Origin: Candidatus Methylomirabilota bacterium
GTDB lineage: Bacteria; Methylomirabilota; Methylomirabilia; Rokubacteriales; DASRDR01
DNA: 64,000 nucleotides
Direction of reading: 5' to 3'
Assembly: GCA_036001225.1 (NCBI GenBank)
Contig: DASYUM010000339.1
Coordinates: 2,808 to 66,807 of the forward strand
Below the pieces are notes generated by a model. The model saw only the letters and a list, made by a program, of their open reading frames with translations. It made no database searches and was not told the origin of the DNA. Positions 1 to 64,000 of the stretch are shown here, one piece after another. The position numbers were made by a program, and so were the translations under genes. Position 1 is the stretch's first letter. Every line of letters starts with the position of its first letter.

Positions 1-1
1 C

Positions 2-793
2 GCGGGCGCCCAGTGCTCGCCCTGGTTCTTTTCCTCCTCCTGGCAGAACGACGGCGCCCACGAGGCGATGGGCAAGCACGTTCAGGACAATGGCTACAAG
101 CGCGTGTACCTGATGGCACCCAACTATCAGGCCGGCAAGGACGCGCTGGCCGGCTTCAAGCGCTACTACAAGGGCGAGGTCATCGGCGAGGTCTACACGG
201 CGATCAACCAGCCCGACTACTCGGCCGAGCTGGCCCAGCTCCGGGCGGCCAAGCCCGACGCCGTCTACGTCTTCCAGCCGGGCGGGATGGGCGTCAACTA
301 CGTCAAGCAATACGCCCAGGCCGGCTTGCTGGCCGAGGTGCCGCTGTTCTCAGCCTTCACCGTCGAGGAGACCACGCTGAAGGCGCTCGGCGACGCCGCC
401 GTCGGCGTCTACGGCACCGCCTTCTGGACGCCCGACCTCGACAACCCGGTCAGCAAGCGCTTCGTCGCCGACTTCGAGAAGAAATACGGATACACGCCGT
501 CCCTCTACGCCGCTCAGGCCTACGACGCCGCCCTCCTGATCGACAATGCCGTTCGGGCCGTCAAGGGGAAGATCGAGGACAAGGAGGCGCTGCGGGCCGC
601 GCTCCGCAAGCCGACGTTCCAATCGGTCCGGGGCGGGACCATCAAATACAACACCAACCACTTTCCGGTCCAGAACTTCTACCTCTATCAGGTCGTCAAG
701 GACCCGGCCGGGAAGCTCAGGCTCGAGAACCGCGGCGTGGTCTTCACCAATCACGCCGACCCCTACGCCTCCGAGTGTCCGATGAAGTGGTAG
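2..793 (+). CDS. livK: Branched-chain amino-acid ABC transporter substrate-binding protein (LivJ/LivK family), 5'-truncated by the window edge
   Basis: Open frame from nt 2 with no upstream stop. Periplasmic Leu/Ile/Val-binding-protein-like sequence (…GYKRVYLMAPNYQAGKDA…FWTPDLDNPVSKRFVADFEKKYG…). Followed by livHMGF on the same strand. Confidence 0.8.
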   Translation, partial: AGAQCSPWFFSSSWQNDGAHEAMGKHVQDNGYKRVYLMAPNYQAGKDALAGFKRYYKGEVIGEVYTAINQPDYSAELAQLRAAKPDAVYVFQPGGMGVNYVKQYAQAGLLAEVPLFSAFTVEETTLKALGDAAVGVYGTAFWTPDLDNPVSKRFVADFEKKYGYTPSLYAAQAYDAALLIDNAVRAVKGKIEDKEALRAALRKPTFQSVRGGTIKYNTNHFPVQNFYLYQVVKDPAGKLRLENRGVVFTNHADPYASECPMKW

Positions 794-843
794 TGTCCTC
801 CGGGCCTGCCTCCCCCGGACCAGGGCCGGCCGGCGGCACCTGA

Positions 844-1767
844 GTGGACCCCGTCCTGCTGCTCGTCCAGGGGCTCAACGGCCTCCAGCTCGGCGTCATG
901 CTCTTTCTCATGGCGGCCGGGCTCACGCTGATCTTCGGGATCATGAACATCGTGAACCTCGCCCACGGCTCGCTCTACATGGTGGGAGCCTATCTGGCGG
1001 TCGCCTTCCAAGAGTGGACCGGATCGTACCTGCTCGCCATCCTGCTCGCCCTGCCGGCCACCGCCCTGGTCGGCATCACGGTGGAGGCGGTCGCCATCCG
1101 GCGCCTCTACACCCGCGACCATCTCGACCAGGTCCTGGCCACCTTCGGCTTGATCCTCTTCTTCAACGAGCTGGTCCGCATCCTGGGGGGGAAGGCGGCC
1201 CGCTACATGGCCCTGCCGGCCGCGCTCTCCGGCCACGTGCAACTGGTTCCCGGCGCCCGCTACCCGGTCTACCGCCTGGTCGTGGTCGCCGTCGGCCTCC
1301 TGGTCGCGCTCTTCCTCTATGGGCTCATCACCCGAACCCGCCTGGGCATGCTGATCCGGGCTGGCGCCAGCAACCGCCAGATGGTGGCCGCGCTCGGCGT
1401 GAACATTCGTCTCCTCTACACGCTGGTATTCGGCCTGGGAGCGGCCCTGGCCGGCCTGGCCGGGCTGATGACGGGGCCCCTGGTGTCGATCGAATCGGGG
1501 ATGGGTGAGCCGGTCCTGATCCTCACCTTCGTGGTGATCGTGATCGGCGGGATCGGCTCGATCCGGGGGGCGCTGGTGGCGGCGATCCTGGTCGGGCTGG
1601 TGGACACCATGGGACGGGCCTTCCTGCCGCCGGCGCTCGGCACCGTCCTGCCCCCCCAGGCCGCGAACCAGGCCGGGCCGGCGCTCGCCTCGATGCTGAT
1701 CTACGTCCTCATGGCCGGCGTCCTCGCCGTTCGCCCCGAAGGGCTCTTCCCCGCCCGAACGGGGTAA
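844..1767 (+). CDS. livH: Branched-chain amino-acid ABC transporter permease LivH
   Basis: 307 aa with a GTG start immediately after the upstream TGA. Multi-TM permease with LivH-type motifs (LTLIFGIMNIVNLAHGSLYMVGAY). Confidence 0.85.
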   Translation: MDPVLLLVQGLNGLQLGVMLFLMAAGLTLIFGIMNIVNLAHGSLYMVGAYLAVAFQEWTGSYLLAILLALPATALVGITVEAVAIRRLYTRDHLDQVLATFGLILFFNELVRILGGKAARYMALPAALSGHVQLVPGARYPVYRLVVVAVGLLVALFLYGLITRTRLGMLIRAGASNRQMVAALGVNIRLLYTLVFGLGAALAGLAGLMTGPLVSIESGMGEPVLILTFVVIVIGGIGSIRGALVAAILVGLVDTMGRAFLPPALGTVLPPQAANQAGPALASMLIYVLMAGVLAVRPEGLFPARTG

Positions 1768-1900
1768 TTCGATGGCGATCGATTCCCGCCAGCGCCTGGA
1801 CGTCGCCGCGCCCGAACCGAAGCGCTCCGAGCGCGGGCTTTGCCCGCGCCACTCCCGGGGGGTGGCTTCGGAGGGGGGCGTGAGCCCCCCACCGATGGAG
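1768..1900 (+). other. ~133-bp intergenic insert between livH and livM with two GC-rich hairpins (1831-1849 gcgcgggc-ttt-gcccgcgc; 1873-1890 ggggggc-GTGA-gcccccc)
   Basis: Perfect inverted repeats read directly from the sequence. The insert is flanked by two copies of the livH 3' end. Confidence 0.5.
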
Positions 1901-1996
1901 ACCGGGCCGGCGCTCGCCTCGATGCTGATCTACGTCCTCATGGCCGGCGTCCTGGCGTTCCGACCGGAAGGACTGTTTCCCGCCCGTACCGGCTGA
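1901..1996 (+). repeat. Direct duplicate of the last ~95 nt of livH (copy of 1672-1767). It regenerates the LivH C-terminus …GPALASMLIYVLMAGVLA(F/V)RPEGLFPARTG
   Basis: 52 nt are identical (1672-1723 vs 1901-1952). The remaining ~43 nt differ mostly at synonymous positions. Copy 2 ends TGA-c-ATG directly on livM. Confidence 0.7.
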
Positions 1997-1997
1997 C

Positions 1998-2945
1998 ATG
2001 CCGGACCGCCTCCACGCGCCCGCGCTCATGGCCGGCTTGGCCCTGCTCGCGCTGGTGCCGGTGGCGGCCCGGGTCTTCGATGCCCCGTTCTACCTGACCC
2101 TGGTCGGGCGGATGATGATCTGGGCGCTGGCCGCCCTCAGCCTGAACCTGATCCTCGGCTACGGCGGCATGGTGAGCTTCGGGCACGCGGCCTACCTCGG
2201 CGTCGGGGTCTACACGGTCGGCATCCTGAGCTACCACGGGATCCACAGCGGCTTCGTCCAGTGGCCGGCCGCGATCGTCGCCGCCGCCGTGATCGCCGCC
2301 GCCGTCGGCGCCGTCTCGCTGCGGACGAGCGGCGTCTACTTCATCATGATCACCCTCGCCTTCGCGCAGATGCTCTATTTCCTGGGCGTCAGCCTCAAGA
2401 CCTACGGCGGCGACGACGGGATGAGCCTGACCGCCCGCAGCCGCTTCGGGGGACTGCTCGACCTCGAGGACGCCACCGTCTTCTACTACCTCGTCTTCGT
2501 CCTCCTGCTCACCTTCCTCTACCTGAGCCACCGGCTCGTCCACTCCCGCTTCGGCATGGTGCTCCGCGGATGCCGCTCCAACGAGCGCCGGATGCGGGCC
2601 ATCGGCTTCCCCACCTACCGGTACAAGCTCGCCGCCTTCGTGATCGCCGGCGTCACGTGCGCGGTGGCCGGTGTGCTCCTGGTGAACTTCACCAAGTACA
2701 CGAGCCCGGCCTTCATGCACTGGACGCGCTCGGGCGAGATCATGGTCATGGTGATCCTGGGCGGCATGGGCACCATCGCCGGCCCCGTGCTGGGGGCGTT
2801 CGCCTTCCTGGCCCTCGAGGAGATCCTGTCCGGGTACACCGAGTACTGGCCGGTCGTCCTCGGCCCCGCCCTCATCCTCATCGTGCTGTTCGCCAAGCGC
2901 GGCCTGGCCGGGCTGCTCGAGCGGCGGAGCGCGGCCGGTGGCTGA
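1998..2945 (+). CDS. livM: Branched-chain amino-acid ABC transporter permease LivM
   Basis: 315 aa hydrophobic LivM-like protein. Its ATG lies 1 nt after the upstream TGA. Confidence 0.85.
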   Translation: MPDRLHAPALMAGLALLALVPVAARVFDAPFYLTLVGRMMIWALAALSLNLILGYGGMVSFGHAAYLGVGVYTVGILSYHGIHSGFVQWPAAIVAAAVIAAAVGAVSLRTSGVYFIMITLAFAQMLYFLGVSLKTYGGDDGMSLTARSRFGGLLDLEDATVFYYLVFVLLLTFLYLSHRLVHSRFGMVLRGCRSNERRMRAIGFPTYRYKLAAFVIAGVTCAVAGVLLVNFTKYTSPAFMHWTRSGEIMVMVILGGMGTIAGPVLGAFAFLALEEILSGYTEYWPVVLGPALILIVLFAKRGLAGLLERRSAAGG

Positions 2946-3708
2946 GCCGCTCCTCGACGCCCACCGCCTGGTCAAGCGGTTCGGCGGCGTGGTGGCCACC
3001 GACCACGTGGACCTGGCCGTCATGCCCGGCGAGATCCACGCGATGATCGGTCCCAACGGGGCGGGCAAGACCACGCTGATCGCCCAGCTGGCCGGGGAGC
3101 TCCGGCCGGACGCGGGACTGATCCGTCTGGCCGGCGCCGACGTCACCGCGCTCTCCGCCCCGGCCCGTTCGGCCCGCGGCCTCGCCCGCTCCTTCCAGGT
3201 CACCAGCATCTTCCGCGACCTGACCGCCCTCGACAACGTGGCGTTGGCCGTCCAGGCCCACGCCGGGCACAGCTTTCGCCTCTGGCGGGACGCTCGGAGC
3301 GACCCGGCCCTCCGCGAGCCGGCCCGGGCCGTGCTGGCCGAGGTCGGTCTCGCCGAGCGCGCCGCGGTCCTGGCCGCCAACCTGGCCCACGGCGAGCAAC
3401 GCCAGCTCGAGATCGCGATGGCCCTCGCCACTCGCCCACGGCTGCTCCTCCTCGACGAACCCACCGCCGGCATGGGCCCCGAGGAGTCGGCGCGGATGGT
3501 CGCGCTGCTGCGGGCGCTCAAGGGGGGGCCGAGCCTGCTCCTGGTCGAGCACGACATGGACGCGGTCTTCGCGCTGGCCGACCGCATCACGGTGCTGGTC
3601 TACGGGCGGGTCATCGCCAGCGGCCGGCCGGAGGAGATCGCGGCCAGCGCGGCGGTGCGGGAGGCGTACCTGGGCGAGGGCGAGGAGGCGGGGCGTGCTC
3701 GAGCTTGA
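2938..3708 (+). CDS. livG: Branched-chain amino-acid ABC transporter ATP-binding protein LivG
   Basis: Walker A GPNGAGKTT, ABC signature and Walker B LLLDEPTAG. Overlaps livM by 8 nt. Confidence 0.9.
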   Translation: MAEPLLDAHRLVKRFGGVVATDHVDLAVMPGEIHAMIGPNGAGKTTLIAQLAGELRPDAGLIRLAGADVTALSAPARSARGLARSFQVTSIFRDLTALDNVALAVQAHAGHSFRLWRDARSDPALREPARAVLAEVGLAERAAVLAANLAHGEQRQLEIAMALATRPRLLLLDEPTAGMGPEESARMVALLRALKGGPSLLLVEHDMDAVFALADRITVLVYGRVIASGRPEEIAASAAVREAYLGEGEEAGRARA

Positions 3709-4420
3709 GGGCGTCGAAACCTGCTACGGGGAGAGCCAGGTGCTGTTCGGCATGAGCCTCGCCGTGGGTGCCGGTGAGGTGGTGACCCTCCTCGGTCGCA
3801 ACGGCATGGGGAAGACCACCACCGTGCGCACGATCATGGGTCTGACGCCTCCGCGCCGCGGCCAGATCCGGTTCGAGGGCCGGCCGATCCACGGCCTCCC
3901 CGAGTTCCGTATTGCCCAGGCCGGGCTCGGGCTCGTCCCCGAGGGGCGCCAGGTCTTCCCCAACCTGACCGTGCGGGAGAACCTGATAGCCACCGCCGCC
4001 AACCGGCGCCGCGCGTCCCAGCCGTGGACCGTCGAGGGCGTCTTCGATCTCTTCCCGGCGCTCGCCGCGCGGCAGCGGATGCTGGGCGCGACCTTGTCGG
4101 GGGGCGAGCAGCAGATGCTCGCGATCGCCCGGGCGCTCATGACCAACCCCCGTCTTCTCATCCTGGACGAGGCGACCGAAGGGCTGGCCCCGCTGATCCG
4201 GGCCGAGATCTGGCGGTGTGTGACCGCGCTCAAGGCCGGCGGGCAGGCCATCCTGCTGATCGACAAGAACGTGGACGCGCTGACCCGGATCGCCGAGCGC
4301 CACTACATCATCGAAAAGGGGCGGGTGGTGTGGACGGGCACCTCGACCCAGCTCCGCGCCGACGAGGGCATCCGGCACCGCTACCTGGGCCTGACGCGGG
4401 AACTCCGGCCCGGGTCCTGA
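3695..4420 (+). CDS. livF: Branched-chain amino-acid ABC transporter ATP-binding protein LivF
   Basis: Walker A GRNGMGKTT, LSGGEQQ and ILDEAT motifs. Overlaps livG. Confidence 0.9.
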   Translation: MLELEGVETCYGESQVLFGMSLAVGAGEVVTLLGRNGMGKTTTVRTIMGLTPPRRGQIRFEGRPIHGLPEFRIAQAGLGLVPEGRQVFPNLTVRENLIATAANRRRASQPWTVEGVFDLFPALAARQRMLGATLSGGEQQMLAIARALMTNPRLLILDEATEGLAPLIRAEIWRCVTALKAGGQAILLIDKNVDALTRIAERHYIIEKGRVVWTGTSTQLRADEGIRHRYLGLTRELRPGS

Positions 4421-4683
4421 TCGTCACCGCGGCCCGTTTCCCGCCCGTCCCGAGGAATCTCTGGGGCGCCGCTCCGTCTCCGGAAGCATCGCGCTCACTT
4501 CGCCGAGCGCCCACAGCGCGAGGTGACACTCGGTCTCGATGATCTGAGCCACGCGCTCGACGACCGGCGCCCGCGCGGTCCGGCGGAGACCGCGAGCGAG
4601 GCGGCGCAGCTCGCGCAGCCGACGCACGATGCCGGCCCGGTCGCTGGCCGGGCGGGACGCCCGCGGGCGCCGGGCGCGCCGCG

Positions 4684-6057
4684 TCACGCGTCTCGTTGCC
4701 ATCGGTGCCCGGGCGGCCGGTGATCGAAGAACCGCTTCGCCTTCAGCTCGTAGCGGGGCAGGCTCCGGCCCGGCAGCACCTCGACGCCGATCGTCACCCC
4801 GATCGCCTCCTTGAGGACGCGCTCGGCCTCCGCCCGCAGCGCCGGGTAGGCGGTCGCGGCCACCTCCGGCCGCGCCTCCGCCTTGACCGTGACCGCGTCG
4901 TTCGACGCCTCCCACGTCACGTGCACCTCGTAGTGCTCGGAGAGCCCGGCCACCTCGTGGAGGAGCGCCTCCACCGCCGACGGATACACGTTGACGCCCT
5001 TGACGATGATCATGTGGTCGGTGCGGCCGAGGACCCCCCCGGGGTAGCCGGTCCAGGTGGTCCCGCACCCGCAGGGCGCCTGCGTCCAGCGGACGAGGTC
5101 GTGGGTCCGGTACTTGATGAGCGGCTGGCCGTGCTGGAGGTAGGAGGTGACGATGTGCTCGCCCACCTCGCCGTCGGGGACCCGGCGATCCTCCCGGTCC
5201 ACCACCAGCGCGTGGTACCAGTCCTCGCAGAGGTGGACGCGGTCGGCGAGCGGACAGCCGGGGTTGGTCGGGCCCAGCTCGGCGATCCCGTACAGCTCGT
5301 AGACCCGGGCTCCCCACAGCTCGGCGATGGCCTCTCGGGTGGTGGGGATGGAGCCGCCCGGTTCGCCCGACACGATCACGATCGAGACCCCGCTCTGGCG
5401 GAGGTCCACGTTCATCTGGCGCGCGACCTCGCCGAGGTAGAGGGCATAGGTCGGGGTGACGACCACGACGTCCGGCCGATAGGCGAGGAGCTGGTTGATG
5501 CGTCCCTTGGAATCGAGGCCCCCGCCCGAGATCACGGTGCCGCCGAGGCGCCGCACGCCCATGTAGGCGCTCCAGAAGGCGGCGAAGATCCCCCAGTGGA
5601 ACGGGAAGTAGAAGCTGTGCCGGGGCCGGAGACCGATCCCCCAGTAGAGGTAGACCCACGACTCGCCCCACAGGAGCGACGAGTAGTAGGTGAGCGGGAT
5701 GTGGAGCGGCACCCCGGTGGAACCCGAGGTCTGGAAGCGGTGGAGGAAGAAGTCCTCGGGAACGGCCAGCGCCTCGCCGAACGGCGGGCCGGCGGCCTGG
5801 GCCTCCAGGATCTCCTGCTTGTCGATGATGGGCAGCCGCTTCTCGAAGTCGTCCATCGTCCGGATCTGCGCGGGCCGCACCTTCGCCCGGTCGAGGAGCC
5901 GCCGGTACATGGGGCTGCGGGCGTAGGCGTAGCGGATCAGCGCCTGGAGCTTCCGGAGGTGGAGGCGGTCCAGCTCGGCCCGGGACAGCGTCTGCGTGTA
6001 GGGGTTCCAGAATCGCGCGCCGAGGGTCTGGTCCCTGAAGAGCGCGAGCGGCTTCAT
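4684..6057 (-). CDS. Phenylacetate-CoA ligase family protein (PaaK / coenzyme F390 synthetase-like adenylate-forming enzyme)
   Basis: The real start is ATG 6055-6057 (MKPLALFRDQ…), preceded by an RBS-like sequence. The upstream 220 aa of the 680-aa ORF in the track are Arg-rich junk. PaaK-like motifs are present (FQTSGSTGVP, YGIAELGP). Confidence 0.8.
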   Translation of the reverse strand: MKPLALFRDQTLGARFWNPYTQTLSRAELDRLHLRKLQALIRYAYARSPMYRRLLDRAKVRPAQIRTMDDFEKRLPIIDKQEILEAQAAGPPFGEALAVPEDFFLHRFQTSGSTGVPLHIPLTYYSSLLWGESWVYLYWGIGLRPRHSFYFPFHWGIFAAFWSAYMGVRRLGGTVISGGGLDSKGRINQLLAYRPDVVVVTPTYALYLGEVARQMNVDLRQSGVSIVIVSGEPGGSIPTTREAIAELWGARVYELYGIAELGPTNPGCPLADRVHLCEDWYHALVVDREDRRVPDGEVGEHIVTSYLQHGQPLIKYRTHDLVRWTQAPCGCGTTWTGYPGGVLGRTDHMIIVKGVNVYPSAVEALLHEVAGLSEHYEVHVTWEASNDAVTVKAEARPEVAATAYPALRAEAERVLKEAIGVTIGVEVLPGRSLPRYELKAKRFFDHRPPGHRWQRDA

Positions 6058-6083
6058 CGCCGGCCGCGCGCCGGGCCGGGCGC

Positions 6084-7046
6084 TCACACCGAGATGCCCC
6101 ACAGGTGCTTGGTCACGATGCCGATGGCGTAGGTGATCCCGACCGCGGCGGCGATGATGACGAGGTTGGTGACGATCCGCCGCCGGATGTTCATGCCGGA
6201 GAGGAACGCCAGCACCAGCGAGACCACGATGATGAGGCTCCCCGCGGCGAGGAGCGAGGGCAGCGCGTTCCGGGCGCCGATCAGGACGGGCAGCACCGGG
6301 ACCAGCGCGCCGGCGAAGTAGCTGGCGCCGATGAGCCCCGCCGACGCCAGCGGGGGCTCGCCGGCGACCTCGGCCGACCCGGCGGTGCCCAGAAACCGCC
6401 GCCGCTCGACCTCGGTCTGCCGCACCTCGGCTTCCGAGCTGGCCGCGACGTAGGCGCCGGCCGCCATCGACAGCGACCCGGCGACGGCGACGGTCGAGCC
6501 GGCGATCAGCACGGTGGCGGCGTCTCCGAAGGCGCCGAAGAAACCGCTGACCGCCCCCAGGATCTCCACCAGCCCATCGTTGAGCCCGAAGAAGATGTTG
6601 CGGATCCGCTCCGGGTTGATCCGGCGCTCGGCCATCCGGGTCACCACGGCGTCCTCGTGCTGGAACTCGTCCTCCAGGATCCCCCGCACGGCACCGCCGA
6701 GCGGGCCGTCCCGATATGCCTCCCACAGGGACAGGTACTTCCGCACCCCGTAGACCTCGATCGCCTCCAGGACCAGGTGCACGGCCGGTGCCCCGAAGAC
6801 GCGACAGATCAGCGTGATCAGCGCGAGCTTCAGGCGGCGGCCGACATCGAGGGTCGCGAGCTTGAGGCCGAAGAACTCCTGCCAGAAGGCGAAGTGCCGC
6901 GTCTCGACCTGGATCAGCTCGTCCAGCATCGCCTGGAGGTCGCCGGACGTGACCTCGCGCAGCGTCCGGTAGAGCGAGAGGTCGAACAGCTCATCGAGGA
7001 TGAGCGTGCGGGCGAGCCGATCGTCGGCGGGGTGGCCGGGAGGCAT
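6084..7046 (-). CDS. MbfA-like membrane protein: N-terminal erythrin/ferritin-like domain fused to a VIT1/CCC1 iron/manganese transporter domain
   Basis: N-terminal di-iron-like ExxH motifs (EAIEVYGV…, ILEDEFQHED). The C-terminal half is hydrophobic and VIT1-like (IFFGLNDGLVEILGAVSG…). Confidence 0.7.
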   Translation of the reverse strand: MPPGHPADDRLARTLILDELFDLSLYRTLREVTSGDLQAMLDELIQVETRHFAFWQEFFGLKLATLDVGRRLKLALITLICRVFGAPAVHLVLEAIEVYGVRKYLSLWEAYRDGPLGGAVRGILEDEFQHEDAVVTRMAERRINPERIRNIFFGLNDGLVEILGAVSGFFGAFGDAATVLIAGSTVAVAGSLSMAAGAYVAASSEAEVRQTEVERRRFLGTAGSAEVAGEPPLASAGLIGASYFAGALVPVLPVLIGARNALPSLLAAGSLIIVVSLVLAFLSGMNIRRRIVTNLVIIAAAVGITYAIGIVTKHLWGISV

Positions 7047-7055
7047 GCCCTCCGA

Positions 7056-8627
7056 CTATAGCAGGCCCGCCGGCGCCAGGGGGCGCGCGGTCCGGTAGAG
7101 CGCGCGCGCGCAGGCGCCCACGCCGAGGCACCACACGGCCAGGCGGACCAGCGACCCGAGCCAGGGCAGCTCACCGGCCACGGCCAGCACGAGCAGCCCC
7201 AGCCCCAGCGCCGGCAGCGATCCCCACGCGCTCGGGCCGGCGGGGCGAAGAAGCGCCCGCCCGATGAACGTGCCGACGACGATCTTCGCCGTGTAGAGCG
7301 CGGTGAGGTAGAGGGCGGCGCCGATCAGCGCCAGCGGCAGACCGACCAGCGTAGCGGCCAGCAGGAGCACCGCCAGAGGCCCGCCGACGAGGACGGCCGC
7401 GCCCAGCGGCAGGCTCCGCGACCAGTCCCCCACCGCCCCCACGCTCGCCTGGAAGAAGCGGGGGACGAGCGCGAGGGCCAGGTAGCCGAGGAGGGCGGCG
7501 CCGAAGAGGTGGACGCCGAGCCAGAAGTAGACGCGCGGCTCGGCGTACACGGCGCTCCCGGCGGGCACCGGCCGGATCGTACGCTGCCCGCCGACGGCGA
7601 CGGCCGGATCGAGCGCCGCGGCGCCGCTTTCGACCTGGGCGGTCAGGTCGCCCCCGACCCGGCCCGGGGGCGCCAGCACGAGCCGGTGCGCCCGCACGGT
7701 CAGGTGCCGGCCGACCGACCCGGCGATCCGCGCCGTCTCGCCGAATACCCACACGCTCCGGCCGACGGCGCCCTCGACGTCGAGGCCGCGTCCGACCAGG
7801 CTCAGGTCGCCGTCCACGGCCGACCCCTCGGCCAGCCCGGTCGCGCGATTGACGCCGTAGAGGCTGCGCGCGACCCGGCCCCGGATCCGCACGCTCCCGG
7901 CGAACGAGTAGACGTTGCCGTCCACGGTCCCCCCGATCTCGACGGTGGCCGCCGCCGCGACGAGGTCGCCGCGGATCGCGCCGCGCACCTCCACCCGCCG
8001 GGCGGCGACGATGAGGTCGCCGTCCACGGTGCCGTCGATGCGAATCGTCTCGCCCCAGGCGACCAGGGTCCCCTCGGTCGTCCGGTCGCCCGGAACCGTG
8101 ACCTCGCCGCCGCTGCGGGTCTCGATCCCGAGCGCCGCCGCCGGCAGCCCGGCCAGGACGCCGAGGACCAGCAGCCCGACGATGTGCCGGGCCGGCCGCC
8201 GGACGATGAGCGCGAGGCCGGCCAGCGCGAGCGCCGCCATCGTGGCAACCGCGGCGACCGTCACCGCCGAGGCCACGGTCCCCGCGTTCAGGGCCAGGGC
8301 CAGCCCCAGGTCGAAGGCCAGGCTCCACCAGTCGAGGCCGGCGAGCGGTCTCGGGCGGGCCACGCCGCCGGCGAGCCAGAGCGCGGCGACCAGCGCCGCC
8401 GCGACCGCCACAGCGACCAGTCGCCAGTGGTCCGTCGCCGGCGCGATGGCCGGCGCCGCCTCCTCCGCGAGGACGGTGGCGAGCAGGCGGTTCTCCGCCT
8501 CCAGGCCGCCCAGGAGTCGCCGGCAGCGCGGGCAGCCCGCCAGGTGCCGCTCGACGTCGCGGGCCTCGTCGGCCGGCAGCTCGCGGTCGGCGTACATCGC
8601 GTAGGTCAGCTCGGAAAAGCAGCTCAT
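7056..8627 (-). CDS. Anti-sigma factor: N-terminal zf-HC2 zinc finger, a transmembrane region and bactofilin-like (polymer-forming/DUF4097-type) beta-repeats
   Basis: N-terminus MSCFSELTYAMYADRELP…HLAGCPRCRR. Repeats follow, such as TVDGDLIVAARRVEVRGAIRGDLVAAAATVEIGGTVDGNVY. It sits directly downstream of the ECF sigma gene. The start could equally be the ATG at 8642. Confidence 0.7.
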   Translation of the reverse strand: MSCFSELTYAMYADRELPADEARDVERHLAGCPRCRRLLGGLEAENRLLATVLAEEAAPAIAPATDHWRLVAVAVAAALVAALWLAGGVARPRPLAGLDWWSLAFDLGLALALNAGTVASAVTVAAVATMAALALAGLALIVRRPARHIVGLLVLGVLAGLPAAALGIETRSGGEVTVPGDRTTEGTLVAWGETIRIDGTVDGDLIVAARRVEVRGAIRGDLVAAAATVEIGGTVDGNVYSFAGSVRIRGRVARSLYGVNRATGLAEGSAVDGDLSLVGRGLDVEGAVGRSVWVFGETARIAGSVGRHLTVRAHRLVLAPPGRVGGDLTAQVESGAAALDPAVAVGGQRTIRPVPAGSAVYAEPRVYFWLGVHLFGAALLGYLALALVPRFFQASVGAVGDWSRSLPLGAAVLVGGPLAVLLLAATLVGLPLALIGAALYLTALYTAKIVVGTFIGRALLRPAGPSAWGSLPALGLGLLVLAVAGELPWLGSLVRLAVWCLGVGACARALYRTARPLAPAGLL

Positions 8628-8730
8628 CGGGTCCACCCCCACCCCCGTCCCCTCCCCACCCGCCGGGGGGAGGGGTGGGTCCCTACGCGCGAGCCCCTCA
8701 CTCGACGGTGCTCCCGGCTCTCACCACGTT

Positions 8731-9306
8731 TCATTGTCGTGATCCCTCGGCGCCGACGCCGAGCGTCCGGCGCAGCTCCTGCTTGGCCCGGAAAATCAGC
8801 GTCGCCACGTGATTCCGCGTGAGCCCGAGCTGGCTGGCGATCTCCTCGTAGCTCAGCTCGCCGTAGTAACGAAGGGTGAGCGGCACGCGGTAGCGGTCCG
8901 GGAGCGCCGCCAGCGCCTGGCGCAGCTCGACCCGGCGCTCCCGGCCCAGAGCTTCCGCCAGCGGGGACGTCGCCTCGCCGGCTGGCCCCTCGGTCGCGTC
9001 CGGGTCCTCGGCGGCGAAGAGGCGTCCGTCCCGCCGGCGCCGCCGCAGCACGTCCACGCAATGATGGGCGGCCACGCTGAAGAGCCAGCGCGGGAAGGGC
9101 TGGCCCGGATCGTACGAGGCCAGCGAGCGCTGCACCCGCAGGAAGACCTCGCTGGCGGCGTCCTCGGCCGCATCGGCGGACCCGAGCAGGTGACGACAGA
9201 GGCCGACGACGCGCCGGCCGAACCGGTGGTAGAGTTCGGCGAAGGCGTCGCCGTCTCCCCCGCGGGCGCGCTCGACCAGCGCCGCCTCTGCTGCCGTCTC
9301 GGCCAT
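8731..9306 (-). CDS. ECF-family RNA polymerase sigma-70 factor
   Basis: 191 aa carrying sigma-70 region 2 (FAELYHRFGRRVVGLCRHLL) and region 4 (LSYEEIASQLGLTRNHVATLIFRAKQELR). Confidence 0.9.
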   Translation of the reverse strand: MAETAAEAALVERARGGDGDAFAELYHRFGRRVVGLCRHLLGSADAAEDAASEVFLRVQRSLASYDPGQPFPRWLFSVAAHHCVDVLRRRRRDGRLFAAEDPDATEGPAGEATSPLAEALGRERRVELRQALAALPDRYRVPLTLRYYGELSYEEIASQLGLTRNHVATLIFRAKQELRRTLGVGAEGSRQ

Positions 9307-9454
9307 GCCGCCCCTCCGCCGGCTCTCATACGGTCTTACGATCGGGCCCCGGCAAAGTTTCGCCCGCCGCCGCCCGGCGTTCCAGCCTCGAAACTTATCG
9401 GGCGGGCGAACGTATGACGAGGTGGAAGCGGTCAGACCCTTGGAAAAGGAGCCG

Positions 9455-9982
9455 ATGATGCGACGAGCGGACTGCTGCCCCCGCCGTTACCCCGCGGATG
9501 GGACCGCCCCCGACCCCGACGGTCCCGGTGTCGTCGCCCGGCCCCCCCGCATCTACCTCGCCTTCACGGCGCTCGGCCTCGCGCTCCACTGGCTCCGACC
9601 CGTGGCGCTCCTGCCGGCCGGGACGCCGCCCGCCCTCGGGTACGCGGCCGGCGGTGTCCTGGCCGGGCTGGGGGTCGCCATCATGGCGATCGCGGTCCGG
9701 CAATTCCGGCGGGCGGGGACGAACGTCGAGACTCCGAAACCGGCCACCGCCCTCGTCACCGACGGCCTGTATCGGTGGTCCCGGAACCCGATGTACCTCT
9801 CGCTGACCCTCATCTACGCCGGCGTCGCGGCCGCCGCCAACAGCCTGTGGCTGGCGGCGCTCCTGCTCCCGCTGCTCGCCGTCATGCGCTACGGCGTGAT
9901 CGCCCGTGAGGAACGATACCTGGCCGGCAAGTTCGGCGGGGGCTACCACGCCTACACGACGTCGGTGCGGCGGTGGCTGTGA
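9455..9982 (+). CDS. Isoprenylcysteine carboxyl methyltransferase (ICMT)/phospholipid methyltransferase family membrane protein
   Basis: Motif VTDGLYRWSRNPMYLS. ATG at 9455 is preceded by AAGGAG. The upstream part of the longer ORF in the track (from 9305) is non-hydrophobic junk. Confidence 0.75.
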   Translation: MMRRADCCPRRYPADGTAPDPDGPGVVARPPRIYLAFTALGLALHWLRPVALLPAGTPPALGYAAGGVLAGLGVAIMAIAVRQFRRAGTNVETPKPATALVTDGLYRWSRNPMYLSLTLIYAGVAAAANSLWLAALLLPLLAVMRYGVIAREERYLAGKFGGGYHAYTTSVRRWL

Positions 9983-10068
9983 GGGCACCGACGCGGGGCA
10001 TGGGTCGGGGCAGTCGAATCGGGCGCCGGGCGGTCAGGGCCAACCGCGCCGGCCAGAGACGGGGAGCG

Positions 10069-13000
10069 TCAGGCGGCGCGGCGGGCGGCCAGCGTCACCA
10101 CGACCGCGGCCAGCTCGGCCGGCTGGACTGGCTTCGCGATGTGGACCTGGAAGCCGGCCGACACGGCGCGGATCCGATCCTCCACGGTTCCGTAGGCGGT
10201 CAGCGCCGCCGCCGGCGTGCGGCCGCCCTGGTCGGCGGGTAGGGTCCGCACCTTGCCGATCAGCGCGTAACCGTCCTCGCCGGGCAGGGCGAGGTCGGCC
10301 AGGAGGACATCGGGCTTCAGTCGGGCCAGTGCCTCCAGGGCCTCGCCCACCGAGGCGACGGCGGTGACGCTCGCCCCGTAGTGCTGGAGCGTCGCCGTCA
10401 CCAGCTCGCGCGCGTCCGCCTCATCGTCCACCACCAGCACCTGCACGCCGGCCAGAATCGGGGCCACCCCGGGCACGCTTCGTCCGGCTTTCTCCGCCGG
10501 TCGCACGGCGGGGATGGGCAGCTTGACGGTGAACGTCGCTCCCTGCCCTTCGCCCGGGCTCTCGACGGAGACGGTGCCGCCGTGTAGCTCGATCAGCTCC
10601 CGCACGATGCTGAGCCCCAGCCCCAGCCCGCCGTGGGTGCGGGTACTCGGGCTCTCGGCCTGCCGGAAGCGCTCGAAGATGTGGGGGAGGAAGTCGGGAG
10701 TGATTCCCTGCCCGGTGTCGCGCACGGTGAGCTTGAACTGTCCCTCCGCTCGCTCGAGGTGCACCGCCACCTGCCCGCCGGCGGGGGTGAACTTGACCGC
10801 GTTGGACAGCAGGTTCCAGATCACCTGCTGGAGTCGCACCGGATCGCCGGACACGGTGGCGTCGGGCACGTCGGGGGCCACGTCGAGCCGGATCGTCTTG
10901 GCCAGCGCGGCCGGGCGTACGACGTCGAGGGCGGCCTCGATGACGGCCCGGAGCGGAACCGGCCGGACGTCGAGCCGGAGTTGGCCGGTGACGACGCGGG
11001 AGACGTCGAGGAGGTCCTCGATGAGCTGGGCCTGCATCTTGGCGTTGCGCTCGATCGTCTCGAAGGCGCGAGCCCGGGTCGGCTCGTCGAGCTTTGCCGT
11101 GCGCAGCAGGTGCAGCCAGCCCAGCATGGCGTTCAGTGGTGAGCGCAGCTCGTGGGAGAGGGTGGCCAGGAAGTGGTCTTTCGACTGGTTGGCCCGACGG
11201 AGCTGGGCCTCGGTCCGCTTGAGCCGGGTGATGTCGTGGAAGACGACCACCGCGGTGGCGGGCTGGCCGTGCATGGCCGGCAGGGTGTCGGCGTAGAGGA
11301 GCAGCGAGCGGGCGCCGGTGGGGAGGTGCCAGTCCATCTGGAACCCCTCCAGCCGCTCGCCGCCAGCGACCCGGACGCCCGGCATCTGGTCGTTGGCGAT
11401 GCGATCGCCGGCGGCATCGGTGCAGTAGTAGACGGTGTGATACTCCTCGGCCGGCACGTTCTTGGGGTAGTCGCCCCCGGCCATCTGGTCGGCGGCCGCG
11501 TTGGCGAAGGTCACCCGCGCGGTGCCGGGCTCGATGAGCAGGATGGGCAAGGGCGCCAGGTCGAGGACCGCTTCCAGCCACGTGCGCTCGTTGGCGAGCT
11601 GCTGCTCGGCCCGCCGGCGCTCGGTGACGTCCATCGCGTACGCGATCAGCCGCACCGGCTGGCCCGTGCTGTCCCGCAGCACCGAGAGCGACAGGTGGCC
11701 GTAGAACTCCTCCCCCGTCTTTCGCTGCAGCTGGACCTCGATCTCGTGGCTCTCCTTGGCCCGGAGCGGCGCCAGCACCTGCTCGGCCACGAACTCCCGG
11801 GCGTTGTCCGGATACACGAAGGAGAGGTGGCGGCCGAGCGCTTCCGCCGCCGGGTAGCCGAAGAGCCGGGCCGCTCCCTCGTTCCAGCTCGTCACGCACC
11901 CCTCCAGATCGGTCGCGATGACCGCGTCGTGGATCTGGTCGAGGATCTGGGCATGCTGGCGGAGCGTCTCCTCGGTCTGCCTGCGCTCGGTGACGTCCAC
12001 CATGAGGCCGCGGAGCTGGCGAGGACGGCCGTCCTCCCCGGGAACGACGTAGACGATCGCGTGGAGCCAGACCATCCGGGCGTCGGCCGTCACCGCCCGG
12101 TATTCGAAGTCGTGTTCGCGCCCCTCGGCGGTCGCCGTCCGGCGGAGCGTGGTGATCCGCTCGCGGTCCACCGCGTGGATGTGCTTGAGCCAAAACTCGG
12201 GATCCTCCAGCCACTGCTCGACCGGATAGCCGAGGATCTCCTTGGCCCGTTGGCTGACGAAGGTGAAGCGGAAGGTCGCGGGGTCGGCCTCCCACACGAT
12301 GGCGTGGAGGCCCTGGACCAGGTCGTGGAACCGGCGCTGGGCCGCTTGCGCTTCGGTGTACAGGCCCGTCCGCTCGACCACCATCGAGGCCATCTGGGCG
12401 AGCTGGACCAGCACGGCTTCGTCGCTGGCGGTGAACGGCCCCCCGTCCTTGCCGAACAGCTCGATGCGCCCGAGAGGCCGGCCACGCCGGCCGAGCAGTG
12501 GCGCCGTGACCCCGCTCGGCGCGGGCGTCTCCGCCAGCGGCCCCGGCATCCCGGCGGGTGAGACGGCGGTGAGCCGCTCCACCCCGTCCTCCTCGAGGGT
12601 CACCCTGGTCACCGCGCGCTGAGCCCCGACGATGTCTCGGGCCTGATCGGTGATGACCTGCAGCAGCTCGTCGAGTGACAGAGTCCCGTTCATCGCCAGC
12701 GCGGCGCGGGTCAGTGCGCGGAGCTGGATGGCGTGTCCCTCGGTCCGGCGGGCCGCGCGCTCCGCCTCCAGGCGAGCGGCGAGCTCCCGGCCGAGGAGCT
12801 GGTCCTTCAGCCGATTGCGCTCTCGGAGCACCCCGACGAGCCGGGCGCCCTGGAGCGCGCTCGCCGCCTGGCTGGACGCCGTCCGGAAGAGGAAGCTCTC
12901 CGCCTCGGTGGGGAAATCGGCGCGGGCGGCGGCGGCCACCACCATGGCGTCCGTCCCCAGCGGCAGGCACACCAGCCGCACGCTGCCCGAACCGGCGGGG

Positions 13001-13362
13001 TGCGGGATCACCGCCGCCGAGGCTGGCGGCTGCGGCGTGATCCACGGCGCCAGTCCGCGGCCGAGGGCCTCGGTCCGATCCGCCGCGCTCGGCCTCTGCT
13101 CGACCTGGGCCGCCTCGATGACCGGCCCTCCGGCGGGATCGGTCAAGCGCACGTACGCGAAGGCCAGGTCGAGCATGCTCGACAGGACGTCGGCGAGATC
13201 CTGCGCGATCCGGCCCGGCTCCTGGCCGCTCCAGGCCGCCGGCAACGCCAGGAGCGCAGCGACATCGCTCGCCTGCCGGCGGAGCCGGACGACCTCGTCG
13301 GTCAGCGCGGCGATGGACGCCGGTGAGGCGGCCGGGGGCGGCGACTCAGGCTCCGCGGCCAT
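10069..13362 (-). CDS. Hybrid sensor histidine kinase (GAF/PAS repeats, HisKA, HATPase_c, C-terminal receiver)
   Basis: H-box FLATLSHELRSPLNAMLGW. HATPase G-boxes are present. C-terminal REC domain VLVVDDEADARE…DVLLADLALPGEDG. Confidence 0.9.
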   Translation of the reverse strand: MAAEPESPPPAASPASIAALTDEVVRLRRQASDVAALLALPAAWSGQEPGRIAQDLADVLSSMLDLAFAYVRLTDPAGGPVIEAAQVEQRPSAADRTEALGRGLAPWITPQPPASAAVIPHPAGSGSVRLVCLPLGTDAMVVAAAARADFPTEAESFLFRTASSQAASALQGARLVGVLRERNRLKDQLLGRELAARLEAERAARRTEGHAIQLRALTRAALAMNGTLSLDELLQVITDQARDIVGAQRAVTRVTLEEDGVERLTAVSPAGMPGPLAETPAPSGVTAPLLGRRGRPLGRIELFGKDGGPFTASDEAVLVQLAQMASMVVERTGLYTEAQAAQRRFHDLVQGLHAIVWEADPATFRFTFVSQRAKEILGYPVEQWLEDPEFWLKHIHAVDRERITTLRRTATAEGREHDFEYRAVTADARMVWLHAIVYVVPGEDGRPRQLRGLMVDVTERRQTEETLRQHAQILDQIHDAVIATDLEGCVTSWNEGAARLFGYPAAEALGRHLSFVYPDNAREFVAEQVLAPLRAKESHEIEVQLQRKTGEEFYGHLSLSVLRDSTGQPVRLIAYAMDVTERRRAEQQLANERTWLEAVLDLAPLPILLIEPGTARVTFANAAADQMAGGDYPKNVPAEEYHTVYYCTDAAGDRIANDQMPGVRVAGGERLEGFQMDWHLPTGARSLLLYADTLPAMHGQPATAVVVFHDITRLKRTEAQLRRANQSKDHFLATLSHELRSPLNAMLGWLHLLRTAKLDEPTRARAFETIERNAKMQAQLIEDLLDVSRVVTGQLRLDVRPVPLRAVIEAALDVVRPAALAKTIRLDVAPDVPDATVSGDPVRLQQVIWNLLSNAVKFTPAGGQVAVHLERAEGQFKLTVRDTGQGITPDFLPHIFERFRQAESPSTRTHGGLGLGLSIVRELIELHGGTVSVESPGEGQGATFTVKLPIPAVRPAEKAGRSVPGVAPILAGVQVLVVDDEADARELVTATLQHYGASVTAVASVGEALEALARLKPDVLLADLALPGEDGYALIGKVRTLPADQGGRTPAAALTAYGTVEDRIRAVSAGFQVHIAKPVQPAELAAVVVTLAARRAA

Positions 13363-13582
13363 CCGCCGGAGACTCCGGGAAAACCGGGTGTAGGCGTCGG
13401 GGGCGCGGGGTCGTGTGGATGACGGCCTCCAGCCAAAGCATCAGGGCGTCGATGACGCTGGGAAACGAGGAGGGCCCGCTGACTCGGCGTTCCACCGGCC
13501 TCAATTCGAGACATACCAACTCCGATGACCGCGTGTCAAGCTCACCGCGAGGGTACGGTCCTGAACGATCTCGCGGCCAGGG

Positions 13583-14923
13583 TCACCGCACCCGGCTCGG
13601 AACCGGCCCCTGCTCGACGAGCCAGCGGGCCGCCCGCAGGAGCCGGCCGTCGTCGCCCCGCGCCGCCACCAGCTGAACGCCGAGCGGCATGGCCTCCGCC
13701 CCCCGCAGGATCGGCAGGCTGACCGCCGGCACCCCGCACAGCGTCCAGATCGTGCAGAAGATCGGGCTCCCGGTCGACTCGAGGCCGATCGGCGCGGCGC
13801 CGGTGGTGGCCGGGGTCACGAGCGCGTCGTAGGCGGCGAAGATCGGCGCCAGCGCCCGGTGGAGCTGGGGGACCGCCTCCAGCGCCTCGTTGTACTCGAC
13901 CGCGCGATACGCCTGGCCGCGCTCGATCATCTCGGAGAGCCGCGGGCTCAGCCGATCCCGGCCCGCCGCGTACTCCGCCGCGAAGCTCTTCGCCAGGTCT
14001 GCCTCCATGATGGTGCGGTGCCAGCCGACCGCGTGGGCGAAGATCGGCGGCAGCTCGACCTCCACCGCCCGGTTCCCGAGCTGCGCGACCAGCGCCGGGA
14101 ACGCGGCCCGGACGTCCGGCTCCGCCTGCTCCCACATCGGCGTCCGGACGAAGGCGAGCCGGGGGGGGACGGGCGGCGTCGCCGCCACCGCGTCACGGAG
14201 CCGCGGGCGCGCTCGGGGGCGCATGGCGGCGTCACGCTCGTCGTAGACCATCAGCGCCTCGCCGAGGAGCGCGACATCCTCGAGGCTCCGCGCGAACACC
14301 CCGACCTGGTCGAGCGGCGGCGACTGGCGGAGCGCGCCATGACGCGAGATCAGCCCGTAGGTCGGCTTGTAGCCGACGACCCCGCAATAGGCGGCGGGCC
14401 GGATGACCGACCCGTTGGTCTGGGTCCCGAGGGCGAGGGGCACCATGCCCGCGGCCACGGCGGCCGCCGAGCCGCTGGAGGAGCCGCCCGGCGTGCGCCG
14501 CGGGTCGTGGGGGTTCCGGGTCTTGCCGGGCCAGTAGACGGCCAGCTCGGTAGTGACAGTCTTGCCCAGGACGATCGCCCCCGCCGCCCGGAGCAGCGCG
14601 ACCGCGGCGGCGTCCTCGGTCGGCTGGCGGCCGGCGTGGAGGACGGTGCCGTTCTCGGTCGGCATGTCGGCGGTGTCGAAGATGTCCTTCACGCCGACGG
14701 GGATCCCGTCGAGCGGGCCGAGCTCCCGGCCTGCCCGCCGGGCGGCATCGGCCTCCCGGGCCTGGCCCACGGCGTGGTCGCGATCGAGGAACGCCCAGGC
14801 GCCGACGACGGGCTCGCGCTCGGCGATCCGCTCGAGGCACGCCGCGACGACCTCCTCGGCGGTGAGCTTGCCGCGGCGGATGGCGGCGGCGGCGGCGACG
14901 GCGGTCAACGGGACCGGATCCAT
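13583..14923 (-). CDS. Amidase-signature family amidase
   Basis: Amidase signature GGSSSGSAAAVAAG and catalytic-Lys context GIPVGVKD. 446 aa. Confidence 0.85.
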   Translation of the reverse strand: MDPVPLTAVAAAAAIRRGKLTAEEVVAACLERIAEREPVVGAWAFLDRDHAVGQAREADAARRAGRELGPLDGIPVGVKDIFDTADMPTENGTVLHAGRQPTEDAAAVALLRAAGAIVLGKTVTTELAVYWPGKTRNPHDPRRTPGGSSSGSAAAVAAGMVPLALGTQTNGSVIRPAAYCGVVGYKPTYGLISRHGALRQSPPLDQVGVFARSLEDVALLGEALMVYDERDAAMRPRARPRLRDAVAATPPVPPRLAFVRTPMWEQAEPDVRAAFPALVAQLGNRAVEVELPPIFAHAVGWHRTIMEADLAKSFAAEYAAGRDRLSPRLSEMIERGQAYRAVEYNEALEAVPQLHRALAPIFAAYDALVTPATTGAAPIGLESTGSPIFCTIWTLCGVPAVSLPILRGAEAMPLGVQLVAARGDDGRLLRAARWLVEQGPVPSRVR

Positions 14924-14942
14924 GCTCGCCCCCGCCGCCGGG

Positions 14943-16119
14943 TCAGCGGCCGCCGGCGAGGTAATCCAGCGCGGCCACGATCCCGCCCTTTCGGTAGGGC
15001 ACGCCGGCCACCGCCAGTCCCATCTCGACGCCGGCCAGCGTCCCCGCCAGCATCAGGTCGTTGAAGTCGCCGAGATGCCCGATCCGGAAGACCTTGCCCT
15101 GCAGCTTGGTGAGGCCGGTTCCCAGCGACATGTTGAACCGCTCCAGCACGAGCTTGCGAAACGCGTCGGCGTCGTGGCCCTCCGGCATGCGGGCGGCCGT
15201 CAGCGAATTGCTGTACTCGCGCGGCTCCTGGCACTGCAGTTCGAGCCCCCAGGCCTGCACGGCGCGCCGGGTCGCCTCCCCGTGGCGGGCGTGGCGCGCG
15301 AAGACCGCCTCCAGCCCCTCCTCCCGCAGCATGTGGAGGGCTTCCCGCAGGCCGTAGAGCAGGTTGGTAGCCGGGGTGTAGGGATAGAAGCCGCTCCGGT
15401 TGTGCTTGAGCATCTCCTCCCACCGCCAGTAAGCGCGGGGCAGCCGGGCCTTCTCGGCCGCCTTCAGCGCCTTCTCGCTGACCGCGTTGAACCCGAGGCC
15501 GGGCGGCAGCATGAGGCCCTTCTGCGAGCAGCCGACGGTGACGTCCACCCGCCACTCGTCGTGCCGGTAGTCGATGGAGCCGAGCGACGAGATGGTGTCC
15601 ACCAGCAGGAGCGCGGGGTGACGGGCCCGGTCCATGGCCGCCCGGATCTCGTCGACCCGGGAGGTGACGCCCGTCGAGGTCTCGTTGTGGACGACGGCGA
15701 GCGCCTTGATGCTGTGGGCCTGGTCCTCGGTGAGCCTCGCCTCGACGGTCTCCGGTGAGACGCCGCGCCGCCAGTCGCCGGGGACGAACTCCACGTCGAG
15801 GTCGAGCTGCCGGGCCATCGCCTGCCACAGGGTGGCGAAGTGGCCGGTCTCGAACATGAGCACCCGGTCGCCGGGGGAGAGCGTGTTGGTGAGGGCGGCC
15901 TCCCAGGCGCCGGTCCCGGAGGAGGGATAGATGATGACCGGCCCGGCGGTCTTGAAGATCTGCCGGAGCCCGTCGAGGACCTCGCGGGCCAGCGCGGCGA
16001 ACTCCGGCCCCCGATGGTCGGCGGTGGGGGCCGCCAGCGCGCGCAGGACGCGGTCGGGGACGTTGGTCGGCCCCGGGATCTGCAGGAAGTGCCGGCCGGT
16101 CTGGTAGCGATCTGCCATG
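14943..16119 (-). CDS. Class-V aminotransferase (serine-pyruvate/alanine-glyoxylate/ureidoglycine-glyoxylate aminotransferase family)
   Basis: The real start is MADRYQTGRHFLQIPGPTNVP at ATG 16117-16119, preceded by a GGAG RBS. AGXT-like sequence throughout. Confidence 0.8.
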
Positions 16120-16313
16120 GTCCTCGACTCCTCTCTGCGGTCAGTCTTCGTCGTCGAGCTTCGCCAGCAGGGCGGCCAGCCGGAGGTCGCCGCCGGCCGG
16201 GGGTCGCCAGTCGACGGAGACCACGCGGACATTCTGCGCTTCGAAGCTCTCCGCGAACAGCTCGAGCCCGATGTTGACGACGCGCAGGGGCTCGGTGAGG
16301 ACGCTCGGCCGGC

Positions 16314-17835
16314 TCACGACGCCGCGCCCAGGAGCGAGCCGGCCAGCGCCGGCCTCACCAGCAGGGCCGCGAAGCGGCTCGCCTCGCTGTTGGTCGGCAG
16401 CACCTCGACTCCCGCCGCCTCGAGCTGCGCGATCTGGCCCGCCAGGCCCTGGGGATCACCCGCGGTGCCGACGACCGAGGCGACGGCGGCCAGCCGGCGG
16501 CCGTCGGCGTCGGCGCGCGCCCGCGCCTCGCGCAGCGCGGCGGCGACCGGAGCGGCGGGGTCTGGATGGGCGCCCCGGCCGAGCACCACGTCCAGCAGCA
16601 GCACGCCGACCTCGCGGGCGGCGCCGGCCTCGACGATCGGCTCGGCCCGCGCCCGGGGGTCCATCATCGGATGGGGCCGACCGGCGGTGAAGGCCTCGGC
16701 TCCGAGATCGAGGACGCGCGAAGCCGCGGCGCCGAGGAGCGGATCCAGGAGCAGGCGCCTCGTGGGCGAGGGTCCCGCCGGTATAGAGTCCCAGGACGCC
16801 GGCGCCGCCGGCCGCGCCGCCCGCGCGCAGGCGGGCCAGTCGCGCCCGGACGCCGGCGGGGTCGCCGAACGGCCGCGGCGCCCAGCTCTGCCCCCGCAGG
16901 AGGGCGAGCGCCGCGTCGGCCGCCTCGTCGAGCGTTCGGACCCACACCCCGGGGCCATCGCCGCCCGCACGCTCCGCTCCCAGACAGCAGACGACGACCG
17001 GCTTTCCGAGCCGGGCCAGCGCCGCGTCCAGCCGCCGCAGCGTCGTCGGGGCGGGGGGCTTCGAGATCAGCACCACGACTTCAGTGTGCGCATCCGCGTC
17101 GAGCGCGGCCAGGGCGACGCCGGTCATGGCGCCGCCCACCTCTGCCGAGAGGTCGCGGCCGCCGACGCCCAGGCCGTGGGAGATCCCCTCGCCCCCCAGC
17201 GCGACCCGGGAGACCACCGCCTGCAGCCCGGTGCCGGACGCGGCGACGCACCCGACACGCCCCCGCGGGACCACGTTGAAGAACCCGAGCCCGGTGCCGC
17301 CAAGATAGGCGGTGCCGCAGTCCGGCCCCATGCAGAGCAGCCCCCGCCGCAGCGCCTCCTGCTTCAGCGCGATCTCGTCCTCGACCGGCACGTTGTCGCT
17401 GAAGAGGAAGACGTGGCGGTTCCGGCGGAGCGCCCGCATGGCCTCCGGGCCGGCGTAGGCGCCCGGCACCGAGATCGCCACCAGGTTCGCATCGGGAAGC
17501 CGGCGAAGTGCCGACTCCAGCGTGCGCGGCCGGAACGTGGTGGCGGTCTCCGCGGCCCGGCGCCGCGCTGCCAGTAGCTCGCGCGCGGCGGCGAGCGCGG
17601 CCAGCGCCGCCGGCTCGCTCTCCGCCTCGACGGCCAGCACGAGGTCGTCGGGGCGCGCCTTTCGGCTCTCGGCGTCGAGGAGCCCCGCCTGCTCGAGGAG
17701 CGCCTGATTCGCCGGCGTGCCCATGAAGGCGGCGGCCTCCCGCACCCCCGGCCGGTCGCGTAGCTCGGCGGCGATCCGCATGAGAACCACCGAGTCCTGA
17801 TAGAAGGAAGGCAGGACCGCGGTCCGGACCGGCAC
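16314..17835 (-). pseudogene. fdrA: FdrA-like protein (acyl-CoA synthetase NDP-forming / AllF-type) interrupted by a single-base frameshift near 16750-16770. This may be a sequencing error
   Basis: The N-terminal 355 aa (ORF 16456-17835) match FdrA motifs (QDSVVLM, MGTPANQALL, MGPDCGT, ASGTG, LGVGGRDLSAEVGG, ISKPPA, GLYTGGTLAHEA). The C-terminus continues in another frame (ORF 16314-16970: AGRPHPMMDP…VLLLDVVLGRGAHPDPAA). Confidence 0.7.
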
Positions 17836-17836
17836 G

Positions 17837-18753
17837 TCAGCCCCGCCGCCGGAGGCAGGCGCCGGTGACCGCGGCGATCCCGGCCAGGGCGTCCCAGCCC
17901 GAGGTGTGCCCGATCGCGTCCACCGCGTCGAGGCACGTGGCGAGTCGCGGCCGATCGGCGCTCGACACCGCCGCCAGCGTGTCGTGGAGCGCGGCGGCGC
18001 CCTCGCCGGCCGCCGCGCAGGCGAGGTGAGCCCGGCTGATGACCGTCGTCCGCTCGCGGGCCACCGGGAGCGCCCAGCCGGCCAGTGCCCGCGCGAGGTC
18101 GGCTCGGTCCACCGCGTGGAGGGCGAGCAGGATGCCGGCCACGAAGTCGTCGCCCGCCGGCGTCAGTCCCGGGCCGAGGCCGACGAGGCTCGCCGCCTCG
18201 GCCGGCGGCGGCGATGGGGCCCCGGCCCCGGAGACGGCCGCGAGGCCGGCCTCGAGCCAGTCGAGCAAGGGGACGATGCCCCGCCAGGCCAGGCTCAGCA
18301 GCGGCGGGTCGGCCGGGCGGGGACGCCGGGCGGAGACCGCGGTGGCGAGCGGCGTGATCAGCCGGCCGAGGCCCTCGGCCGGCGCCCGCTCGCCGGCGGC
18401 CGCCGCCAGGACGGCCACCCCGCGGGCGAAGTCGGCCGAATGCCGGGCGCCGGGCAGCGGAGCGGGGTGCCAGAGGGCGGCCCCGCCGAGCTCGAAGACG
18501 AAGCGCCCGTCGACGCGCAGGGTCGCGCCGTTGGCCTCCACACCCGCACCGGGGAGGAGGCCGCTCGCTTCCCAGTCGAGCGCCGACGGCAACACGCCCA
18601 GCGCGTTGAGCGGGCCGGCGCCAAGCCCGCGGGGACCGAGGCAGACCACGGACCCGCCGGCGTCCCGGCAGTAGAAGCTCCGGCGAAAGACGGCGAGGAC
18701 GCGCCAGCGCGTCTCACCGGCGAGCGCACGGCGAGCCGGGCCGCCGATCAGCA
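17837..18753 (-). CDS. DUF2877 family protein (YlbF/AllH-like, a partner of FdrA in oxamate carbamoyltransferase)
   Basis: N-terminal motif RVLAVFRRSFYCRDAGGSVVCL resembles the YlbF VVHSVFRHAVNVQLNDGQLVSL motif. The gene overlaps the fdrA start. The start codon is uncertain (GTG at 18751-18753 chosen). The long ORF's N-terminal extension is the translated intergenic repeat. Confidence 0.55.
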
Positions 18754-18857
18754 CGACGGGCACCGGACGCGGAACGAGGGCCACCGGCAGCGCGACGCCG
18801 GTTGCAGCTCGCACGGCGGGACCGGCGGTGGAACCGGGCTGAGGCCCGAGCAGCCCT

Positions 18858-18928
18858 AGGACGCAGGGAGGAGGCGGGCCGAGGCGTATGCCGCATACGT
18901 TGAGGCCCGCCGATGACCGAGGACGACG
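18858..18928. repeat. Intergenic structured repeat element, copy 1: GGCGGGCC-GAGG-CGTATG-CCG-CATACG-TTGA-GGCCCGCC nested hairpins
   Basis: A second, longer copy is at 55341-55468. The outer stem shows compensatory changes between copies (GGCGGGCC/GGCCCGCC versus GGCGGCCC/GGGCCGCC). Confidence 0.65.
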
Positions 18929-18956
18929 GGATGCGACGGGCATCGGCCCGGGCCGG

Positions 18957-20204
18957 TCAGCCGATGAAGCGCCAGTCATAGGGCGCCCGGGAGATAACCT
19001 CCGGCCCGTGGGCGGTGACGATCAGCTGTTCCTCGAGCTTGACGCTCTCGCGGCCGTTTTCCTCTCCGACCAGGGCCTCGACGCAGATCACCATGTTCTC
19101 CTGGAGCACCTCCGGGTCGTTGCCGAAACCACTCCAGCTCATGTCCGGGAAGTAGATCGCCGGCCACTCGTCGGACATCCCCGCGCCGTGGGCCAGCACC
19201 ACATAGCGGCTCGCCTTGTACTTTTCGGGGAACGCCGGCGCCTTCTCGGCGATCTCCTGAAAGCCCATCCCGGGCCGAAACAGCGGAATCGATTCCTGGA
19301 TGAAGCGGTGGGCGAATGCGTAGAGCTCCCGCTGCTCGGCGGTGGGCGGGCGGTCGCCGCAGAGGTAAGTCCGGGAGATGTCCGCGAAGTAGCCGAGCGG
19401 ACCTGCCATGTCGGTGTCGAACGCGACCAACTCGCCGTCGCGGACCAAACGGTCGGACGCCGCCTGATACCAGGGATTGGTGTGTCCCCCGGCGGTCAGC
19501 AAGCGGCCGTCGGCGTGCTCCCCGCCCAGCCGGATGTTGGTCCCGGTGAGGACCGCCCACAGCTCGTTTTCGGTCACGCCGGGGCGGATCGCGTCCCGGA
19601 GCGCGCAGATGGCGGCGTCGACGACGGCGCAGGCCTGCCGGATCAGCGTCAGCTCATCCGGGGTCTTGATGGCGCGCGCCTTCTCGACCGCCACCCGGGC
19701 GTCGGCCAGCCGGAGCTGCTGCGCCCGGAGCGCCTCGAATCCGACGAAGTCGAGGCGATCGATCCCGATCCGCTCCCGGCCCAAGCCCAGCTCGTCGATG
19801 GTCGCCTTGAGGTCGGCCGCCCACCGCCGGGCGGCCTCCCCCAGGTTCCGCCCACAGGGGAAGAAGTCCCAGGTCCGGGCGTTCCGGACGTCGAGGGTGG
19901 CGTCGCCGGCCAGGCTGTCGGTGACGCCGCCGAAGAGGATCGCCCGCCCGGTGCGGGGGACGAGGGCGTAGCGGTAGTAGAAGCGGAGGCCGTAACCGGT
20001 CGAGGAGTCACGGGTGCCGGTGGCGTAGCGGATGTTGAGCGGGTCGTAGAGAAGGGCGGCGCCCAGCTCCGCCCGCCCGAGCTCGGCCTGCAGGCGGGCC
20101 AGCCGCTCGCGCTTCAGCCGCGCGGCGTCGACGCGCGGCTCGTAATCGACGATCTGCTGGCCTACGAGGTCCCGCTGGTGCACCCCCGTGACTTCGCTCG
20201 CCAT
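18957..20204 (-). CDS. M24-family metallopeptidase (creatinase/prolidase N-domain + Xaa-Pro aminopeptidase-like)
   Basis: 415 aa. M24 metal-ligand context (…HGAGMSDEWP…, …VICVEALVGEENGRESVKLEEQ…). Confidence 0.75.
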   Translation of the reverse strand: MASEVTGVHQRDLVGQQIVDYEPRVDAARLKRERLARLQAELGRAELGAALLYDPLNIRYATGTRDSSTGYGLRFYYRYALVPRTGRAILFGGVTDSLAGDATLDVRNARTWDFFPCGRNLGEAARRWAADLKATIDELGLGRERIGIDRLDFVGFEALRAQQLRLADARVAVEKARAIKTPDELTLIRQACAVVDAAICALRDAIRPGVTENELWAVLTGTNIRLGGEHADGRLLTAGGHTNPWYQAASDRLVRDGELVAFDTDMAGPLGYFADISRTYLCGDRPPTAEQRELYAFAHRFIQESIPLFRPGMGFQEIAEKAPAFPEKYKASRYVVLAHGAGMSDEWPAIYFPDMSWSGFGNDPEVLQENMVICVEALVGEENGRESVKLEEQLIVTAHGPEVISRAPYDWRFIG

Positions 20205-20231
20205 GGCTCGCCTCCGTCGTCGGAAGACCGG

Positions 20232-21479
20232 CTATCGCAGGGTGAGGCCCGCCGGGTCGTGGTCCGGCTTCCGGCCCGCCACCAGATCGGTGACGATCCG
20301 AGCGGTGCCGAATGCCATCGTCCACCCCATGTGGCCATGCCCGACATTGAGGAACAGGTTCGGGTGCCGGCCCGTCCCCACGATCGGCCGCCCATCCGGT
20401 GTCATCGGCCGGAGACAGGCGCGATACTCCCCCCGGTCGTAGTCGGCCGCGTCCGGGAACACGTCGCGCGCCAGCCGCAGGATGTTGTTGAAGTCCCGGG
20501 GCGTCCAGCTCCAGTCGTACCCGGCGAACTCCGCGGTCGAGGTGAGGCGGAGCCGGTCGCCCAGCCGCGACCATCCCACCAGCCACTGTTCATCGACGCC
20601 GGGCAGGGTCGGCGCCAGCCCCCGGGGCCGGAGGGGGAACGTCGACGAATATCCCTTGGCCGGATAGATCGCCAGCCGGACGCCGATCGTCCGCGCCACC
20701 ACGGGGCTCCCCACGCCGAGGGCGAGCACGTAGCTGTCGGCGGTCAGCACGCCGCGATCGGTCAGCACCCCGGTCACCCGGTCGCCCTCCGCGCGGAGCG
20801 CGGTGACCCGCGTCCCGAGCTGGACGCTCGCCCCGAACTTCTCGCGGCAGATCCGGGCCAGGTTCTCGGTGAACACCCGGGCGTCCCCGCTCGAATCGGT
20901 CAGATCGCGGACCGCCCCCGCGATCTTGTGCTTGACCGGCTCGAAGACCGGGTCGAGCTTCGCCACCGCGTCGGCGTCGAGGATCTCCTGCTGCTGGCCG
21001 TGCTCGGAAAGGAGCGCCATTTTCTTGATCCCCGCCGCCAGCTCGGCCGGGTCGCGATAGACGTAGAGCGCGCCGCGCGTGATCGCGTGATACGCGATCC
21101 CCTCGGTCCGCACCAGCTCGGTCATGACCGCCTGGCTGTATTGACAGAGCCGCAGCTTGATCAGCGTGTTGCGGCGCGCCCGCTCGGCGGTGCACTCCCG
21201 CAGGAACTTCACGCCCCAGGCGTAGAGCTGCGGGTCGGGCTTCAGCCTGACCCGGATCGCGGTTTCCTTGCCGAGGAGCGACCGCACCAGCTGGCCCGGC
21301 GCCCGCGGCGAGGCCCAGGCGAACGAGTGCCCGGGCGCGATCACGCCGGCATTGCCCGAGGTCGCCTCCAGGCCGAGGGCGTCCTTCTCCTCGACCAGGG
21401 TCACGTCGTGGCCGTCCTGGCCCAGATAATAGGCGGTCGTGACCCCGACGATGCCACCGCCCAGGATGAGGGTCTTCAT
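20232..21479 (-). CDS. FAD-dependent oxidoreductase (D-amino-acid dehydrogenase DadA / glycine-sarcosine oxidase-like)
   Basis: N-terminal GxGxxG motif MKTLILGGGIVGVTTAYYL. 415 aa. Confidence 0.8.
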   Translation of the reverse strand: MKTLILGGGIVGVTTAYYLGQDGHDVTLVEEKDALGLEATSGNAGVIAPGHSFAWASPRAPGQLVRSLLGKETAIRVRLKPDPQLYAWGVKFLRECTAERARRNTLIKLRLCQYSQAVMTELVRTEGIAYHAITRGALYVYRDPAELAAGIKKMALLSEHGQQQEILDADAVAKLDPVFEPVKHKIAGAVRDLTDSSGDARVFTENLARICREKFGASVQLGTRVTALRAEGDRVTGVLTDRGVLTADSYVLALGVGSPVVARTIGVRLAIYPAKGYSSTFPLRPRGLAPTLPGVDEQWLVGWSRLGDRLRLTSTAEFAGYDWSWTPRDFNNILRLARDVFPDAADYDRGEYRACLRPMTPDGRPIVGTGRHPNLFLNVGHGHMGWTMAFGTARIVTDLVAGRKPDHDPAGLTLR

Positions 21480-21570
21480 GCGCTGGCCTCACCAGCCCGG
21501 CGCGGCACCGGGCCGTCGAACAGTTCGCCGCTGCCTCTCCGGACCGGAATGGGCGTCGGCCTCGGCCGGG

Positions 21571-21894
21571 TCACTGGAGGACATCGTCGGCGCGGACCAG
21601 GATCGATTGGGGGATCGTGAGCCGGAGCGCCTTCGCGATCAGGTCGGCGGCCAGGCCGGGCAGTCGCTCCAGCCGCCCCTCGGCCGTCTGAAAGTCGATC
21701 GCCAGGTTCCGGCCGTCGACGTAGCCCAACTCCCGCAATCTCTGCTCGAGCCCCTGGTAAGTGGGGGCAGACCGCGGGACCCCGACGCTGAGAATGGCTA
21801 TCCGCCAGACCGTCGCCGGCGGCTGGGCCTCGCCAGCGGGCACGCCGCCGAGCCCGAGGACGAGTGCGAGCAGGAGCGCCGCGCGCCGTCTCAC
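21571..21894 (-). pseudogene. Remnant (~107 aa) of an ABC transporter substrate-binding protein (ABC_sub_bind/DUF534 type), internally deleted and truncated
   Basis: Signal-peptide-like RRRAALLLALVLGLGG followed by RIAILSVGVP…ELGYVDGRNLAIDF…TIPQSILVRADDV. It ends after ~110 aa, whereas full-length homologues are ~320 aa. Its GTG overlaps the cupin stop (GTGA). Confidence 0.5.
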
Positions 21895-22379
21895 CGCAAG
21901 TGGGCGGCGCGCTCGGCCTGGAGCTTCGGGTCGGCGTAGCTCATTAAGTCCGGCTGGGCTCGGCCGAGCATCACCTGGATGTAGGCCGGCTCGAGCCCCA
22001 CGTTCTCGAAGCCGTGGACGACGCCGGCCGGCGCCGAGACGCAGTCCCACCGGCCGAGGGCGGCCTCCGCCCGGCGTCCGTCGGCGTCGTCGAAGAAGAC
22101 CTTCACCTTGCCGTCGAGGACGAAGAAGACCTCCTCGACCTCGTGGGAGTGGGGAGCATTGCCCTGCCCGGGCGGGACGAACATCACGCTGAGGGTGAAG
22201 TGCTCGGCGGCGATCGCCCGGGCGTCGGCCTTGCCGGAGGCCCCGGTGCCGATGTAGCGGTGCTGGGCGCGGCGGTAGCCGTCGACGCGCGCGTCGGCGA
22301 AGGCCTCCCAGTCCGCCACCCGATCGACGAAGCGGGCGATGCGCGTGCGGAGCAGCTCCTCGAGCGCGGCCGTCGTCAT
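21891..22379 (-). CDS. Cupin-domain protein
   Basis: 162 aa with a single cupin motif (…PPGQGNAPHSHEVEEVFFVLDGKVKV…HGFENVG). Confidence 0.7.
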   Translation of the reverse strand: MTTAALEELLRTRIARFVDRVADWEAFADARVDGYRRAQHRYIGTGASGKADARAIAAEHFTLSVMFVPPGQGNAPHSHEVEEVFFVLDGKVKVFFDDADGRRAEAALGRWDCVSAPAGVVHGFENVGLEPAYIQVMLGRAQPDLMSYADPKLQAERAAHLR

Positions 22380-22392
22380 CGCGGCACCCTCC

Positions 22393-24420
22393 TCACTCGC
22401 CGTATCCCAGCCAGACGAACACCTGGCCGGGCGGGAACGGCACGCCGAGCGCCTTCTCGAAGATCCCGTAGACGAACGCGAAGCCGAAGAGGCCGAGGCC
22501 GATCGTGATGGGCCAGCGCTCGCCGGCGCCGACTTTGAGATAGCCGAACGTCATCACCAGCGTCCCGAGGGAGAAGCCGAGCAGCCAGATCGCCGCGAAA
22601 TACCCGAGCGTCCAGAAGCCCACCTGGATCGTGCGGCGCGTCGCCACGGCGGCGGGCACGTCCGCGCTCGCGTCGAACGCGTCCATCGCCACGCCGCCCC
22701 GCCGGCCGGTGGCCTCGCGGGCGAACTGAACGATCCCGAGCGCCAGCGTCGGGATGCCGACCGCCCACGGGAAGAGGCCGGCTCGCACGCCGAAGTCCCG
22801 GCTCGTCCACAGCGCCCACCCGAACAGGAGGACGAGGGCCAGGCAGAAGGCCGTCGTCCCATCGAGCCGCAGACCCGGAGGCCGCTCCATCGCGCTCCGA
22901 TCCGAGACGACGACGATGGGGACCGCGCCCTGCCGGCGGCGCCGGCGCGCGTTCCAGACCGGGACGACGAGGCCAGCCGCGATGATCGCCAGCAGCACGA
23001 GCACGCCGGGCCGCAGCAGCCAGGCCGGGCCATAGTTGTCGGTGGAGAGGAAGAGCTTGTTCTCGGCGAGCGGACCCAGGACGAGGCCGAGCAGGAGCGG
23101 CGGCCGCGGCCAGCCGAGGCGGGCCATCATCCAGCCGAGGGCGCCGAAGGCCAGCACGACCCCGAGGTCCTCAAACACGTTCTTCTCGGCGAACGCCCCG
23201 ACGTAGACCAGCGTCAGGATGAACGGGATCAGCAGCGAGCCGCGGATCTGGGTGATGCGGGCGAGCCGGTTCATGAAGGCCAGGCAGACCGCGACCGTGA
23301 TGACGTTGGAGACGACGATGGTCCACACCATCGAGAACGTCACCGCCAGATGCCCCTTGGGCGCCGGGGTCAGCATCGCCGGCCCGGGGACCAGGCCCTG
23401 GATGAGAAAGGCCCCCATCAGGATGGCCGTGCCGACGCTGGCCGGAACGCCGAACGCGACGGTGGTGACCAGGCTCCCCCCGAGCGTCGAGTTGTTGGCG
23501 GCGCCGGGCCCGAGCACGCCTTCCACCGCTCCCCGGCCGAACCGCTCCCGGTTCGGCGAGCTCTGGACCGCGTGGGCGTACGCCAGCCACTGGGTCGTGG
23601 CGGCACCCATCCCCGGGATGATGGCGATGAACGTGCCGACGGCGCTACAGCGGATGACCAGCCACCAGTGCCGAAAGGTATCGCGGACGCCCTGCCAGAC
23701 ACCGCCGATCTCGCCGACGTCCAGCTTGGCGATGGCGGAGCCCTGGACGGCGAGGTCGATGACCTCGGGGATCGCGTAGAAGCCGATCGTGACCGGAACC
23801 AGCCCGATCCCGTCCCACAGGAAGAGCTGGCCGAACGTGTACCGCTGGATGCCGGAGACCGGATCGAGGCCGATGGTCGCCAGCCACAGCCCGAGGCCGC
23901 CGGCGACGAGTCCCCGCAGGAGGGCCTGGCCGCTCAGCGCGGCGACGAAGGTGATGCCGAGGAGGGCGAGCATGAAGAACTCGGGGGAGCCGAACGTCAG
24001 GACCAGCGGCCGGACGATCGGGATGGCCACGCCGAGGACGAACGCCCCGAAGACCGCGCCGATCAGCGAGCTCATCATCGCGGCCCCCAGCGCCCGGCCG
24101 GCCTCGCCGTTCTTGGCCATGGCGTGGCCGTCGACGATGGTGGCGGCCGAGGTCGGCTCGCCGGGGATGCCGAAGAGGATCGAGGTGATGTCACCGGTGG
24201 TGTTGGTCACCGCGAACATCCCGAGCAGGAACGCGAAGGCCTCGACGGGCGTCATCTTGAAGACGAACGGCAGCATGAGGGCGAGGGTGGTGGGCCCGCC
24301 CAGGCCGGGGAGGATCCCGACCACGAAGCCGATGACGATACCGATCAGCATGAGGCCGAAGGTGGGCCAGGCGAAGACCTGGACCAGCCCGACCCAGCTG
24401 GAGTGAGCGAACTCGACTAT
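22393..24420 (-). CDS. tctA: Tripartite tricarboxylate transporter large permease TctA with a C-terminal TctB-like small-subunit domain fused in frame
   Basis: The N-terminus aligns residue-for-residue with the canonical TctA start (…GF…TP…LIG…VGILPGLGG). No canonical start codon is present at that position (GTC/ATA at 24415-24420). After ~500 aa (…VPVWNARRRRRQ) a ~170-aa four-TM extension runs to 22393. The upstream 200 aa of the 893-aa ORF in the track are junk overlapping tctC. Confidence 0.6.
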   Translation of the reverse strand: MVEFAHSSWVGLVQVFAWPTFGLMLIGIVIGFVVGILPGLGGPTTLALMLPFVFKMTPVEAFAFLLGMFAVTNTTGDITSILFGIPGEPTSAATIVDGHAMAKNGEAGRALGAAMMSSLIGAVFGAFVLGVAIPIVRPLVLTFGSPEFFMLALLGITFVAALSGQALLRGLVAGGLGLWLATIGLDPVSGIQRYTFGQLFLWDGIGLVPVTIGFYAIPEVIDLAVQGSAIAKLDVGEIGGVWQGVRDTFRHWWLVIRCSAVGTFIAIIPGMGAATTQWLAYAHAVQSSPNRERFGRGAVEGVLGPGAANNSTLGGSLVTTVAFGVPASVGTAILMGAFLIQGLVPGPAMLTPAPKGHLAVTFSMVWTIVVSNVITVAVCLAFMNRLARITQIRGSLLIPFILTLVYVGAFAEKNVFEDLGVVLAFGALGWMMARLGWPRPPLLLGLVLGPLAENKLFLSTDNYGPAWLLRPGVLVLLAIIAAGLVVPVWNARRRRRQGAVPIVVVSDRSAMERPPGLRLDGTTAFCLALVLLFGWALWTSRDFGVRAGLFPWAVGIPTLALGIVQFAREATGRRGGVAMDAFDASADVPAAVATRRTIQVGFWTLGYFAAIWLLGFSLGTLVMTFGYLKVGAGERWPITIGLGLFGFAFVYGIFEKALGVPFPPGQVFVWLGYGE

Positions 24421-25451
24421 CGGAGGAGCCCCTTGAGCTTGGCCACCACCGTCGGGTCGAGGCGGAACAGCTCCTCGACCAGGCGTTCCAGCTCCACCCC
24501 GCCGACCGGGTCCACTTCCAGCTTCGCCTGCCGCGCGTCGGCCAGGAACTCGGGGTCGCGCAGCGTCTGGCTGAAGGCGGCGCGGAGCACCTGGACGCGG
24601 TCGGCCGGGGTGCCGGGCGGCAGCGCGTAGAGCCGGCTGATGGCGGCGGGGACGATCACCGCCGCCCGCAGGAGCTGGCGGGCCTCCTCGCTGCGGAAGA
24701 GGTCGAGTGCGAGGGGCACCTGGGGCAGTTCGGCCAGGGGTTTCTCGGTCACCTGGAGAACGATGGCGATCTCCCCGGCGTCGAGGGCCTTGCGCCAGGT
24801 CACCTTGACCGATTCCCACTGCCAGCACCCGCCGGCCACCTCGCCGGACTCGGCGGCCAGCCGGATCTCGGCGGTCCCCTTGTAGCCGCGCACGAGCTGG
24901 ATCGGCAGGCCGGCGGCCTGGAGAATCCGCGCCGTGTCGTGGGTCGTGTCGCCCGGCCCGACCCCGCCCAGCTTCACCGGGACCCGGGCCGCCATCCACT
25001 GCTCGGCGGTCACGATCCCGCTCGCCCGGGTCAGCGCGCAGATCGTGTTGTCCCGGACCGGGACGCCGAGCCACACGAACCTCCGGGCGTCGAACTCGAT
25101 CCCCTCGCGGCCGAGGAGCTGGCCGACGAGCTGGTTGCCGTGGAAATTGACGATGGTGAGGCCGTCGGGCTTGGCGACCTTGTAGGCGTGGTTGGCGGCG
25201 ATGATGCTGGCCGCGCCCGGCATGTTCTCCACGACGACGGCGGGCCGGCCGGGAAGGTGCTTGGCGAGGTGCCGGGCGATCGCCCGCGAGTAGGTGTCGA
25301 AGCCGCCGCCGGCCGTGAAGCCGACGACGATGCGGACCGTCTTGCCCTCGAAGACGCGGGGCTGGCCGTCGGCCGGACGGCCGGCGACCAGGGCGGCGAG
25401 GAGCGCGAGGGCGGCGGCCAGCGCTCGGCGCCCATGAGGGCGTCGGTCCAA
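24417..25451 (-). CDS. tctC: Tripartite tricarboxylate transporter substrate-binding protein TctC (Bug family), paralogue 1
   Basis: A TTG start at 25449-25451 gives the signal peptide MDRRPHGRRALAAALALLAALVAG. Bug/TctC fold sequence follows (RIVVGFTAGGGFDTYSR…). Confidence 0.7.
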   Translation of the reverse strand: MDRRPHGRRALAAALALLAALVAGRPADGQPRVFEGKTVRIVVGFTAGGGFDTYSRAIARHLAKHLPGRPAVVVENMPGAASIIAANHAYKVAKPDGLTIVNFHGNQLVGQLLGREGIEFDARRFVWLGVPVRDNTICALTRASGIVTAEQWMAARVPVKLGGVGPGDTTHDTARILQAAGLPIQLVRGYKGTAEIRLAAESGEVAGGCWQWESVKVTWRKALDAGEIAIVLQVTEKPLAELPQVPLALDLFRSEEARQLLRAAVIVPAAISRLYALPPGTPADRVQVLRAAFSQTLRDPEFLADARQAKLEVDPVGGVELERLVEELFRLDPTVVAKLKGLLR

Positions 25452-25572
25452 TCGCGCGCGGCCGGAGACTGAATCGCCGACCGTATGGTGGTCCGCTCCG
25501 AGCGGCGGCTTTGCCGCCGCAATTTTCCTGGGGGAGGTCTCGGAGGGGGCCGTCGAGGCCCCCTCCGAAAAT

Positions 25573-26604
25573 CTAGTCATACAGGATCGTCTTCAGCCGG
25601 GCGATCATGGGCGGCTCCAGCTTGAACAGCCGCTCGACGACGCGCTCGAGCTCGTCCCCGGGGATCGGCTCGATCTCGAGCTTCGCCCGCTCGGCTTCGG
25701 CGAGGAACTCCTTGTCACGTAGCGTGGCCGCGAACGCGCGGCGCAAGAGCTGCACGCGGTCCCTGGGGGTCCCCGGCGGCAAGGCGAGCGAGCGGACGAC
25801 GGCGCTGTCGGCGTGGATCGCGACTTCGATCACGCGGCGCGCCTCGTCGGTCTTGGCGAGGTCGATGGCGAGCGGGACGCCGGGCAGCTCGGGGTGGCTC
25901 TTCGGCGCGAGCTGGAGGAGGACCACCAGCTCGCCGGCGTCCAGCGCCTTCCGCCAGGTCGCGCGGATCGAGCCCCAGTTGAAACAGGTGCCGGCCAGCT
26001 CCCCGGCCTCCACCGCGAGCCGGATGTCGGCGGTGCCCTTGTAGCCGGTGACGAGCTGGATCGGGAGCCCGAGCGCCGCCTTGATCGCCCGGGTGGCGTT
26101 GTCCGGGGTGCTGGAACCCGGCGCGACCCCGCCCATCTTCACCGGCGCCGGGGCCGTCATCCACTTCTCCAGGGTCGTGATGCCGCTGGCCTTCGCCATG
26201 ACGCAGACGACGTGATCGTTGGCGGGGGCGCCGAGGAACTCGAACTTCCGGGCGTCGAACTCGATGCCCTTCTGGCCCAGGACCTGGCCGAGGAACAGTC
26301 CGCCGATGAAGTGGCCGATGGTCAGCCCATCCGGCCGGGCGACCTTGTAGACGTGATTGGCCGCGATCAGGCTGCCCGCCCCCGGCATGTTCTCGACGAT
26401 GACCGTCGGGGCGCCGGGAAGCTGCCGGCCCAGGTGCCGGGCGAACGTGCGGGCGAACGTGTCGAAGCCCCCACCGGCCGAGAAGCCGACCACGATGCGG
26501 ATCGTCTTGCCCCGGTAGAAGTCGTCCTGGGCGACCGCCGCGGCCGGCGCGATGCCAGCCACGCCGAGCACGAGCAGAAGCCGCGCGAACCGGCCACGGG
26601 TCAT
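25573..26604 (-). CDS. tctC: Tripartite tricarboxylate transporter substrate-binding protein TctC (Bug family), paralogue 2
   Basis: ATG 26602-26604 is preceded by AAGGAG. Signal peptide MTRGRFARLLLVLGVAGIAPAAAVA. Roughly 60% identical to paralogue 1. Confidence 0.8.
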   Translation of the reverse strand: MTRGRFARLLLVLGVAGIAPAAAVAQDDFYRGKTIRIVVGFSAGGGFDTFARTFARHLGRQLPGAPTVIVENMPGAGSLIAANHVYKVARPDGLTIGHFIGGLFLGQVLGQKGIEFDARKFEFLGAPANDHVVCVMAKASGITTLEKWMTAPAPVKMGGVAPGSSTPDNATRAIKAALGLPIQLVTGYKGTADIRLAVEAGELAGTCFNWGSIRATWRKALDAGELVVLLQLAPKSHPELPGVPLAIDLAKTDEARRVIEVAIHADSAVVRSLALPPGTPRDRVQLLRRAFAATLRDKEFLAEAERAKLEIEPIPGDELERVVERLFKLEPPMIARLKTILYD

Positions 26605-28871
26605 GGGTGTTCTCCTTTTCGGGCGACGAGCGCCCGCCACACCCGCTCCGGGGTGAGCGGGAGGTCCGTGATGCGCACGCCCACGGCCCGCGCGAGCGCG
26701 TTGGCGATGGCCGGCGCGGTGGGGAGGAGGCCGCTTTCGCCGATCCCCTTGGCGCCGTACGGCCCCGGCCCGTCGCCGTTCTCGACCAGGATGCTCTCGT
26801 ACTCCACCGGCAGGTCACCCATCACCGGCACCCGATAGTCGATGAGCGACGGGTTCACCAGCTGACCGCCGTCGTAGACCAGCTGCTCGAAGAAGGTGTG
26901 GCCGAGACCCATCATGGCGCCTCCCTGCTCCTGCGCCTCGCACTCTCGCGGGTTGATCGCCCGGCCGACGTCGGCGACCGAGACATAGCGGAGCACGCCG
27001 ACCGCCCCCGTCTCCTCCTCGACCTCGACCTCGGCCGCCGCCATGCCGACCTCCCAGAACGGCGCCTCGCCGCCCAGGCGGGCCTGCCCCCGCTCGCCGC
27101 GATAGGTGCCCCGCCCGATCAGCTCGCCCCCCGGCATGCCGAAGTGGGCGGCGAGCGCCTCGGGGTAGGTCAGCGCGCCGGCGGGCGCCACGATCCGCCC
27201 GTCGCGCAGGGTCAGGCCGGCCCGGTCGCCCCCGAGCCGGCCGGCGGCGATGGCGAGGAGCTGGTCCCGGACGTCGCGGGCCGCGGCGAGGACGGCGAAG
27301 CCCAGCAGCGTCGTCGAGCGGCTCGCGCTGGTCGCCTGGTCGTAGGGCCCCAGGCCCGACTCCGGGCGGGCCGCCGCCACCCGACCGAGGGGAAGGGCCA
27401 GCTCCTCGGCGACGATCTGCAGGAGCACCGTGCGGACACCCTGGCCGCACTCGACGGTCCCGGTGAGGAGGGTGGCGCTCCCGTCGGCGTGCAGCCGCAC
27501 CATCGCGCTCGACACCGAGGGGGCGAGCGGCGCCTTGATGGTGCAGGCCAGCCCTTTCCCGCGGCGGGGCGCGGCCGGCGGCGCCGACCAGCCGATCGCG
27601 GTCGCCGCCTTCCGCAGCCCCTCGGCGAGGTCGCAGTCGATGGGCAGGTCGCCCTCCATGAACGTCTCCCCGCGCCGGAGCAGGTTCTTCACCCGCAGCT
27701 CGAGCGGGTCCATCCCGAGCCGTTCGGCGAGCACGTCCATCTGCGACTCGTAGGCCCAGGCGAGCTGGGGCACGCCGTAGCCGCGAAAGGCGACGCTCAC
27801 GACCGTGTTCGTGTAGACGCCGTAGGCGTCGATGCGGAGGTGGGGGAGGCGATAGGGCCCGGCCGAGGTGTAGGCCGACTTCTGGACGACCCGCGGCCCC
27901 ACGTCGGCGTATGCCCCGAGCTGGTAGTGGATCTCGCCCTGGCGCGCGACGAGAGTGCCGTCGCGACGGGCGCCGGTCTTGAGCCGATAGCGCACGGCCG
28001 CCCGCCGCACCGACTGGAAGGCCTCCTCGGCGGTGAGGGCCAGGCGCACCGGCCGCCGGACGGCGGCGGCGAGCGCGATCACGAGCGGCTCGATCTTCGT
28101 GTAGGACTTGTTCCCGTAGGCGGCGCCGAGATAGGGGACGATGACCTGGAGGCGGGCCAGCGGCACTCCGAACATCGCGGCCAGCTCCGCGCGCACCGGG
28201 AAGGGGTGCTGGGTCGACGCCCAGACCGTGATCCCCTGGCGATCGACCCGGGCGATGGCGCAGTGCGGCTCGAGCGCGCAGTGGTGCGCCATCGGGAAGG
28301 TATAGGTCTGCTCGACCACCAGATCGGCCTCGGCGAAGGCGCGGTCGGGGTCGCCCCGCTCGTAGTGGAAGTGGTGACAGACGTTGGTCCCCGCAATCGG
28401 GCGGAGCGTCCCCAGGTCCCGGAAGTGGCCGGCGGGGCGGGGCGACTCGTGTAGCAGCGGGGCGCCCGGCGCCAGCGCCTCGTCGAGGGTGATGACGACC
28501 GGCAGCTCGGCGAGGTCGACGGCGATCCGGCCGAGCGCCGCGTCCGCGTGGGCCGCCGTGTCGGCCACCACCGCCACCACGGGTTCGCCGGCGTAGCGCA
28601 CCACGCCGTCGGCCAGGAGCGGCTGGTCCTTGAAGGCCGGACCGTAGTAGAGGTCCTTCACCGGGAGGTCACGGGCGGTGAGGACGCCGATGACGCCGGC
28701 CGCCCGCGCGGCGCCGGCGGTGTCCACGCTCACGACGCGCGCGTGGGGAAGCGGGCTCCGCCAGAGCTTGGCGTGGACCATCCCGGGGACCACCAGGTCG
28801 GTGATGAACCCCGCCCGCCCGGTCGCCTTGGCCGGCGTATCGACGCGCGGCGCGGCGGTGCCGACGATCAC
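26601..28871 (-). CDS. Xanthine-dehydrogenase-family molybdopterin-binding large subunit (CoxL/XdhA-like), paralogue B
   Basis: GTG 28869-28871 overlaps the paralogue-A stop (GTGA). Aldehyde-oxidase/XDH a/b hammerhead and Mo-binding motifs (VAFRGYGVPQ, GQGVRTV…, ESGLLPTAPAIANAL). The 1478-aa ORF in the track is an artefact fusing A and B. Confidence 0.8.
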   Translation of the reverse strand: MIVGTAAPRVDTPAKATGRAGFITDLVVPGMVHAKLWRSPLPHARVVSVDTAGAARAAGVIGVLTARDLPVKDLYYGPAFKDQPLLADGVVRYAGEPVVAVVADTAAHADAALGRIAVDLAELPVVITLDEALAPGAPLLHESPRPAGHFRDLGTLRPIAGTNVCHHFHYERGDPDRAFAEADLVVEQTYTFPMAHHCALEPHCAIARVDRQGITVWASTQHPFPVRAELAAMFGVPLARLQVIVPYLGAAYGNKSYTKIEPLVIALAAAVRRPVRLALTAEEAFQSVRRAAVRYRLKTGARRDGTLVARQGEIHYQLGAYADVGPRVVQKSAYTSAGPYRLPHLRIDAYGVYTNTVVSVAFRGYGVPQLAWAYESQMDVLAERLGMDPLELRVKNLLRRGETFMEGDLPIDCDLAEGLRKAATAIGWSAPPAAPRRGKGLACTIKAPLAPSVSSAMVRLHADGSATLLTGTVECGQGVRTVLLQIVAEELALPLGRVAAARPESGLGPYDQATSASRSTTLLGFAVLAAARDVRDQLLAIAAGRLGGDRAGLTLRDGRIVAPAGALTYPEALAAHFGMPGGELIGRGTYRGERGQARLGGEAPFWEVGMAAAEVEVEEETGAVGVLRYVSVADVGRAINPRECEAQEQGGAMMGLGHTFFEQLVYDGGQLVNPSLIDYRVPVMGDLPVEYESILVENGDGPGPYGAKGIGESGLLPTAPAIANALARAVGVRITDLPLTPERVWRALVARKGEHP

Positions 28872-31162
28872 GGCGGCGGCCCGTCGCCACGCGCCGCCTG
28901 CAGGGCGCGCCAGACGCGCTCCGGGGTCAGCGGCAGCTCGGTGAGCCGGACGCCCACCGCGCGGGCGAGGGCGTTCCCGACCGCGGGGGCCACGCAGAAC
29001 GTCCCGCTCTCCCCCACGCCCTTCGCGCCGAAGGGGCCGGGTCCGTCGCCGTTCTCGACCAGCAGCGTGTCGAGCCGGTCCGGCAGGTCGGCGAAGGTCG
29101 GCAGGCGGTAGTCGATCAGCCCGGGATTCAGGAGCTGGCCCGCCTCCCCGACCCGGGCCTCGAACAGAGCGGGGCCGAGTCCCTGCATCGCCGCGCCCTC
29201 GTCCTGGGCCGCGCACTCGCGCGGGTTGATGGCCTGCCCCACGTCGGCGGCCGAGACGTACCTCCGCAGCCGCACCGCGCCGGTCTCTGCATCGACCTCG
29301 ACCTCGGCGGCGCCCATCCCGGTCTCCCAGAACACGGTGGCGCCGCCCAGCGTCCCCGACCACGTCGTGGGGACGAAACTGCCGACGCCGGTCACCTCGC
29401 CGCCGACGAAGCCGAAGTGGCCGCGGACGACCTCGGCCACCGTGAGTGAGTGCGCGCCATGGACGACGCGGCCGTCCCGGACGTCGAGGGCCGCGGGGTC
29501 GGCGCCGAGGCGGTCGGCCGCGAGGGCGCAGAGCTGGAGCCGGGCATCGCGGGCGGCCGCCTGGACGGCGAGCCCCATCACGGTCGTCGAGCGGCTGGCG
29601 CTGGTCCCGTGGTCGTACGGCGTGAGCGACGTATCGGGGAGGGCGACGACGACGCTCTCGAACGGAACCCCGAGCGTCTCGGCGGCGATCTGGGCGAGGA
29701 CGGTCTGGGCGCCCTGCCCCACCTCGACCGTGCCGGCCAGGAGGCTCACGCTCCCGTCGGCGTGGATCCGGACCACCGCGCTGGACACCGTGTGTGTCCC
29801 GCCGCCGTCCTTCATCGCGACCGCCAGGCCCCGGCCGCGGCCCGGCCCGAGCGCGGCGCCCCAGTCCACCGCCTGGGCCGTCCCCTGGAGACCCTCGGCG
29901 AGGTCGCCGTCCATCGGCGTGTCGCCCGCCACGTATTCCTCGCCGCGCTTGAGCAGGTTCTTGAGCCGGAAGGCCAGCGGGTCGAGGCCGAGCCGCTCGG
30001 CGAGCACGTCCATCTGCGACTCGGAGGCCCAGGTGACCTGGGGCACGCCGTAGCCCCGGTAGGCGCCGGCCGGGACGTTGTGGGTGTAGACGCAGCGCGC
30101 CTCGATCCGGAGCGCCGGGATGCGGTACGGTCCCGGCGCGCGGTACCCGGCCTTCGTCGCGACGCGGGGGCCGATGTCGGCGTAGGCGCCGGTGTCGAGG
30201 ACGGCGTCGCACTCGCGCGCCAGCAGCGTCCCGTCCCGCCGGACTGCGGTCCGGAGCCGGACCGTCACCGCGTGGCGGGTGACGGTGCGCGCGCTCTCCT
30301 CGAGCGAGAGCGCCAGGCGCACGGGCCGGCCGACTCGGGCGGCCAGCGCGGCGGCGATCGGCTCGATCTTGGTGTAGCACTTCCCGCCGAAGGCCCCGCC
30401 GACGAGGGGGACGACCACCTGGACCCGGGCGAGGGGGAGATCGAAGATCTCCGCCAGCTCCTTCCGGACCGCGAACGGGTGCTGGGTGCCGGTCCACACG
30501 GTGAGGCCGTCCTCGTCCAGCCGCGCCACCGCGCAGTGGGGCTCGAGGGCGTGGTGGGAGAGCGCGGGATAGCGGTAGACCTCGTCGACGACCAGGTCGG
30601 CCTCGGCGAATGCCCGGGCGCGGTCGCCCCGCGCGTACTCGAAGTGGTGGCAGACGTTGGTTCCCGGCACCGGCCGGAGCCCGGCGAGGTCGCGGAAGCG
30701 TCCGGCCCGCTCGCGCTGGGGATGGACCAGGGGCGCGCCGGACGCCAGCGCCAATTCGGCGCTCGTCGCGGCCGGCTGCTCCTCGTAGCGGACCTCGAGG
30801 AGGCCGACGGCCGCCTCCGCGTGGGCCTCGGTGTCGGCGACCGCGGCGACCACCGGCTCCCCCGCGAAGCGGACCTCCTCGTGGGCGAGGATCGGCTGGT
30901 CCCGGAAGGCCGGGCCGTAGTACAGGCGCGCGACGGGCAGGTCGGCGGCCGTGCAGACGGCCAGGACGCCGGGGGCGGACGCCGCGCGGGACGTCTCGAC
31001 GCCGAGGAGCCGGGCGTGAGGGACCGGGCTTCGCCACAGCTTGGCGTGGACGAGGCCCGGGAGCACGAGATCGCTGACGTAACGGGCCTCGCCGGTCACC
31101 TTCTCCCGGGCGTCGAGTCGGGGCACCGAGCGGCCGACGACGCTCAGGTGCTCAGCGGCCAT
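28868..31162 (-). CDS. Xanthine-dehydrogenase-family molybdopterin-binding large subunit (CoxL/XdhA-like), paralogue A
   Basis: 764 aa with motif GAYRGYGVPQ. Co-directional with the 2Fe-2S and FAD subunit genes. Confidence 0.85.
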   Translation of the reverse strand: MAAEHLSVVGRSVPRLDAREKVTGEARYVSDLVLPGLVHAKLWRSPVPHARLLGVETSRAASAPGVLAVCTAADLPVARLYYGPAFRDQPILAHEEVRFAGEPVVAAVADTEAHAEAAVGLLEVRYEEQPAATSAELALASGAPLVHPQRERAGRFRDLAGLRPVPGTNVCHHFEYARGDRARAFAEADLVVDEVYRYPALSHHALEPHCAVARLDEDGLTVWTGTQHPFAVRKELAEIFDLPLARVQVVVPLVGGAFGGKCYTKIEPIAAALAARVGRPVRLALSLEESARTVTRHAVTVRLRTAVRRDGTLLARECDAVLDTGAYADIGPRVATKAGYRAPGPYRIPALRIEARCVYTHNVPAGAYRGYGVPQVTWASESQMDVLAERLGLDPLAFRLKNLLKRGEEYVAGDTPMDGDLAEGLQGTAQAVDWGAALGPGRGRGLAVAMKDGGGTHTVSSAVVRIHADGSVSLLAGTVEVGQGAQTVLAQIAAETLGVPFESVVVALPDTSLTPYDHGTSASRSTTVMGLAVQAAARDARLQLCALAADRLGADPAALDVRDGRVVHGAHSLTVAEVVRGHFGFVGGEVTGVGSFVPTTWSGTLGGATVFWETGMGAAEVEVDAETGAVRLRRYVSAADVGQAINPRECAAQDEGAAMQGLGPALFEARVGEAGQLLNPGLIDYRLPTFADLPDRLDTLLVENGDGPGPFGAKGVGESGTFCVAPAVGNALARAVGVRLTELPLTPERVWRALQAARGDGPPP

Positions 31163-31646
31163 CGCCCGGCCCGGCGTGGCCCGGCTGCCGAGAAGCGGCC
31201 AGGATCGCCTCCAGGATGCGCTTGTAGCCGGTGCACCGACAGATGTTGCCGCGCATGTAGCGCTTGACCTGGTCGGCCGTCGGCGTCGGGTTCTCCTCGA
31301 GCAACGCCACGGTGGCCATGATCATCCCCGGCGTGCAGAAGCCGCACTGGAGGGCGCCGTGCTCGACGAAGGCCGCCTGCACCGGGTGGAGATCGTCCCC
31401 GCGGGCGAGGCCCTCGATGGTGCGGACGTGCGTGCCCCGGGCTTCGAAGGCGAGGACGGTGCAGGCGCTCACCGGCCGGTCGTCGAGGAGCACGGTGCAG
31501 GCCCCGCAGACCTGGACCTCGCACGACTTCTTCACGCCGAGGAGGCCCAGGCGGTCGCGGAGGCATTCGATCAGGGTCTCCCACGGCGGGACGGTCAGCT
31601 GGTGCCGCTCGCCGTTGACCGTCACCGTCATCGGCACTTCTTTCAT
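31152..31646 (-). CDS. (2Fe-2S)-binding small subunit of the Mo hydroxylase (CoxS-like)
   Basis: MKEVPMTVTVNGERH…CEVQVCGACTV…CGFCTPGM…CRCTGY, with two [2Fe-2S] Cys clusters. The real start is ATG 31644-31646. Confidence 0.85.
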   Translation of the reverse strand: MKEVPMTVTVNGERHQLTVPPWETLIECLRDRLGLLGVKKSCEVQVCGACTVLLDDRPVSACTVLAFEARGTHVRTIEGLARGDDLHPVQAAFVEHGALQCGFCTPGMIMATVALLEENPTPTADQVKRYMRGNICRCTGYKRILEAILAASRQPGHAGPGDGR

Positions 31647-31753
31647 CGGGTCCACCCCCGACCCCTCCCCACCCACCGGGGGGAGGGGTGAGTCGCGACC
31701 GGCCCTCGGCCGGCACTCACGGACCAACCCTCCCCGCTGCCACCTCCGGCACC

Positions 31754-32635
31754 TCAGAGGACTGGACTGCCGTCCCGCAGCGAGGCGAGGGCCTGGGCGA
31801 AGGCCCGCTTGAGCAGGACCCCGACCAGGTGGGCCTTGAAGTCGGCCGAGCCGTGGAGGTCGGTGACCGCATCCGCCGCCTGCCCGGCCCGCCGTCCGGC
31901 CTCGGCGAGCGCCGCCACGCTCTCGTCGATCGCCCGGTCCCGCAGCATCGCCTCGGCCTCGGGCATCCGGCACGGTACGGGGCCGACGCACCCGACCGCG
32001 ACCCGGGCGTCGGCGACCCGCCCGTCGTCGAGCGTGAGCGCGACCGCCACCCCGACCGAGGGGCGCTCGAGGTACCCGAACTTGAGATAGGCCGCCGCCG
32101 ACCGGGGCGGAAGCGGGGGGACCGCGATCTCGGTCAGCACCTCGTCGCCCTCCAGGCACGTCTCGTACGGACCCCGGAAGAGCGCGGTGAGCGGGACCGT
32201 CCGCTCGCCGCCCGCGCGCTCGAGCCGTGCCGTCGCGGCGAAGACCTGGAGGAGCGGCCCCGGATCGGCGTGAGGCTCGGCGAAGCAGAGGTTGCCGCCG
32301 AGCGTCCCCACCGCGCGGACACGGACGTTGGCGACGTCGGCCTCCAGGCGGGCGAGAGCCGGGAAGTGCTCGCGGACCAGCGGCTCCCGCTCGAGGGCGC
32401 GGTGGGTGGCGGCGGCGCCGATCCGGAGGGTGCCGTCGGCGTCGCGGCGAAGGCCGGCCAGCCCGGGAACCGTCTTGAGGTTCACCAGGTAGTCGTAGTG
32501 GACCAGGCCCTCCTTCATCGCCAGCAGCAGCTCGGTCCCCCCCGCGTAGAGCCGGGCCGCGTCCCCGTGCTGGGCCAGGAGGCCAGAGGCCTCGGCGACG
32601 GAGGTCGGCTCGCAGAGCTCGAACGGCCTCAGCAC
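31754..32635 (-). CDS. FAD-binding medium subunit of the Mo hydroxylase (CoxM/XdhB-like)
   Basis: 293 aa with an FAD-binding PCMH-type domain (YAGGTELLLAMKEGL…). Confidence 0.85.
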   Translation of the reverse strand: MLRPFELCEPTSVAEASGLLAQHGDAARLYAGGTELLLAMKEGLVHYDYLVNLKTVPGLAGLRRDADGTLRIGAAATHRALEREPLVREHFPALARLEADVANVRVRAVGTLGGNLCFAEPHADPGPLLQVFAATARLERAGGERTVPLTALFRGPYETCLEGDEVLTEIAVPPLPPRSAAAYLKFGYLERPSVGVAVALTLDDGRVADARVAVGCVGPVPCRMPEAEAMLRDRAIDESVAALAEAGRRAGQAADAVTDLHGSADFKAHLVGVLLKRAFAQALASLRDGSPVL

Positions 32636-32639
32636 GCGC

Positions 32640-33092
32640 TCACCCCGGGGTCTCCAGCTGCGCGCGCAAGGCCGCCGCGAACCGGTCCACGATCTCGGCG
32701 CCCTTGCGCACGATGACGCCGTGGCCGAGCGTGCCCAGCTTCCCCAGGACCGTGATCTCGGCCGTCAGCCGGAGCGCCGTCCCGCCGTCGGTGGGCGCCA
32801 GCACGACGTCGAGGTCCACCTTCACCAGCCCGTCGACGGCCGCGTCGCGCCCGCCGGCGCGGGCGCGGAGCCGCGCCGGCGGCTCGACCTCGACGACCTC
32901 GATGTCCAGGGGGAACTGGACCTTGAACGGCCCGACCTTCTCGGCGACCACGGCGGCGTAGCGCTTGCCCGCCTCGACCGTCCGCACCTCCCGGGCCCCC
33001 GGGACGCAGGCGGCCAGCCGCGGGATGTCCCAGAGAAAGCCCCAGACGGTCTCCCGCGACGCCCCGATCCGGATCTCGCGCTCGACTCTCAC
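32640..33092 (-). CDS. coxG: CoxG-family SRPBCC protein
   Basis: ~150 aa (VEREIRIGASRETVWGFLWDIPRLAACVPGA…). GTG start at 33090-33092. The upstream part of the 408-aa ORF in the track is junk. Confidence 0.65.
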   Translation of the reverse strand: MRVEREIRIGASRETVWGFLWDIPRLAACVPGAREVRTVEAGKRYAAVVAEKVGPFKVQFPLDIEVVEVEPPARLRARAGGRDAAVDGLVKVDLDVVLAPTDGGTALRLTAEITVLGKLGTLGHGVIVRKGAEIVDRFAAALRAQLETPG

Positions 33093-34636
33093 GGGGCTCG
33101 CGACACCTCGGAGGCCTCCAGCACCGGAACCGGCCGGAAGACGAGCGACTTGATCACCACCGGGACGATGCCCGAGACGGGCAGCGGATCCCCGACGTCG
33201 ATGTAGTCGAAGGCGGCGAGGTCCAGCTCGTCCACCGCCACTAGGCTCGGCCCCGCCCCCAGCTCCTCGACCAGGAGCCGCCCCACCAGCCGCGCGATGT
33301 CGCGGTCGAAGGCCAGCACCACCGGAGCGTCGCGGCGCCCGATGGCGGCCAGGATCCCTTCCCCGAGCGCCCGCAGTTCCTCGTAGCTCGAGCCGAACTC
33401 CCACCGGATGGCGAGCGCGAGGGGTCCGGCCAGGAGCTCGGGATCGTGGCCCGCCATCGCCGTCTGGACCGCGCGCGCGACGCCGGTCGCCGTCAGCGGA
33501 TCGGCCAGGCGCACGGGGAAGACCGGCAGATTCCGCAGGACGAGGCCCGGCCGCGGGTGGAAGATCGTGCTGCCGCTCACCTGCACCGTGTACTGGGCCG
33601 CCCCGATGACGGTCGCCCGGATGCCCTCGTCCGCCTCGACGAGGCGCGGGCCCAGCGGGTGCCCGGTGAGCCGCCGCCGCACGGCCTCGCCCAGCATCCG
33701 GCCGAGGTCGCCGAAGCCTCCGGGCTCCCGGCCGTAGACGTACTCGGCGACGCCGCCGGAGAACATGAGGGCCGTGACGGGCTCGGCCCGGGCCAGGGGC
33801 GCGGTGTGCATGAGACGGCGGCTCAGCGGCGAGAGCGGACGGCGGTCGATCACCTCGAAGAGGCACTCGACCATTCGCGCCACGAGGTCGCCGAGGAGCG
33901 CGGCCCGGGCCGGCTCGTCGATGGGGTCGCCGAGGGCGAGCCGGCCGCCCGCCGTCTCGGCCAGCTCGGCGCCGGCCTCCTCCAGCCGGCTGACGCGCCC
34001 ATCCTCCCAGGCGACGAGCCGCCCGCCGACGTTGATGACGGCCGTGTCCACGACTTCGCCGTCCCGGCAGAGCGCCAGCTTGCTCGTCCCGCCGCCGACG
34101 TCCACGTTGAGCACGGCTCCGCCCTGCCGCGAGCGGGCCACGGCGCCGGAGCCGTGCGCGGCCATGATCGCCTCCAGGCGGGGGCCGGCGGTGGCGCAGA
34201 CGAACCGCCCGCCGTCGCGCGCGAAGAGCCCGAGGATCGCCTCCGCGTTCGTCTTCTTGGCCGCCTCCCCGGTGACGATGACCGCCCCGGTGTCGATCGC
34301 CTCTCGGGAGAGGCCGGCTCGCCGATAGGCGTCGTCGACGAATCCGGCCAGCCGCTCGGCGTCGATGGTGACCGGGTCCCGATACGGCGTCAGCAGGATC
34401 GGCGACTGGTGGACGACGTCGCGTTCGACCACGCGGTACCGACTGGACAGGCTCAGCCCGAGGCGGCGGAGGACCAGGCGGGAGAAGGTCAGGTGCGAGG
34501 TCGAGGAGCCGATGTCGATGCCGACGCTGCGCAGCTCGATCCGCTCGGCCGCCCAGACCGGGTCGGCCTCGTCGGGCAGGCCGACCGGATCGCCCTCGTG
34601 GGCGTCGTGCTCGTGGGAGTGGGGAAAGTCGTGCAT
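33089..34636 (-). CDS. EutA-like ASKHA-superfamily protein (homologue of the ethanolamine ammonia-lyase reactivase)
   Basis: Start MHDFPHSHEHDAHEG at ATG 34634-34636, overlapping the bicupin stop (ATGA). Collinear with EutA: SVGIDIGSSTSHL, AIDTGAVIVTGEAAKK, VLNVDVGGGTSK, VINVGGRL, MFSGGVAEYVY, ATVIGAAQYTVQVSGSTIF, VVIKSLVF. Confidence 0.7.
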   Translation of the reverse strand: MHDFPHSHEHDAHEGDPVGLPDEADPVWAAERIELRSVGIDIGSSTSHLTFSRLVLRRLGLSLSSRYRVVERDVVHQSPILLTPYRDPVTIDAERLAGFVDDAYRRAGLSREAIDTGAVIVTGEAAKKTNAEAILGLFARDGGRFVCATAGPRLEAIMAAHGSGAVARSRQGGAVLNVDVGGGTSKLALCRDGEVVDTAVINVGGRLVAWEDGRVSRLEEAGAELAETAGGRLALGDPIDEPARAALLGDLVARMVECLFEVIDRRPLSPLSRRLMHTAPLARAEPVTALMFSGGVAEYVYGREPGGFGDLGRMLGEAVRRRLTGHPLGPRLVEADEGIRATVIGAAQYTVQVSGSTIFHPRPGLVLRNLPVFPVRLADPLTATGVARAVQTAMAGHDPELLAGPLALAIRWEFGSSYEELRALGEGILAAIGRRDAPVVLAFDRDIARLVGRLLVEELGAGPSLVAVDELDLAAFDYIDVGDPLPVSGIVPVVIKSLVFRPVPVLEASEVSRAP

Positions 34637-35700
34637 CAGTGGCGCACGACCGCGGGCATGCGGCTCGAGACCCCCTCCTGGGCCAGCTCGGTCTCGAACA
34701 GCGCGCGCACCGCCGGAACCTCGTCCTCGTACTCGATCTGGTTCCCGCCGGTGGCCCGGTCCTCCGAGAGCCGATCGTGCTTGTCGTCGAGCTTGTGCTT
34801 CACGCTCCCCCAGCGGATCGCCAGGTAGCGCGCCGGGGTGGGGCCGGCGTTGAAGTGCTGGTGCCACCAGTAGTCGGGCGGAACGAACACGCTCCCCTCG
34901 TGCCAGTCGACCTTGGTCCATGGCTGGCCGTCCGGCCAGAGCAGCGAGTACCCCCGGCCGCCCAGGATGATCACGTTGGCACCGGGCCCGTGCCGGTGCG
35001 CCTTCTTGTACGTTCCCACCGGAAACTCCGAGATGTGGGCGATCAGGGTGTTGTTGGCCAGCTCGAACATGATGTTGCTGCCGCCCGCGCCGCGCTCCTT
35101 CCACTCGAGGAGCTGGAACGCCTTCACGTCGGGAATGAAGTTGGCTTCCCAGATCCGGCTGGCCAGGAACGTCCCTTTCCCGCTGAAGGCGTCGGCCTCC
35201 GCGGTGAACCGGTCGCGGAAGACGGAGGGGTTGTCGAAGACGAAGTCGTGGTTGTGGAAGAGATTCATGACCAGGGGCGCGCTGGTGACGGCGTAATAGC
35301 GGGCCGGCTGGGTTCCCGACGCGTTGAAGTGCTGGTGGAAGGCGTTGAGGGGGATCGCGAAGAGGCTGCCCGCCTGCCACTCGAAGGTGATCTTGAGGCT
35401 GCCCTCGATCCAGACCGCCGTCGAGCCGCGGCCGGCGAGGACGTAGATCACCTCCTCGTAGAGGTGGCGCTGGGGCGCCAGCTTCCCCCCCGGCGCGATC
35501 TCGCACACGTAGGCGCCGTTGGTCCCCCCCGTCCCTTCCATGTCGATGAAGACGCCCCGGCCGCCCTTGCGGGCCCAGGGGGCCAGATCCACCATCCGCA
35601 GGTCCTCGACGTAGAAGCCGCGGATGACGGGGAGCCCCTCGGACTGCTGCCATTGCTCGTAGGTGCTGCGCATGGTGACGGGGCTGTTGGAGATCGGCAT
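34636..35700 (-). CDS. Bicupin protein (gentisate 1,2-dioxygenase-like double cupin)
   Basis: ATG 35698-35700 with an AGGGGGA RBS. Two internally duplicated cupin halves each carry HQHFN…PARY. HRHGPGANVII is also present. Confidence 0.7.
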   Translation of the reverse strand: MPISNSPVTMRSTYEQWQQSEGLPVIRGFYVEDLRMVDLAPWARKGGRGVFIDMEGTGGTNGAYVCEIAPGGKLAPQRHLYEEVIYVLAGRGSTAVWIEGSLKITFEWQAGSLFAIPLNAFHQHFNASGTQPARYYAVTSAPLVMNLFHNHDFVFDNPSVFRDRFTAEADAFSGKGTFLASRIWEANFIPDVKAFQLLEWKERGAGGSNIMFELANNTLIAHISEFPVGTYKKAHRHGPGANVIILGGRGYSLLWPDGQPWTKVDWHEGSVFVPPDYWWHQHFNAGPTPARYLAIRWGSVKHKLDDKHDRLSEDRATGGNQIEYEDEVPAVRALFETELAQEGVSSRMPAVVRH

Positions 35701-35778
35701 GACGTTCCCCCTGGTTGCCTGCCGTGGCCAGCGTCCCATGATAGACTGGCCGCCCCGAGAGCGACAAGGGAGCCGACC

Positions 35779-36753
35779 ATGGCCCGACTCGAGCTGACCC
35801 TCGCCTGCGGCGACTACGATCGGACGCTCGCGCTCAAGACCGGCGCCGTCCGGGCCGAGGGCGTCGCGCTGAACGTCTTGACCCTGGGCCCGGAAGAGAC
35901 CTTCTACCGCATGGCGCGCTTCCGGGAGTTCGACGTGTCCGAGTTCTCGCTGTCCACCTACACGATCCTGCGCGGCCGCGGAGAGCCGCTGGTCGCCATC
36001 CCGGTCTTCCCGTCCTTCATGTTCCGCCACTCGGCGATCTTCGTGCGGGACGACGCCGGCATCCGGGAGCCGCGGGACCTGGTGGGCAAGCGGGTCGGCG
36101 TGCCGAAATACCACATGACCGCCGCGGTGTGGGTGCGCGGCATCCTCGAGGACGAGTACGGGGTGGCGCCCAAGGATCTCCTCTGGTTCGAGGGCGGCGA
36201 GGGCGCGAAGGTGAAGGAGGTGGACGTGACGCTGCCCCCGGAGGTCCGGCGGGAGTCGGCCCCCGGTGACCGGCCGCTCGGCGACCTGGTGGCGGCGGGC
36301 GAGCTGGACGCATTCATCGGCGCCCGGCGCCCCGCCGCCTTCGGCACCGGCGCCGGCCGCGTGCGCCGGCTCTTCCCCGACTTCCGACGCGTCGAGCGCG
36401 CCTACTACGAGAAGACCGGCATCTTCCCGATCATGCACACCGTCGTGGTGCGGGAGGAGCTGGCCCGCCAGCACCCGTGGCTCCCCCGCAGCCTCTACGA
36501 CGCGTTCGGCGAGGCCAAGCGCCTGGCCTACCAGCGCCTGGACTTCACCGCCGCGCTGCCGTCGGCCCTGCCCTGGCTGATGGCCGAGGTCGAGGAGACG
36601 CGGGCCCTCATGGGCGACGACCCGTTCCCCTACGGGGTCGCCCGCAACCGGAAGACGCTGGAGACGCTCGCCGGCTACATCGACCGCCAGGGCCTCGCCC
36701 CCCGCCGGCTGTCGGTGGACGAGATGTTCTGGCCGTCCACGCTCGCGACGTAG
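35779..36753 (+). CDS. 4,5-dihydroxyphthalate decarboxylase-like protein (NMT1/THI5-like periplasmic-binding fold)
   Basis: N-terminus [34 protein letters not shown] matches the family start. AAGGGAG RBS. Transcribed divergently from the bicupin gene. Confidence 0.6.
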
Positions 36754-36759
36754 CGAATC

Positions 36760-37617
36760 GTGGACCAGCGGATCATCCAGCTCTACGACGACTTCACCCA
36801 CGGCCATCTCGACCGCCGGCTGTTCCTCGAGCGGCTGGCGAAGCTGGTCGGGTCGACGGCGGCGGCGCTCGTGCTGCTGCCGCAGCTCGAATCCGACTAC
36901 GCCGGCGCCCAGACCGTTCCCGAGACGGACGCCCGGATCGGGACGGAGGAGGTGACCTACCCCGGGTCCACGGGAACGGTGACGGGCTACCTCGCCCGCC
37001 CGGCCGGGGCGGCGAAGGCGCCCGGGGTCATCGTCATCCACGAGAACCGCGGGGTCCAGCCGCACATCCGGGACGTGGCCCGGCGCGCGGCTCTGGCCGG
37101 CTACGTCACGCTCGCGCCCGATCTGATGTCGGCCGTCGGCGGCACGCCGGCGAGCGAGGACGAGGCGCGGACCAGGTTCGCGCGGGTCGAGCTGCCGGTG
37201 GCGCTCGCCGACGCACTCAAGTCGATCGAGTACCTCCGCGCGCGCCCCGATGCGACCGGAAAGGTCGGCGTCGTCGGCTTCTGCTGGGGCGGCAGCCTGG
37301 TCGGCGAGATCGCGGCCGCCGGCGCCGACGTCCAGGCGGGCGTGGTCTTCTACGGAATCGCGCCGCCGCTCGACAAGGTGTCAGCCATCAAGGCGCCGCT
37401 CCTCCTCCATTACGCCGGACTCGACGACCGAGTGAACGCCACCGTGCCGCCCTTCGAGGACGCCCTGAAGAAGGCGGGGAAGACGTACACCCTTCACGTG
37501 TACGAGGGCACCAAGCACGCCTTCCACAACGACACGGCCGGCGCCCGCTACGATCCGGCGGCGGCCACCCTCGCCTGGTCGCGGACCCTCGAGTTCTTCG
37601 CCCGGACGCTGCGGTAG
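36760..37617 (+). CDS. Dienelactone hydrolase family protein
   Basis: Family-typical N-terminus [21 protein letters not shown] core motifs VVGFCWGG and HAFHND. GTG start. Confidence 0.8.
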
Positions 37618-37762
37618 CGCCGGGCCCGTACCGGGACACCGTCCAGGAACCGGTCTTCGCCGCGAGCCAGGGTGACCGCCGCTCACCGAGAAGGCGTTCG
37701 CCGGAGTCAAGAGGTGTGTCAATGAGCTTCAAGCAGCGGCCAGCTTCGGCTCGGTTTCAGGG

Positions 37763-38097
37763 CTACCGCGGCCAATACATGATCACGCCAACGCCTGCGA
37801 GGCAGATCGCACCTCCCAGGACGTCGTACCGATCGGGGGCTACGTCATCGATTCCCCAGCCCCAGAAGATCGACAGTACGACGAACCACCCCCGTAGGCG
37901 GCGTAGACCCGCCCGAAGCGCGCGGGCTGGTACGTCGGGACGATGCCGTACAGGATCAGCGTCGCCGCCCCGACAAGACCGATCCTCCAGTGAGCCCCGT
38001 TCCGCCACCACTGCCAAACGAGGTAGCCACCACCGATCTCGCAGAGGCCCGCGAGCACGAAGAGCGCGACCGACCGGCTGATCTGAGCCACGCGCAC
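37763..38097 (-). pseudogene. ynfA: YnfA (UPF0060) small membrane protein gene with a frameshift in a 5-nt G/C homopolymer (37889-37893). A sequencing error is possible
   Basis: Frame 1 reads …[14 protein letters not shown]…[10 protein letters not shown]. Frame 2 reads …[12 protein letters not shown]…MYWPR. Inserting one G restores a full-length YnfA alignment. Confidence 0.6.
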
Positions 38098-38109
38098 CTC
38101 CGGCTGGGC

Positions 38110-38598
38110 TCAGCGCAGCGCCCGCTTCAGGGTCTCCGCGAGGACACGGTCGACCCGGTCGATTTCAGCAAGGAACTGCCGCTCCTCGTCGCCCGACAGG
38201 GTCGGCTTCCAGCCGCGGCGATAAAATGCCTTCAGCCGATCGATACGAAGCTCCAGAACGGTGAGGCGACTGTTGAGGGAGAGCGCGCCTTCCTGGCGCT
38301 CTCCCTCCACGAACGCGTCCCACAGTTCCATCGCCATGAGCGTTGCGGTCTTGTCCTTTCCCGCACGACACGCAGCACGGGCCTCGGCGACCCGACCGCT
38401 CGTCTGCGCCAGGGCCTCCTCGATCTTGGCGCGCGCGGCCCCGGTCTTCTTTCCAAACGCTTCCTTGCGTTCTCCGACCTCACGGTCGACGAGCTTGAGC
38501 CACCGGTCGCACTCCTGCTCGGCCGCCCAGGCCCGGGTCTGGAGAAGCACTGCCAGGATCAGGAGAAGTCCCGTGACTGCCGTGGCCCGGCTGGTCAT
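38110..38598 (-). CDS. Hypothetical secreted protein (Sec signal peptide, all-helical, 2 Cys)
   Basis: Signal peptide MTSRATAVTGLLLILAVLLQTRAWA/AEQ. No family recognised. Local GC is lower than in the flanks. Confidence 0.55.
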   Translation of the reverse strand: MTSRATAVTGLLLILAVLLQTRAWAAEQECDRWLKLVDREVGERKEAFGKKTGAARAKIEEALAQTSGRVAEARAACRAGKDKTATLMAMELWDAFVEGERQEGALSLNSRLTVLELRIDRLKAFYRRGWKPTLSGDEERQFLAEIDRVDRVLAETLKRALR

Positions 38599-38647
38599 GA
38601 TCGGCCTCCCGTTCGCCTGTGAGGTCGCCTGCGCGCAACCAGTCGAG

Positions 38648-40321
38648 TCAACGCCGTCTCGGCCGGCCCAGCCCGGCTGCCAGTTCTTCCAACCGCTGCT
38701 GCAGCCACGCGAGGTCCTCGATCGCGTCCGTCAGATACGGGGACGCGCCACGCGCGCGGGCGACGATTCGCTGCGCCTCGGCGTTCAGCCGGGCTTGCTG
38801 CGCCACGAGACGGCGAAACCCCTCGGGCATGTCGGCGGCGAGCCGTCTCTGGCGCGCCAGGAGGCGACCGAGATCGACCAGGCCCTTGGCCGCGGTGACG
38901 ACCGCCGTCACCGCCTCCTCGGCCCGAGCCGGGGAGACCTCGCCCAGGCTGCCCAGCCAGGCGCCGATGAGGCCGAGCGTGAGGTCCTGGATCCGCCGGT
39001 CGCTCTCCTGCAGATCCTCGGAGATCTTGGGAAGGCTCTCTTTCAGCTTCAGCAAGCTGGCGATCAGATCCTGCAGCCCGTCCTGCAGGGTCTTGTAGCT
39101 GCCGGCCAGGCCGTCGTCGTCGGGAAACTCGCGCCGTCGACCGTTGAAGCGCTCGATGAGGTCCCGCAAGCCGTGCAGCAGGTCCTCGAAGCTCTTCACC
39201 AGCTCCTCGTCCGGCGCGTTGCGCACGAGGTCCTCGAAGCTGTCGAGGAGCTTCTCGAACTGATGCAACAGGTCTTCGAAGCTCTTGACCAGGGCCCAGG
39301 GAGGCGGAACGTTGATCCCCAGCGCCGCATCGAAGCTCACGAGCAGGTCGACGAGCGCGTGGAGCAGCTTCTCGAAGCTGAGGCGCAGCGGCCGGTCCTT
39401 CGGGGCGACGCGCTTCACGAGCCCCTCGAAGGTGGAGAGCAGTCGCTCGCATTCCTTGAGGCGGTTTTCGAACTGGCCCACGATCTCCGGATGCTGGGCG
39501 GCATGCTCCTTCACCAGATCCTCGAAGCTGCCGAGGAGCGTCTCCAGGTCGCGCAACCGGTCTTCGGCCCCGACCAACAGGGGCCGGTCGTTCGGCTTGA
39601 GGGGCGGCGCCGCCGGCAGCAGCCGGTCGAGCTCACCGAGGAACTCCACCAATAGAAAGGTCAGGATGCCCAGGAGCCCGTCGAAGCTCTTGACGCGATC
39701 GTAGTCGGTGGGTGTCTCGCGCTTCACCAGGTCTTCGAAGCTCTTACAGAGCTTCTCGCTTCCTCCGAGGAGCTCGAGGAAGCTCGCGACGCGGGCGCGG
39801 TCGGGCGGCAGCGGGAGCACGAGCTTCGCGAAGCTGTCGATCAGCAACAGGTGGCGCTCGACGCGCTCCTCGAAGCACTGGAGCAGCTCCGGAGGCAGTT
39901 CCGGGAGACGCCGCAGCAGATCCTCGAGGCTGAGGAGCAGCTTCTCCGCGCGGTGGAGCAGGTCTTCGAAGCTGGCGACCAGCCGGTAGAGCTCCTTGGG
40001 CCAGTTGGGCTGATTCGGCCACTCGCGCCGCAGGATCCGGTGCAGCTTGGCTTCGAACGCCGCTAAGGCGCTCTGCAGCCCGATGATCTCGTCCTGAAAC
40101 TCGTCGGCCTTGTCCTTGTCCGGGGGCGCGGCCTTCAACTTGGCCTCGGCCGCGTCGAGCTTCTCCTCGCTTTCGCGGATGTCGTCCTCTTCCTTCTTCG
40201 CCTCGTCGAAACTCGGATCGTCGAGGAGCCGCCGGTACTCGCGCAGCACGGCGCGGAGCTGGGCGCGGGCGCTCTCCAACGGCGGCCCGCCGGGCGTGGA
40301 TGTTCGTCGCCGTCGAGTCAT
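38648..40321 (-). CDS. Hypothetical 557-aa repeat protein: about ten irregularly spaced (K)SFE(D/K)L(L/V)(H/K) helical repeats between coiled-coil-like N- and C-terminal regions
   Basis: ATG 40319-40321 is preceded by GGAGGAG. SFEDLL/SFEDLV/SFEKLL/SFDGLL recur. The DNA shows matching tcgaagct(c/g)tt… repeats. No signal peptide or TM segments. Lower GC than the flanks. The plus-strand ORFs over this region are antisense artefacts. Confidence 0.65.
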   Translation of the reverse strand: MTRRRRTSTPGGPPLESARAQLRAVLREYRRLLDDPSFDEAKKEEDDIRESEEKLDAAEAKLKAAPPDKDKADEFQDEIIGLQSALAAFEAKLHRILRREWPNQPNWPKELYRLVASFEDLLHRAEKLLLSLEDLLRRLPELPPELLQCFEERVERHLLLIDSFAKLVLPLPPDRARVASFLELLGGSEKLCKSFEDLVKRETPTDYDRVKSFDGLLGILTFLLVEFLGELDRLLPAAPPLKPNDRPLLVGAEDRLRDLETLLGSFEDLVKEHAAQHPEIVGQFENRLKECERLLSTFEGLVKRVAPKDRPLRLSFEKLLHALVDLLVSFDAALGINVPPPWALVKSFEDLLHQFEKLLDSFEDLVRNAPDEELVKSFEDLLHGLRDLIERFNGRRREFPDDDGLAGSYKTLQDGLQDLIASLLKLKESLPKISEDLQESDRRIQDLTLGLIGAWLGSLGEVSPARAEEAVTAVVTAAKGLVDLGRLLARQRRLAADMPEGFRRLVAQQARLNAEAQRIVARARGASPYLTDAIEDLAWLQQRLEELAAGLGRPRRR

Positions 40322-40358
40322 CGGTCGTCTCCTCCCCGCTCGAAGCGTTGCCGGCCGT

Positions 40359-40377
40359 CCGGCGTCGCCGACGCCGG
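40359..40377. promoter_or_regulatory. Perfect 9-bp inverted repeat ccggcgtcg-c-cgacgccgg, ~45 nt upstream of the repeat-protein start and downstream of the coxL-C stop
   Basis: Read directly from the sequence. Candidate operator or hairpin. Confidence 0.3.
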
Positions 40378-40411
40378 GTGGTGAACTGTGGCGCGTGAGA
40401 ATCGACGCACC

Positions 40412-42673
40412 CTAGGCCTTCGCCGCCCGGAGGGCGCGCCAGACGCGCTCGGGGGTGAGCGGCAGGTCGCGGATGCGGACGCCGGTGGCGGCGGCGACGG
40501 CGTTGGCGATGGCCGGCGCGACCGGGACGATGCTGCCCTCGGCCACGCCCTTCGCCCCGTGGGGGCCGGGGCCGCCGCCGCCCTCGACGATCACCGCCTC
40601 GAGCGAGTCCGGCAGGTCGGAGAAGAGCGGGAGCCGGTAGTCGACGATGCTCCCGTTGACGAGCTGGCCGTCCTCGTAGACCAGCGCCTCGAAGAGCGCC
40701 GGCCCGAGGCCCATCACCACGCCGCCCAGATCCTGGCCTTCGACCCCGTCCGGGTCGAGGGCGCGGCCGGGGTCGGACACGGTCACGTAGCGATGGACGG
40801 TGAGGGCGCCCGTCTCGCGATCGACCGAGACCTCCGCCGCGCCGAGCCCGATCTCCCAGAAGCTCGCCCGGGCGCCGAGCGTGGCGCGCTCGGCCGCCGG
40901 CCGGTAGTAGCCGTGGCCGATCAGCTCGCCGCCGGCGTCGCGGAAGAAGCGCACGATGACCTCGCCGAGAGTGAGGCGCCGGTCGCCGGCGCGGACGGCG
41001 CCGTCCTCCAGGCGGCAGGCTTCCACCGCCACGCCGAGCGCCTCCGCCGCGATCGCCCGCGCCTGGTCGGCCACCTGGCGGGCCGCCGCCTGCACGGCGT
41101 GACCGAGGAGTGCGGTCCCCCGGCTGGCGTTGGTGCGCTGGTCGAAGGGCGTGACGCCGGTGTCGGGCGCCGTCACCGCCACCTGCCCGGGCGGGATCCC
41201 CAGCTCGGCCGCCGCGATCCGCGCGAGCACGCTCTGGATCCCCTGGCCGAGCTCGGCCGAGCTGGCCAGCACGGTGGCACTGCCGTCGCCGTGCAGGCGC
41301 ACGATGGCCGTCGAGGAGGTCCGGGTGCCGCCGCCGTCCTTGATCGCGCAGGCGACGCCGACCGCCCGGCCCCGCCCCGACGCTCCCGGCAGCCGCGAGA
41401 CGAGGGCCTCGAGCGCCGCGCCGAGGTCGCTGTCCACGGGCCGGTCACCCGGCGCGTACTCCTCGCCGCGCTGGAGGAGGTTCTTCCGCCGGAGGGCGAC
41501 GGGATCCATCCCGAGGGCGAGGGCGATCGCGTCCATCTGCGACTCGTACGCCCAGGCGACCTCCGGCGTGCCGAAGCCGCGGTAGGCGCCGGCCGAGACC
41601 GAGTTGGTGAAGACCGCATAGGCGTGGACCTCGACGTGCGGCACCCGGTAGGGGCCGACCAGCCGGTAGCCGGCCTTCTTGGCCATGCGCGGCTCCTGGT
41701 TCGCGTACGCCCCCGCGTCGAGGTGGATCTCACCGCGCCGGCCGAGGAGCGTGCCGTCGCGGCGCACCGCCGTCTGGATGCGCACCCGGGCGGCGTTGCG
41801 GCAAAGCGTCCGCGCCGTCTCCTCGGCCGAGTAGAGGACGCGGACGGGCGCCCAGGCCTTGCGCGAGAGCGCGGCGGCGAGCGGGATCACGGCCATCAGC
41901 TCACGGCTGCCGAAGGCGCCCCCCACGTCGGGCACGACCACCCGCACCCGGCTCTGGGGCAGGCGGAACATCTCGGCCAGCATCTGGCGCGTGGCGAACG
42001 GGTATTGGGTGCCGGCCCAGACGGTCAGCTGGCGCCCCTGGTGATGGGCGATCGCGCCGTGCGGCTCGAGCGGATGGTGGTGGACGCTGGGGAGCGTGAA
42101 GGTGTCGTCGAAGACGAGGTCGGCCTCGCGGAAGGCCGCCTCCGGGTCGCCGCGCCGGTAGGCGAAGTGATGGCAGATGTTCCGGGCCAGGTCGGGCGCC
42201 ACGTCCTGGACGTCGGGGAAGAGCGTCGAGCGGGGCCGCGCCTCGTGCAGGACGGGCGCGCCCGGCGCGAGCGCCTCGTCGATGGACCGGACGGGCGGGA
42301 GCGGCTCGTAGCGGACGGCGATCCGGCCGAGCGCCGCCTCCGCCGTCCGCGCATCGACCGCGGCGACGGCCACCACCGGCTCGCCGGCCCAGCGGACGCG
42401 GTCGATCGCGAGGAGGGGCTGGTCGCGGATCGCCTGGCCGAAGTAGGGGTCGATGTCCGCGAGATCGGCGGCGGTCAGCACGGCCACGACCCCGGGCAGC
42501 CGCTCGGCGTCGCCGGTCTCGATGGTCAGGATCCGGGCGTGGGGGTACGGGCTGCGGAGGACCTTCCCCTCCACCATGCCGGGGATCGCGAGGTCCGTGG
42601 TGTAGCGGGCGCGTCCCATCACCTTCGCGCGGGCGTCGTGCCGCTCGAACGGCGCGCCGATCGCGCCGCTCAT
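40412..42673 (-). CDS. Xanthine-dehydrogenase-family molybdopterin-binding large subunit, paralogue C (orphan: no adjacent small or FAD subunit)
   Basis: ATG 42671-42673 overlaps the upstream LLM stop (ATGA). Motifs GAYRGFGTPE and GQGIQSV. ~45% identical to paralogues A and B. Confidence 0.8.
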   Translation of the reverse strand: MSGAIGAPFERHDARAKVMGRARYTTDLAIPGMVEGKVLRSPYPHARILTIETGDAERLPGVVAVLTAADLADIDPYFGQAIRDQPLLAIDRVRWAGEPVVAVAAVDARTAEAALGRIAVRYEPLPPVRSIDEALAPGAPVLHEARPRSTLFPDVQDVAPDLARNICHHFAYRRGDPEAAFREADLVFDDTFTLPSVHHHPLEPHGAIAHHQGRQLTVWAGTQYPFATRQMLAEMFRLPQSRVRVVVPDVGGAFGSRELMAVIPLAAALSRKAWAPVRVLYSAEETARTLCRNAARVRIQTAVRRDGTLLGRRGEIHLDAGAYANQEPRMAKKAGYRLVGPYRVPHVEVHAYAVFTNSVSAGAYRGFGTPEVAWAYESQMDAIALALGMDPVALRRKNLLQRGEEYAPGDRPVDSDLGAALEALVSRLPGASGRGRAVGVACAIKDGGGTRTSSTAIVRLHGDGSATVLASSAELGQGIQSVLARIAAAELGIPPGQVAVTAPDTGVTPFDQRTNASRGTALLGHAVQAAARQVADQARAIAAEALGVAVEACRLEDGAVRAGDRRLTLGEVIVRFFRDAGGELIGHGYYRPAAERATLGARASFWEIGLGAAEVSVDRETGALTVHRYVTVSDPGRALDPDGVEGQDLGGVVMGLGPALFEALVYEDGQLVNGSIVDYRLPLFSDLPDSLEAVIVEGGGGPGPHGAKGVAEGSIVPVAPAIANAVAAATGVRIRDLPLTPERVWRALRAAKA

Positions 42674-43662
42674 GCGCCGTCGCCCAGGAGTGCCGCCGCG
42701 AACGCCCGCATCGTCGCCTCCCGGCCGCCGTCGTCGGTGCCATACGGCACGATCGCGACCTGGCCGATCCCGGTCCCCCGGAGACGCTCGACGGCCGCGC
42801 GGCAGGTGTCGGGGGCGCCGGCGAGAGCGAAGCGCTCGACCAGCCAATCGGGGACGACCCGCGCCTGGCTGGCACCCCGCTCCATGTGCTGGTAGTAGTC
42901 GTAGGACGCCCGGATCTCGGCCACGACCCGCTGCTCCTCGGCGTCCAGGTCGAACGGCAACGGCCGGTTCAGCACGCGCGCGACGTGGGCCTTGACCGCC
43001 GCGCGCGCCGCCGCGGCGTCGCCCACGGCGCAGGGGACCCAGAGCACGAGGTCGAGCGAGTCCGGATCGCGCCCGGCCTCGCGGGCGCCCGCGCGGACGG
43101 TGTCGACCGCCTGCCGGACCCGCTCGGGCACGATGCCCACCAGGACGATGACGCCGTCCGCGATCCGCCCGGCCAGGGCCAGGAGCCGCGGGCCGCTGGC
43201 GGCCACGTAGATCCGGATCCCCTCGCCGGCGGCGTGCTTGAGCCGGAGCGTTCCGGTCTCGGTCTCGACGTCGCGACCGGCCAGGAGGTCCCGCACCCGC
43301 CGAACGTCCCGCGCGAAGACGTCGAGCCGGCTCGGCTTCCTTCCCATGGTCTCGACGGCGCTGTCGCCCAGCCCGAGCCCGAGGATGACGCGGTCGGGGC
43401 ACGCCTCGTGAAGGGTGGCCAGGGCGCTGGCGACGACGGCGGGATGGCGCGTGACCAGGTTGGTGACACCGGTGCCGAGGGTGAGGCGCGTCGTCGCGAG
43501 CGCGGCGGCCGCGAGCGTGACGTAGGCCTCGCGCCAGATGAGGTGCGAGTCGCCGATCCACGCGTGGGAGAAGCCCAGCTCCTCGGTGACCCGGGCCAGG
43601 CGCACGATGGCGAGCAATGGCGCGGTGGGGAAGAGGCCGACCCCGAACGCCAGGTCGGTCAC
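42670..43662 (-). CDS. LLM-class (luciferase-like) flavin/F420-dependent oxidoreductase
   Basis: 330 aa with a TIM-barrel LLM signature (…GFSHAWIGDSHL…, …GVIVLVGIVPE…). Confidence 0.75.
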   Translation of the reverse strand: MTDLAFGVGLFPTAPLLAIVRLARVTEELGFSHAWIGDSHLIWREAYVTLAAAALATTRLTLGTGVTNLVTRHPAVVASALATLHEACPDRVILGLGLGDSAVETMGRKPSRLDVFARDVRRVRDLLAGRDVETETGTLRLKHAAGEGIRIYVAASGPRLLALAGRIADGVIVLVGIVPERVRQAVDTVRAGAREAGRDPDSLDLVLWVPCAVGDAAAARAAVKAHVARVLNRPLPFDLDAEEQRVVAEIRASYDYYQHMERGASQARVVPDWLVERFALAGAPDTCRAAVERLRGTGIGQVAIVPYGTDDGGREATMRAFAAALLGDGA

Positions 43663-43666
43663 CGGG

Positions 43667-44848
43667 TCACGACGCGATCACCGCCGCCCGCTCCGGCGGC
43701 GGCGTCTGCTGGCTCCGGCCGACCACCCGCGGCTCCCCGTCGATCAGGACGGTCGAGATGCCCGGCAGGTCGCCCCGCCGGAAGGCGTCGAGCGCGTCAC
43801 TCGCCGCCGACCCCGGGATCCGGTCGAGCAGGACCAGGTCGGCCGGCCGTCCTTCCTCGAGGATGCCCTGGGGGAGGCCGTGGGCGCGGGCGACGTTGCC
43901 GGTCGCCATCGCGACGGCCAGCTCGGGTGGCACCTCGGCGACCGCCGCCAGGTAGGCGATCTCCCGCAACATCCCGCGCGGGAGCACGCCGGTGCCGCCG
44001 GGCGTGTCGGTCCCGACGAGGACGCGGTGGAACGCCGCCCGGGCGCGGACGGCCCGGATCAGGTGGAGGACCATTCGCGGGTTGCCGGAGCTGCAGATCT
44101 CCAGCGCGCAATCGGTCTCGGCCACGACCTCCTCGATCTCCTTCTCGGGCATCGGGATGGGCCCGCCCGTGACGTGTCCCACGATGTCGGGCAGGAGGCG
44201 CTTCACGATCGCCGCGCCGGCGACCTGGCTGACGCCCGATCGGGAGACGCCGCCGGAATGGAGCTTCACCTTGATCCCGCGCGCCCGCGCCCACGCGACG
44301 TAGCGCTCGGCCTCGCCGCTCGGGAGCAGCCGGTAATCGTAGAAGATAAACTTGACCAGCCGGACCCCGGCCGCCGCCAGCCCGTCGAAGTCCGCCTCGG
44401 TCAGCCCGGGGACGAGGAGGAGCGTGCCCGCGTAGACCTTGACCCCGGAGGGGCGGAGGTTGTCCCAGCACCGCTTGGCCAGGTGCGCGAGGGCGAGCGC
44501 CGTCCGGGCGTCGGGAGGGATCGGGAGCCCGGGCAGGTGCAGCTCGCCGGCCGACACCAGGGCGGTGACCCCGCCGTGGCAGTAGTGGCTGATCCAGTCG
44601 AGCGCGTTCTGGGCCGGCGTGAAGTCGCCGAACGTGGGATGGGAGTGCGAGTCGATCAGCCCGGGCATGACGGTGGTGCCGCGGGCGTCGATGACGACGT
44701 CGGCCGGCCGGGCGAGACCGGAGCCGATGGCGGCGATGCGGCCGGCCTCGATGAAGATCGAATCCGCCCGCCGGAGCGGCCGGGCGTAGTCTCCGGTCAG
44801 CAGGGTGCCGACGTTCTGGATCAGGCAGGTCGCGCCCGCGGTGCTCAC
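43667..44848 (-). CDS. Metal-dependent amidohydrolase (amidohydrolase_1 superfamily; enamidase/imidazolonepropionase-like)
   Basis: GTG 44846-44848 overlaps the upstream LLM stop (GTGA). Metal-binding motif VMPGLIDSHSHP. Confidence 0.75.
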   Translation of the reverse strand: MSTAGATCLIQNVGTLLTGDYARPLRRADSIFIEAGRIAAIGSGLARPADVVIDARGTTVMPGLIDSHSHPTFGDFTPAQNALDWISHYCHGGVTALVSAGELHLPGLPIPPDARTALALAHLAKRCWDNLRPSGVKVYAGTLLLVPGLTEADFDGLAAAGVRLVKFIFYDYRLLPSGEAERYVAWARARGIKVKLHSGGVSRSGVSQVAGAAIVKRLLPDIVGHVTGGPIPMPEKEIEEVVAETDCALEICSSGNPRMVLHLIRAVRARAAFHRVLVGTDTPGGTGVLPRGMLREIAYLAAVAEVPPELAVAMATGNVARAHGLPQGILEEGRPADLVLLDRIPGSAASDALDAFRRGDLPGISTVLIDGEPRVVGRSQQTPPPERAAVIAS

Positions 44849-45855
44849 GGCCCCGCCGTAGCGGCGGGGCGCACGATCTCCTCCGCGATCATCTGCAGGT
44901 AGTCGATCCGGGCGGCGGGCTCCCGCGGCAGGCTGTAGATCGTGAGGCCGACCCCGTCCAGGCCCATCGCGCGGGCGTGGCCGAGCGTCTCCCGGCAGTC
45001 GGTGGGCGTCCCGCAGATCGTCCAGTCCTCCAGCGGCGCGTCGAAGCCGAGCTGGAGCTCCATCATGGTCGGCTCCTGCATCGCCCACGCCCGGTACATC
45101 GCGAAGGTCTTCTCGAGGTAGGCCCGGGCCGCGGTCGCCGCCGCCTCCCGGCTCTTTCCGACGATGAGCGCGCGGGACGCGCAAACCGTCCCCGCCGTCG
45201 GCTGGCTCGCCTCCCGCCTCGCATCGCGGAAGACCGGGGTGAGGCGGGCGATGGCGTCCCAGGCGAGCTGAGGGCCGAAGAAGACGCCGTCGGTCAGCCG
45301 CGCGGCGCGACGGGTGGCCCCCACGCTCTGGGCGGCCATCTCGAGCGGTGGGTGGGGGCGCTGACGCGGCAGGAGGCCCATCCGCCCGGCCGTCAGCCGG
45401 GTGTACCGGCCCTCGCAGGTCACCTCCTCGCCCGCCCACAGCCGCTTCATGAGGTCGAGCGACTCCTCCAGCTTGGGGACCCGGTCCTTGCGGCCGAGTC
45501 CGACCGCCTCCAGCTCCTTCTCGCGGTAGCCGATGGCGACCCCGACGTCCAGGCGCCCGTGGCTGATGTGGTCCAGGGTCGCCAGGTTCTCGGCGGCCTC
45601 GATCGGATTGACGAGCGGCAGGAGGAGCATCGAGGTCTTCAGCCGCATGGGCGCCGTCTCGGGGGCGAGCCGGGCCAGGATCGGGAACGGCTGCGGCCAC
45701 ACGGTCGGGTGGGAGAGGAGGTGGTGGCCGATCGAGACCCAGGCGTAGCCCATCCGGGCGGCGGCGCCGACGACCTCGATCGCTTCGTCGATGATCTGGG
45801 TGGGAGACCGGTCGGTCGGGCTCCAGAACGGGGTGAGGTGAAACCCGATGCGCAT
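44845..45855 (-). CDS. LLM-class (luciferase-like) flavin/F420-dependent oxidoreductase
   Basis: 336 aa, MRIGFHLTPFW… with an LLM fold. Confidence 0.75.
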   Translation of the reverse strand: MRIGFHLTPFWSPTDRSPTQIIDEAIEVVGAAARMGYAWVSIGHHLLSHPTVWPQPFPILARLAPETAPMRLKTSMLLLPLVNPIEAAENLATLDHISHGRLDVGVAIGYREKELEAVGLGRKDRVPKLEESLDLMKRLWAGEEVTCEGRYTRLTAGRMGLLPRQRPHPPLEMAAQSVGATRRAARLTDGVFFGPQLAWDAIARLTPVFRDARREASQPTAGTVCASRALIVGKSREAAATAARAYLEKTFAMYRAWAMQEPTMMELQLGFDAPLEDWTICGTPTDCRETLGHARAMGLDGVGLTIYSLPREPAARIDYLQMIAEEIVRPAATAGP

Positions 45856-45944
45856 CGGCGAGTACGCTACCCCAGCGACCGGCGGGACGCAACGCGTCGC
45901 GGGGGCATCGTCACGCGACCACGGCTCCTCGCCCGAACGGGCCC

Positions 45945-48900
45945 CTATCTCCCCCCCGCCCGCCAGTGCCCGAAGACCGCCGTCAGCTCGGCGTAGTCCA
46001 CCGGCTTCACGAGATGCGCGTCGAAGCCCGCCTCCAGCGCCCGCCGCTGGTCCTCCGACCGACCGTAGCCGGTGAGGGCGATCAGGCGGGTGCGGCGGGC
46101 ATCGGGACTGCGCCGCACCGCCTCGGCGATGCCGTACCCATCGAGCCCGGGCAATCCGATATCCACCAGCGCGACGTCCGGGCGCAGCGCCAACAGCTTC
46201 TCCAGGCCGGTCACCCCGTCGTGCGCTTCCTCCACCTCGTACCCGTGGACCTGGAGCAAGATGCGCAGGCTGTCGCGCATGTCCTGGTTGTCCTCGATCA
46301 CCAGAACCCGGCGGCCGGGCAGCTCCGGCTGCCCTCCGGTGGCCTCGATCGGCGCCGGGGGGGCGCTCAGGAGCGGGAGGCGCACGACGAACTCGGCGCC
46401 CTGGCCGGCTCCCTCGCTGGAGGCACTCACCGTCCCGCCGTGCAGCTCGACGAGCCGCCGGACCAGGGCCAGGCCCAGGCCGAGCCCGCCCTGGGAGCGA
46501 TCGAGTGACTGACGTCCCTGGGTGAACAACTCGAACACGCGCGGCAGAAGTTCAGGCGAGAGACCGATGCCGCGGTCGCGCACGCGAAGGACGGCGGTGC
46601 CGCCGTCCCGGCCCACGTCGACCCGAATCTGGCCGCCCGGTGGGGTGTACTTCACGGCGTTGTCGAGCAAGTTCGTCACGATCTGTTCGATCCGCGCCGG
46701 ATCGGCCTCCACCCAGGCCGACTCTCCGGTGATCCCGACATCGTGCTCGCGCGTGCGCTCGGCGTGGTCGAACGCGGCCAGGCATTGCTGGGCGATGGCC
46801 TTCAGATCGATCCGTTCGCGCTGGAGGGCGATCTTGCCCGAGCTGACCCGTGACACTTCGAGGAGGTCGTCGACGAGCCGCGCCAGATGCCGGCTCTGGC
46901 GATTGATGATCGCACGCAGCTGCCCGGCGGGATCGTCCTGGCTCGCAATCCGCTCCAGCACCAGGATCGCGTTGCGAATGGCGGCCAGGGGATTACGCAG
47001 CTCGTGGCCGAGCATGGCCAGGAACTCGTCCTTCGCCTGGTTGGCTCGTTCGGCTTCGGTCCGGGCCGCCTGCTCCCGCTCGAACCGCTCGGCGTTCTCC
47101 AACGCCAACGCCGCCTGGTCGGCAAAGCCTCGGGCCAGCCGCACCTCCCCCTCGCTGAAGGTGCGGCCCAACGGGACTCCGATCCCGAGGGCCCCGATCA
47201 AGCGGCCCTTGGCGGCGAGGGGCAGCGCGAGCACTCCGCGGTGCGGCGCCTGCTCCAGCCGCCGGCGTATCTCCGGCGTGTGCTGAATCCGCGGATCGTT
47301 CAGGGCATCCGGGGTGAAGACGGGCTCCCCGGTCCGCACGGCCAGCCCCACTGTCCCCGTCCCCCGGGGCAGGGTGAGGTCCGGACCGAGCGCCGGCCCC
47401 GTCTCCCCGTACATGGCGACCGAGCTGAGGTCACCGGAGGCCGGATCCAGGCGATACACGATCGCGAGCTGGGCCCGCAAGAGTCGGCAGACGTGCTCGG
47501 CGAGCCGGGTGCCGACCTCCCGCACGTCCAGGAAGTGGGCGAGGATCCTCGCGACCGCCGCCAGCGCCTCCGCTTCGTCGCGGGCCTGGGTTTCCAGTTG
47601 ATAGAGCCGCACTTGCTGCACGACGAGGGCGAGCCGGTCGCCGACGAGCCGGAGCAGCGCCACGTCGTCGTCGCTGAAGCGCCGGGGCCGCACGCTGCCG
47701 ACATGGACCACGCCGAGCAAGCGGCCCTCGACCATCAGCGGAACGCCGAGCAAGGAATGCACCTGTCTTCGGAGGAACGGGCTCACCACCGGGAACCGGG
47801 ACACGTCTTCCACCGCGATCGGCTCTTGGCGGGCCGCCACCGCGCCGGCAAATCCCTGGCCGATCGGGATGTGGATGCCCTTGTCCTCCTCCTCTTCCCG
47901 CAGACCATCGGAGGCCGAGACGACGAGCTGGGTTCCCGTCTCGTCGAGGAGCAGGACGGTCGCGGTATCGGCGGCCAGGGCCGCCCGGACCCGCCCCAGC
48001 AACTCCCGGGGCATGTACCGGAGCTGAAGGCGGGAGAGCGCGGCGTCGCTCACCGCCTGGAGCCGACCGAGCTTCTCGGCCCCGGCTTCGGCCGCGGCGC
48101 GGGCCTGCCGCTCCCGCGCCAGCAGCACGGCCCGCTCCTGCTCCCCGCGCTGGCGCTCGATGAATTGTCCGATCTGGGTCCCGATCGTGCTCATCATCCG
48201 CAGCAGGTCGGCGTCCGGTGGCTGGATCTCGCGGCTGAACGACTCCAGCACTCCGGCCACCTCGCCCTGGGACAGGACCGGGAACGCAAAGGCTCCGTGG
48301 AGTCCCTCCCGGGCCGCGATGGGAGCCCGCGGGAAGTTGGAATCGTGGACGACGTCGGTGACCCAGACGGGCTGGCCACTCGCCCACACCCGACCGGGTA
48401 ACCCGATGCCCGGCCGGAAGGTCCGGGTTCCGCTGTCGGCTTCGAACTCGGGATACGTCAACCCGCGGGCGCGCCAGACGTCCACGCAGCGCAGCACGCC
48501 CGCGTCCGCGTCCCGGACCCACAGCGCCCCCACGTCCCAGCCGAGGCTGTCGCAGATGGCTTCCAGGACCTTGGGCGCCGCCTGGCCGAGGTCATCGGAG
48601 TCGGCCAATGCCCGAGTGACCGCGTAGTCGGCCGCTCGCCGGCGCTCCGTGATCCCCCGCTCGTGCATCACGGCCGCCAGGAGCAGCCCGCCCACCGCGA
48701 CCACGGCCATGAAGAACTGCACCAGCACGAGGCTCTCGTGCGTGTTACCGGTCGCGAACGGTCCGAAGCCGCCCCTCGTCCCCCAGATGGCGATCGCCGA
48801 GACGACGGCCGCCGTCGTCGTCGTCCCGAGCTGGCCGAAGCGGAACGCCGCCCAGATCACGAACGGAAAGACCAGGTATTCCAGGGGGTGGCCACTGTCC

Positions 48901-49526
48901 ACCGCCGGCAGTTGCCCGGCGAAGACCACCAGGCTCACCGCCGTCAGGCCCAGCACGAGGCTCCCGGCCTCGAGGAGACGGCTCGGCGACCAGCGCGGCC
49001 CACCGGCGGCCCACGCGAGCAGCAGGGGGGCCACCACCAGATCACCCAGGGCGTCGCCCAGCCACCACACCCACCAGATGCGGGTCCACGCCGACCAGGG
49101 CTGGACGCCGCCCAGGGTCAGGCTGGCGGTGCCGATGGTGGCGCTGACCGCGGTGCTCACCAGGGCGCCGAGGGTCACCAGCCCGAGAACGTCCCGCAGC
49201 CGACCGAAGGTCCGACCGGGACCCATGAGGCGCCGGAGCAAGACGGCGCCGACCACCGCCTCCAGCGTGTTGCCGGTGGCGATGCCCACCGCGGTCCCGA
49301 TGGGCTCGTGCGCCGTCAGGTTGGCGAGGAAGGCGCCCAGCCAGATACCGGGGGTCAGGCGATAGCCGAACAGCAACACCGCGGCCAGGGCGATGCCCGT
49401 GGGTGGCCAGACCACGGTCACCTGCTCGGCGACGAACGCCATGCTGAGGCCGAGCTTAGCGGCGCCGAAGTAGACGGCGGCCGCGCCCAGGCTCAGCGCG
49501 ATGTCACGAAGGGCCCGACCCCGCAT
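45945..49526 (-). CDS. Hybrid sensor histidine kinase: N-terminal multi-TM (MASE1-like) domain, tandem GAF domains, HisKA, HATPase_c, receiver
   Basis: H-box FLAMLGHELRNPLAAI. C-terminal REC domain VLVIEDNQDMRD…DVALVDIGLPGLDG. Likely start is ATG 49524-49526 (MRGRALRDIALSLGAAAVYFG…). Confidence 0.8.
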   Translation of the reverse strand: MRGRALRDIALSLGAAAVYFGAAKLGLSMAFVAEQVTVVWPPTGIALAAVLLFGYRLTPGIWLGAFLANLTAHEPIGTAVGIATGNTLEAVVGAVLLRRLMGPGRTFGRLRDVLGLVTLGALVSTAVSATIGTASLTLGGVQPWSAWTRIWWVWWLGDALGDLVVAPLLLAWAAGGPRWSPSRLLEAGSLVLGLTAVSLVVFAGQLPAVDSGHPLEYLVFPFVIWAAFRFGQLGTTTTAAVVSAIAIWGTRGGFGPFATGNTHESLVLVQFFMAVVAVGGLLLAAVMHERGITERRRAADYAVTRALADSDDLGQAAPKVLEAICDSLGWDVGALWVRDADAGVLRCVDVWRARGLTYPEFEADSGTRTFRPGIGLPGRVWASGQPVWVTDVVHDSNFPRAPIAAREGLHGAFAFPVLSQGEVAGVLESFSREIQPPDADLLRMMSTIGTQIGQFIERQRGEQERAVLLARERQARAAAEAGAEKLGRLQAVSDAALSRLQLRYMPRELLGRVRAALAADTATVLLLDETGTQLVVSASDGLREEEEDKGIHIPIGQGFAGAVAARQEPIAVEDVSRFPVVSPFLRRQVHSLLGVPLMVEGRLLGVVHVGSVRPRRFSDDDVALLRLVGDRLALVVQQVRLYQLETQARDEAEALAAVARILAHFLDVREVGTRLAEHVCRLLRAQLAIVYRLDPASGDLSSVAMYGETGPALGPDLTLPRGTGTVGLAVRTGEPVFTPDALNDPRIQHTPEIRRRLEQAPHRGVLALPLAAKGRLIGALGIGVPLGRTFSEGEVRLARGFADQAALALENAERFEREQAARTEAERANQAKDEFLAMLGHELRNPLAAIRNAILVLERIASQDDPAGQLRAIINRQSRHLARLVDDLLEVSRVSSGKIALQRERIDLKAIAQQCLAAFDHAERTREHDVGITGESAWVEADPARIEQIVTNLLDNAVKYTPPGGQIRVDVGRDGGTAVLRVRDRGIGLSPELLPRVFELFTQGRQSLDRSQGGLGLGLALVRRLVELHGGTVSASSEGAGQGAEFVVRLPLLSAPPAPIEATGGQPELPGRRVLVIEDNQDMRDSLRILLQVHGYEVEEAHDGVTGLEKLLALRPDVALVDIGLPGLDGYGIAEAVRRSPDARRTRLIALTGYGRSEDQRRALEAGFDAHLVKPVDYAELTAVFGHWRAGGR

Positions 49527-49900
49527 GAGCAGATCCGCGCCTGGCCGCCCGGGATGCGCGCGGTCGAGGGCTCCGGCAGGACCGGCGCGCCATTCCGGGG
49601 GTGTCGATGGGTTTCCCGGCGGAGGGGGGGCCAGCACGATACCTCCTTGGCTACCCTCCCCCCCGAGAGCAGCCGGGCGAGGCCAGTGAAGGCCAGCCTC
49701 GCGAACGCGGACCACAGTCTAGGGACGGCCTGGCCATTAGTCAAGAATTGGACCGATCGCCTGCGGAGGCGGATGATGCGCGCCCCGTCCCGATGTCGGC
49801 GACCCTGGCTTTTCCTGCTCGCCTCGATTTGCTGGCATGCCGCTGTCAGCATCGCGGAGCGGCCGGTCCCGGCCCCCGCCGGAAAGTGAGGCGCGCCACC

Positions 49901-51243
49901 ATGTCCAGGTGCTCGAGGCTGACTACTCCGTGGGTCGTCGCGTTTGCCGGCCTGCTGCTGACCGGGGGGAACCCGGGCCCCGCCACGGCTCAGCCGGCCA
50001 TCGCGGCCGGGAAGCCGGTCGAACTGCGGGTGGCCTGGTGGGGCTCGCAGGATCGGCACAATCGGACGATCAAGGCCATCGAGCTCTTCCAGAAGAAGTA
50101 TCCGCACATCAAGGTCAGCTACGAGTTCGCCGGCTGGCTCGATTACTGGACCAAGATGACCACTCAGGCGGCCGGGCGCAATCTGCCCGACATCATGCAG
50201 CAGGACTATGCCTACATCAGCGAGTGGTCGTCCCGCGGCTTGCTCTCGCCCCTCGACGAGTACGTCAAGAGCGGCACCATCGATACCCGCGACGTCTCGG
50301 ATCCACTCCTCCGGGGCGGTGTCGTCAACGGCAAGCTGGTGGCCATCAACCTCGGCTCCAACTCGCAGTGCTGGGTGCTCGACGTGGATGCCTTCAAGAA
50401 GGCGGGCGTGGAGCTGCCGCCCCCGAACTGGACGTGGTCCGACTTCGAGAAGATCGCCCTCACCTTGCACGAGACGCTGGGGATCTGGGGCATGGGCTCG
50501 GGCACGTGGAACGAGCAGCTCTGGGGGTCGCTCTACCTTTCGGCCGGGCAGTGGCGATACAGCGCGGACGGAAGCCGGGCCGGCTATGCCGACGACAAGC
50601 CGTTGGTGGACTACCTCAACATGCTGCTGCGGCTGCAGAAGGCCAGCGCCCTCATCCCGCGGGCCGATGAACTCTCCAGTCACAACATGGAGACCCAGGC
50701 GTGGAAGTCACCCCGATCGTCACCCGCAAGGCGGCCATGGCCTACTTCTGGAGCAACCAGGTCGTGGCCGTCTGGAAGGCGGCCGGCGGCGACGAGCGGA
50801 ACTTCGCCATGGTGCCCCTCCCCCGGGTTCCGGGCGCCAAGTCCGCGAACTACCTGAAGGCGTCGCAGTTCTGGAGCATCACCTCGCAGGCCAAGGCCCC
50901 CAAAGAGGCCGCGATGTTCATCGACTTCTTCACGAACTCCATCGAGGCCAACGACATCCTCCTGGCCGAGCGGGGGGTACCGATCTCCAGCACGGTGCGG
51001 CAGGCCCTCACGCCGAAGCTGGGCCGATCGCAGGTGGAGATGTTCGCTTACCTCGATCGGCTGGCCAAGGACGTTCAGCCCATCCCGCCACCCGATCCGC
51101 CGGGTCACACCGAGATCGTCAAGAACGTGTTCGTGCCGCAGGTGATGGATCCGGTGGCCTACGGGCGGCTGACCCCCGAGAAGGGCGCCGCCCTCTTGCG
51201 GCAGGAGGTCAACGGCATCCTCGCCGCCAAGGCGAAGAAGTAG
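49901..51243 (+). pseudogene. Sugar ABC transporter substrate-binding protein (family-1 SBP) with a frameshift near 50690-50710. A sequencing error is possible
   Basis: ATG 49901 with a signal peptide MSRCSRLTTPWVVAFAGLLLTGG. It reads in frame to …SSHNMETQAW. The C-terminal 180 aa continue in ORF 50701-51243 (…AAMAYFWSNQVVAVWKAAG…). The combined length of ~445 aa fits the family. Confidence 0.65.
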
Positions 51244-51336
51244 CACGGCGCTGCGTCGCCGGGGCGGGAACGTCAGGAAGGGGCGGCGGGCGCCGGCCAT
51301 CCCCGGCCGCCTCCAGGATGCACCGCGAGCCCAAGC

Positions 51337-52308
51337 ATGAATCGCGCGCCGGCGTCCTCCATCCCGGGCGAGGGCCTCCTGCGGGCGGGCGTCCGCGAGC
51401 GGCGCGTGGTGGCCGGCCGGGCTCGACTCCGGGCGCGCACCATCGCCGGCTACGCCTTCATCTCCCCCTGGCTGTTCGGGTTCCTCGCGCTCACCTTGTT
51501 TCCCATGGCGGCGTCGCTCTACTTCGCGTTCACCGACTACGACATCCTCACGCCGCCGCGCTGGATCGGGCTCGCGAACTTCCGCCGGATGTTCTTCGAG
51601 GATCCGCGCTACCTGCAGTCGGTCGCGGTCACCTTCTTCTACGTGGCCATCGCCGTGCCGCTGCGGCTCGCGTTCGCGCTGGCGGTGGCGATGCTGCTCA
51701 ATACTCCCCGCCGGGGTGTCAGCGTGTACCGGGCCGCCTACTACGCCCCCTCGGTGGTGGACGGCAGCGTGGCGGTGGCCGTGATGTGGCGGCAGGTGTT
51801 CGGGACGGAGGGGGTGATCAATGCCGTCCTGGCCATCCTGGGCATCCCGCCCGTACGCTGGCTCGGCGACCCCGAGGTCGCCATCTGGACGCTGATCACC
51901 CTGGCCGTCTGGCAGTTCGGGTCCCCGATGCTGATCTTCCTGGCCGGACTGCGGCAGATCCCCGCCGAGCTGTACGAGGCGGCCGCCATCGACGGCGCGG
52001 GGGCGGGGGCCCGCTTCTTCCGGATCACGTTGCCGATGCTCTCGCCGGTCACCTTCTTCAGCGTCGTGATGCAGACCATCACCGGCTTCATGGTCTTCAC
52101 CCAGGCCTTCATCGTGACCGGCGGCGGGCCGATGGACACGACCCTCCTCTATGCGCTCTACCTGTACCGGCGGGCCTTCGAGAGCTTCCAGATGGGCTAC
52201 GCCTCGGCGATGGCGTGGGCGCTGCTGCTCGTGGTGGCGTTCTTCACGGCCCTGCTGTTCAAGTCCTCCGGGTACTGGGTCTTCTACGAGGCGAAGGAGC
52301 GACGGTGA
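51337..52308 (+). CDS. Sugar ABC transporter permease (MalF/UgpA-type)
   Basis: EAA-type motif (…EAAAIDGAGAGARFFRITLP…) with 6 TM segments. The start may be the GTG at 51406 instead. Confidence 0.8.
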   Translation: MNRAPASSIPGEGLLRAGVRERRVVAGRARLRARTIAGYAFISPWLFGFLALTLFPMAASLYFAFTDYDILTPPRWIGLANFRRMFFEDPRYLQSVAVTFFYVAIAVPLRLAFALAVAMLLNTPRRGVSVYRAAYYAPSVVDGSVAVAVMWRQVFGTEGVINAVLAILGIPPVRWLGDPEVAIWTLITLAVWQFGSPMLIFLAGLRQIPAELYEAAAIDGAGAGARFFRITLPMLSPVTFFSVVMQTITGFMVFTQAFIVTGGGPMDTTLLYALYLYRRAFESFQMGYASAMAWALLLVVAFFTALLFKSSGYWVFYEAKERR

Positions 52309-52310
52309 CG

Positions 52311-53168
52311 ATGCGGCCACCGGCCCGGCGGCGGCAGCGGGCGCTCCGGACCGTGATCTACCACGGGGCCGTCGCCGGGCTGGGCTTCGCGATGCTCTAC
52401 CCGATCCTGTGGCTGTTCGCCAGCTCGTTCAAGGGCCCGGTCGAGATCTGGACGGACGTGATGTCGCTGGTGCCCCGGCGGTTCACCCCCGAGAACTACA
52501 TCAACGGGTGGGCCGGCTTCGGCGGGATCACCTTCGCCACCTTCTACAAGAACTCGCTGATCTACGCCGGGGTGGGCACGCTGGCCGCGGTGATGAGCTC
52601 GGCGGTGGTGGCGTACGGATTCGCGCGCCTCCGCTTTCCCGGGCGAGGGTTCTGGTTCACCTGCATGCTGCTGACGCTGATGCTGCCGTATCAGGTCATC
52701 ATCATTCCCCAGTACGTCTTCTTCACCAAGCTCAATCTGGTGAACACGTTCTACCCGCTGCTGCTGCCCCGCTTCTTCGGCATGGCCTTCTTCATCTTCA
52801 TGATCATGCAGTTCATCCGTGGCATCCCCAAGGAGCTGGACGAGGCGGCGGAGATCGACGGGTGCAGCCAGTTCGGGATCTTCGTCCGGATCATCCTGCC
52901 GCTGATCCGGCCGGCGTTGATCACCGCCGCCATCTTCTCGTTCTACTGGACGTGGGAGGACTTCCTCACGCCGCTGGTGTACCTCAACGAGCCGAAGCTG
53001 TACACGATCTCGGTGGCCCTCCGCTCGTTCGCGGATCCGTCGGCGGCGACCGACTGGGGCGCCATCTTCGCCATGTCGGCGCTGTCGCTGGTCCCGGTGT
53101 TCGTCGTCTTCATCGTCTTCCAGCGGTACCTGGTCCAGGGCATCAGCACCACCGGGATGAAAGGATAG
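52311..53168 (+). CDS. Sugar ABC transporter permease (MalG/UgpE-type)
   Basis: ATG 52311, 12 nt after AAGGAG. Motif EAAEIDGCSQFGIFVRIILPLIRPAL. Confidence 0.85.
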   Translation: MRPPARRRQRALRTVIYHGAVAGLGFAMLYPILWLFASSFKGPVEIWTDVMSLVPRRFTPENYINGWAGFGGITFATFYKNSLIYAGVGTLAAVMSSAVVAYGFARLRFPGRGFWFTCMLLTLMLPYQVIIIPQYVFFTKLNLVNTFYPLLLPRFFGMAFFIFMIMQFIRGIPKELDEAAEIDGCSQFGIFVRIILPLIRPALITAAIFSFYWTWEDFLTPLVYLNEPKLYTISVALRSFADPSAATDWGAIFAMSALSLVPVFVVFIVFQRYLVQGISTTGMKG

Positions 53169-53179
53169 GCCGGGACTCC

Positions 53180-54199
53180 ATGGCGCCCCCGGTACGGTTC
53201 TCGGTCATCGGCGTCAACCACAACCACATCTACGGCCAGACCAACCTGCTGCTCCGGGCGGGGGCCGAGCTGGCCTCCTTCTTCGCCGAGGAGCCCGACC
53301 TGGCCGCCCAGTTCGGCAGCCGGCATCCGCAGGCCAAGCCGGTGGGCGACCGGCGGGAGATCCTGGAGGATCCGAGCATCCACCTCGTCGTCAGTGCGGC
53401 CATCCCCTGCGAGCGCGCTCCGCTGGGCGTGGAAGCCATGCGCCACGGCAAAGACTACATGAGCGACAAGCCGGCCTTCACCACGCTGGAGCAGCTGGCC
53501 GAGGCGCGCCGGGTCCAGGCCGAGACCCGCCGCATCTTCTCGGTGTGCTTCAGCGAGCGGTTCGAGAACCCGGCCACGGTCCGGGCCGGCGAGTTGATCC
53601 GGAGCGGCGCCATCGGCCAGGTCGTCCAGACCGTCGGTCTGGGCCCGCACCGGATCAACGCGGCGAGCCGCCCGCCGTGGTTCTTCAAGCGGGCCCAGTA
53701 CGGCGGCATCCTCACCGACATCGCGTCACACCAGGCGGATCAGTTTCTCTTCTTCACCGGCTCGACCCGGGCCGAGGTGGTGGCGGCCCAGGTGGCCAAC
53801 TGGAAGTTCCCGCAGTGGCCGGAGCTGGAGGATTTCGGCGAGATGCTGCTGCGCGGCGACGGGGGAACCGGCTACGTGCGGGTGGACTGGTACACCCCCG
53901 ACGGGCTGAGCACGTGGGGCGACGGCCGCCTGGTGATCCTCGGCACGGAGGGTTACATCGAGCTTCGGAAGTACGTGGACGTCACCGGACGTCCGGGGGG
54001 GAATCACCTGTTCCGGGTTGACCGGGCGGGGATGCACTACGAGGGCGGCAGCGGCGGCGATCTGCCCTACGGTCGGCAACTCGTCGCCGATGTCGTCAAC
54101 CGGACCGAGACCGCCATGACCCAGGCCCACTGCTTCCTGGCTTCCCAACTGGCGCTGGAAGCCGAGGCCAAGGCGGTGCGGCTCGGGCACCTTCGCTGA
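53180..54199 (+). CDS. Gfo/Idh/MocA-family oxidoreductase
   Basis: The real start is MAPPVRFSVIGVNHNHIYG at ATG 53180, with a Rossmann N-terminus. The long ORF in the track is an artefact. Confidence 0.75.
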   Translation: MAPPVRFSVIGVNHNHIYGQTNLLLRAGAELASFFAEEPDLAAQFGSRHPQAKPVGDRREILEDPSIHLVVSAAIPCERAPLGVEAMRHGKDYMSDKPAFTTLEQLAEARRVQAETRRIFSVCFSERFENPATVRAGELIRSGAIGQVVQTVGLGPHRINAASRPPWFFKRAQYGGILTDIASHQADQFLFFTGSTRAEVVAAQVANWKFPQWPELEDFGEMLLRGDGGTGYVRVDWYTPDGLSTWGDGRLVILGTEGYIELRKYVDVTGRPGGNHLFRVDRAGMHYEGGSGGDLPYGRQLVADVVNRTETAMTQAHCFLASQLALEAEAKAVRLGHLR

Positions 54200-54222
54200 T
54201 CCGCGGAGCAACCGGAGGCACG

Positions 54223-55287
54223 ATGGGCGACCGGATACGAGTGGCCCTCGTCGGGGGCGGCGCCGCCGGCAAGCAGCACCTCGAGGGGTATCGAAGCCTG
54301 CCCGAGCAGTTCGAGGTCGTGGCCCTGTGCGACGTCGCGGAGGGGGCGGGCCTGGTGGCCGAGGCGAACGCGATCCCGCGCGTCCTGACGGATTTTCGCG
54401 AGATGTGCCGGCTGGACGACGTCGACGTCATCGACCTCTGCACGCCGCCCTATCTGCACTACGAGCAGACGCTCCAGGGTCTGGACGCCGGCCGGCACGT
54501 GATCTGCGAGAAGCCCCTGCCCGCCTCGCTCGCGCAGGTGGATCGAGTGATCGCCGCCGAGAAGCAGTCGGGCCGCCGCGTGATGCCGATCTTCCAGTAC
54601 CGTTTCGGCCACGGGCTCCAGAAGCTGAAGCGGCTGGTGGAGCAGGGCGTGGCTGGCCGCGCCTATCTGACGACGGTGGAGACGGCCTGGCGCCGGCGCG
54701 CCGCCTACTACGCGGTCCCCTGGCGGGCCAAGTGGGCCACCGAGCTGGGCGGGGCGCTGGTCAGCCACGCCATCCACGCCCACGACCTGGTGTATCACGT
54801 GCTCGGGCGGGCGCGCAGCGTGTCCGCCCACATGGCCACGCTGGTGAACCCGATGGAATCCGAGGACTGCGTCTCGGCCTCGCTCGAGATGATGGACGGG
54901 TCACTCTGCTCTCTCTCGGTGACCACCGGCTCGCCGGCCGAGATCAGCCGGCACCGCTTCTGCTTCGAGAACCTGAGCGCCGAGAGCAACACCGAGCCGT
55001 ACCGCAACTCGAGCGATCCGTGGACGTTCACGGGCGACTCGCCGGCGATCGACGCGCGGATCGAGGGGGTCCTGCGCGGGTTCGTGCCCCGGCCGGAACG
55101 CTTCGCCGGCCAGTTCTCCCGGTTCCACCAGGCCCTGCAGTCGGGGACCGAGCTTCCGGTGACGCTGGCCGACGCCCGGGCGGCCATCGAGCTGATCACG
55201 GCGCTCTACCACTCGGCCCGGACGCGGCAGCCGGTCTCCTTGCCGATCCCCGCCGACCACCCCCTCTACGACGGCTGGCAGCCCTGA
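54223..55287 (+). CDS. Gfo/Idh/MocA-family oxidoreductase
   Basis: N-terminus MGDRIRVALVGGGAAGKQHLEGY. Motif EKPL. Confidence 0.8.
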   Translation: MGDRIRVALVGGGAAGKQHLEGYRSLPEQFEVVALCDVAEGAGLVAEANAIPRVLTDFREMCRLDDVDVIDLCTPPYLHYEQTLQGLDAGRHVICEKPLPASLAQVDRVIAAEKQSGRRVMPIFQYRFGHGLQKLKRLVEQGVAGRAYLTTVETAWRRRAAYYAVPWRAKWATELGGALVSHAIHAHDLVYHVLGRARSVSAHMATLVNPMESEDCVSASLEMMDGSLCSLSVTTGSPAEISRHRFCFENLSAESNTEPYRNSSDPWTFTGDSPAIDARIEGVLRGFVPRPERFAGQFSRFHQALQSGTELPVTLADARAAIELITALYHSARTRQPVSLPIPADHPLYDGWQP

Positions 55288-55340
55288 ATCCCAAAATCGG
55301 ACGACGACCGCAGGTGCGGGGCCAAGTAACGAGCATAGCG

Positions 55341-55468
55341 AGGACGCAGGGAGGAGGCGGCCCGAGGCGTATGCCGCACACGCGCGCCGCAGGACGTCGC
55401 GGGGCTGGGGCCCCGCCGTCCGTGGCGCGACACCCGAATGTGAGGGCCGCCGACGACCGAGGACGACG
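55341..55468. repeat. Intergenic structured repeat element, copy 2 (128 bp; copy 1 plus a 57-bp inner hairpin-forming insertion)
   Basis: Shares aggacgcagggaggaggcgg…gaggcgtatgccgca…ccgccga(c/t)gaccgaggacgacg with 18858-18928. Lies in the convergent gap between the Gfo/Idh gene and the ankyrin gene. Confidence 0.65.
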
Positions 55469-55500
55469 CTAAGGCGACGTTAATTGGACCCGCACTAGTC

Positions 55501-57120
55501 CTATCTGGCTCCGGCGCGGCGCAGTTCCTCCTGCACCTCGGGGGAGCGGGCGGCGTAGTCGAGGACGGACTTGCCGTCGCCGTCGCGCACGTTGACGTCG
55601 GCGCGGGCGGCGATCAAGGCGCGGACGTTTTCCAGCCGGCCCATGGTCGCGGCGCTGATCAGCGGGGTCACCCGGTTCAGGTCGCGGGCGTTGGGATCGG
55701 CGCCGCGCGCGAGCAGCAGCCGCACCGCTTCGACCGGGCACAGGCCGGCGGCGCGGTGGAGGGCGGTATAGCCGGTATCGTCCGCCATCGGCCGGGCGCC
55801 GCCTTCGAGCAGCAGACGGATGACCTCGGTATTGTCGCGCCGCTGGCATCCGCGGGCCGCCTCCGCCAGCGCGTGGCCGCGGTCGGCATTGGCGTCCGCG
55901 CCCCGCGACAACAGCCCACGGACCTGGTCGGCATTTCCGCGCAGCGCGGCGATGGCAAGCGCGCGGGGATCGGCCGGGGCCGCTGACTCGAGCAGCAGTG
56001 CAGCGATCTCGTTGCGACCCCAGTTACTGGCCGCCTGCAGCGCGGTGCGCTGGAGGCGGTCCGGCTGGTCGACCCGGGCGCCGGCGGCGAGCAGCTTCTC
56101 CACGGCTTCACGGCTGCCGCCGGTGACCGCCGCGATGAGCGGCGTGGTGTCGTTCTGCGGGCTGGCATTCACCTCGGCGCCGGCGTCGACGAGGGCGGCG
56201 ACGATCTCGGCCTGGCCGAGATTCCCGGCATAGATCAGCGGCGGTACGCCGCGATCGTCCTTGGCGTTGGGGTCGGCGCCGGCGGCGAGCGCCCGGCGCA
56301 CCGCCGCGGCGTCCCTGCCCAGGACGGCATCGAAGAGTGCCGCGGCTTTGGCACCGGTATCGTCGCGGGCGCCGGCGACTTCGAGCCGGGCGATGATCGG
56401 CGCCAAGCTCGCCTCGTGCGGCCGGCGCCGCGCTTCCAGGTGACGCGCCCAGCGCAGGGCCGACCATCCGTTCTGATCCTGCGCCTTCACGTCGGCCCCC
56501 GCGTCGATGAGTAACTCCAGCATGGCGGGATGGCCGCGCCGGGCGGCCATGATGACGTAAGAGACGGCCGGCGGCGAGGGGTTGACGCTCGCCCCACGCT
56601 CGATCAGGAGCCGCGCCATCTCGGGCGTGCCCAATCCGACGGCGAAGGACAGCTGCCGGTCGCCGGGGCGCGCGCCGGAGTCGATCAGCAGCGTGGCCAT
56701 CGGCACCTTCGAGCGCGTGACGGCGACATCGAGCGCGGTCTCGCCGCCTCGCGCCACGTGGCCGACCCTCGCTCCCTTCTCGATCAGGAGGCGGGCGAGG
56801 TCGGTGTTCCCACCCTGGGCCGCATAGTGGAGCGGCCGGTATCCGATGTCCCAATGCGGCAGCTGCTGCATCCAGCTGATGAACGCGATGAGCTCGCGGA
56901 GATCGCGGGTCGGAATTTCCGCGTTGACGTCGGCCCCGTTCGAGACGAGACGCCGAGTCTCGGCCAGGTTGCCATCGCGCGCCGCCCGCATCAGCGCGGT
57001 CATGGCATGCTCGTCGCGCTGGTCCACGCCGAAGCGACCGCAGCCGGAAGCGAGCACCAGGACAGTGAGCGGCGGAATGAGCTGCCTTCTCACGGTGCCG
57101 ATGTGTCTCACCGGCACCAT
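55501..57120 (-). CDS. Ankyrin-repeat lipoprotein (about 12 ANK repeats)
   Basis: Lipoprotein signal …RRQLIPPLTVLVLASGC. Repeated ANK consensus (TALM.AA..G..E…LL..GADVNA). Start is ATG 57118-57120 or GTG 57093. Confidence 0.8.
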   Translation of the reverse strand: MVPVRHIGTVRRQLIPPLTVLVLASGCGRFGVDQRDEHAMTALMRAARDGNLAETRRLVSNGADVNAEIPTRDLRELIAFISWMQQLPHWDIGYRPLHYAAQGGNTDLARLLIEKGARVGHVARGGETALDVAVTRSKVPMATLLIDSGARPGDRQLSFAVGLGTPEMARLLIERGASVNPSPPAVSYVIMAARRGHPAMLELLIDAGADVKAQDQNGWSALRWARHLEARRRPHEASLAPIIARLEVAGARDDTGAKAAALFDAVLGRDAAAVRRALAAGADPNAKDDRGVPPLIYAGNLGQAEIVAALVDAGAEVNASPQNDTTPLIAAVTGGSREAVEKLLAAGARVDQPDRLQRTALQAASNWGRNEIAALLLESAAPADPRALAIAALRGNADQVRGLLSRGADANADRGHALAEAARGCQRRDNTEVIRLLLEGGARPMADDTGYTALHRAAGLCPVEAVRLLLARGADPNARDLNRVTPLISAATMGRLENVRALIAARADVNVRDGDGKSVLDYAARSPEVQEELRRAGAR

Positions 57121-57291
57121 TGTCCCCCGAGAGCGCGGATTTCCGGCTGATTTCCCCCGGGTGACGACCCGGGTCGCCCGCCCGGCTTCCGCCTGGCGAC
57201 GCAGGACCAGATCATCTATCTTACTCGGCAGGCTTAGTCGGCAGGGCCCACCGGCCCTCGAGGGCAGTCTCGGGAAGGGAGCAATCCGCGC

Positions 57292-60200
57292 GTGAGAGGC
57301 CCCCGCACCGAACGCCGGATCGTGACGTGCCTCTTCATCGACATCGTCGGCTCGACCGACCTCACCATCGCGCTCGGACCGGAACGCATGCAACGCCTGC
57401 TCACCGGCGCCTTCGCCGAGCTGAGCGCGATCGTCGAGGAACGGGGCGGCGTCGTCGAGAAGTTCATCGGGGACGCCATGTTCGCGCTCTTCGGCGCGCC
57501 GATCGCCCACGCCGACGATCCCTGGCGCGCGCTGCGGGCCGCCGAGGCCTGCGCGGAGCGGATCCGCTCGCGGCCCCGCGACGCGGAGATCGCGCTGCGG
57601 GTCGGCGTGGAGACGGGCGAGGCCCTCGTCGACCTCGAGGCGACCAGCCGCGAGCGCCAGCGGATGGCCGTCGGCGCCTGCGTCAACGTCGCCGCGCGCC
57701 TCCAGCAGGGCGCCCACTCGGGCGAGATCCTCGTCGGCCCGGTCTGTCACGATGCGATGGCCGCGTCAGCCGAGTTCGAGCCGGCGGGCCCGCTGGCCCT
57801 CAAGGGCATCGGCGAGGTCGTGGCCTGGCGCCTGGTGCGCACCACGGGAGCGCCCAGCACCGCGCTGCCCTTCGTCGGCCGGGATGCGGAGCTCGAGCGC
57901 CTGCGCACGGCGTTCGAGCGCACCCGGGCCGGGGCCGCCGGCCGCGGGCTGATCATCGGCCCTCCCGGCCAGGGCAAGACGCGTCTGGTCGAGGAGTTCC
58001 TCCGCCGCCTCGGGCCGACCGTCCGCGTCCTCCAGGCCCGCTGCCGCCCGAGCGCCGAGCCGACGGCGCGCCCTCCGCTCCACCAGCTCCTGGCCAGCGA
58101 TCTCGCCGAGGTCACCGGCGACGCGGAGCTCGACCCCGGCGCCGTGGCGTCCCGGCTCCGCGCGCTCCTCCCGGAGGCCGAGGATGCCACCCACGTCGCC
58201 TCGGTGCTCTGCCACAGCGCCGGCCTGAGCGTCGATCAGAAGCTCCTCGCTCACGTCCCGCGCGACGTCCAGGAGGAGTTCGTGGCCGGGTGGCGCCGGT
58301 ACCTGGCGAGCCTGGCCCGTGAGCGACCGGTCCTCTTGCACCTGGAGGACGTGCACTGGGCCGATCCGAGCTTCCTCCGCCTCGTCGATCGGGTCACCTT
58401 CGGCGAGCGCATCCCGCTGTTCACGCTGGCCACGGCCCGCCCCGAGTTCGCGGAGAGCGCGCACCTGCGCCCGGGCGACGGCCTCGTCATCGAGCTCGAG
58501 CCGCTCGACGCGCCGTCGGCGTTGGCCCTCGCCCGCAGCGCGGGGGCCCCCGATGCGCGCGCCGTCGCGCGGGCGGAGGGGAACCCGCTGTTCATCATCG
58601 AGCTGGCCCGCGCGCCCCGCGCGGCCGGGCGGGACCTTCCGATCACGATCCACGGTGCCATCGCCGCCCGCCTCGACGAGTTGCCCCCTCCCGAGCGCGA
58701 GCTCCTGCAGCGGGCGGCCGTGGTCGGCGAAGCCTTCGCGATCCGAGACGCCGCGCTGCTCGCCGAGCGCGAGCCGATGGAAGTGGCGGGGAGCCTCGGC
58801 CGGCTCGCCCACCTCCGCTTCGTGCAGCCCGTGCGGCAAGGCTACCGCTTCCACCACGCGCTCGTGCACGACATCGCGTACAGCCGGCTGCCGGTCGCCG
58901 AACGGATGCGGCTCCACGCGCGGTACGCCCAGGAAGGTGTGCACCAGGACGAGGCCGAGGTCCTGGCCCAGCACTGGTGGGAGGCGCTGCGGCCGCCGGA
59001 TGCCGATTGGGTGTGGGAGGACGCCGGGCAGCGATCGGCGATGCGCGCCGAGGCCATCGAGGCGCACCTGGCCGCGGCCGGCCGCCTCATCGATCGCCTC
59101 GCCCACGAGGAAGCGCTCGGCGTCCTCGATCGCGCGGGGAAGCTCGCCGCGGGCGCCCGGGACCTCGGCCGAGTGGAAGCGATGATCGGGCTCGTCCACG
59201 CCCGGAACGCCCAGGGCGAGCAGGCGTGGGAGCATCGACTCCGCGCGCTGGAGTGCTATGACCGCGGAGGGCTCACACCGCCGGCCGGGCTCTACGCCGA
59301 CCTCCTGGAGATCCCCGCCTTCAACTTCGGGTATTTCCGCCGGCTGCCCGACGACCAGGAAGTGCTCCGGCTGATGGCGGAGGGCGAGCGGGTCGCGCGG
59401 GAGAGCGGCGACGAGGTCGCGCTGGCGCGGCTGCTCACCCAGCGCGCCGTCTTCTCCCGCGACGCCGGGGCGAGCGCGGAGGCGCTGGCGATCGTGGAGC
59501 GGGCGGCCGATCCCACGCCGCATGCCGAGGCGTTCCATCGCCTCGCGCTGGCACAGTTCATCGCCGGCGACCTCGGGCAGGCGCGCTCGCTCTTCGAGCG
59601 GGTCTTCGACCGGCTCCTGGCGGCGGGAGCGAGGATCAACGAGCCGGAGGCGCTCACCTATCGCGCGCTCCTCCTCTTCCACCTGGGTGACCTCGCCACC
59701 GCCGAGGCGGTGACCGACCGTCTCCTGCAGATCAGCGAGCAGCAGAGCCCCCACACTCAGGCCCACGCGCTGGCGGCGCAGGCGCTCGTCCAGCTCGGCC
59801 GCGGGGAGTGGCCGGGCCTTTCGCAGACGGGGTTGCGCGTCGCCGATCTCGTGGCGCGGCATCCCGAGGCCAGCTGGTGCCTGCTGGGAGCGGCCGTCGT
59901 CGCGCAGGGAGCGGTCGCGGACGTCTTGGCCGGACGGGGGTTGTCCGAGCAGGCGGTGCAGCTCGTCTCCCGCATGGTGCCGCAGTCGGTCAGCGTGCAG
60001 GCGAGCAGCCTCATGGTGCCCCGCATCCTGGCCGGCGCGCCCTGGTCGGAAGAGGACGCGCGGGCGGCGTACGCTCCCAAGGCCCGCCTGTGGGACCGGC
60101 AAGAGGTGTGGGATCCGTGCCGGATCCAGCTCGCGCTGGCCTGCGCCTTGCTCCGGCGCCGGGACGAGCTGGAGCGAATGCTCCCGCAGTTCGACGAGCT

Positions 60201-60372
60201 GGCGGCCAACGGGGCGCCGTTTCTGGGGGCGTTCGCCGCCGCCCTCCGCGAGGAGATCGCCGCCGCGGGGGGCGGGCCCGCGCCCACCCACCGCGGACTC
60301 CGCGAGCTGGGCTATCGCGGGCTCAGCGAGCTGCTCTCCTGCCGGCCCCCGCGCGTCGCCCCCGCCTCGTAG
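57292..60372 (+). CDS. Class-III adenylate/guanylate cyclase domain fused to a STAND/AAA NTPase and C-terminal TPR-like helical repeats. No DNA-binding domain is evident
   Basis: Cyclase N-terminus RRIVTCLFIDIVGSTDL…KFIGDAMFALFGAP. Walker A GPPGQGKT. A long alpha-helical C-terminus. GTG start with a GGGAAGGGAG RBS. Confidence 0.8.
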   Translation: MRGPRTERRIVTCLFIDIVGSTDLTIALGPERMQRLLTGAFAELSAIVEERGGVVEKFIGDAMFALFGAPIAHADDPWRALRAAEACAERIRSRPRDAEIALRVGVETGEALVDLEATSRERQRMAVGACVNVAARLQQGAHSGEILVGPVCHDAMAASAEFEPAGPLALKGIGEVVAWRLVRTTGAPSTALPFVGRDAELERLRTAFERTRAGAAGRGLIIGPPGQGKTRLVEEFLRRLGPTVRVLQARCRPSAEPTARPPLHQLLASDLAEVTGDAELDPGAVASRLRALLPEAEDATHVASVLCHSAGLSVDQKLLAHVPRDVQEEFVAGWRRYLASLARERPVLLHLEDVHWADPSFLRLVDRVTFGERIPLFTLATARPEFAESAHLRPGDGLVIELEPLDAPSALALARSAGAPDARAVARAEGNPLFIIELARAPRAAGRDLPITIHGAIAARLDELPPPERELLQRAAVVGEAFAIRDAALLAEREPMEVAGSLGRLAHLRFVQPVRQGYRFHHALVHDIAYSRLPVAERMRLHARYAQEGVHQDEAEVLAQHWWEALRPPDADWVWEDAGQRSAMRAEAIEAHLAAAGRLIDRLAHEEALGVLDRAGKLAAGARDLGRVEAMIGLVHARNAQGEQAWEHRLRALECYDRGGLTPPAGLYADLLEIPAFNFGYFRRLPDDQEVLRLMAEGERVARESGDEVALARLLTQRAVFSRDAGASAEALAIVERAADPTPHAEAFHRLALAQFIAGDLGQARSLFERVFDRLLAAGARINEPEALTYRALLLFHLGDLATAEAVTDRLLQISEQQSPHTQAHALAAQALVQLGRGEWPGLSQTGLRVADLVARHPEASWCLLGAAVVAQGAVADVLAGRGLSEQAVQLVSRMVPQSVSVQASSLMVPRILAGAPWSEEDARAAYAPKARLWDRQEVWDPCRIQLALACALLRRRDELERMLPQFDELAANGAPFLGAFAAALREEIAAAGGGPAPTHRGLRELGYRGLSELLSCRPPRVAPAS

Positions 60373-60470
60373 CGGTTCGTCTCAGCCCTCCTGCCGGCAC
60401 GCGAAGGATCGGCCAGTCTTCTGAATGTCTTCGCGGCTTGGCCGCGCCCAGCGGTAAAATCGTCTTCTCC

Positions 60471-63140
60471 GTGACCCAGGAGACCAGTCCCCGAGTCCGC
60501 TCGGTGTTGCCACTCGCCTCACGGGTCGCCGGCATCGCGACGGCACTCGTCGGCACGGCCGTGCTCGCCGGCTGGATCCTCGACGTCAGGCCCCTGAAGA
60601 GCGTCCTCCCGAACCTGGCCACCATGAAGGCGAATACGGCGATCGCGTTCATCCTGGCCGGCCTGTCGCTGGCGCTGCTCGCGCCCCCGAGGCGGGGACG
60701 ATGGGCGCGCCACCTCGCCCAGGGCTGTGCCCTGACGGCCACCCTGATCGCCCTCCTGACCCTCGCCGAGTACGCGACCGGCCGGAACCTCGGCATCGAC
60801 CAGCTCCTCGTCGCGGACACACCGGGCGGGCTGCGGGCGCCCTTCCCGGGCCGCATGGGCGTGAACACGGCCCTGGCCTTCTTCCTGCTGGGTCTGGCCT
60901 TGCTCGGCGTGGACGTGGAGACGCGCGGCGGCCGGTATCCCGCGCAGCTCCTGGCCCTGGCCGGGGGGACCGTGGCCGCCATCTCGCTGGTCGGGTACCT
61001 CTACAGCGCCACGGCCCTCTTCGGCATCGCCTCGTACACGCAGATGGCGCTGCACACGGCCGGGACGCTCCTTCTGCTCGCCGCCGGCATCCTCTGCGCG
61101 CGCCCGGACCGCGGCTTGATGGCGACGGTGACGAGCGACGCGCCGGGTGGGCTGATGGCCCGTCGCCTCCTGCCCGCCGCCCTCGGGGTGCCCCTGGCCT
61201 TGGGATGGCTCCAGCTGGAGGGCGAACGGGCAGGGCTCTACGGGATGGAGCTCGGGTTGTCGCTGCTGGTGACGGCGATCCTGGCCGTCTTCGCCATCCT
61301 GGCCTGGTCCAGCGCGGCGTCGCTCAACCGAGCGGACGCGGCGCGGCGCGAGAGCGAGGCCCGCACGGCGGCCAGCCTCGAGGGGGCGCTCGACGCCGTC
61401 GTGACCATCGATCACCAGGGGCGGATCACGGAGTTCAATCGCGCCGCCGAGCGGATCTTCGGCTACCGGCGGACCGAGGTGCTGGGGCGCGAGATGGCCG
61501 AGCTCCTGATCCCACCCGCCTTGCGGGACCGGCACCGGCAGGGCCTCGCCGGGTACCTGACGACGGGCCACGGCCCGGTCATCGGCCAGCGCCTGCAGCT
61601 GCCCGCCCTCCGCGCGGATGGCACGGAGTTTCCCGTCGAGCTCACCATCACCCGGCTGCCATCGGACGGGCCCCCGATGTTCACGGGCTTCCTGCGCGAC
61701 GTCACGCTCGAGCGGCAGACGCAGGAGGCCCTCGCCAAGTCCACCGAGCGACTCAGCATCCTGCACGAGATCGACCGGGCCATCATCGCAGCCCGGCCGC
61801 CCGTCGAGATCGCCGAGGCGGTACTGCGGCGCTTGCGGGACCTGCTGGGGGTCCCGCGCGCCATCGTGAACCTGTTCGACCTGGCCACCGGCGAAGTGGA
61901 GTGGCTGGCGGCGGCCGGGCGCCGCCGCATGCACCTCGGGCCCGGCGTCCGCTTCCCGCTGGCGCTGATGGGCGATGTGGAGGCCTTGCGGCGCGGGGAG
62001 CTGCAGGTGATCGACGTCGCGTCGCTGCCCCCCAGCGCCGACGCGGAGGCCCTGCTCGCCTCGGGCGTCCACGTGTACATGGTGGTGCCCATGATCGCCG
62101 GGGGCGAGCTCATCGGAGGGTTGAGCTTCGGCGGAGCGTCGGCCACCTTCCCCCCCGAGCAGGTCAGCATCGCGCAAGAGGCGGCGGCCCAGCTCGCCAT
62201 CGCAATCGCGCAGGCGCGCCTCTACGAGCGGGTCAAGGGGCAGGCGGAGGAACTCGAGCAGCGGGTGCGCGAGCGCACGCGCGAGTTGAGCGCCGCCAAC
62301 GAACAACTCGAGCAGGAGGTCGGCGAGCGGCGCCGCGCCGAAGCGGAGGCCGATCGGGCCACCCGGGCCAAGAGCGAATTCCTGGCGAACATGTCGCACG
62401 AGCTGCGGACGCCACTCAATGCCATCATCGGCTTCACCGAGCTGATCCACGATGACAAAGTGGGCCCGGCCTCGGACGAGCAGAAGGAGTTCCTCGGCGA
62501 CATCCTGGTCAGCTCCCGGCATCTGCTCCAGCTCATCAACGATGTCCTCGATCTCGCCAAGGTCGAGTCGGGAAGCCTGGAATTTCACCCCGAGCCGGTG
62601 GACCTGGCGCGGCTGACCGACGAGGTCCGGGACGTCCTCCGGGGATTGGCGACCCGCAAGCAGATCCGGCTGGAGACGGCCGTCGACCCGGCGATCGGCT
62701 CGGTGATCCTGGACCCGGCCAAGCTGAAGCAGGTGCTCTACAACTACGCCTCGAACGCCATCAAGTTCACCCCCGAGGGCGGGCGGGTGGCGCTTCGCGC
62801 CGCGCCCGAGGGCGCGGACGCCGTGCGCCTGGAGGTGGAGGACACCGGGATCGGCATCCGCCCGGAGGATCTCGGGCGACTCTTCGTCGAGTTCCAGCAG
62901 CTCGACGCGGGACCGGCGAAGCGGCACGAGGGGACCGGACTCGGTCTCGCGCTGACCAAGCGGCTCGTCGAGGCCCAGGGCGGCCGGGTCGGCGTCCGGA
63001 GTATTCCCGGCCAGGGTAGCGTTTTCTACGCCGTGTTCCCCCGGGCAACCCGGCCGCTCGGGGTCGCCGCCCTCCCGGCGACCCCGGTCCGGGCGGCCCC
63101 GCGCGGGGCGCAGACCGGGCCCGGCTCGAACGAGCCCTGA
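60471..63140 (+). CDS. Sensor histidine kinase: N-terminal multi-TM sensor domain, PAS, GAF, HisKA and HATPase_c. No receiver domain
   Basis: GTG 60471 (MTQETSPRVRSVLPL…MKANTAIAFILAGLSL). PAS region (GRITEFNRAAERIFGY). H-box FLANMSHELRTPLNAIIGF. The upstream 220 aa of the ORF in the track are a junk extension. Confidence 0.75.
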   Translation: MTQETSPRVRSVLPLASRVAGIATALVGTAVLAGWILDVRPLKSVLPNLATMKANTAIAFILAGLSLALLAPPRRGRWARHLAQGCALTATLIALLTLAEYATGRNLGIDQLLVADTPGGLRAPFPGRMGVNTALAFFLLGLALLGVDVETRGGRYPAQLLALAGGTVAAISLVGYLYSATALFGIASYTQMALHTAGTLLLLAAGILCARPDRGLMATVTSDAPGGLMARRLLPAALGVPLALGWLQLEGERAGLYGMELGLSLLVTAILAVFAILAWSSAASLNRADAARRESEARTAASLEGALDAVVTIDHQGRITEFNRAAERIFGYRRTEVLGREMAELLIPPALRDRHRQGLAGYLTTGHGPVIGQRLQLPALRADGTEFPVELTITRLPSDGPPMFTGFLRDVTLERQTQEALAKSTERLSILHEIDRAIIAARPPVEIAEAVLRRLRDLLGVPRAIVNLFDLATGEVEWLAAAGRRRMHLGPGVRFPLALMGDVEALRRGELQVIDVASLPPSADAEALLASGVHVYMVVPMIAGGELIGGLSFGGASATFPPEQVSIAQEAAAQLAIAIAQARLYERVKGQAEELEQRVRERTRELSAANEQLEQEVGERRRAEAEADRATRAKSEFLANMSHELRTPLNAIIGFTELIHDDKVGPASDEQKEFLGDILVSSRHLLQLINDVLDLAKVESGSLEFHPEPVDLARLTDEVRDVLRGLATRKQIRLETAVDPAIGSVILDPAKLKQVLYNYASNAIKFTPEGGRVALRAAPEGADAVRLEVEDTGIGIRPEDLGRLFVEFQQLDAGPAKRHEGTGLGLALTKRLVEAQGGRVGVRSIPGQGSVFYAVFPRATRPLGVAALPATPVRAAPRGAQTGPGSNEP

Positions 63141-63253
63141 CCGAGGCCGGCGACGCGTCGAGCAATGGGATGTCTACCGGGGCGGACGGACCGCAGCGGC
63201 TGGTGGGGGCGCGGCGATGAGCCCGGTGGGGATGCGGAATCGAGCCCCTGTGA

Positions 63254-64000
63254 TCAGTGCAGGCCGACGATCTCCGTCAGCCGGATGCTGGTCTGCGACG
63301 TGTCGCCGCTGACCACCGGCAGGCCCGCCCGGTGCCAGCCGGCGGTGCCGCCGGCCAGACTGTAGACCAGGGGAAAGTCGGCCTGTTTGAGGAACTGCCC
63401 CGCCCGGCGCGAGCGCACGCCGCTGTGGCAGACCACCAGTGGCACGCAGCTACTGGGAATCTCCGACAGCCGCGTGGCCAGCTCTGACTGCGGGATGTGG
63501 TGCGCGCCCGGGATGTGCATGCGCTGCCATTCCTCGTCCTCGCGCACGTCGAGCAGCCACCACTCGCCGCCGTCGATCTTCGGCCGCGCCTGATCGAAGG
63601 TCACGTCCGGCACGTGCGCCAGCGGATGGCGCAGCATCGCCCAGCTCATCGGCGCCGCGCCCCGGTTGGTGGCGATGATGGCCTCCATGTTCAGCGGCCT
63701 GGCTGGACGTGAGGAGATCAACTCGCGGACGAAGTCTTCCTTAGTGGGCAGCAGCAGCATCGGATTGAAGCGCCGCTCGAAGCCGATGGTCGAGCTTGGC
63801 CGGCCACACATGCCACGCCCGCACGAGCCTTCGAAGTGCGCCGGAAACACCTCCACATAATCCTCGAGACCGAGCAGCCGCCGGTTGCTGTCGTACTGCT
63901 GCTCGGCGGCATCGGGCCCGCCGAAGTCCGGCCGACCGACATCGCCCACGAAGAGGCAGTCGCCCGTCAACACCATCGACGGCAGCGGGCTACGCGGCGG
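63254..64000 (-). CDS. MBL-fold metallo-hydrolase with a C-terminal rhodanese domain (persulfide dioxygenase-like fusion), 5'-truncated by the window end
   Basis: No stop occurs between 63976 and 64000 in frame. MBL C-terminal half (LTGDCLFVGDVGRPDF…). Rhodanese active-site Cys loop (VVCHSGVRSRRA). Confidence 0.7.
   Translation of the reverse strand, partial: PPRSPLPSMVLTGDCLFVGDVGRPDFGGPDAAEQQYDSNRRLLGLEDYVEVFPAHFEGSCGRGMCGRPSSTIGFERRFNPMLLLPTKEDFVRELISSRPARPLNMEAIIATNRGAAPMSWAMLRHPLAHVPDVTFDQARPKIDGGEWWLLDVREDEEWQRMHIPGAHHIPQSELATRLSEIPSSCVPLVVCHSGVRSRRAGQFLKQADFPLVYSLAGGTAGWHRAGLPVVSGDTSQTSIRLTEIVGLH

Follow-up and report, generated by a model that had tools for sequence, protein, structure and literature searches.

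A REP-like hairpin repeat within a duplicated and apparently mosaic livH–livM junction in Methylomirabilota

The window, i.e., the whole 64,000-nucleotide stretch of DNA that was analysed, comes from a Methylomirabilota (Rokubacteria) MAG and has a G+C content of 72%. According to Pfam labels, the genes around the locus of interest are livK, livH, livM, livG and livF, followed by genes for an AMP-binding protein and VIT1. Window LivH matched an NCBI Methylomirabilota LivH at 100%, its best relatives were found in Rokubacteria/Rokuibacteriota MAGs, and PF02653 was found on the identical livH gene of contig L001. The two permease genes are arranged as follows:

844–1767, plus strand: livH, 307-aa branched-chain amino-acid ABC permease; a functional open reading frame with the upstream tail and a TAA stop at its end
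1998–2945, plus strand: livM, 315-aa permease

A livM start only a few bases from the livH stop is the arrangement typical of translationally coupled genes (reviewed in PMC12548453). Of 84 loci compared, nearly all had ~0–20 nt between livH stop and livM start; a long gap was found only in the window population (231–249 nt) and in another lineage, L009 (233 nt). No Shine-Dalgarno-like sequence was present in the 15 nt preceding the livM ATG. An intrinsic terminator (GC-rich hairpin plus T-run) was rejected because no terminator-like site was found at 1500–2200 on either strand; the same region had no promoter signature.

The first-pass annotation of this DNA had reported that the 3′ end of livH is repeated downstream. 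This was confirmed: 1673–1767 recurs at 1902–1996, and each copy consists of a conserved block and a tail.

1673–1724, plus strand: conserved block, copy 1; 52 nt encoding GPALASMLIYVLMAGVL; identical to 1902–1953
1902–1953, plus strand: conserved block, copy 2; identical to 1673–1724
1725–1767, plus strand: tail 1, the diverged livH 3′ end in actual use by livH; V-type, ends ACG GGG TAA
1954–1996, plus strand: tail 2, the canonical livH 3′ end; F-type, ends ACC GGC TGA; now redundant, keeps the native upstream context of livM

The two blocks were identical at 52 of 52 nt, and two matches were found in no shuffled window. Relatives with 82–90% LivH identity differed from the block at 1–7 of its 52 positions; given this distribution, the probability of zero differences was ~0.002, and the sharp boundary after 52 nt appears to be due in part to the block's own conservation. 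The tails differed at 13 of 43 positions, so their identity (~70%) was slightly lower than the ~75% reported previously; the synonymous bias that had been described was evident. There were 11 synonymous third-position changes, one codon replacement (GTT, Val, vs TTC, Phe), and a change of stop codon (TAA vs TGA). Both copies therefore encode ...GPALASMLIYVLMAGVLA(V/F)RPEGLFPARTG. Copy 2 adjoins livM as TGA-c-ATG (1994–2000), in agreement with the coupling noted earlier.

The similarity between the upstream copy and a livH–livM junction extends past the livH stop, where a further feature was recognised:

1768–1807, plus strand: stub resembling the livM 5′ end, with a 4-nt spacer (TTCG), an ATG at 1772 and ~12 codons; the redundant half of the upstream junction copy

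The 45 nt past the livH TAA (TTCG ATG GCG ATC GAT TCC CGC ...; 1768–1812) aligned with the livH–livM junction of a close relative, L142 (TGA CGCG ATG CCC GAT CGC CTC CGC ...), in which the ATG is at the same +4 position. The shuffle p value was 0.001, or ~0.01 allowing for eight targets. The resemblance of the post-stop sequence to the L142 livM start suggests that in the upstream copy the junction is present a second time. This copy looks like a whole diverged livH–livM junction, made up of ~95 nt of livH, a stop, a 4-nt spacer and ~40 nt of livM-start-like sequence, rather than like an attachment site borne by an element.

Most of the remaining spacer consists of a hairpin-containing repeat, which we termed family A:

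1802–1900, plus strand: family A dispersed repeat, comprising a left arm ending CCGAAGCGCT, hairpin 1, a linker and hairpin 2 (covariance model R1, 77.5 bits, E = 5e-16)
1831–1849, no strand assigned: hairpin 1, GCGCGGGC-TTT-GCCCGCGC
1868–1895 (extended stem; core 1873–1890), no strand assigned: hairpin 2, TCGG-A-GGGGGGC-GTGA-GCCCCCC-A-CCGA
25473–25573, plus strand: second family A copy, between two minus-strand genes (R1, 88.4 bits, E = 2e-18)

BLAST of the whole spacer against the window gave short chance matches only. Public metagenome contigs were scanned for exact matches to a 24-nt pattern around hairpin 1, and this core was matched in 53 contigs, which originate from many projects on soil and sediment and have mutually unrelated flanks. 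Family A was defined by aligning 24 copies (the window copy and 23 others), and covariance model R1 was built on this alignment. R1 detected two family A copies in the 64-kb window, the second of which was found only after the metagenome scan and construction of the model. Recurrence of the insert elsewhere in the genome, raised in the first-pass annotation, was thus borne out for the family A part. In the 24-copy alignment, the unit is ~95 nt long and comprises a short left arm, hairpin 1 (consensus GAGCGCGGGC-TTT-GCCCGCGC), a linker ending TGGGGGGAGG, and hairpin 2 (TCGGA-GGGGGGC-loop-GCCCCCC-TCCGA).

Both hairpins are perfect in the window copy, as had been described for 1831–1849 and 1873–1890, and are far more stable than shuffled sequences (z = −3.5 for hairpin 1 and −5.5 for hairpin 2, folded as DNA). 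In the second window copy, the stem of hairpin 1 (25502–25520) is kept via two compensatory pair swaps. The inner stem of hairpin 2 covaries (GC in 15 copies, CG in 7, UA in 1), and changes on both sides were found at 5 of the 20 stem pairs of family A. The hairpin 2 loop is variable: the GNRA-type GTGA loop noted earlier is present in the window copy, but family A as a whole does not conserve it. Both orientations are represented among the copies, whose neighbouring genes may be co-directional, convergent or divergent. No Rfam family matched family A (best E = 3.4 and 8, far below gathering scores), no GTAG-like head was visible in the alignment, and a literature search on Rokubacteria repeats returned nothing relevant. 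Judging from the sequence, family A appears to be a short, non-autonomous, REP/BIME-like repeat family that acts at the DNA level and is common in high-GC soil genomes.

No significant flanking direct repeats were found around the other ~38–40 family A copies by BLAST or by local alignment with shuffles, and none around the second window copy (25473–25573). No livH-like sequence was found beside the ~40 other copies. The duplication is therefore local to livH–livM and is not part of the repeat, and the proposal that the livH tail was cargo of the inserted element does not hold. Two further candidates were rejected. Family A does not qualify as a MITE: the unit lacks terminal inverted repeats, its two hairpins being separate and internal, and its other copies have no flanking direct repeats. 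The left part of the spacer (1768–1807) was considered as a component of the repeat, and it showed no significant similarity to the left flanks of other copies.

An exact LivM sequence lookup returned four JGI contigs from one project (L001 to L004), and an NCBI TPA Methylomirabilota MAG contig with an identical LivH protein had the same architecture as the window. L001 also had this architecture, as did L002, which carries in addition an 18-nt in-frame tandem duplication within the spacer; L003 begins just before copy 2. In L004, from the same population, livH with tail 2 is followed directly by TGA-c-ATG and livM, and the insert is absent; the L004 livH tail is identical to tail 2. The layout was thus present in three independent assemblies, of which L001 and L002 are from other samples and differ by SNPs and the 18-nt indel. 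Three concordant, non-identical assemblies make a one-off misassembly unlikely. The window and L001 differ at 14 of 6945 positions, and flanks are 99.8–99.9% identical among the strains. Four of the 14 SNPs fall in the island 1725–1901 (Fisher p = 3e-4). Tail 1 has three SNPs among the strains, all synonymous; copy 2 has a single SNP (L002, in tail 2), which is non-synonymous.

The junction was then compared among relatives, with direct TGA-n-ATG coupling and no insert expected. This was the state in L004 and in all close relatives: the closest available (L140, L141, L142 and L143; 87–90% LivH identity) were all empty, with direct or overlapping stop and start. In close relatives, livM starts 0–7 nt past the livH stop or overlaps it, and in most of them livH ends ...GGC TGA, like tail 2 (L140 has GGA TGA and L141 has GGG TGA). 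The ~229 nt present in the window are absent from every close relative and from L004. Direct coupling in the closest relatives, together with their tail-2-like livH ends, indicates that the ancestral state was direct coupling with a livH end of the tail-2 type.

The two tails are strongly diverged. Tail 1 differed from its counterpart in L143 at 7 positions, from that in L140 at 8 (5 for the L001 version of tail 1), and from tail 2 at 13. Tail 2 was nearest to L005, with 6 differences; all these tail counts are small. Between tail 1 and tail 2, 12 of 15 third positions differ, whereas whole-gene livH vs relatives gave 31–41%. This divergence, exceeding the distance to relatives, suggests that the tails are not a recent in-place duplicate and that they separated at least as long ago as the relative species did. 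Because the tails are at least as diverged as orthologues of different species while the flanks are near-identical among strains, we infer that the locus is a recombination mosaic.

Such a mosaic could arise as follows. The family A repeat sits between two diverged copies of the livH–livM boundary, of which the upstream copy completes livH and the downstream copy (block, tail 2, TGA-c-ATG) keeps the native upstream sequence of livM. Homologous exchange may use the conserved 52-nt block and the gene bodies, homogenising each side up to the block. Exchange across the unique island (1725–1901) would be impossible without deleting it. Because the island would not be replaceable by exchange, it would be either older than its surroundings or imported from a diverged relative via crossovers in the block and livM. 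If the two blocks recombined with each other, exactly 229 nt would be lost, leaving an empty allele such as that of L004. No donor lineage was found: searches gave no LivM starting MAIDSRQRL... and no other livH with tail 1. Sliding-window identity showed no clear import tract, and genes upstream and downstream of the junction showed no discordant relationships; import of the downstream half of the operon was rejected on these two grounds.

Between the livH stop and livM there is one long open frame, which the first-pass annotation had noted and which was found as described:

1772–1996, plus strand: ORF74, a 74-codon stop-free frame that starts 4 nt past the livH TAA and ends 1 nt before the livM ATG

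A shorter in-frame start is located at 1895. JGI gene calls include ORF74 in L001; for L002 and L003 they give a 33-aa version. Three strains retain the frame, and it survives the 18-nt indel of L002. In the protein database, ORF74 had homologues only in its own cluster and none outside the population; the same search turned up livH-tail fragments fused to unrelated N-termini. From base composition, the chance of an open 43-codon frame at 72% GC was estimated at ~50%. Because an open frame of such length is about that likely by chance, a role of ORF74 as a relay frame is plausible and compatible with our model, and is not evidence for it.

An insertion exactly at the gene boundary would part livM from terminating ribosomes, and LivH would be truncated by one further upstream. 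A duplicated junction would allow LivH to end normally and livM to keep its native upstream 95 nt. The ORF74 frame may then pass terminating ribosomes to livM, which itself has no Shine-Dalgarno sequence. MIRUs provide a precedent for a repeat-borne frame coupled to a downstream gene (PMC12548453). Because both genes remain intact and a stop-free relay frame is preserved, the insertion is probably tolerated rather than obviously useful. We claim no protein function for ORF74; both it and the 33-aa ORF probably arose as by-products of the duplication.

L009, the other locus with a long gap, belongs to a different Rokubacteria MAG (82% LivH identity), and an identical sequence was assembled independently as L144. 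Its livH–livM junction contains 233 nt, and the spacer core is a different dispersed repeat, family B, of which two copies were found in the window:

18862–18918, minus strand: family B copy
55312–55378, minus strand: family B copy

These window sites are 93–95% identical to the L009 spacer core. The L009 livH ends ...ACCGGCTGA, and the sequence before its livM, ...ACCGACTGATG, is similar to the canonical junction of relatives; the motif ACCGRCTGA recurs at the livH end and just before livM. The sequence after the L009 livH stop resembles the livM start of L006 (p ~0.03). By shuffling, duplication of the L009 flanks was not significant (p = 0.07–0.2), and neither family B copy in the window has a flanking duplication. 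A parallel between L009 and the window locus is therefore suggestive only.

Overall, we favour, at somewhat better than even odds, the reading that a REP/MIRU-like repeat is flanked by a recombination-mosaic junction duplication, which is probably tolerated and involved no integrase. Of the other explanations, an old origin in place was the least unlikely, and we still consider it improbable. According to this explanation, the junction was duplicated in tandem or by a long target duplication; tail 1 then drifted synonymously, copy 2 was kept intact by selection on either the peptide encoded by ORF74 or livM's nucleotide context, and the blocks were kept alike by gene conversion. The decayed livM-like stub is what would be expected of an old redundant copy, the L009 locus has a comparable architecture with decayed redundant parts, and the blocks are identical. 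However, such an origin needs independent precise losses in L140, L141, L142, L143 and L005–L007. Relative to L005, copy 2 has no non-synonymous change, although synonymous divergence in tail 1 is near saturation. Homologues of ORF74 are lacking outside the population, and in one strain copy 2 has a non-synonymous SNP.

A broader proposal, which we regard as speculative and rather unlikely, is that hairpin repeats of Methylomirabilota colonise coupled gene boundaries by a boundary-duplicating route. The window locus with family A and the L009/L144 locus with family B would then be two independent cases of an undescribed mode of insertion that duplicates a long target of variable length, and in which each gene keeps its own copy of the overlap and a relay frame bridges them. 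The corresponding explanation for the window locus, that insertion of the repeat itself makes long, variable target duplications, for example through a widely staggered break or a template switch, and that tail 1 diverged later by recombination, is in our estimation quite unlikely. It would account for the presence, in two lineages, of unrelated repeat families at one and the same coupled junction, each bordered on either side by junction-like sequence; however, flanking duplications are absent from ~38 other family A copies and from the two family B copies of the window, and that of L009 was not significant by shuffling.

The first-pass annotation had interpreted the locus as a small element that inserted into the livH 3′ end and supplied a replacement C-terminal segment, by the logic of elements that target tRNA genes. 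The insertion itself, ~229 nt containing a dispersed repeat, was substantiated, as was use of the upstream tail by livH, with the canonical tail staying with livM; the integrative mechanism and delivery of the segment by the element were not. We judged it very unlikely that the insert is the remnant of an integrase-bearing element at the livH 3′ end that lost its interior and left a CIME-like attL–attR pair. The identical 52-nt direct repeats, the diverged gene end upstream with the displaced original end downstream, and an empty site equal to a precise excision product (L004) would all fit such a remnant. Against it, no integrase is encoded in the 229 nt or the flanking genes, the interior is almost wholly one repeat unit known from ordinary intergenic sites, and the 52-nt identity is largely due to general conservation of the block. 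The replacement segment, unlike an attP, runs past the stop into the livM-start-like stub, and no larger parent was found, relatives being either empty or carrying a 233-nt repeat. The analogy with tRNA-type integration is thus one of outcome only. A phage or provirus origin was rejected, as searches of viral contigs with the block, tail 1 and hairpin 1 returned nothing.

An assembly artefact, in which two strain variants were collapsed or joined chimerically around the repeat, is highly improbable: although the data are metagenomic, L003 breaks just before copy 2 and a 52-nt repeat can confuse small-k assembly graphs, the three assemblies agree despite their SNPs and an 18-nt indel, a sequencing read is longer than the block, and tail 1 and the stub were found nowhere else and so have no alternative home.

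We compared the repeat and its duplicated junction with known systems. Like the REP/BIME elements of Enterobacteria and Pseudomonas and the RIME-type elements of rhizobia, family A consists of short GC-rich hairpin modules in a mosaic arrangement, is non-coding, is dispersed extragenically (including within operons) in both orientations, and has compensatory stem changes. It differs from them in having no sequence similarity and no GTAG-type head, and in that the window copy lies where there is normally no intergenic space and is flanked by a duplicated junction. To our knowledge, duplication of the flanking gene junction is not a feature of REPs.

MIRUs are likewise repeats located at a start codon in an operon; they carry an open frame coupled downstream, with little disturbance of expression (PMC12548453), to which ORF74 may be a counterpart. 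Phylum and sequence differ. The frames of MIRUs extend into both neighbouring genes by design, in units repeated in tandem as VNTRs, whereas the coupling end of the window frame comes from the duplicated livH piece and not from the repeat. Tandem variation in unit number was not seen among the strains; there is a single unit, and the only internal tandem duplication is that of 18 nt in L002. Integrative elements at the 3′ ends of tRNA, tmRNA and some protein genes, and CIMEs, resemble the locus in having direct repeats, a replacement 3′ end with the original end moved to the far side, and the possibility of precise loss; here, however, there is no recombinase, the insert is 229 nt long, its interior is an ordinary repeat, and the segment extends into the start of the next gene. 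Rickettsia palindromic elements (RPEs) are also small palindromic repeats tolerated in or beside coding sequence with preservation of the frame. RPEs are inserted in frame into genes and end up in the protein product, whereas the present repeat lies between complete genes and has a relay frame only. By sequence, family A belongs to neither REP/BIME nor MIRU; it appears to work as the former do and is placed much as the latter are. Intergenic repeats are known from other bacteria; what is new here is a REP-like repeat housed in a gene junction that is duplicated and apparently mosaic.

Gene pairs coupled as tightly as livH–livM offer no neutral space, and hence should resist selfish intergenic repeats. 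The locus suggests one way past this barrier: the boundary is duplicated, each gene uses the adjacent copy, and an open frame may bridge the two. It may also be a natural example of a heterologous insertion that shelters a short gene stretch from homogenising recombination, giving a diverged island in near-identical strains. On the practical side, the 74-aa and 33-aa ORFs have been annotated as hypothetical genes, and families A and B could be modelled and masked in Methylomirabilota genomes.

The window carries a second copy of family A, the ~95-nt dispersed two-hairpin repeat:

25473-25573, family A, second copy, flanked by two minus-strand genes

Hairpin 1 of this copy is GAGCGGCGGC-TTT-GCCGCCGC, and differs from the hairpin at 1831-1849 by two compensatory pair swaps. 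A longer subfamily of family A was present in seven metagenome contigs (L091, L100, L103, L105, L111, L118 and L129), with an additional module left of the core. This module contains a small hairpin, GGCCTKYCGGAGTAAGGCC, and immediately follows the stop codon of the upstream gene. In some copies of the subfamily, a third hairpin separates hairpins 1 and 2. In one strain of the window's population (metagenome contig L002), an in-frame 18-nt tandem duplication (GGGGGGTGGCTTCGGAGG) was found within the repeat at L002 3861-3878, which corresponds to an insertion after window position 1860, showing slippage within the G-rich linker of the repeat.

A second dispersed repeat, family B (core ...GTATGCGGCATACGCCTCGGCCCGCCTCCTCCCTGCG...GGCCCCGCACCT), was found in the window and in L009, a contig of another Rokubacteria MAG:

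window 18862-18918, minus strand, family B copy, by sequence identity to the L009 insert
window 55312-55378, minus strand, family B copy, by sequence identity to the L009 insert
L009 3944-4110, family B insert at the livH-livM junction

The L009 insert showed 93-95% identity to the window copies.

The homologue search for the 74-aa ORF revealed livH-tail fragments elsewhere:

L138 (Ga0209536_100524114) 507-833, short ORF with LivH C-terminal fusion, just 5′ of livM
L139 (Ga0435661_0497051) 28-246, short ORF with LivH C-terminal fusion, just 5′ of livM

In both ORFs the final 30-48 LivH residues are joined to unrelated N-termini; that in L138 is a sulfatase N-terminus. These fusions may be rearrangements that keep the livH tail beside livM, or chimeric assemblies. 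The ENA contig carrying P0002 (ERZ27301951) has a 346-aa gene followed, after a 105-nt gap, by a 40-aa ORF (MTEAQAANQAGPALASMLIYILMAGVLAFRPEGLFPARRG); this may represent a further livH-livM junction in which the end of livH is duplicated.

Overall divergence between the window and L001, a metagenome contig from the same population, was 0.2%. Five SNPs were clustered within 136 nt (window 5246-5382), in a minus-strand gene for an AMP-binding (PaaK-like) protein; this cluster looks like a short recombination import into that gene.

Follow-up and report, generated by a model that had tools for sequence, protein, structure and literature searches.

A 22-kb co-directional gene array is probably a concatenation of separately inherited cassettes with a recurrent link between a TTT importer and a molybdenum hydroxylase

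This locus raises the question of whether 22 kb of minus-strand genes, running from a bicupin through a molybdenum hydroxylase and a TTT importer to relatives of AllH and AllF (FdrA), encode one pathway or several that lie in a row. The original prediction described a single integrated pathway leading from ring hydroxylation to ureido or oxamate-type products. The 64-kb window, meaning the whole stretch of DNA, derives from an uncultured soil bacterium related to Candidatus Rokubacteria/Methylomirabilota. From our analysis of it, we judge it moderately probable that the array strings together, in one direction and in a strain-specific way, at least five cassettes that were inherited separately, and is not one conserved pathway.

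The co-directional layout described earlier was borne out by codon-position GC and by the genes that JGI had called independently on contigs nearly identical to this one. From 35700 down to 13583, twenty consecutive minus-strand genes follow one another unbroken with intergenic spacing of -11 to +142 nt, and the gene order is identical in three independent assemblies. This number of same-strand genes, with ends mostly overlapping or nearly abutting, is far above the expectation for random orientation. Bacteria often have such strand runs, which alone do not demonstrate a single operon. The gene calls place the upstream limit at about 35700/35739, the latter being an alternative start of the bicupin, and the downstream limit at 13583; the hybrid histidine kinase beyond it (10069-13362) is likewise on the minus strand. 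The earlier inventory of genes was correct, and nearly all of its domain calls were upheld by Pfam and NCBIfam, which were used for domain assignment (Table 1). The most likely starts according to the JGI calls are 16118 for the aminotransferase (391 aa) and 24351 for TctA-TctB (652 aa), and a conserved 58-aa ORF between fdrA and the aminotransferase gene had been overlooked.

Table 1. Features of the array and of the two divergent genes next to it
Feature	Position	Strand	Basis
4,5-Dihydroxyphthalate (DHP)-decarboxylase-like, divergent	35779..36753	+	PDB 9jp7, E 4e-82
Dienelactone hydrolase (DLH), YghX-like	36760..37617	+	Pfam DLH 170 bits
Bicupin, first gene of the array	34636..35700	-	gentisate/salicylate 1,2-dioxygenase fold
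EutA-like ASKHA ATPase, bicupin partner	33089..34636	-	Pfam EutA 387 bits
CoxG-family SRPBCC protein	32640..33092	-	Pfam COXG 58 bits
FAD-binding medium subunit	31754..32635	-	FAD_binding_5 + CO_deh_flav_C
2x[2Fe-2S] small subunit	31152..31727	-	Fer2 + Fer2_2
Mo-hydroxylase large subunit A, 764 aa	28868..31162	-	Ald_Xan_dh_C + MoCoBD_1 + MoCoBD_2
Mo-hydroxylase large subunit B, 756 aa	26601..28871	-	Ald_Xan_dh_C + MoCoBD_1 + MoCoBD_2
TctC solute-binding protein 1, 343 aa (JGI call)	25573..26604	-	Pfam TctC
TctC solute-binding protein 2	24417..25580	-	Pfam TctC
Fused TctA-TctB permease (TctAB)	22393..24351	-	Pfam TctA 408 bits + TctB 41 bits, single ORF
Single-domain cupin, 162 aa	21891..22379	-	Cupin_2
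ABC-type (PF04392) binding-protein relic	21571..21894	-	Pfam ABC_sub_bind, profile positions 14-66 only
D-Amino-acid dehydrogenase, DadA family	20232..21479	-	NCBIfam PRK00711 390.5 > cut-off 383
M24 hydrolase with Creatinase_N domain, nearest DddP	18957..20204	-	Pfam Creatinase_N + Peptidase_M24
Short repeat element, window-specific insertion between M24 and AllH genes	18821..18947	.	
AllH (DUF2877) homologue	17837..18814	-	Pfam AllH 84 bits > 25
AllF/FdrA homologue, split	16314..17781	-	NCBIfam FdrA profile 6-346 and 368-497, two frames
58-aa ORF, detached C-terminal tail of E. coli-type FdrA	16141..16317	-	FdrA profile 505-554 of 555
Class-V glyoxylate aminotransferase, serine/aspartate-glyoxylate type	14943..16118	-	PDB 6pk1 391 bits
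Amidase-signature amidase, nearest malonamidase E2	13583..14923	-	Pfam Amidase 298 bits

The hydroxylase block is headed by CoxG, which is kept at 77-81% in loci L003 and L004; the small subunit shows 85-88% identity to its counterparts there. Both large subunits, 60% identical to each other, are complete, and each has the (A/V)(Y/F)RG(Y/F)G motif and the catalytic Glu (GAYRGYG and GAKGVGESG in A, VAFRGYG and GAKGIGESG in B). Judged from these residues, both paralogues appear catalytically competent, and they are retained together in L001, L003 and L004. Comparison with PDB structures gave the alpha subunit of 4-hydroxybenzoyl-CoA reductase (4-HBCR; 1rm6) as the nearest solved structure of A, at 351 bits versus about 210 bits for true xanthine dehydrogenases (XDHs), and B matched 1rm6 at 346 bits. 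The enzyme had been described as XDH-like and not a CO dehydrogenase; the latter is supported, and the former holds at the superfamily level and no further. The FAD subunit scored under all NCBIfam equivalog cut-offs, and its match to HcrB (TIGR03195) was partial (121.8 < 404.55).

The linkage of this block to the importer is established by its recurrence. The comparison took the fused TctAB gene as its anchor and comprised 80 loci with an orthologue or paralogue of it; across these the fusion is conserved in Rokubacteria, Binatia and Deltaproteobacteria, and a large-subunit gene (at least 45% identity) adjoins TctAB in 38 of them, so the importer-hydroxylase coupling proposed earlier is well supported. 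The best solved matches of both TctC proteins, although weak, were the terephthalate binders TphC/TBP, and TTT binding proteins for terephthalate and quinolinate are already known (PMC8556258, PMC11452294). On such fold-level and neighbourhood hints, among them the DHP decarboxylase and DLH genes, the substrate of the importer and hydroxylase is most likely an aromatic or heteroaromatic carboxylate.

The bicupin carries a 3-His type motif in its C-terminal cupin only. Its EutA-like partner falls below every NCBIfam EutA equivalog cut-off (319 < 598) with no EutB or EutC gene nearby, and the pairing of the two is seen again in L093 and L094. The two divergent genes had been identified correctly; orthologues of the DHP-decarboxylase-like gene (79-80%) are divergent to TctAB in L002, L004, L005, L007, L008, L010, L016 and L065, and the DLH scores 297 < 460 against NCBIfam YghX.

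The array consists of at least five separable cassettes: bicupin with EutA-like protein; CoxG-FAD-2Fe2S with the two Mo large subunits; TctC-TctC-TctAB (with the cupin); DadA with the M24 hydrolase; and AllH-AllF-tail-aminotransferase, then the amidase. Their boundaries and independent distribution were read directly from relatives. L003 has the order EutA-CoxG-FAD-FeS-large subunit A-large subunit B-TctC-TctC-TctAB-PIN-cupin, followed by a convergent NRPS gene, and L004 has a minus-strand DHP decarboxylase gene and then CoxG-to-TctAB, without bicupin or EutA. L093 carries bicupin (86%), EutA (79%), TctC (74%) and TctAB (80%) without the hydroxylase, and L094 contains two to three bicupin/EutA pairs next to Rieske, LigB and Amidohydro_2 genes. 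The downstream half, from DadA to the amidase, was found in none of the 80 TctAB loci, a limited sample of mostly short contigs in which even the nearest relatives, other than identical ones, reach only about 80-88% protein identity. The independence of the pieces in L093, L004 and L003 does not support the single pathway of the original prediction, which is also undercut by a decayed binding-protein gene at the junction of the halves.

The upstream and downstream halves meet at this relic, an in-frame internal deletion that joins about 85 N-terminal residues to about 22 C-terminal residues, and both of its ends can be aligned with a homologue in L008 that has the full length of 326 aa. The cupin overlaps the relic by 4 nt and the gap from relic to dadA is only 91 nt; with spacing this tight, transcription could read through the entire array. 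The cupin has an orthologue (86%) in L003, and the conserved block stops with it there. One short contig has a 175-aa cupin whose immediate downstream neighbours are AllH, at 63% identity, and FdrA, so the cupin of the array might bridge both halves.

In the downstream half, the DadA-M24 pair is repeated only in L096 (86% identity for DadA and 80% for M24), and M24 orthologues elsewhere (75-80% identity) adjoin an ion channel, TauD or acyl-CoA ligase, which are unrelated contexts. The M24 hydrolase had been called creatinase-like; a DddP-like assignment fits better, given the matches to NCBIfam DddP (278.6 < 600) and to the DddP structures 4rzy/4b28 (about 216 bits); creatinase was not among the PDB matches.

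We found 615 AllH homologues. The neighbours of AllH/FdrA homologues include carbamate kinase, AllG, ureidoglycolate lyase, AllD-type dehydrogenase, class-V aminotransferases and oxalate-degradation genes, which supports the ureide-type family proposed for this pair. The repeat element is missing from L081 and L084 and has a second copy in the window at about 55330-55468; because it is inserted next to the AllH gene, the AllH start is uncertain. The fdrA gene is broken by a window-specific 2-nt deletion at 16754, read directly at the junction, whereas the sibling assemblies L081 (437.5 > 433) and L082 have an uninterrupted copy. Homologues of the 58-aa tail occur as free ORFs of 55-59 aa in L085-L088 and L103, and in L090 the AllG protein, of 472 aa, begins with a homologous segment. 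The tail is a separate ORF here, part of FdrA in the E. coli type and fused to the AllG N-terminus in some genomes. The aminotransferase is not UGXT-like as had been suggested, since it matches serine-glyoxylate aminotransferase at 391 bits versus 147 for PucG and 123 for UGXT; it scores 457 < 650 against NCBIfam BhcA. In L090 and L091, its orthologues (75-78%) have carbamate kinase-AllH and AllG-AllF as neighbours. The FdrA clade was shown to belong to oxamic transcarbamylase, although FdrA by itself lacked this activity, and the E. coli system also needs AllG and carbamate kinase (PMC11326118). AllG and carbamate kinase, and also AllD, are absent from the 64-kb window.

A single operon would take up an N-heterocyclic carboxylate or purine-like compound, hydroxylate it and open its ring to ureido or oxamate intermediates, leaving FdrA/AllH, the aminotransferase, the amidase, M24 and DadA to finish the breakdown. 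The tightly spaced 22 kb kept in three assemblies, the ureide contexts of AllH/AllF relatives, the TTT-hydroxylase linkage, the cupin adjoining AllH on one contig and the existence of quinolinate-binding TTT proteins (PMC11452294) all agree with it. However, the two halves occur together nowhere outside this strain population, a decayed gene separates them, and Pfam and NCBIfam revealed no ring-opening amidohydrolase of the allantoinase, barbiturase or hydantoinase type in the array; with an aminotransferase not of the UGXT type, no AllG, carbamate kinase or AllD in the window, a broken fdrA and an AllH disturbed by insertion, we consider this reading rather unlikely. The opposite extreme, in which unrelated genes share a strand by chance in a region prone to rearrangement and no functional organisation exists above single genes, would account for the high modular turnover in relatives, the relic and lesion features, and the PIN toxin gene inserted at one shared spot in L003 and L093. 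It is distinctly improbable, as bicupin-EutA, CoxG-FAD-FeS with both large subunits, TctC-TctAB-hydroxylase, DadA-M24 and AllH/AllF/tail/aminotransferase are kept as units across genomes and phyla, and the blocks contain translationally coupled overlaps.

Two further readings concern the hydroxylase substrate. If the enzyme acted on an aromatic or furan acyl-CoA, like 4-HBCR or furoyl-CoA dehydrogenase, FdrA could be an acyl-CoA synthetase linking the halves; among solved structures and NCBIfam models alike, all three large subunits are clearly closest to 4-HBCR alpha, and FdrA is a member of the succinyl-CoA-synthetase-alpha/NDP-forming acyl-CoA synthetase superfamily. This is very improbable, given that the scores reach about half the HcrA cut-off (503 < 994.55), the FAD subunit lacks a full HcrB-like match, no CoA ligase lies near the hydroxylase block in L003/L004, FdrA homologues accompany carbamate kinase and not hydroxylases, and the FdrA clade has a demonstrated place in oxamic transcarbamylase (PMC11326118). 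A purine pathway, with a genuine XDH and a downstream anaerobic allantoin/oxalurate route as in E. coli, would agree with XdhA/PucD models among the top NCBIfam matches and with the presence of the AllF and AllH families. Nevertheless, all XDH equivalog scores are far under cut-off (e.g. 496 < 780 and 436 < 784), the structural scores favour 4-HBCR alpha, and the window holds no uricase, allantoinase or allantoate amidohydrolase and none of the AllG, carbamate kinase or AllD genes. The Glu after GGxFGxK in XDH binds purine, but the residue at this place is Cys/Ser, or Arg-Glu is shifted, and the purine pathway is extremely improbable.

For the concatenation of cassettes, the substrate class, the reaction order and any cross-talk between the halves are matters of inference. 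The upstream part (35700-21891) would be centred on the TTT importer, with the two TctC proteins and TctA-TctB importing what is most likely an aromatic or heteroaromatic carboxylic acid. The CoxG-associated hydroxylase would oxidise the imported acid, with electrons passing from Mo through 2x[2Fe-2S] to FAD, and subsequent ring processing probably falls to the bicupin and the EutA-like ATPase paired with it, as well as to the divergent DHP-decarboxylase-like and DLH genes. The downstream part (21479-13583) would be a small-nitrogen-compound set in three pieces: the DadA and DddP-like M24 pair; the relatives of the oxalurate-phosphorolysing system, namely AllH, AllF plus the detached tail, and the glyoxylate aminotransferase; and the malonamidase-like amidase, a possible hydrolase of oxamate or a similar amide-acid. 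The amidase matches malonamidase E2 in the PDB at 226 bits with every NCBIfam equivalog under cut-off, and L086 has an amidase of 41% identity close to AllFGH and oxalate genes.

The genes from the bicupin to the amidase form an unbroken minus-strand series, which was seen both in the codon-position GC analysis and in the JGI gene calls on three near-identical contigs (L081-L083, 99.7-99.98% identity) derived from three JGI soil samples. The co-directional array of the original prediction is therefore real. Pfam and NCBIfam upheld essentially all of the predicted domains, among them the TctA-TctB fusion and a pair of complete large subunits; these subunits contain the motif (A/V)(Y/F)RG(Y/F)G. 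The divergent genes were likewise confirmed as a 4,5-dihydroxyphthalate (DHP)-decarboxylase-like gene (PDB 9jp7, E 4e-82, a full-length match of 279 bits, with no curated cut-off existing for comparison) and a dienelactone hydrolase (DLH) gene. Weak NMT1/SsuA matches in Pfam and NCBIfam had suggested a solute-binding protein for the former, and this was overruled by the PDB search. Raw ORF lists were full of spurious frames because the GC content of the window is about 72%. Intergenic distances inside most blocks range from -11 to +27 nt, and the widest gaps precede tctAB (65 nt), dadA (91 nt), allH (DUF2877; 142 nt), and fdrA (allF; 55 nt).

Coordinates of the features discussed (window positions unless a comparison contig is named)
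Feature	Position	Strand	Remark
Catabolic array	~35700/35739 to 13583	-	
Bicupin + EutA-like ATPase	33089-35700; L093 8919-11533; L094 4879-11500		recurrent two-gene unit
Large subunit A	28868-31162	-	
Large subunit B	26601-28871	-	
Large subunit C	40412-42673	-	orphan third paralogue; 53% identical to A; without own FAD/FeS genes
Operon of C	40412-45855	-	
Protein without family match	38648-40321		557 aa; comes after the C operon
YnfA/UPF0060 homologue	37840-38097	-	profile positions 3-65 of 107 only; possibly truncated
DHP-decarboxylase-like gene	35779-36753		divergent to the array
Binding-protein remnant	21571-21894	-	
PIN-domain toxin gene	L003 12192-12623; L093 14966-15412		directly after TctAB
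Short repeat	18821-18947; ~55330-55468		copies 89-93% identical
fdrA	16314-17781	-	GC deletion at 16754
Tail ORF	16141-16317	-	58 aa; overlaps the fdrA stop by 4 nt
SBP_bac_1 binding protein	49793-51243	+	two overlapping frames, profile 12-176 and 221-302
Large sensor proteins	10069-13362; 45945-49715; 57292-63140		

The locus is a catabolic island in which a molybdenum hydroxylase is linked to a tripartite tricarboxylate transporter (TTT), beside ureide-family genes. Its content was largely as described, but the single hydroxylation-to-ureide pathway proposed for it was not supported by gene-neighbourhood conservation. All array proteins were run by tblastn against 80 TctAB-anchored loci and against loci reached through AllH, EutA-like, and M24 homologues. 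Locus L003 carries EutA-CoxG-FAD-FeS-LA-LB-TctC-TctC-TctAB (LA and LB being large subunits A and B), behind which lie a PIN gene, the cupin (86%), and an NRPS gene in convergent orientation. Locus L004 begins at CoxG opposite the DHP-decarboxylase gene, has no bicupin or EutA, and continues with unrelated genes after TctAB. The bicupin (86%), EutA (79%), TctC (74%), and TctAB (80%) occur without the hydroxylase in L093, and two or three bicupin/EutA pairs lie beside Rieske, LigB, and Amidohydro_2 genes in L094. At least eight loci of Rokubacteria have the DHP-decarboxylase orthologue (79-80%) in divergent orientation to TctAB, which looks like a stable frame that receives enzyme cassettes. The genes from DadA to the amidase were found downstream of the cupin in none of the loci compared. 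M24 orthologues (75-80%) adjoin an ion channel, TauD, or acyl-CoA ligase gene, and among these loci the DadA (86%)-M24 (80%) pair was kept only in L096. This independent distribution of the pieces indicates that the array consists of at least five cassettes.

In these comparisons, the upstream and downstream halves occur together in this strain population alone, with a decayed gene between them. In the remnant at the junction, the ~85 N-terminal and ~22 C-terminal residues of a PF04392 binding protein are linked without a frame change, and a full-length 326-aa homologue comes after TctAB in L008. As a PIN-domain toxin gene is inserted directly after TctAB in two relatives, this spot is likely to be a recombination-prone boundary. 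A mosaic of separately inherited cassettes would best account for this arrangement, although the spacing across the junction is close, one contig has a cupin directly upstream of a 63%-identical AllH, and few close relatives have been sampled. An alternative is that the array is a recently assembled, functional single operon for an undescribed route from an imported N-heteroaromatic carboxylate to oxalurate/oxamate-type products. In such an operon, the EutA-like ATPase would activate or repair the bicupin, which has a gentisate-dioxygenase fold, two different catalytic large subunits would work on one electron-transfer module, and AllF and AllH would form a transcarbamylase with a free-standing tail that is independent of AllG (DUF1116). 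We consider this combination improbable. If the cassettes were indeed inherited separately, long co-directional runs in uncultured high-GC soil bacteria should be taken as single pathways only with caution, and the cassettes would have been exchanged around a stable importer frame (DLH and DHP decarboxylase divergent to TctAB). The bicupin/EutA-like pair, the link between TctAB and the large subunit, and a ~55-aa AllF/AllG module are of more interest than the supercluster as a whole. Further attention is deserved most by the pair, the two large subunits, and the mobile AllF-tail module.

The hydroxylase has the composition of the L-M-S type of the xanthine dehydrogenase (XDH) family, with hammerhead, MoCoBD_1, MoCoBD_2, FAD_binding_5, and Fer2/Fer2_2 domains all above the Pfam cut-offs. 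The motifs GAKG(V/I)GESG (catalytic Glu) and (A/V)(Y/F)RGYG (Arg motif) are present in large subunits A, B, and C; the functions given here to the C-terminal Glu and to the Arg in xxRGxG are those published for XDH and its relatives. Subunits and domains (FAD_binding_5/CO_deh_flav_C, Fer2/Fer2_2, and hammerhead with MoCoBD_1/2) are the same as in HcrABC (PDB 1rm6) and other L-M-S hydroxylases, and the CoxG accessory protein, the catalytic Glu, and the Arg-containing motif are also kept. Unlike these systems, the window enzyme stays under every curated equivalog cut-off, shows no full HcrB-type match, and has two full-length paralogous large subunits with one FAD and one FeS subunit in common. 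Its genes also sit within a TTT importer operon, and an orphan third large subunit lies 9 kb away.

All three large subunits are nearest to the alpha subunit of 4-hydroxybenzoyl-CoA reductase (1rm6; 351 bits for A and 346 bits for B), whereas CO dehydrogenases, quinoline oxidoreductase, and nicotinate dehydrogenase reach at most 261 bits and true XDHs about 210 bits. A, B, and C reach about half of every NCBIfam equivalog cut-off and, by these scores, would fall in no curated family. Three known enzymes were rejected. 4-Hydroxybenzoyl-CoA reductase proper failed for the alpha (TIGR03194, 503 < 994.55) and beta subunits (TIGR03195, 121.8 < 404.55, a partial match only). Form I aerobic CO dehydrogenase failed by score (TIGR02416, 292 < 991) and by the active-site loop, where A has GAYRGYGV and B has VAFRGYGV in place of VAYRCSFR. 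XDH proper failed all curated equivalogs (XdhA_XDHase 496 < 780, PRK09970 470 < 916, PucD 436 < 784, XdhB 302 < 850), and the purine-binding Glu is missing after the GGxFGGK-type motif (GGAFGGK-C in A and GAAYGNK-S in B), the position presumed for it from bovine XDH. Quinoline 2-oxidoreductase, nicotinate dehydrogenase, and 6-hydroxypseudooxynicotine dehydrogenase are further three-subunit hydroxylases of the XDH family.

A and B share 60% identity, both with the catalytic Glu and the Arg motif, and both are kept at 79-84% identity in L001, L003, and L004. The two genes are a maintained duplication served by one FAD and one FeS subunit, and their products could form a heteromeric A/B enzyme or two isoenzymes. 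The gene for C belongs to an operon in the order luciferase-like monooxygenase, amidohydrolase, luciferase-like monooxygenase, and large subunit.

The full TTT set is encoded together, with TctA (408 bits) and TctB (41 bits) fused and two TctC proteins (37 and 42 bits), all above cut-off. The search of the genome collection with the TctAB protein gave the 80 loci, of which the top ones are from Candidatus Rokubacteria/Methylomirabilota MAGs at 73-83% identity. A large subunit (at least 45% identity) lies beside TctAB in 38 of them, from Rokubacteria, Binatia, and Deltaproteobacteria, and in 35 of these 38 it is a convergent orphan gene without FAD/FeS partners. These 35 loci (within L019-L078, Binatia and Deltaproteobacteria MAGs) have a fused TctAB and usually one TctC, and the subunit, ~52% identical to A, is encoded just downstream. 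Coupling of importer and hydroxylase is the best-supported functional link of the array. As a recurrent, cross-phylum association of one fused-TctAB clade with one large-subunit clade, it offers a handle for assigning the substrate of both; the genes around one such orphan, the large subunit of L050, offered no hint of the substrate.

Among solved structures, both TctC proteins match terephthalate binders (TphC) best, at 39-45 bits, which is too weak for ligand inference. Terephthalate is taken up by TphC-TpiBA, a TTT-type system (PMC8556258), and quinolinate-binding Bug proteins of the TTT type have been described (PMC11452294). As in TphC-TpiBA-type clusters, TctC binding proteins and the TctA/TctB membrane part are encoded with catabolic enzymes, but the window differs in its fused TctA-TctB, its two binding proteins, and a molybdenum hydroxylase in place of a Rieske dioxygenase. 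Taken together, the DHP-decarboxylase-like and DLH genes, the aromatic surroundings in L094, the low-scoring TphC-like matches, and the published terephthalate and quinolinate binders hint at an aromatic or heteroaromatic carboxylate as the substrate class. A literature search combining Rokubacteria, XDH, and TTT found nothing relevant.

The pair of bicupin and EutA-like ATPase, which is highly conserved and occurs very widely, has no assigned function and outranks the supercluster in interest. Databases contain more than 7900 relatives of the bicupin family at 58-62% identity, from Binatia, Chloroflexi, Acidobacteria, and Rokubacteria, and NCBI names some of them 'ethanolamine ammonia lyase-activating protein'. 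No characterised member of the family was found, and a literature search on the EutA-like and bicupin system returned nothing relevant. Compared with gentisate and salicylate 1,2-dioxygenases (PDB 3bu7, 2phd), the window bicupin has only 14-18% identity, carries its His motif in the C-terminal instead of the N-terminal cupin, and is paired, it seems obligatorily, with a gene for an EutA-like ATPase. Membership among gentisate 1,2-dioxygenases was rejected on sequence and on the N-terminal 3-His iron site. EutA itself, the ethanolamine ammonia-lyase reactivase, was also rejected (best equivalog 319 < 598); EutB/EutC domains were found neither in the window nor in the contexts of L093 and L094.

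The oxamic transcarbamylase of E. coli requires allF, allG, and allH and works with the carbamate kinase AllK (PMC11326118). In the window, the AllH domain is present (PF11392, 84 bits > 25), and fdrA is split, with the NCBIfam FdrA profile divided between two frames (6-346 and 368-497) and the junction reading ...YTGGTLAHEA|LLLDPLLG. Base-by-base comparison with L081 and L082 located a 2-nt (GC) deletion; both sibling contigs have an intact 489-aa ORF, and the L081 copy scores 437.5, above the FdrA cut-off of 433. Either strain variation or faulty assembly may explain the deletion, and an assembly indel is possible because the SBP_bac_1 gene of the window is also split. The repeat copy of ~127 nt that separates the M24 gene from allH interferes with the start region of allH; its absence from L081 and L084 suggests a recent insertion or a strain variant.

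Downstream of fdrA, an ORF not listed in the original prediction matches positions 505-554 of 555 in the FdrA profile, the C-terminal tail of E. coli-type FdrA. Homologues occur as free ORFs of 55-59 aa after AllF or AllG (L085-L088, L103) and as an N-terminal extension of AllG in L090 (472 aa) and L091, so the tail is regarded as a detachable AllF-tail/AllG-head module. The occurrence of this ~55-aa module as FdrA C-terminus, AllG N-terminus, or free ORF is a Rosetta-stone pattern that supports physical contact between AllF and AllG within the recently discovered oxamic transcarbamylase.

The body of AllG is absent from the 64-kb window, where tblastn with two AllG proteins matched only the tail ORF; carbamate kinase gave no tblastn match better than E = 1, and no AllD-type dehydrogenase was found there. 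Carbamate kinase adjoins AllH in L085-L091 and L103. AllH homologues (48-56%) normally have carbamate kinase, AllF, the small ORF, and in most cases AllG as neighbours, in loci that also hold oxalyl-CoA decarboxylase/formyl-CoA transferase/amidase genes, or two class-V aminotransferases with Ldh_2 (AllD-type) and ureidoglycolate lyase. The order carbamate kinase-AllH-AllF-tail recurs without AllG in L088, where AllF shares 69% identity with that of the window, and an AllG-independent variant is therefore conceivable. The likeness to E. coli AllFGH and AllK lies in an AllF that passes the FdrA cut-off in its intact sibling copy, in the AllH domain, and in the association of homologues of this clade with carbamate kinase, AllG, and ureidoglycolate enzymes. 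The window differs in having no AllG or carbamate kinase, in its separate tail and frameshifted fdrA, and in its neighbours, which are DadA, an M24 hydrolase, a serine-glyoxylate (SGAT)-type aminotransferase, and an amidase instead of allantoin genes.

DadA is above the NCBIfam PRK00711 cut-off (390.5 > 383). The predicted creatinase-like M24 protein has the Creatinase_N and Peptidase_M24 Pfam domains, but its closest solved relative is DddP, with no creatinase among the PDB matches (E <= 1e-5), and it remains under the DddP equivalog (278.6 < 600). An M24 fold with Creatinase_N beside a DAO-family flavoenzyme resembles creatinase with sarcosine oxidase, or DddP (PDB 4rzy, 4b28), except that the flavoenzyme is DadA-type and not SoxB-type. 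The resemblance of the aminotransferase to UGXT was not borne out: it matches 6pk1 (serine-glyoxylate) at 391 bits, against 147 for PucG (3isl) and 123 for UGXT (3nnk), and is of the serine/aspartate-glyoxylate type, with a score under the cut-off of the BhcA (L-aspartate-glyoxylate) model NF045640 (457 < 650). Its orthologues (75-78%) are located in loci of the AllH/carbamate kinase type. Malonamidase E2, whose substrate is a small amide-acid one carbon longer than oxamate, is the nearest solved relative of the amidase, and a 41% homologue of the amidase lies near AllFGH and oxalate genes in L086. The downstream half is most economically read as a nitrogen-scavenging set for small ureido, amide, or amino compounds, possibly incomplete or decaying in the window. 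An oxidative pyrimidine route (uracil dehydrogenase/barbiturase/ureidomalonase) was dropped, as a gene of the barbiturase/AtzD type is missing.

Between 13300 and 33200, matches to promoter and terminator consensus sequences were no commoner than in shuffled sequence, and they did not reveal operon boundaries. Neither Rfam, at its gathering threshold, nor a tRNA search gave a match anywhere in the window, and these scans provided no evidence of a riboswitch, promoter, or regulator; no DNA-binding regulator adjoins the catabolic array in the window. Large sensor proteins are unusually dense in it, comprising two hybrid GAF/PAS histidine kinases, an adenylate-cyclase-AAA-TPR protein, and another PAS-GAF kinase.

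Follow-up and report, generated by a model that had tools for sequence, protein, structure and literature searches.

What is the short structured repeat that occurs twice between genes of the window (the whole 64,000-nt stretch of Methylomirabilota DNA analysed here), an RNA or a mobile sequence? The preliminary description had reported two intergenic hairpins of about 70 bp, one of them enlarged, and argued from one compensatory base-pair change that selection acts on their structure, as would fit an RNA or REP/MITE-like element. It had also reckoned with its reading failing if only two copies existed, or if both came from a single segmental duplication.

The two copies in the window

Exact word matches confirm both copies at the positions originally given. 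The 18-mer GACGCAGGGAGGAGGCGG is found at 18860 and 55343, and the 22-mer CCGCCGAYGACCGAGGACGACG at 18907 and 55447 (chance expectation 0.03; none of 100 shuffles reached two occurrences). A covariance model scored at every position of the 64-kb window returned just these two copies, with 136 and 52 bits, while with default filters copy 2 was matched at full length with 91 bits. The nested hairpins fold in the manner first described; the insert of copy 2 is indeed exactly 57 nt, lies in the apical part (126 vs 69 nt between the shared ends) and makes a hairpin of its own; and ORF and Pfam placement puts copy 1 between the M24 peptidase and ylbF-like genes and copy 2 in a convergent gap, again as reported. 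The boundaries had been drawn too narrowly: the element is about twice as long, and an outer helix had been overlooked in both copies. The features are as follows.

17837–18814, minus strand: allH (ylbF)-like gene (PF11392, AllH), downstream of copy 1
18775–18832, no strand: spacer beside copy 1, diverged from the empty-site allele; BLAST blocks break at 18820 and 18948
18833–18956, plus strand: copy 1, whole inserted element (about 124 nt), a single long imperfect hairpin; covariance-model match 18826–18962, 136 bits
18834–18856, plus strand: copy 1, outer helix 5' arm, P1 CCGGGCTGAGGCCCG (18834–18848) and P1b GCAGCCC (18850–18856); pairs with 18928–18951
18857–18880, plus strand: copy 1, purine-rich 5' core TAGGACGCAGGGAGGAGGCGGGCC, comprising an internal loop, a G·A-containing helix and the P2 5' strand GGCGGGCC (18873–18880); includes the 18-mer of the genome scan
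18883–18901, plus strand: copy 1, apical hairpin P3, GGCGTATG-CCG-CATACGTT, with two fixed G·T(U) wobbles; alignment columns 58–65/70–77
18904–18927, plus strand: copy 1, P2 3' strand GGCCCGCC (18904–18911) and conserved 3' core GATGACCGAGGACGAC; 93% identity over 27 copies, outside the search word
18928–18951, plus strand: copy 1, outer helix 3' arm, P1b GGGATGC (18928–18934) and P1 CGGGCATCGGCCCGG (18937–18951), from pairing and fold
18957–20204, minus strand: creatinase/M24 peptidase gene; ORF, with PF01321 and PF00557 on an identical protein
55292–55498, plus strand: copy 2, whole element (about 207 nt); covariance-model match 55309–55503, 91 bits, full length
55292–55313, plus strand: copy 2, truncated 5' extension CAAAATCGGACGACGACCGCAG, typical of its subfamily; matches the CTAGYGCCGTTCCAACTAATCGGAGCGAATCGGGAGACGACCGCAG extension of loci L042, L079 and L082
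55314–55339, plus strand: copy 2, outer helix 5' arm, GTGCGGGGCCAAGTAACG (55314–55331), then GCATAGC; pairs with 55468–55495
55343–55363, plus strand: copy 2, core 18-mer and P2 5' strand GGCGGCCC (55356–55363), from word match and covariance model
55381–55437, plus strand: copy 2, apical 57-nt module with GC-rich hairpin CGCGCCGCAGGACG..GCGGGGCTGGGGCCCCGC..CGTCCGTGGCGCG, from direct reading and fold
55444–55495, plus strand: copy 2, P2 3' strand GGGCCGCC, 3' core GACGACCGAGGACGAC and 3' arm GCTAAGGC, then CGTTAATTGGACCCGCAC, from words and covariance model

Folded as RNA, copy 1 reaches −78.2 kcal/mol on the plus strand (z = −7.5) and −62.4 kcal/mol on the minus strand (z = −3.1). Its 3' end directly touches the stop codon of the M24 peptidase gene (TCA on the plus strand, 18957–18959), and neither a promoter-like site nor a terminator nor a U-tract was seen at this copy. 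The peptide 'MCGIRLGPPPPCVL', encoded in the minus-strand ORFs 17837–18979 and 55196–55381, had rightly been recognised as a translation of the repeat; the strand translated is the minus strand. The longer, 380-aa ORF 17837–18979, running through the repeat and carrying the repeat-encoded peptide, is spurious, and alignment to the empty-site allele indicates that the allH-like gene probably starts with the GTG at 18814. Gene callers are misled by the element, extending the allH-like ORF through it with a spurious 'CGIRLGPPPPCVL' peptide.

Copy 2 occupies the gap between two convergent stops (TGA at 55285–55287 and CTA at 55501–55503) and ends with the CTAG at 55495–55498. In its outer helix, GTGCGGGGCCAAGTAACG (55314–55331) pairs with CGTTAATTGGACCCGCAC (55478–55495); this arm sequence is unlike that of copy 1 on both sides, so the difference is compensatory. 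No relatives of the 57-nt module were found among the other loci, and the same apical site holds different modules in other copies.

The family and the fold of its plus strand

A genome scan with the 18-bp core word listed at least 101 loci, and at least 64 true members are among the matches listed, nearly all of them in metagenome-assembled genomes (MAGs) labelled Rokubacteria/Rokuibacteriota or in unlabelled MAGs with the same elements. The repeat is therefore not confined to two copies: it is present at least 64 times in at least six Methylomirabilota/Rokubacteria MAGs, always between ORFs or at ORF ends. Nor are the window copies a segmental duplication, since the element is all that the window has in common with the other loci. 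The covariance model gave 77 hits, some of them without the exact 18-mer. Viral contigs, plasmids and phages yielded no copies.

The repeat unit is a rod-like imperfect hairpin of about 123–125 nt with 70% G+C. A variable outer stem, P1/P1b, surrounds a nearly invariant purine-rich core, of which three tandem G·A motifs, the 8-bp stem P2 and the apical hairpin P3 are parts. Across 27 copies the core is 89–93% identical and the outer stem 75%; the 3' core reaches 93% although it lies outside the search word. The outer arms (22–24 nt) are complementary to each other and not palindromic themselves, and the inner P2–P3 part, 39 nt long, is by itself of REP dimensions. Optional modules are found at the apex, beside the core on either side or, in the form of an extension, at the 5' end. 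Many copies are mosaic, and partial copies and tandem arrangements also exist. The 5' flanks are unrelated among copies, save for subfamily-specific extensions without a recognisable promoter. Two subfamilies carry CTAG at both ends (CTAG-GGTCCTTGAA...GGCG-CTAG and CTAG-YGCCGTTCC...CCCGCA-CTAG). GTAG is present in some copies only (e.g. CGGTAGGACG in L011, L039 and L050), most copies having CTAGGACG or CAAGGACG. CGTC adjoins P2 on the minus strand, with a stem composition unlike that of the described CGTC families.

Structure statistics were taken from an alignment of 27 simple copies with 39 pairs. Paired cells make up 95.3% in these copies, as against 30–39% when the 3' partners are slid. 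Double, i.e. compensatory, changes occur in 19 of the 39 pairs, and none of 500 shuffles reached any of five measures. In the outer helix (columns 9–31/104–127), 15 of 20 pairs have double changes. In P3, 22 copies have U-A at 64/71 and five have C-G. The G/C swap in the GGCGGGCC/GGCCCGCC stem, from which selection on structure had first been proposed, is real, and the corresponding pair of columns, 53/82, covaries in the family (G-C in 12 copies, C-G in 11). A single compensatory pair between two copies is, by itself, weak evidence. The claim of selection on structure nevertheless holds for the family as a whole, in which the fold is conserved and compensatory change abundant. Searching Rfam, folding and looking for covariation had been proposed as checks; the latter two gave a stable fold and clear covariation. 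Rfam 15 gave no match at gathering scores in the whole window, and around copy 1 at E ≤ 10 there were only miRNA/snoRNA matches at chance level (E = 0.7–7), so that known ribozymes, group II intron domains, riboswitches and small RNAs are not supported.

Selection on the fold is limited to one strand. The P3 pairs 58/77 and 59/76 are G·U in 25–26 of the 27 copies. Altogether, 76 cells are G-T or T-G, 25 of them outside these two fixed pairs and spread over 16 pairs, while just two are A-C or C-A, and these fall at the outermost pair, which is uncertain. The three tandem G·A motifs consist of six oppositions (G·A or A·G) that do not vary; those at columns 43/92, 44/91, 46/89 and 47/88 are present in 27 of 27 copies. 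The excess of G-T over A-C, the invariant tandem G·A and the compensatory pairs mean that only the plus strand is kept foldable, and the covariance model scores 120–154 bits on the plus strand and 20–50 bits on the minus strand. We also considered a small ORF behind the purine-rich GGGAGGAGG; its ATG belongs to the apical hairpin, and many copies have something else in that place (e.g. GTACTCCCCGTAC), hence no peptide is encoded.

Strain differences, gene ends and possible vehicles

In four assemblies (L109–L112), which match the window at 99.4–99.7% identity over 4.3 kb and 3.0 kb, precisely copy 1 is missing; its insertion point lies immediately after the TGA of the peptidase gene. Copy 1 is thus a presence/absence polymorphism at the strain level, placed exactly after a stop codon. 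No target duplication is seen in this filled/empty pair. The spacer next to copy 1 shows about 13 differences and a 7-nt indel in some 45 nt, against 99.5% identity to the empty allele in the surrounding 7 kb, and the filled allele has lost the GGAGAG Shine-Dalgarno sequence that the empty one has. The JGI strain that lacks copy 1 does have copy 2. Closely related strains with either allele occur in the JGI metagenomes 3300036852–3300036864. The site of copy 2 is polymorphic as well: in a more distant strain (L118/L119), reached via cluster members of the oxidoreductase, its flanks TGAATCC ... TCCTATCTGG hold a different 66-nt sequence. At L045 and L057, the element occupies an orthologous site in two species. 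Peptidase orthologues of 63–80% identity without the element (L102–L108) are not informative empty sites, because their downstream gene is a different one.

Junction signatures are inconsistent from copy to copy: a 3-nt TCC repeat surrounds copy 2, TGA flanks L026, CTA(G)/CTA(T) flank L020, and direct repeats of 9–23 nt flank the element at about ten loci, the lengths ranging overall from 0 to 23 nt. Of 36 full-length copies, 32 have a reverse-complement stop codon (TCA or CTA) 0–6 nt from the 3' arm. In 18 copies, a convergent ORF supported by GC3 ends at the element's 3' end, and between co-directional genes the element is antisense in 16 cases and sense in four. Replication strand is unlikely to be the cause of this orientation, since at L010 two opposite copies within 1 kb each turn their 3' end toward a gene end. 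The gene between these inverted L010 copies is an acetyltransferase-like ORF and not a transposase. No transposase domain was found near either window copy, and no transposase, DDE enzymes included, among the neighbours of the 64 loci. When 456 neighbouring ORFs were clustered, the recurrent families were only those of ordinary metabolic genes (transporters, amidases, dehydrogenases). A search for RAYTs in about 810 kb made up of loci and window, a small share of the genomes, by tblastn with an approximate, distant E. coli RayT query and by the YxxxNP motif gave no match.

In its presence or absence between near-identical strains, the repeat acts like a small mobile sequence, not like a unique RNA gene. 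The absence of copy 1 from near-identical assemblies, the abutment on stop codons and the mosaic architecture favour the REP/MITE-like half of the original proposal, and an RNA form may matter as well. Overall, the two stretches probably belong to a single, hitherto undescribed repeat family, interspersed, palindromic, mosaic and non-autonomous, which would be REPIN/ERIC-like and mobile.

Several traits nevertheless recall RNA. A cis-acting structure under host selection, whether it stabilises 3' ends, serves as attenuator or terminator between two cistrons or two convergent genes, or modulates translation of the upstream gene as a stop-proximal hairpin, with dispersal being secondary, would agree with stems covarying around invariant loops (the usual signature of functional RNA), with G·U wobbles and tandem G·A motifs as classic elements of RNA helices, with the core conservation across species and with copies within a few nucleotides of stop codons, like REPs thought to act as RNA (PMC3733652). 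However, 16 of the 20 copies between co-directional genes have their foldable strand in antisense, so that mRNAs would carry its complement, with G·U turned into C·A and G·A into C·U mismatches; moreover, a U-tract terminator is absent, copy 1 is dispensable in 99.5% identical strains, and big unrelated modules are tolerated within the element. On balance, we regard this explanation as unlikely. Still less can be said for small RNA genes read from the plus strand, multi-copy RNAs acting in trans or as antisense, e.g. by presenting the Shine-Dalgarno-like GGGAGGAGG. The structure is conserved in a strand-specific manner, this purine-rich loop is invariant, and a transcript of the plus strand would run antisense to the neighbouring gene's 3' end; but copy 1 has no promoter-like site or terminator, the unrelated 5' flanks and the subfamily extensions offer no recognisable promoter either, no Rfam family matches, such genes do not typically show variable insertions, partial copies or an arrangement in tandem or mosaic form, and the apical ATG is not conserved and yields no peptide. 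This makes small RNA genes very improbable.

Among mobile elements, a classical MITE moved by a DDE transposase (IS630- or IS5-like) that cuts CTAG/TNA-type targets would have the long arms as terminal inverted repeats, and its association with stops would follow from TAG and TGA being among the few A/T-containing sites at 70% G+C. CTAG at both termini of two subfamilies, the TCC repeat around copy 2 and the flanks of L026 and L020 point in this direction, and size and inverted-repeat arms fit the MITE definition (PMC11602168), the arms of 22–24 nt comparing with the 10–15 bp or more asked of terminal inverted repeats. Yet the filled and empty alleles of copy 1 reveal no target duplication, and instead of a duplication of fixed length (2–10 bp) there are direct repeats of 9–23 nt, longer and more variable than expected, with flanking repeats of 3 to 23 nt elsewhere. 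With 75% identity, the arms are less conserved than any other part; they change by compensation and are not maintained as a fixed sequence for transposase binding; tolerance of G-T and not of A-C is unexpected for a double-stranded cut-and-paste substrate; and a DDE transposase was seen near no copy. We give this explanation little credence. Hardly more credible is movement via an intermediate, either structured RNA or a single strand, that would be targeted to the downstream ends of ORFs, for instance by a SINE-like retro-element with target-primed synthesis. Hints of it are the one-strand selection with RNA-type G·U and tandem G·A pairs, the invariant core resembling a protein-recognition module, the 3' junction fixed beside the stop and direct repeats of 0–23 nt that have one fixed and one variable boundary. 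To our knowledge, neither DDE nor HUH transposases are expected to give such a direct-repeat pattern.

Returning to the REPIN/ERIC-like mobile repeat, we suppose that it is selfish DNA which would spread via a single-stranded hairpin intermediate that an enzyme supplied in trans would recognise. By analogy with what is proposed for REPINs with RAYTs and for IS200/IS605, the likeliest enzyme may be an HUH/Y1-type single-strand transposase, a suggestion that we make only tentatively. Once inserted, copies would be tolerated mainly where a gene is not split from its ribosome-binding site, and the tolerated orientation would be the one whose transcript bears the weaker complement. Effects on neighbouring mRNAs, such as protection of 3' ends, attenuation between cistrons or ribosome stalling at the abutting stop, might be by-products rather than its raison d'etre.

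Several observations count against this reading. The search described above turned up no mobilising enzyme in the share of the genomes that it covered, the repeat is not a strict REPIN, and the junction signatures are inconsistent. Conservation is highest inside the element and not at its termini, the reverse of ordinary MITEs, and recalls functional RNAs or sites of protein binding. Between species, the core is 89–93% identical, compared with 63–80% for relatives of the window's peptidase, which argues for purifying selection or very recent spread. Furthermore, in most flanking genes it is the structured strand that serves as template. IS200/IS605-type elements use the lagging-strand template, and if the flanking genes were co-oriented with replication, the structured strand would not be that template.

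Significance and comparison with known systems

The Methylomirabilota (Rokubacteria), which are abundant in soil and uncultured, have large genomes, and the literature searched made no mention of interspersed repeats in them. The repeat described here marks differences at the strain level and probably breaks short-read assemblies. It combines an unusually clean case of one-strand hairpin selection, visible in the wobble asymmetry and the invariant tandem G·A pairs, with a strict preference for positions right against stop codons. Strains that naturally differ in having or lacking copy 1 allow direct tests both of how REP-like elements choose gene ends and of whether they act as DNA or RNA.

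In its logic, a stop-adjacent palindrome with one foldable strand, the repeat resembles the attC sites of integrons, and in logic only. An attC site is an imperfect palindrome of 57–141 nt that directly follows the ORF stop and always points the same way. The hairpin to be recognised is formed only by the strand opposite the coding strand, the centre of the site is of variable length, and recognition depends more on structure than on sequence. Unlike attC, the element lacks RYYYAAC/GTTRRRY boundary motifs at its ends, forms no cassette arrays and lies between ordinary operon genes, with no integrase nearby.

Closer in form are the long palindromic MITE-like repeats ERIC/IRU (127-bp), Correia/NEMIS, YPAL and RPE. 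ERIC is a single imperfect palindrome of about 125 nt; repeats of this type lie in transcribed intergenic regions, are in some cases enlarged by insertions at fixed internal sites and affect flanking mRNAs in an orientation-dependent way. The new repeat shares the single imperfect palindrome of about 125 nt, the intergenic position and the internal insertions in some copies. ERIC and Correia insert at TA with TA duplication, which was not seen at copy 1, and there is no sequence similarity. The repeat further differs in its 70% G+C, its invariant core within a variable outer stem and its strict strand-specific wobble asymmetry.

The last group to consider is that of REPs, REPINs and BIMEs. A REPIN is a doublet of 20–40-bp palindromic REPs in inverted orientation, whereas the present unit of about 123 nt has non-palindromic arms; the GTAG head is not general, the P2 stem is without the A/T first positions of the CGTC families, and what is conserved lies inside, a purine-rich region containing tandem G·A pairs. 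Since its arms are not palindromic REP units and GTAG is not general, the repeat is not a REPIN in the strict sense. The REPIN mobiliser RAYT is a Y1 HUH transposase, with which the new repeat may be associated. Like REP/REPIN, the repeat is found mainly between co-directional and convergent genes, and like REP/BIME mosaics it has no transposase inside and can form tandem or mosaic clusters that take in flanking sequence. For REPINs, compensatory hairpin changes and tandem arrays including flanking sequence are described, and ERIC and NEMIS are named as related repeats (PMC3116915). For REPs, the distance to the 3' end of the ORF is below 20 bp, and the stop codon is often part of the REP terminus itself (PMC3733652). 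The new repeat, too, is high-copy, extragenic and palindromic, able to form a hairpin in single-stranded DNA or mRNA (PMC3733652, PMC3116915); like that of REPINs, its hairpin is preserved by compensatory change (PMC3116915), and like REPs it sits a few nucleotides from ORF 3' ends with a terminus able to supply the stop codon (PMC3733652).

Architecture and conservation of the element

Inspection of the sequence places two similar stretches in the window at the positions reported in the preliminary description. Both copies carry the 5' word GACGCAGGGAGGAGGCGG, which occurs exactly twice in the window, and the 3' word CCGCCGAYGACCGAGGACGACG, which also occurs twice against a chance expectation of 0.03 (none of 100 shuffles reached two). 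The 57 extra bases in the apex of copy 2 were confirmed and fold on themselves, while the peptide 'CGIRLGPPPPCVL', encountered in the ORFs 17837-18979 and 55196-55381, is a minus-strand translation of the repeat. Only the length of about 70 bp had to be revised, as the true extent of the element is about twice as long and includes the following outer arms.

Outer helix of the two window copies
18834-18848 (+), 5' arm of copy 1, CCGGGCTGAGGCCCG
18850-18856 (+), 5' arm of copy 1, GCAGCCC
18928-18934 (+), 3' arm of copy 1, GGGATGC, partner of 18834-18856 together with the next line
18937-18951 (+), 3' arm of copy 1, CGGGCATCGGCCCGG
55314-55331 (+), 5' arm of copy 2, GTGCGGGGCCAAGTAACG, unlike copy 1 in sequence and equivalent in role
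55478-55495 (+), 3' arm of copy 2, CGTTAATTGGACCCGCAC, partner of the preceding line

In its simple form, the element makes one rod-like hairpin.

Parts, outermost first
P1, 15 pairs, with a conserved G·A opposition
Interruption of one by two bases
P1b, 7 pairs
Internal loop, 8 by 8
Run of G-C pairs in alternation with two tandem G·A/A·G motifs (GGGAGGA opposite GACGACC)
P2, 8 pairs
Third tandem G·A motif
Two G·U pairs
Apical hairpin P3

In an alignment of 27 copies, standard pairs occupy 95.3% of the cells in paired columns, as against 30-39% after sliding the 3' partners by 1-3 columns. Both-sided changes are found in 19 of the 39 pairs, and none of 500 shuffles matched the observed value on any of five measures. 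The compensatory G/C swap initially noticed between the window copies corresponds to column pair 53/82 (G-C in 12 copies, C-G in 11). The repeat is real, non-random and structured. Identity across copies amounts to 75% in the outer arms, 89% in the core outside the 18-mer search word and 93% on the 3' side of the core, which the search word does not cover. Such a pattern, with the inside more conserved than the arms, is inverted relative to an ordinary transposon.

Paired columns contain 76 G-T/T-G cells, 25 of them outside two fixed pairs and spread over 16 pairs, and only 2 A-C/C-A cells, both in the outermost, least certain pair. The three tandem motifs comprise six purine-purine oppositions, each of them invariant (27/27 copies); on the opposite strand they would read as pyrimidine-pyrimidine mismatches. 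Therefore, the + strand is the one kept foldable, which points to a single-stranded recognised form, DNA or RNA. Mutation bias was considered as a cause of the wobble asymmetry and rejected, since deamination of an exposed sense strand would give A-C on the + strand, the opposite of what is observed. Folded as RNA, complete copy 1 reaches -78.2 kcal/mol (z = -7.5) on the + strand versus -62.4 (z = -3.1) on the - strand, and DNA parameters leave this ranking unchanged.

Distribution and mosaic structure of the family

An 18-mer scan of one genome per species returned at least 101 loci. Among the matches listed, about one third were chance matches in unrelated high-G+C genomes, and at least 64 were clearly related to the window element. 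The relatives come nearly all from MAGs labelled Candidatus Rokubacteria/Rokuibacteriota (CAVPSB, JBIOTN, CAVUVU, CAVVOZ) or from CAYQDR and CAZDYT, two MAGs without a taxon label that are rich in the same element. The oxidoreductase adjoining copy 2 is identical to a Methylomirabilota MAG protein, NCBI HEV8677137.1. A single copy, with an interruption, was seen on a contig labelled Actinomycetota (L034 1083-1435; JBIOUU, MAG126). Unrelated sequence (CATCACTGCTGTCCCAATTGGTTGGG...) breaks this element after its 5' half, and there are two weak covariance-model matches; nested insertion or mis-binning of the contig could account for the arrangement.

Twenty-seven simple copies were used to build a covariance model, which gave 77 matches in the retrieved loci, including some copies without the exact 18-mer; run on the window with filters off, it detected copies 1 and 2 and no others. 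Simple copies score 120-154 bits on the + strand versus 20-50 bits on the reverse strand. The Rfam search proposed in the preliminary description yielded no family match, nor did comparison with viral contigs, plasmids and phages, and the literature searched contains no mention of such a repeat in Methylomirabilota. The window shares only the element with the compared loci, so its two copies do not stem from a single segmental duplication; the preliminary description had noted that their flanks differ.

Many copies are mosaic. In some, window copy 2 among them, the apex is replaced or lengthened by unrelated GC-rich hairpins. A 57-58-nt module with its own hairpin, CCGCCGGAGGGACGGGACGCCCGCGAGGCCGCAGGCCGAGCGCGTCCCGGCGAGCTGG, stands on either or both sides of the core (e.g., L028 2950-3125) and recurs in L002, L041, L061, L064, L075, L081 and others, always with AGGACGCAGRGA following it. 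L029 and L057 carry a small hairpin within the 5' arm, and subfamily-specific 5' extensions measure 29-62 nt. AGGACGCAGGGAGG and AGGACGACGGGATG, which flank the core on its 5' and 3' sides, resemble direct repeats of one another.

Other repeats were also seen in the window. Three blocks of about 2 kb (26731-28749, 29004-31022 and 40533-42545; 61-74% identical, repeat families D1-D5 and D8) and the pair 24677-25234/25836-26399 are presumably paralogous genes. A degenerate 71-nt unit, present six times at 39132-39982 (61-75% identical) and rich in CTCGAAGCT/CAGCAGGTC, probably lies within coding sequence, where it would specify a repetitive protein. A 94-nt direct repeat (1670-1763 and 1899-1992; 87% identical, spacing 229 nt) looks like a duplicated gene end.

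Strain polymorphism and placement at gene ends

The element is demonstrably polymorphic between strains. Four other assembled contigs encode, residue for residue, the same M24 peptidase that adjoins copy 1. Their DNA matches the window at 99.4-99.7% identity, across 4.3 kb to one side and 3.0 kb to the other, and none of the four contains copy 1. Written in gene direction, the empty allele is ...ATCGGGTGA/TCCGCGACCGGAGAGCC... and the filled one ...ATCGGCTGA/CCGGCCCGGGCCGATG ... CTCAGCCCGGT/TCCACCGCC..., so that about 124 nt were inserted directly after the peptidase stop codon; a target duplication is not recognisable when the two alleles are compared. The spacer that separates copy 1 from the allH-like start (18775-18832) shows about 13 differences and a 7-nt indel over about 45 nt relative to the empty allele, within about 7 kb that are 99.5% identical, and the window lacks the GGAGAG ribosome-binding site present in the empty allele. 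As called, the allH-like ORF (17837-18979, -) crosses the repeat, adding about 55 spurious residues beyond a probable GTG start at 18814. Its counterpart in the empty allele (L109/L110, 4226-5251) is called with a 23-nt overlap with the peptidase gene; there, a GTG some 30 nt past the peptidase stop codon is the probable start.

The JGI strain without copy 1 does carry copy 2. In a more distant strain, the same flanks of the copy 2 site, TGAATCC and TCCTATCTGG, enclose a different 66-nt hairpin-containing sequence. This second, unrelated hairpin repeat, TCCCTCTCCCCCACCGGGGAAGAGGGA (L118 1519-1590, L119 1312-1383), reappears as CCCTCTCCCCCATCCCGGGAAGAGGG in the 3' flank of the element at L099, in a different MAG, and probably represents another dispersed repeat family of Methylomirabilota. 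Two Rokubacteria species hold the element at an orthologous site (L045 6077-6214 and L057 5834-5903 with flanks), differing by an extra module and an apparent inversion of the apical hairpin. The L045 apical region CCCTCGCCGTACTCGGAGTACGCCTGCGGG approximates the reverse complement of the usual GAGGCGTACTCCGAGTACGTTGAGG, which suggests an inverted hairpin tip. Taken together, the orthologous copies and the presence/absence between strains indicate that the family comprises old, vertically inherited copies as well as recent gains or losses.

Placement was counted over 36 full-length copies. TCA or CTA lies 0-6 nt from the 3' arm in 32 of them, and a GC3-supported convergent ORF ends at this trinucleotide in 18. 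Between co-directional genes, antisense copies number 16 and sense copies 4; two copies are found in convergent gaps, one being window copy 2, which occupies the entire gap from TGA (55285-55287) to CTA (55501-55503). The stop trinucleotide is embedded in subfamily-conserved ends (...CCGCTCA, ...GGCGCTAG, ...CCCGCACTAG), and in two subfamilies the 5' extension also starts with CTAG, in which the left-hand genes terminate (L012, L077, L082). At L010, two copies within 1 kb have opposite orientations, each with its 3' end toward a gene end, so orientation tracks the local gene and not the replichore. This placement agrees with that of REPs, which lie <20 bp from ORF 3' ends, mostly between co-directional and convergent genes, and whose termini often supply the stop codon (PMC3733652). 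Selection may partly explain the orientation bias and the tight fit to stop codons, because in the empty allele the ribosome-binding site of the next gene follows the stop codon after only about 10 nt, and because a + sense RNA would be a -78 kcal/mol hairpin with a strong Shine-Dalgarno mimic.

At about ten loci (L050, L098, L075, L039, L083, L053, L094, L043, L078, L055), the first 9-23 nt of the 3' flank, counted from the reverse-complement stop codon, are found a second time upstream of the 5' arm, at a distance of 30-56 nt (e.g., GCTCATCCCCGTTTCATGGG in L050, CGGCTCAGCGGCCGGCGCGGCGG in L098, GCTCACGGGAAGATCCCCAGGG in L075, CCTCACCGCACCAC in L039); direct repeats in control segments reach at most 10. 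These junctions have one constant boundary, at the stop codon, and one that varies. A mini or degenerate 3' arm precedes the upstream repeat in L039, L098 and L093, similar to the REPIN tandem arrays 'including the flanking sequences' (PMC3116915), while L075 resembles a clean long duplication around a unit of 5' extension plus hairpin. The direct repeats could reflect either tandem duplication or a genuine target duplication of variable length.

Origin of the element and its relation to known repeats

The evidence is best explained by a new family of mobile repeats that are non-autonomous, palindromic and mosaic. It is tempting to suppose that such a strand-specific hairpin would be moved as single-stranded DNA by an HUH/Y1 transposase, and the clean filled/empty pair without duplication, the selection on one strand and the REP-like placement all speak for this. 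However, the sequence examined, which covers a small part of each genome, yielded no mobilising enzyme, the arms do not correspond to REP units, and for the neighbouring genes the foldable strand serves as template; we hold this mechanism as a tentative possibility.

Other explanations appear weaker. A cis-acting RNA under selection seems rather unlikely, a DDE-type MITE with CTAG/TNA targets quite improbable, and a family of RNA genes on the + strand very doubtful, each being in conflict with at least one tested feature. An RNA-based retro-element targeting gene ends, the most novel of the readings, is likewise quite improbable.

Overall, the element is an undescribed repeat family in an understudied phylum, and its significance would be greater if the strand-specific core proved to be either RNA or a recognition module of a new type. 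It falls within a broad known kind, the bacterial interspersed palindromic repeats, being near to REPINs/BIMEs in behaviour and to ERIC-type elements in shape, but differs from the defined families in its unit structure, its conserved part and its junctions.
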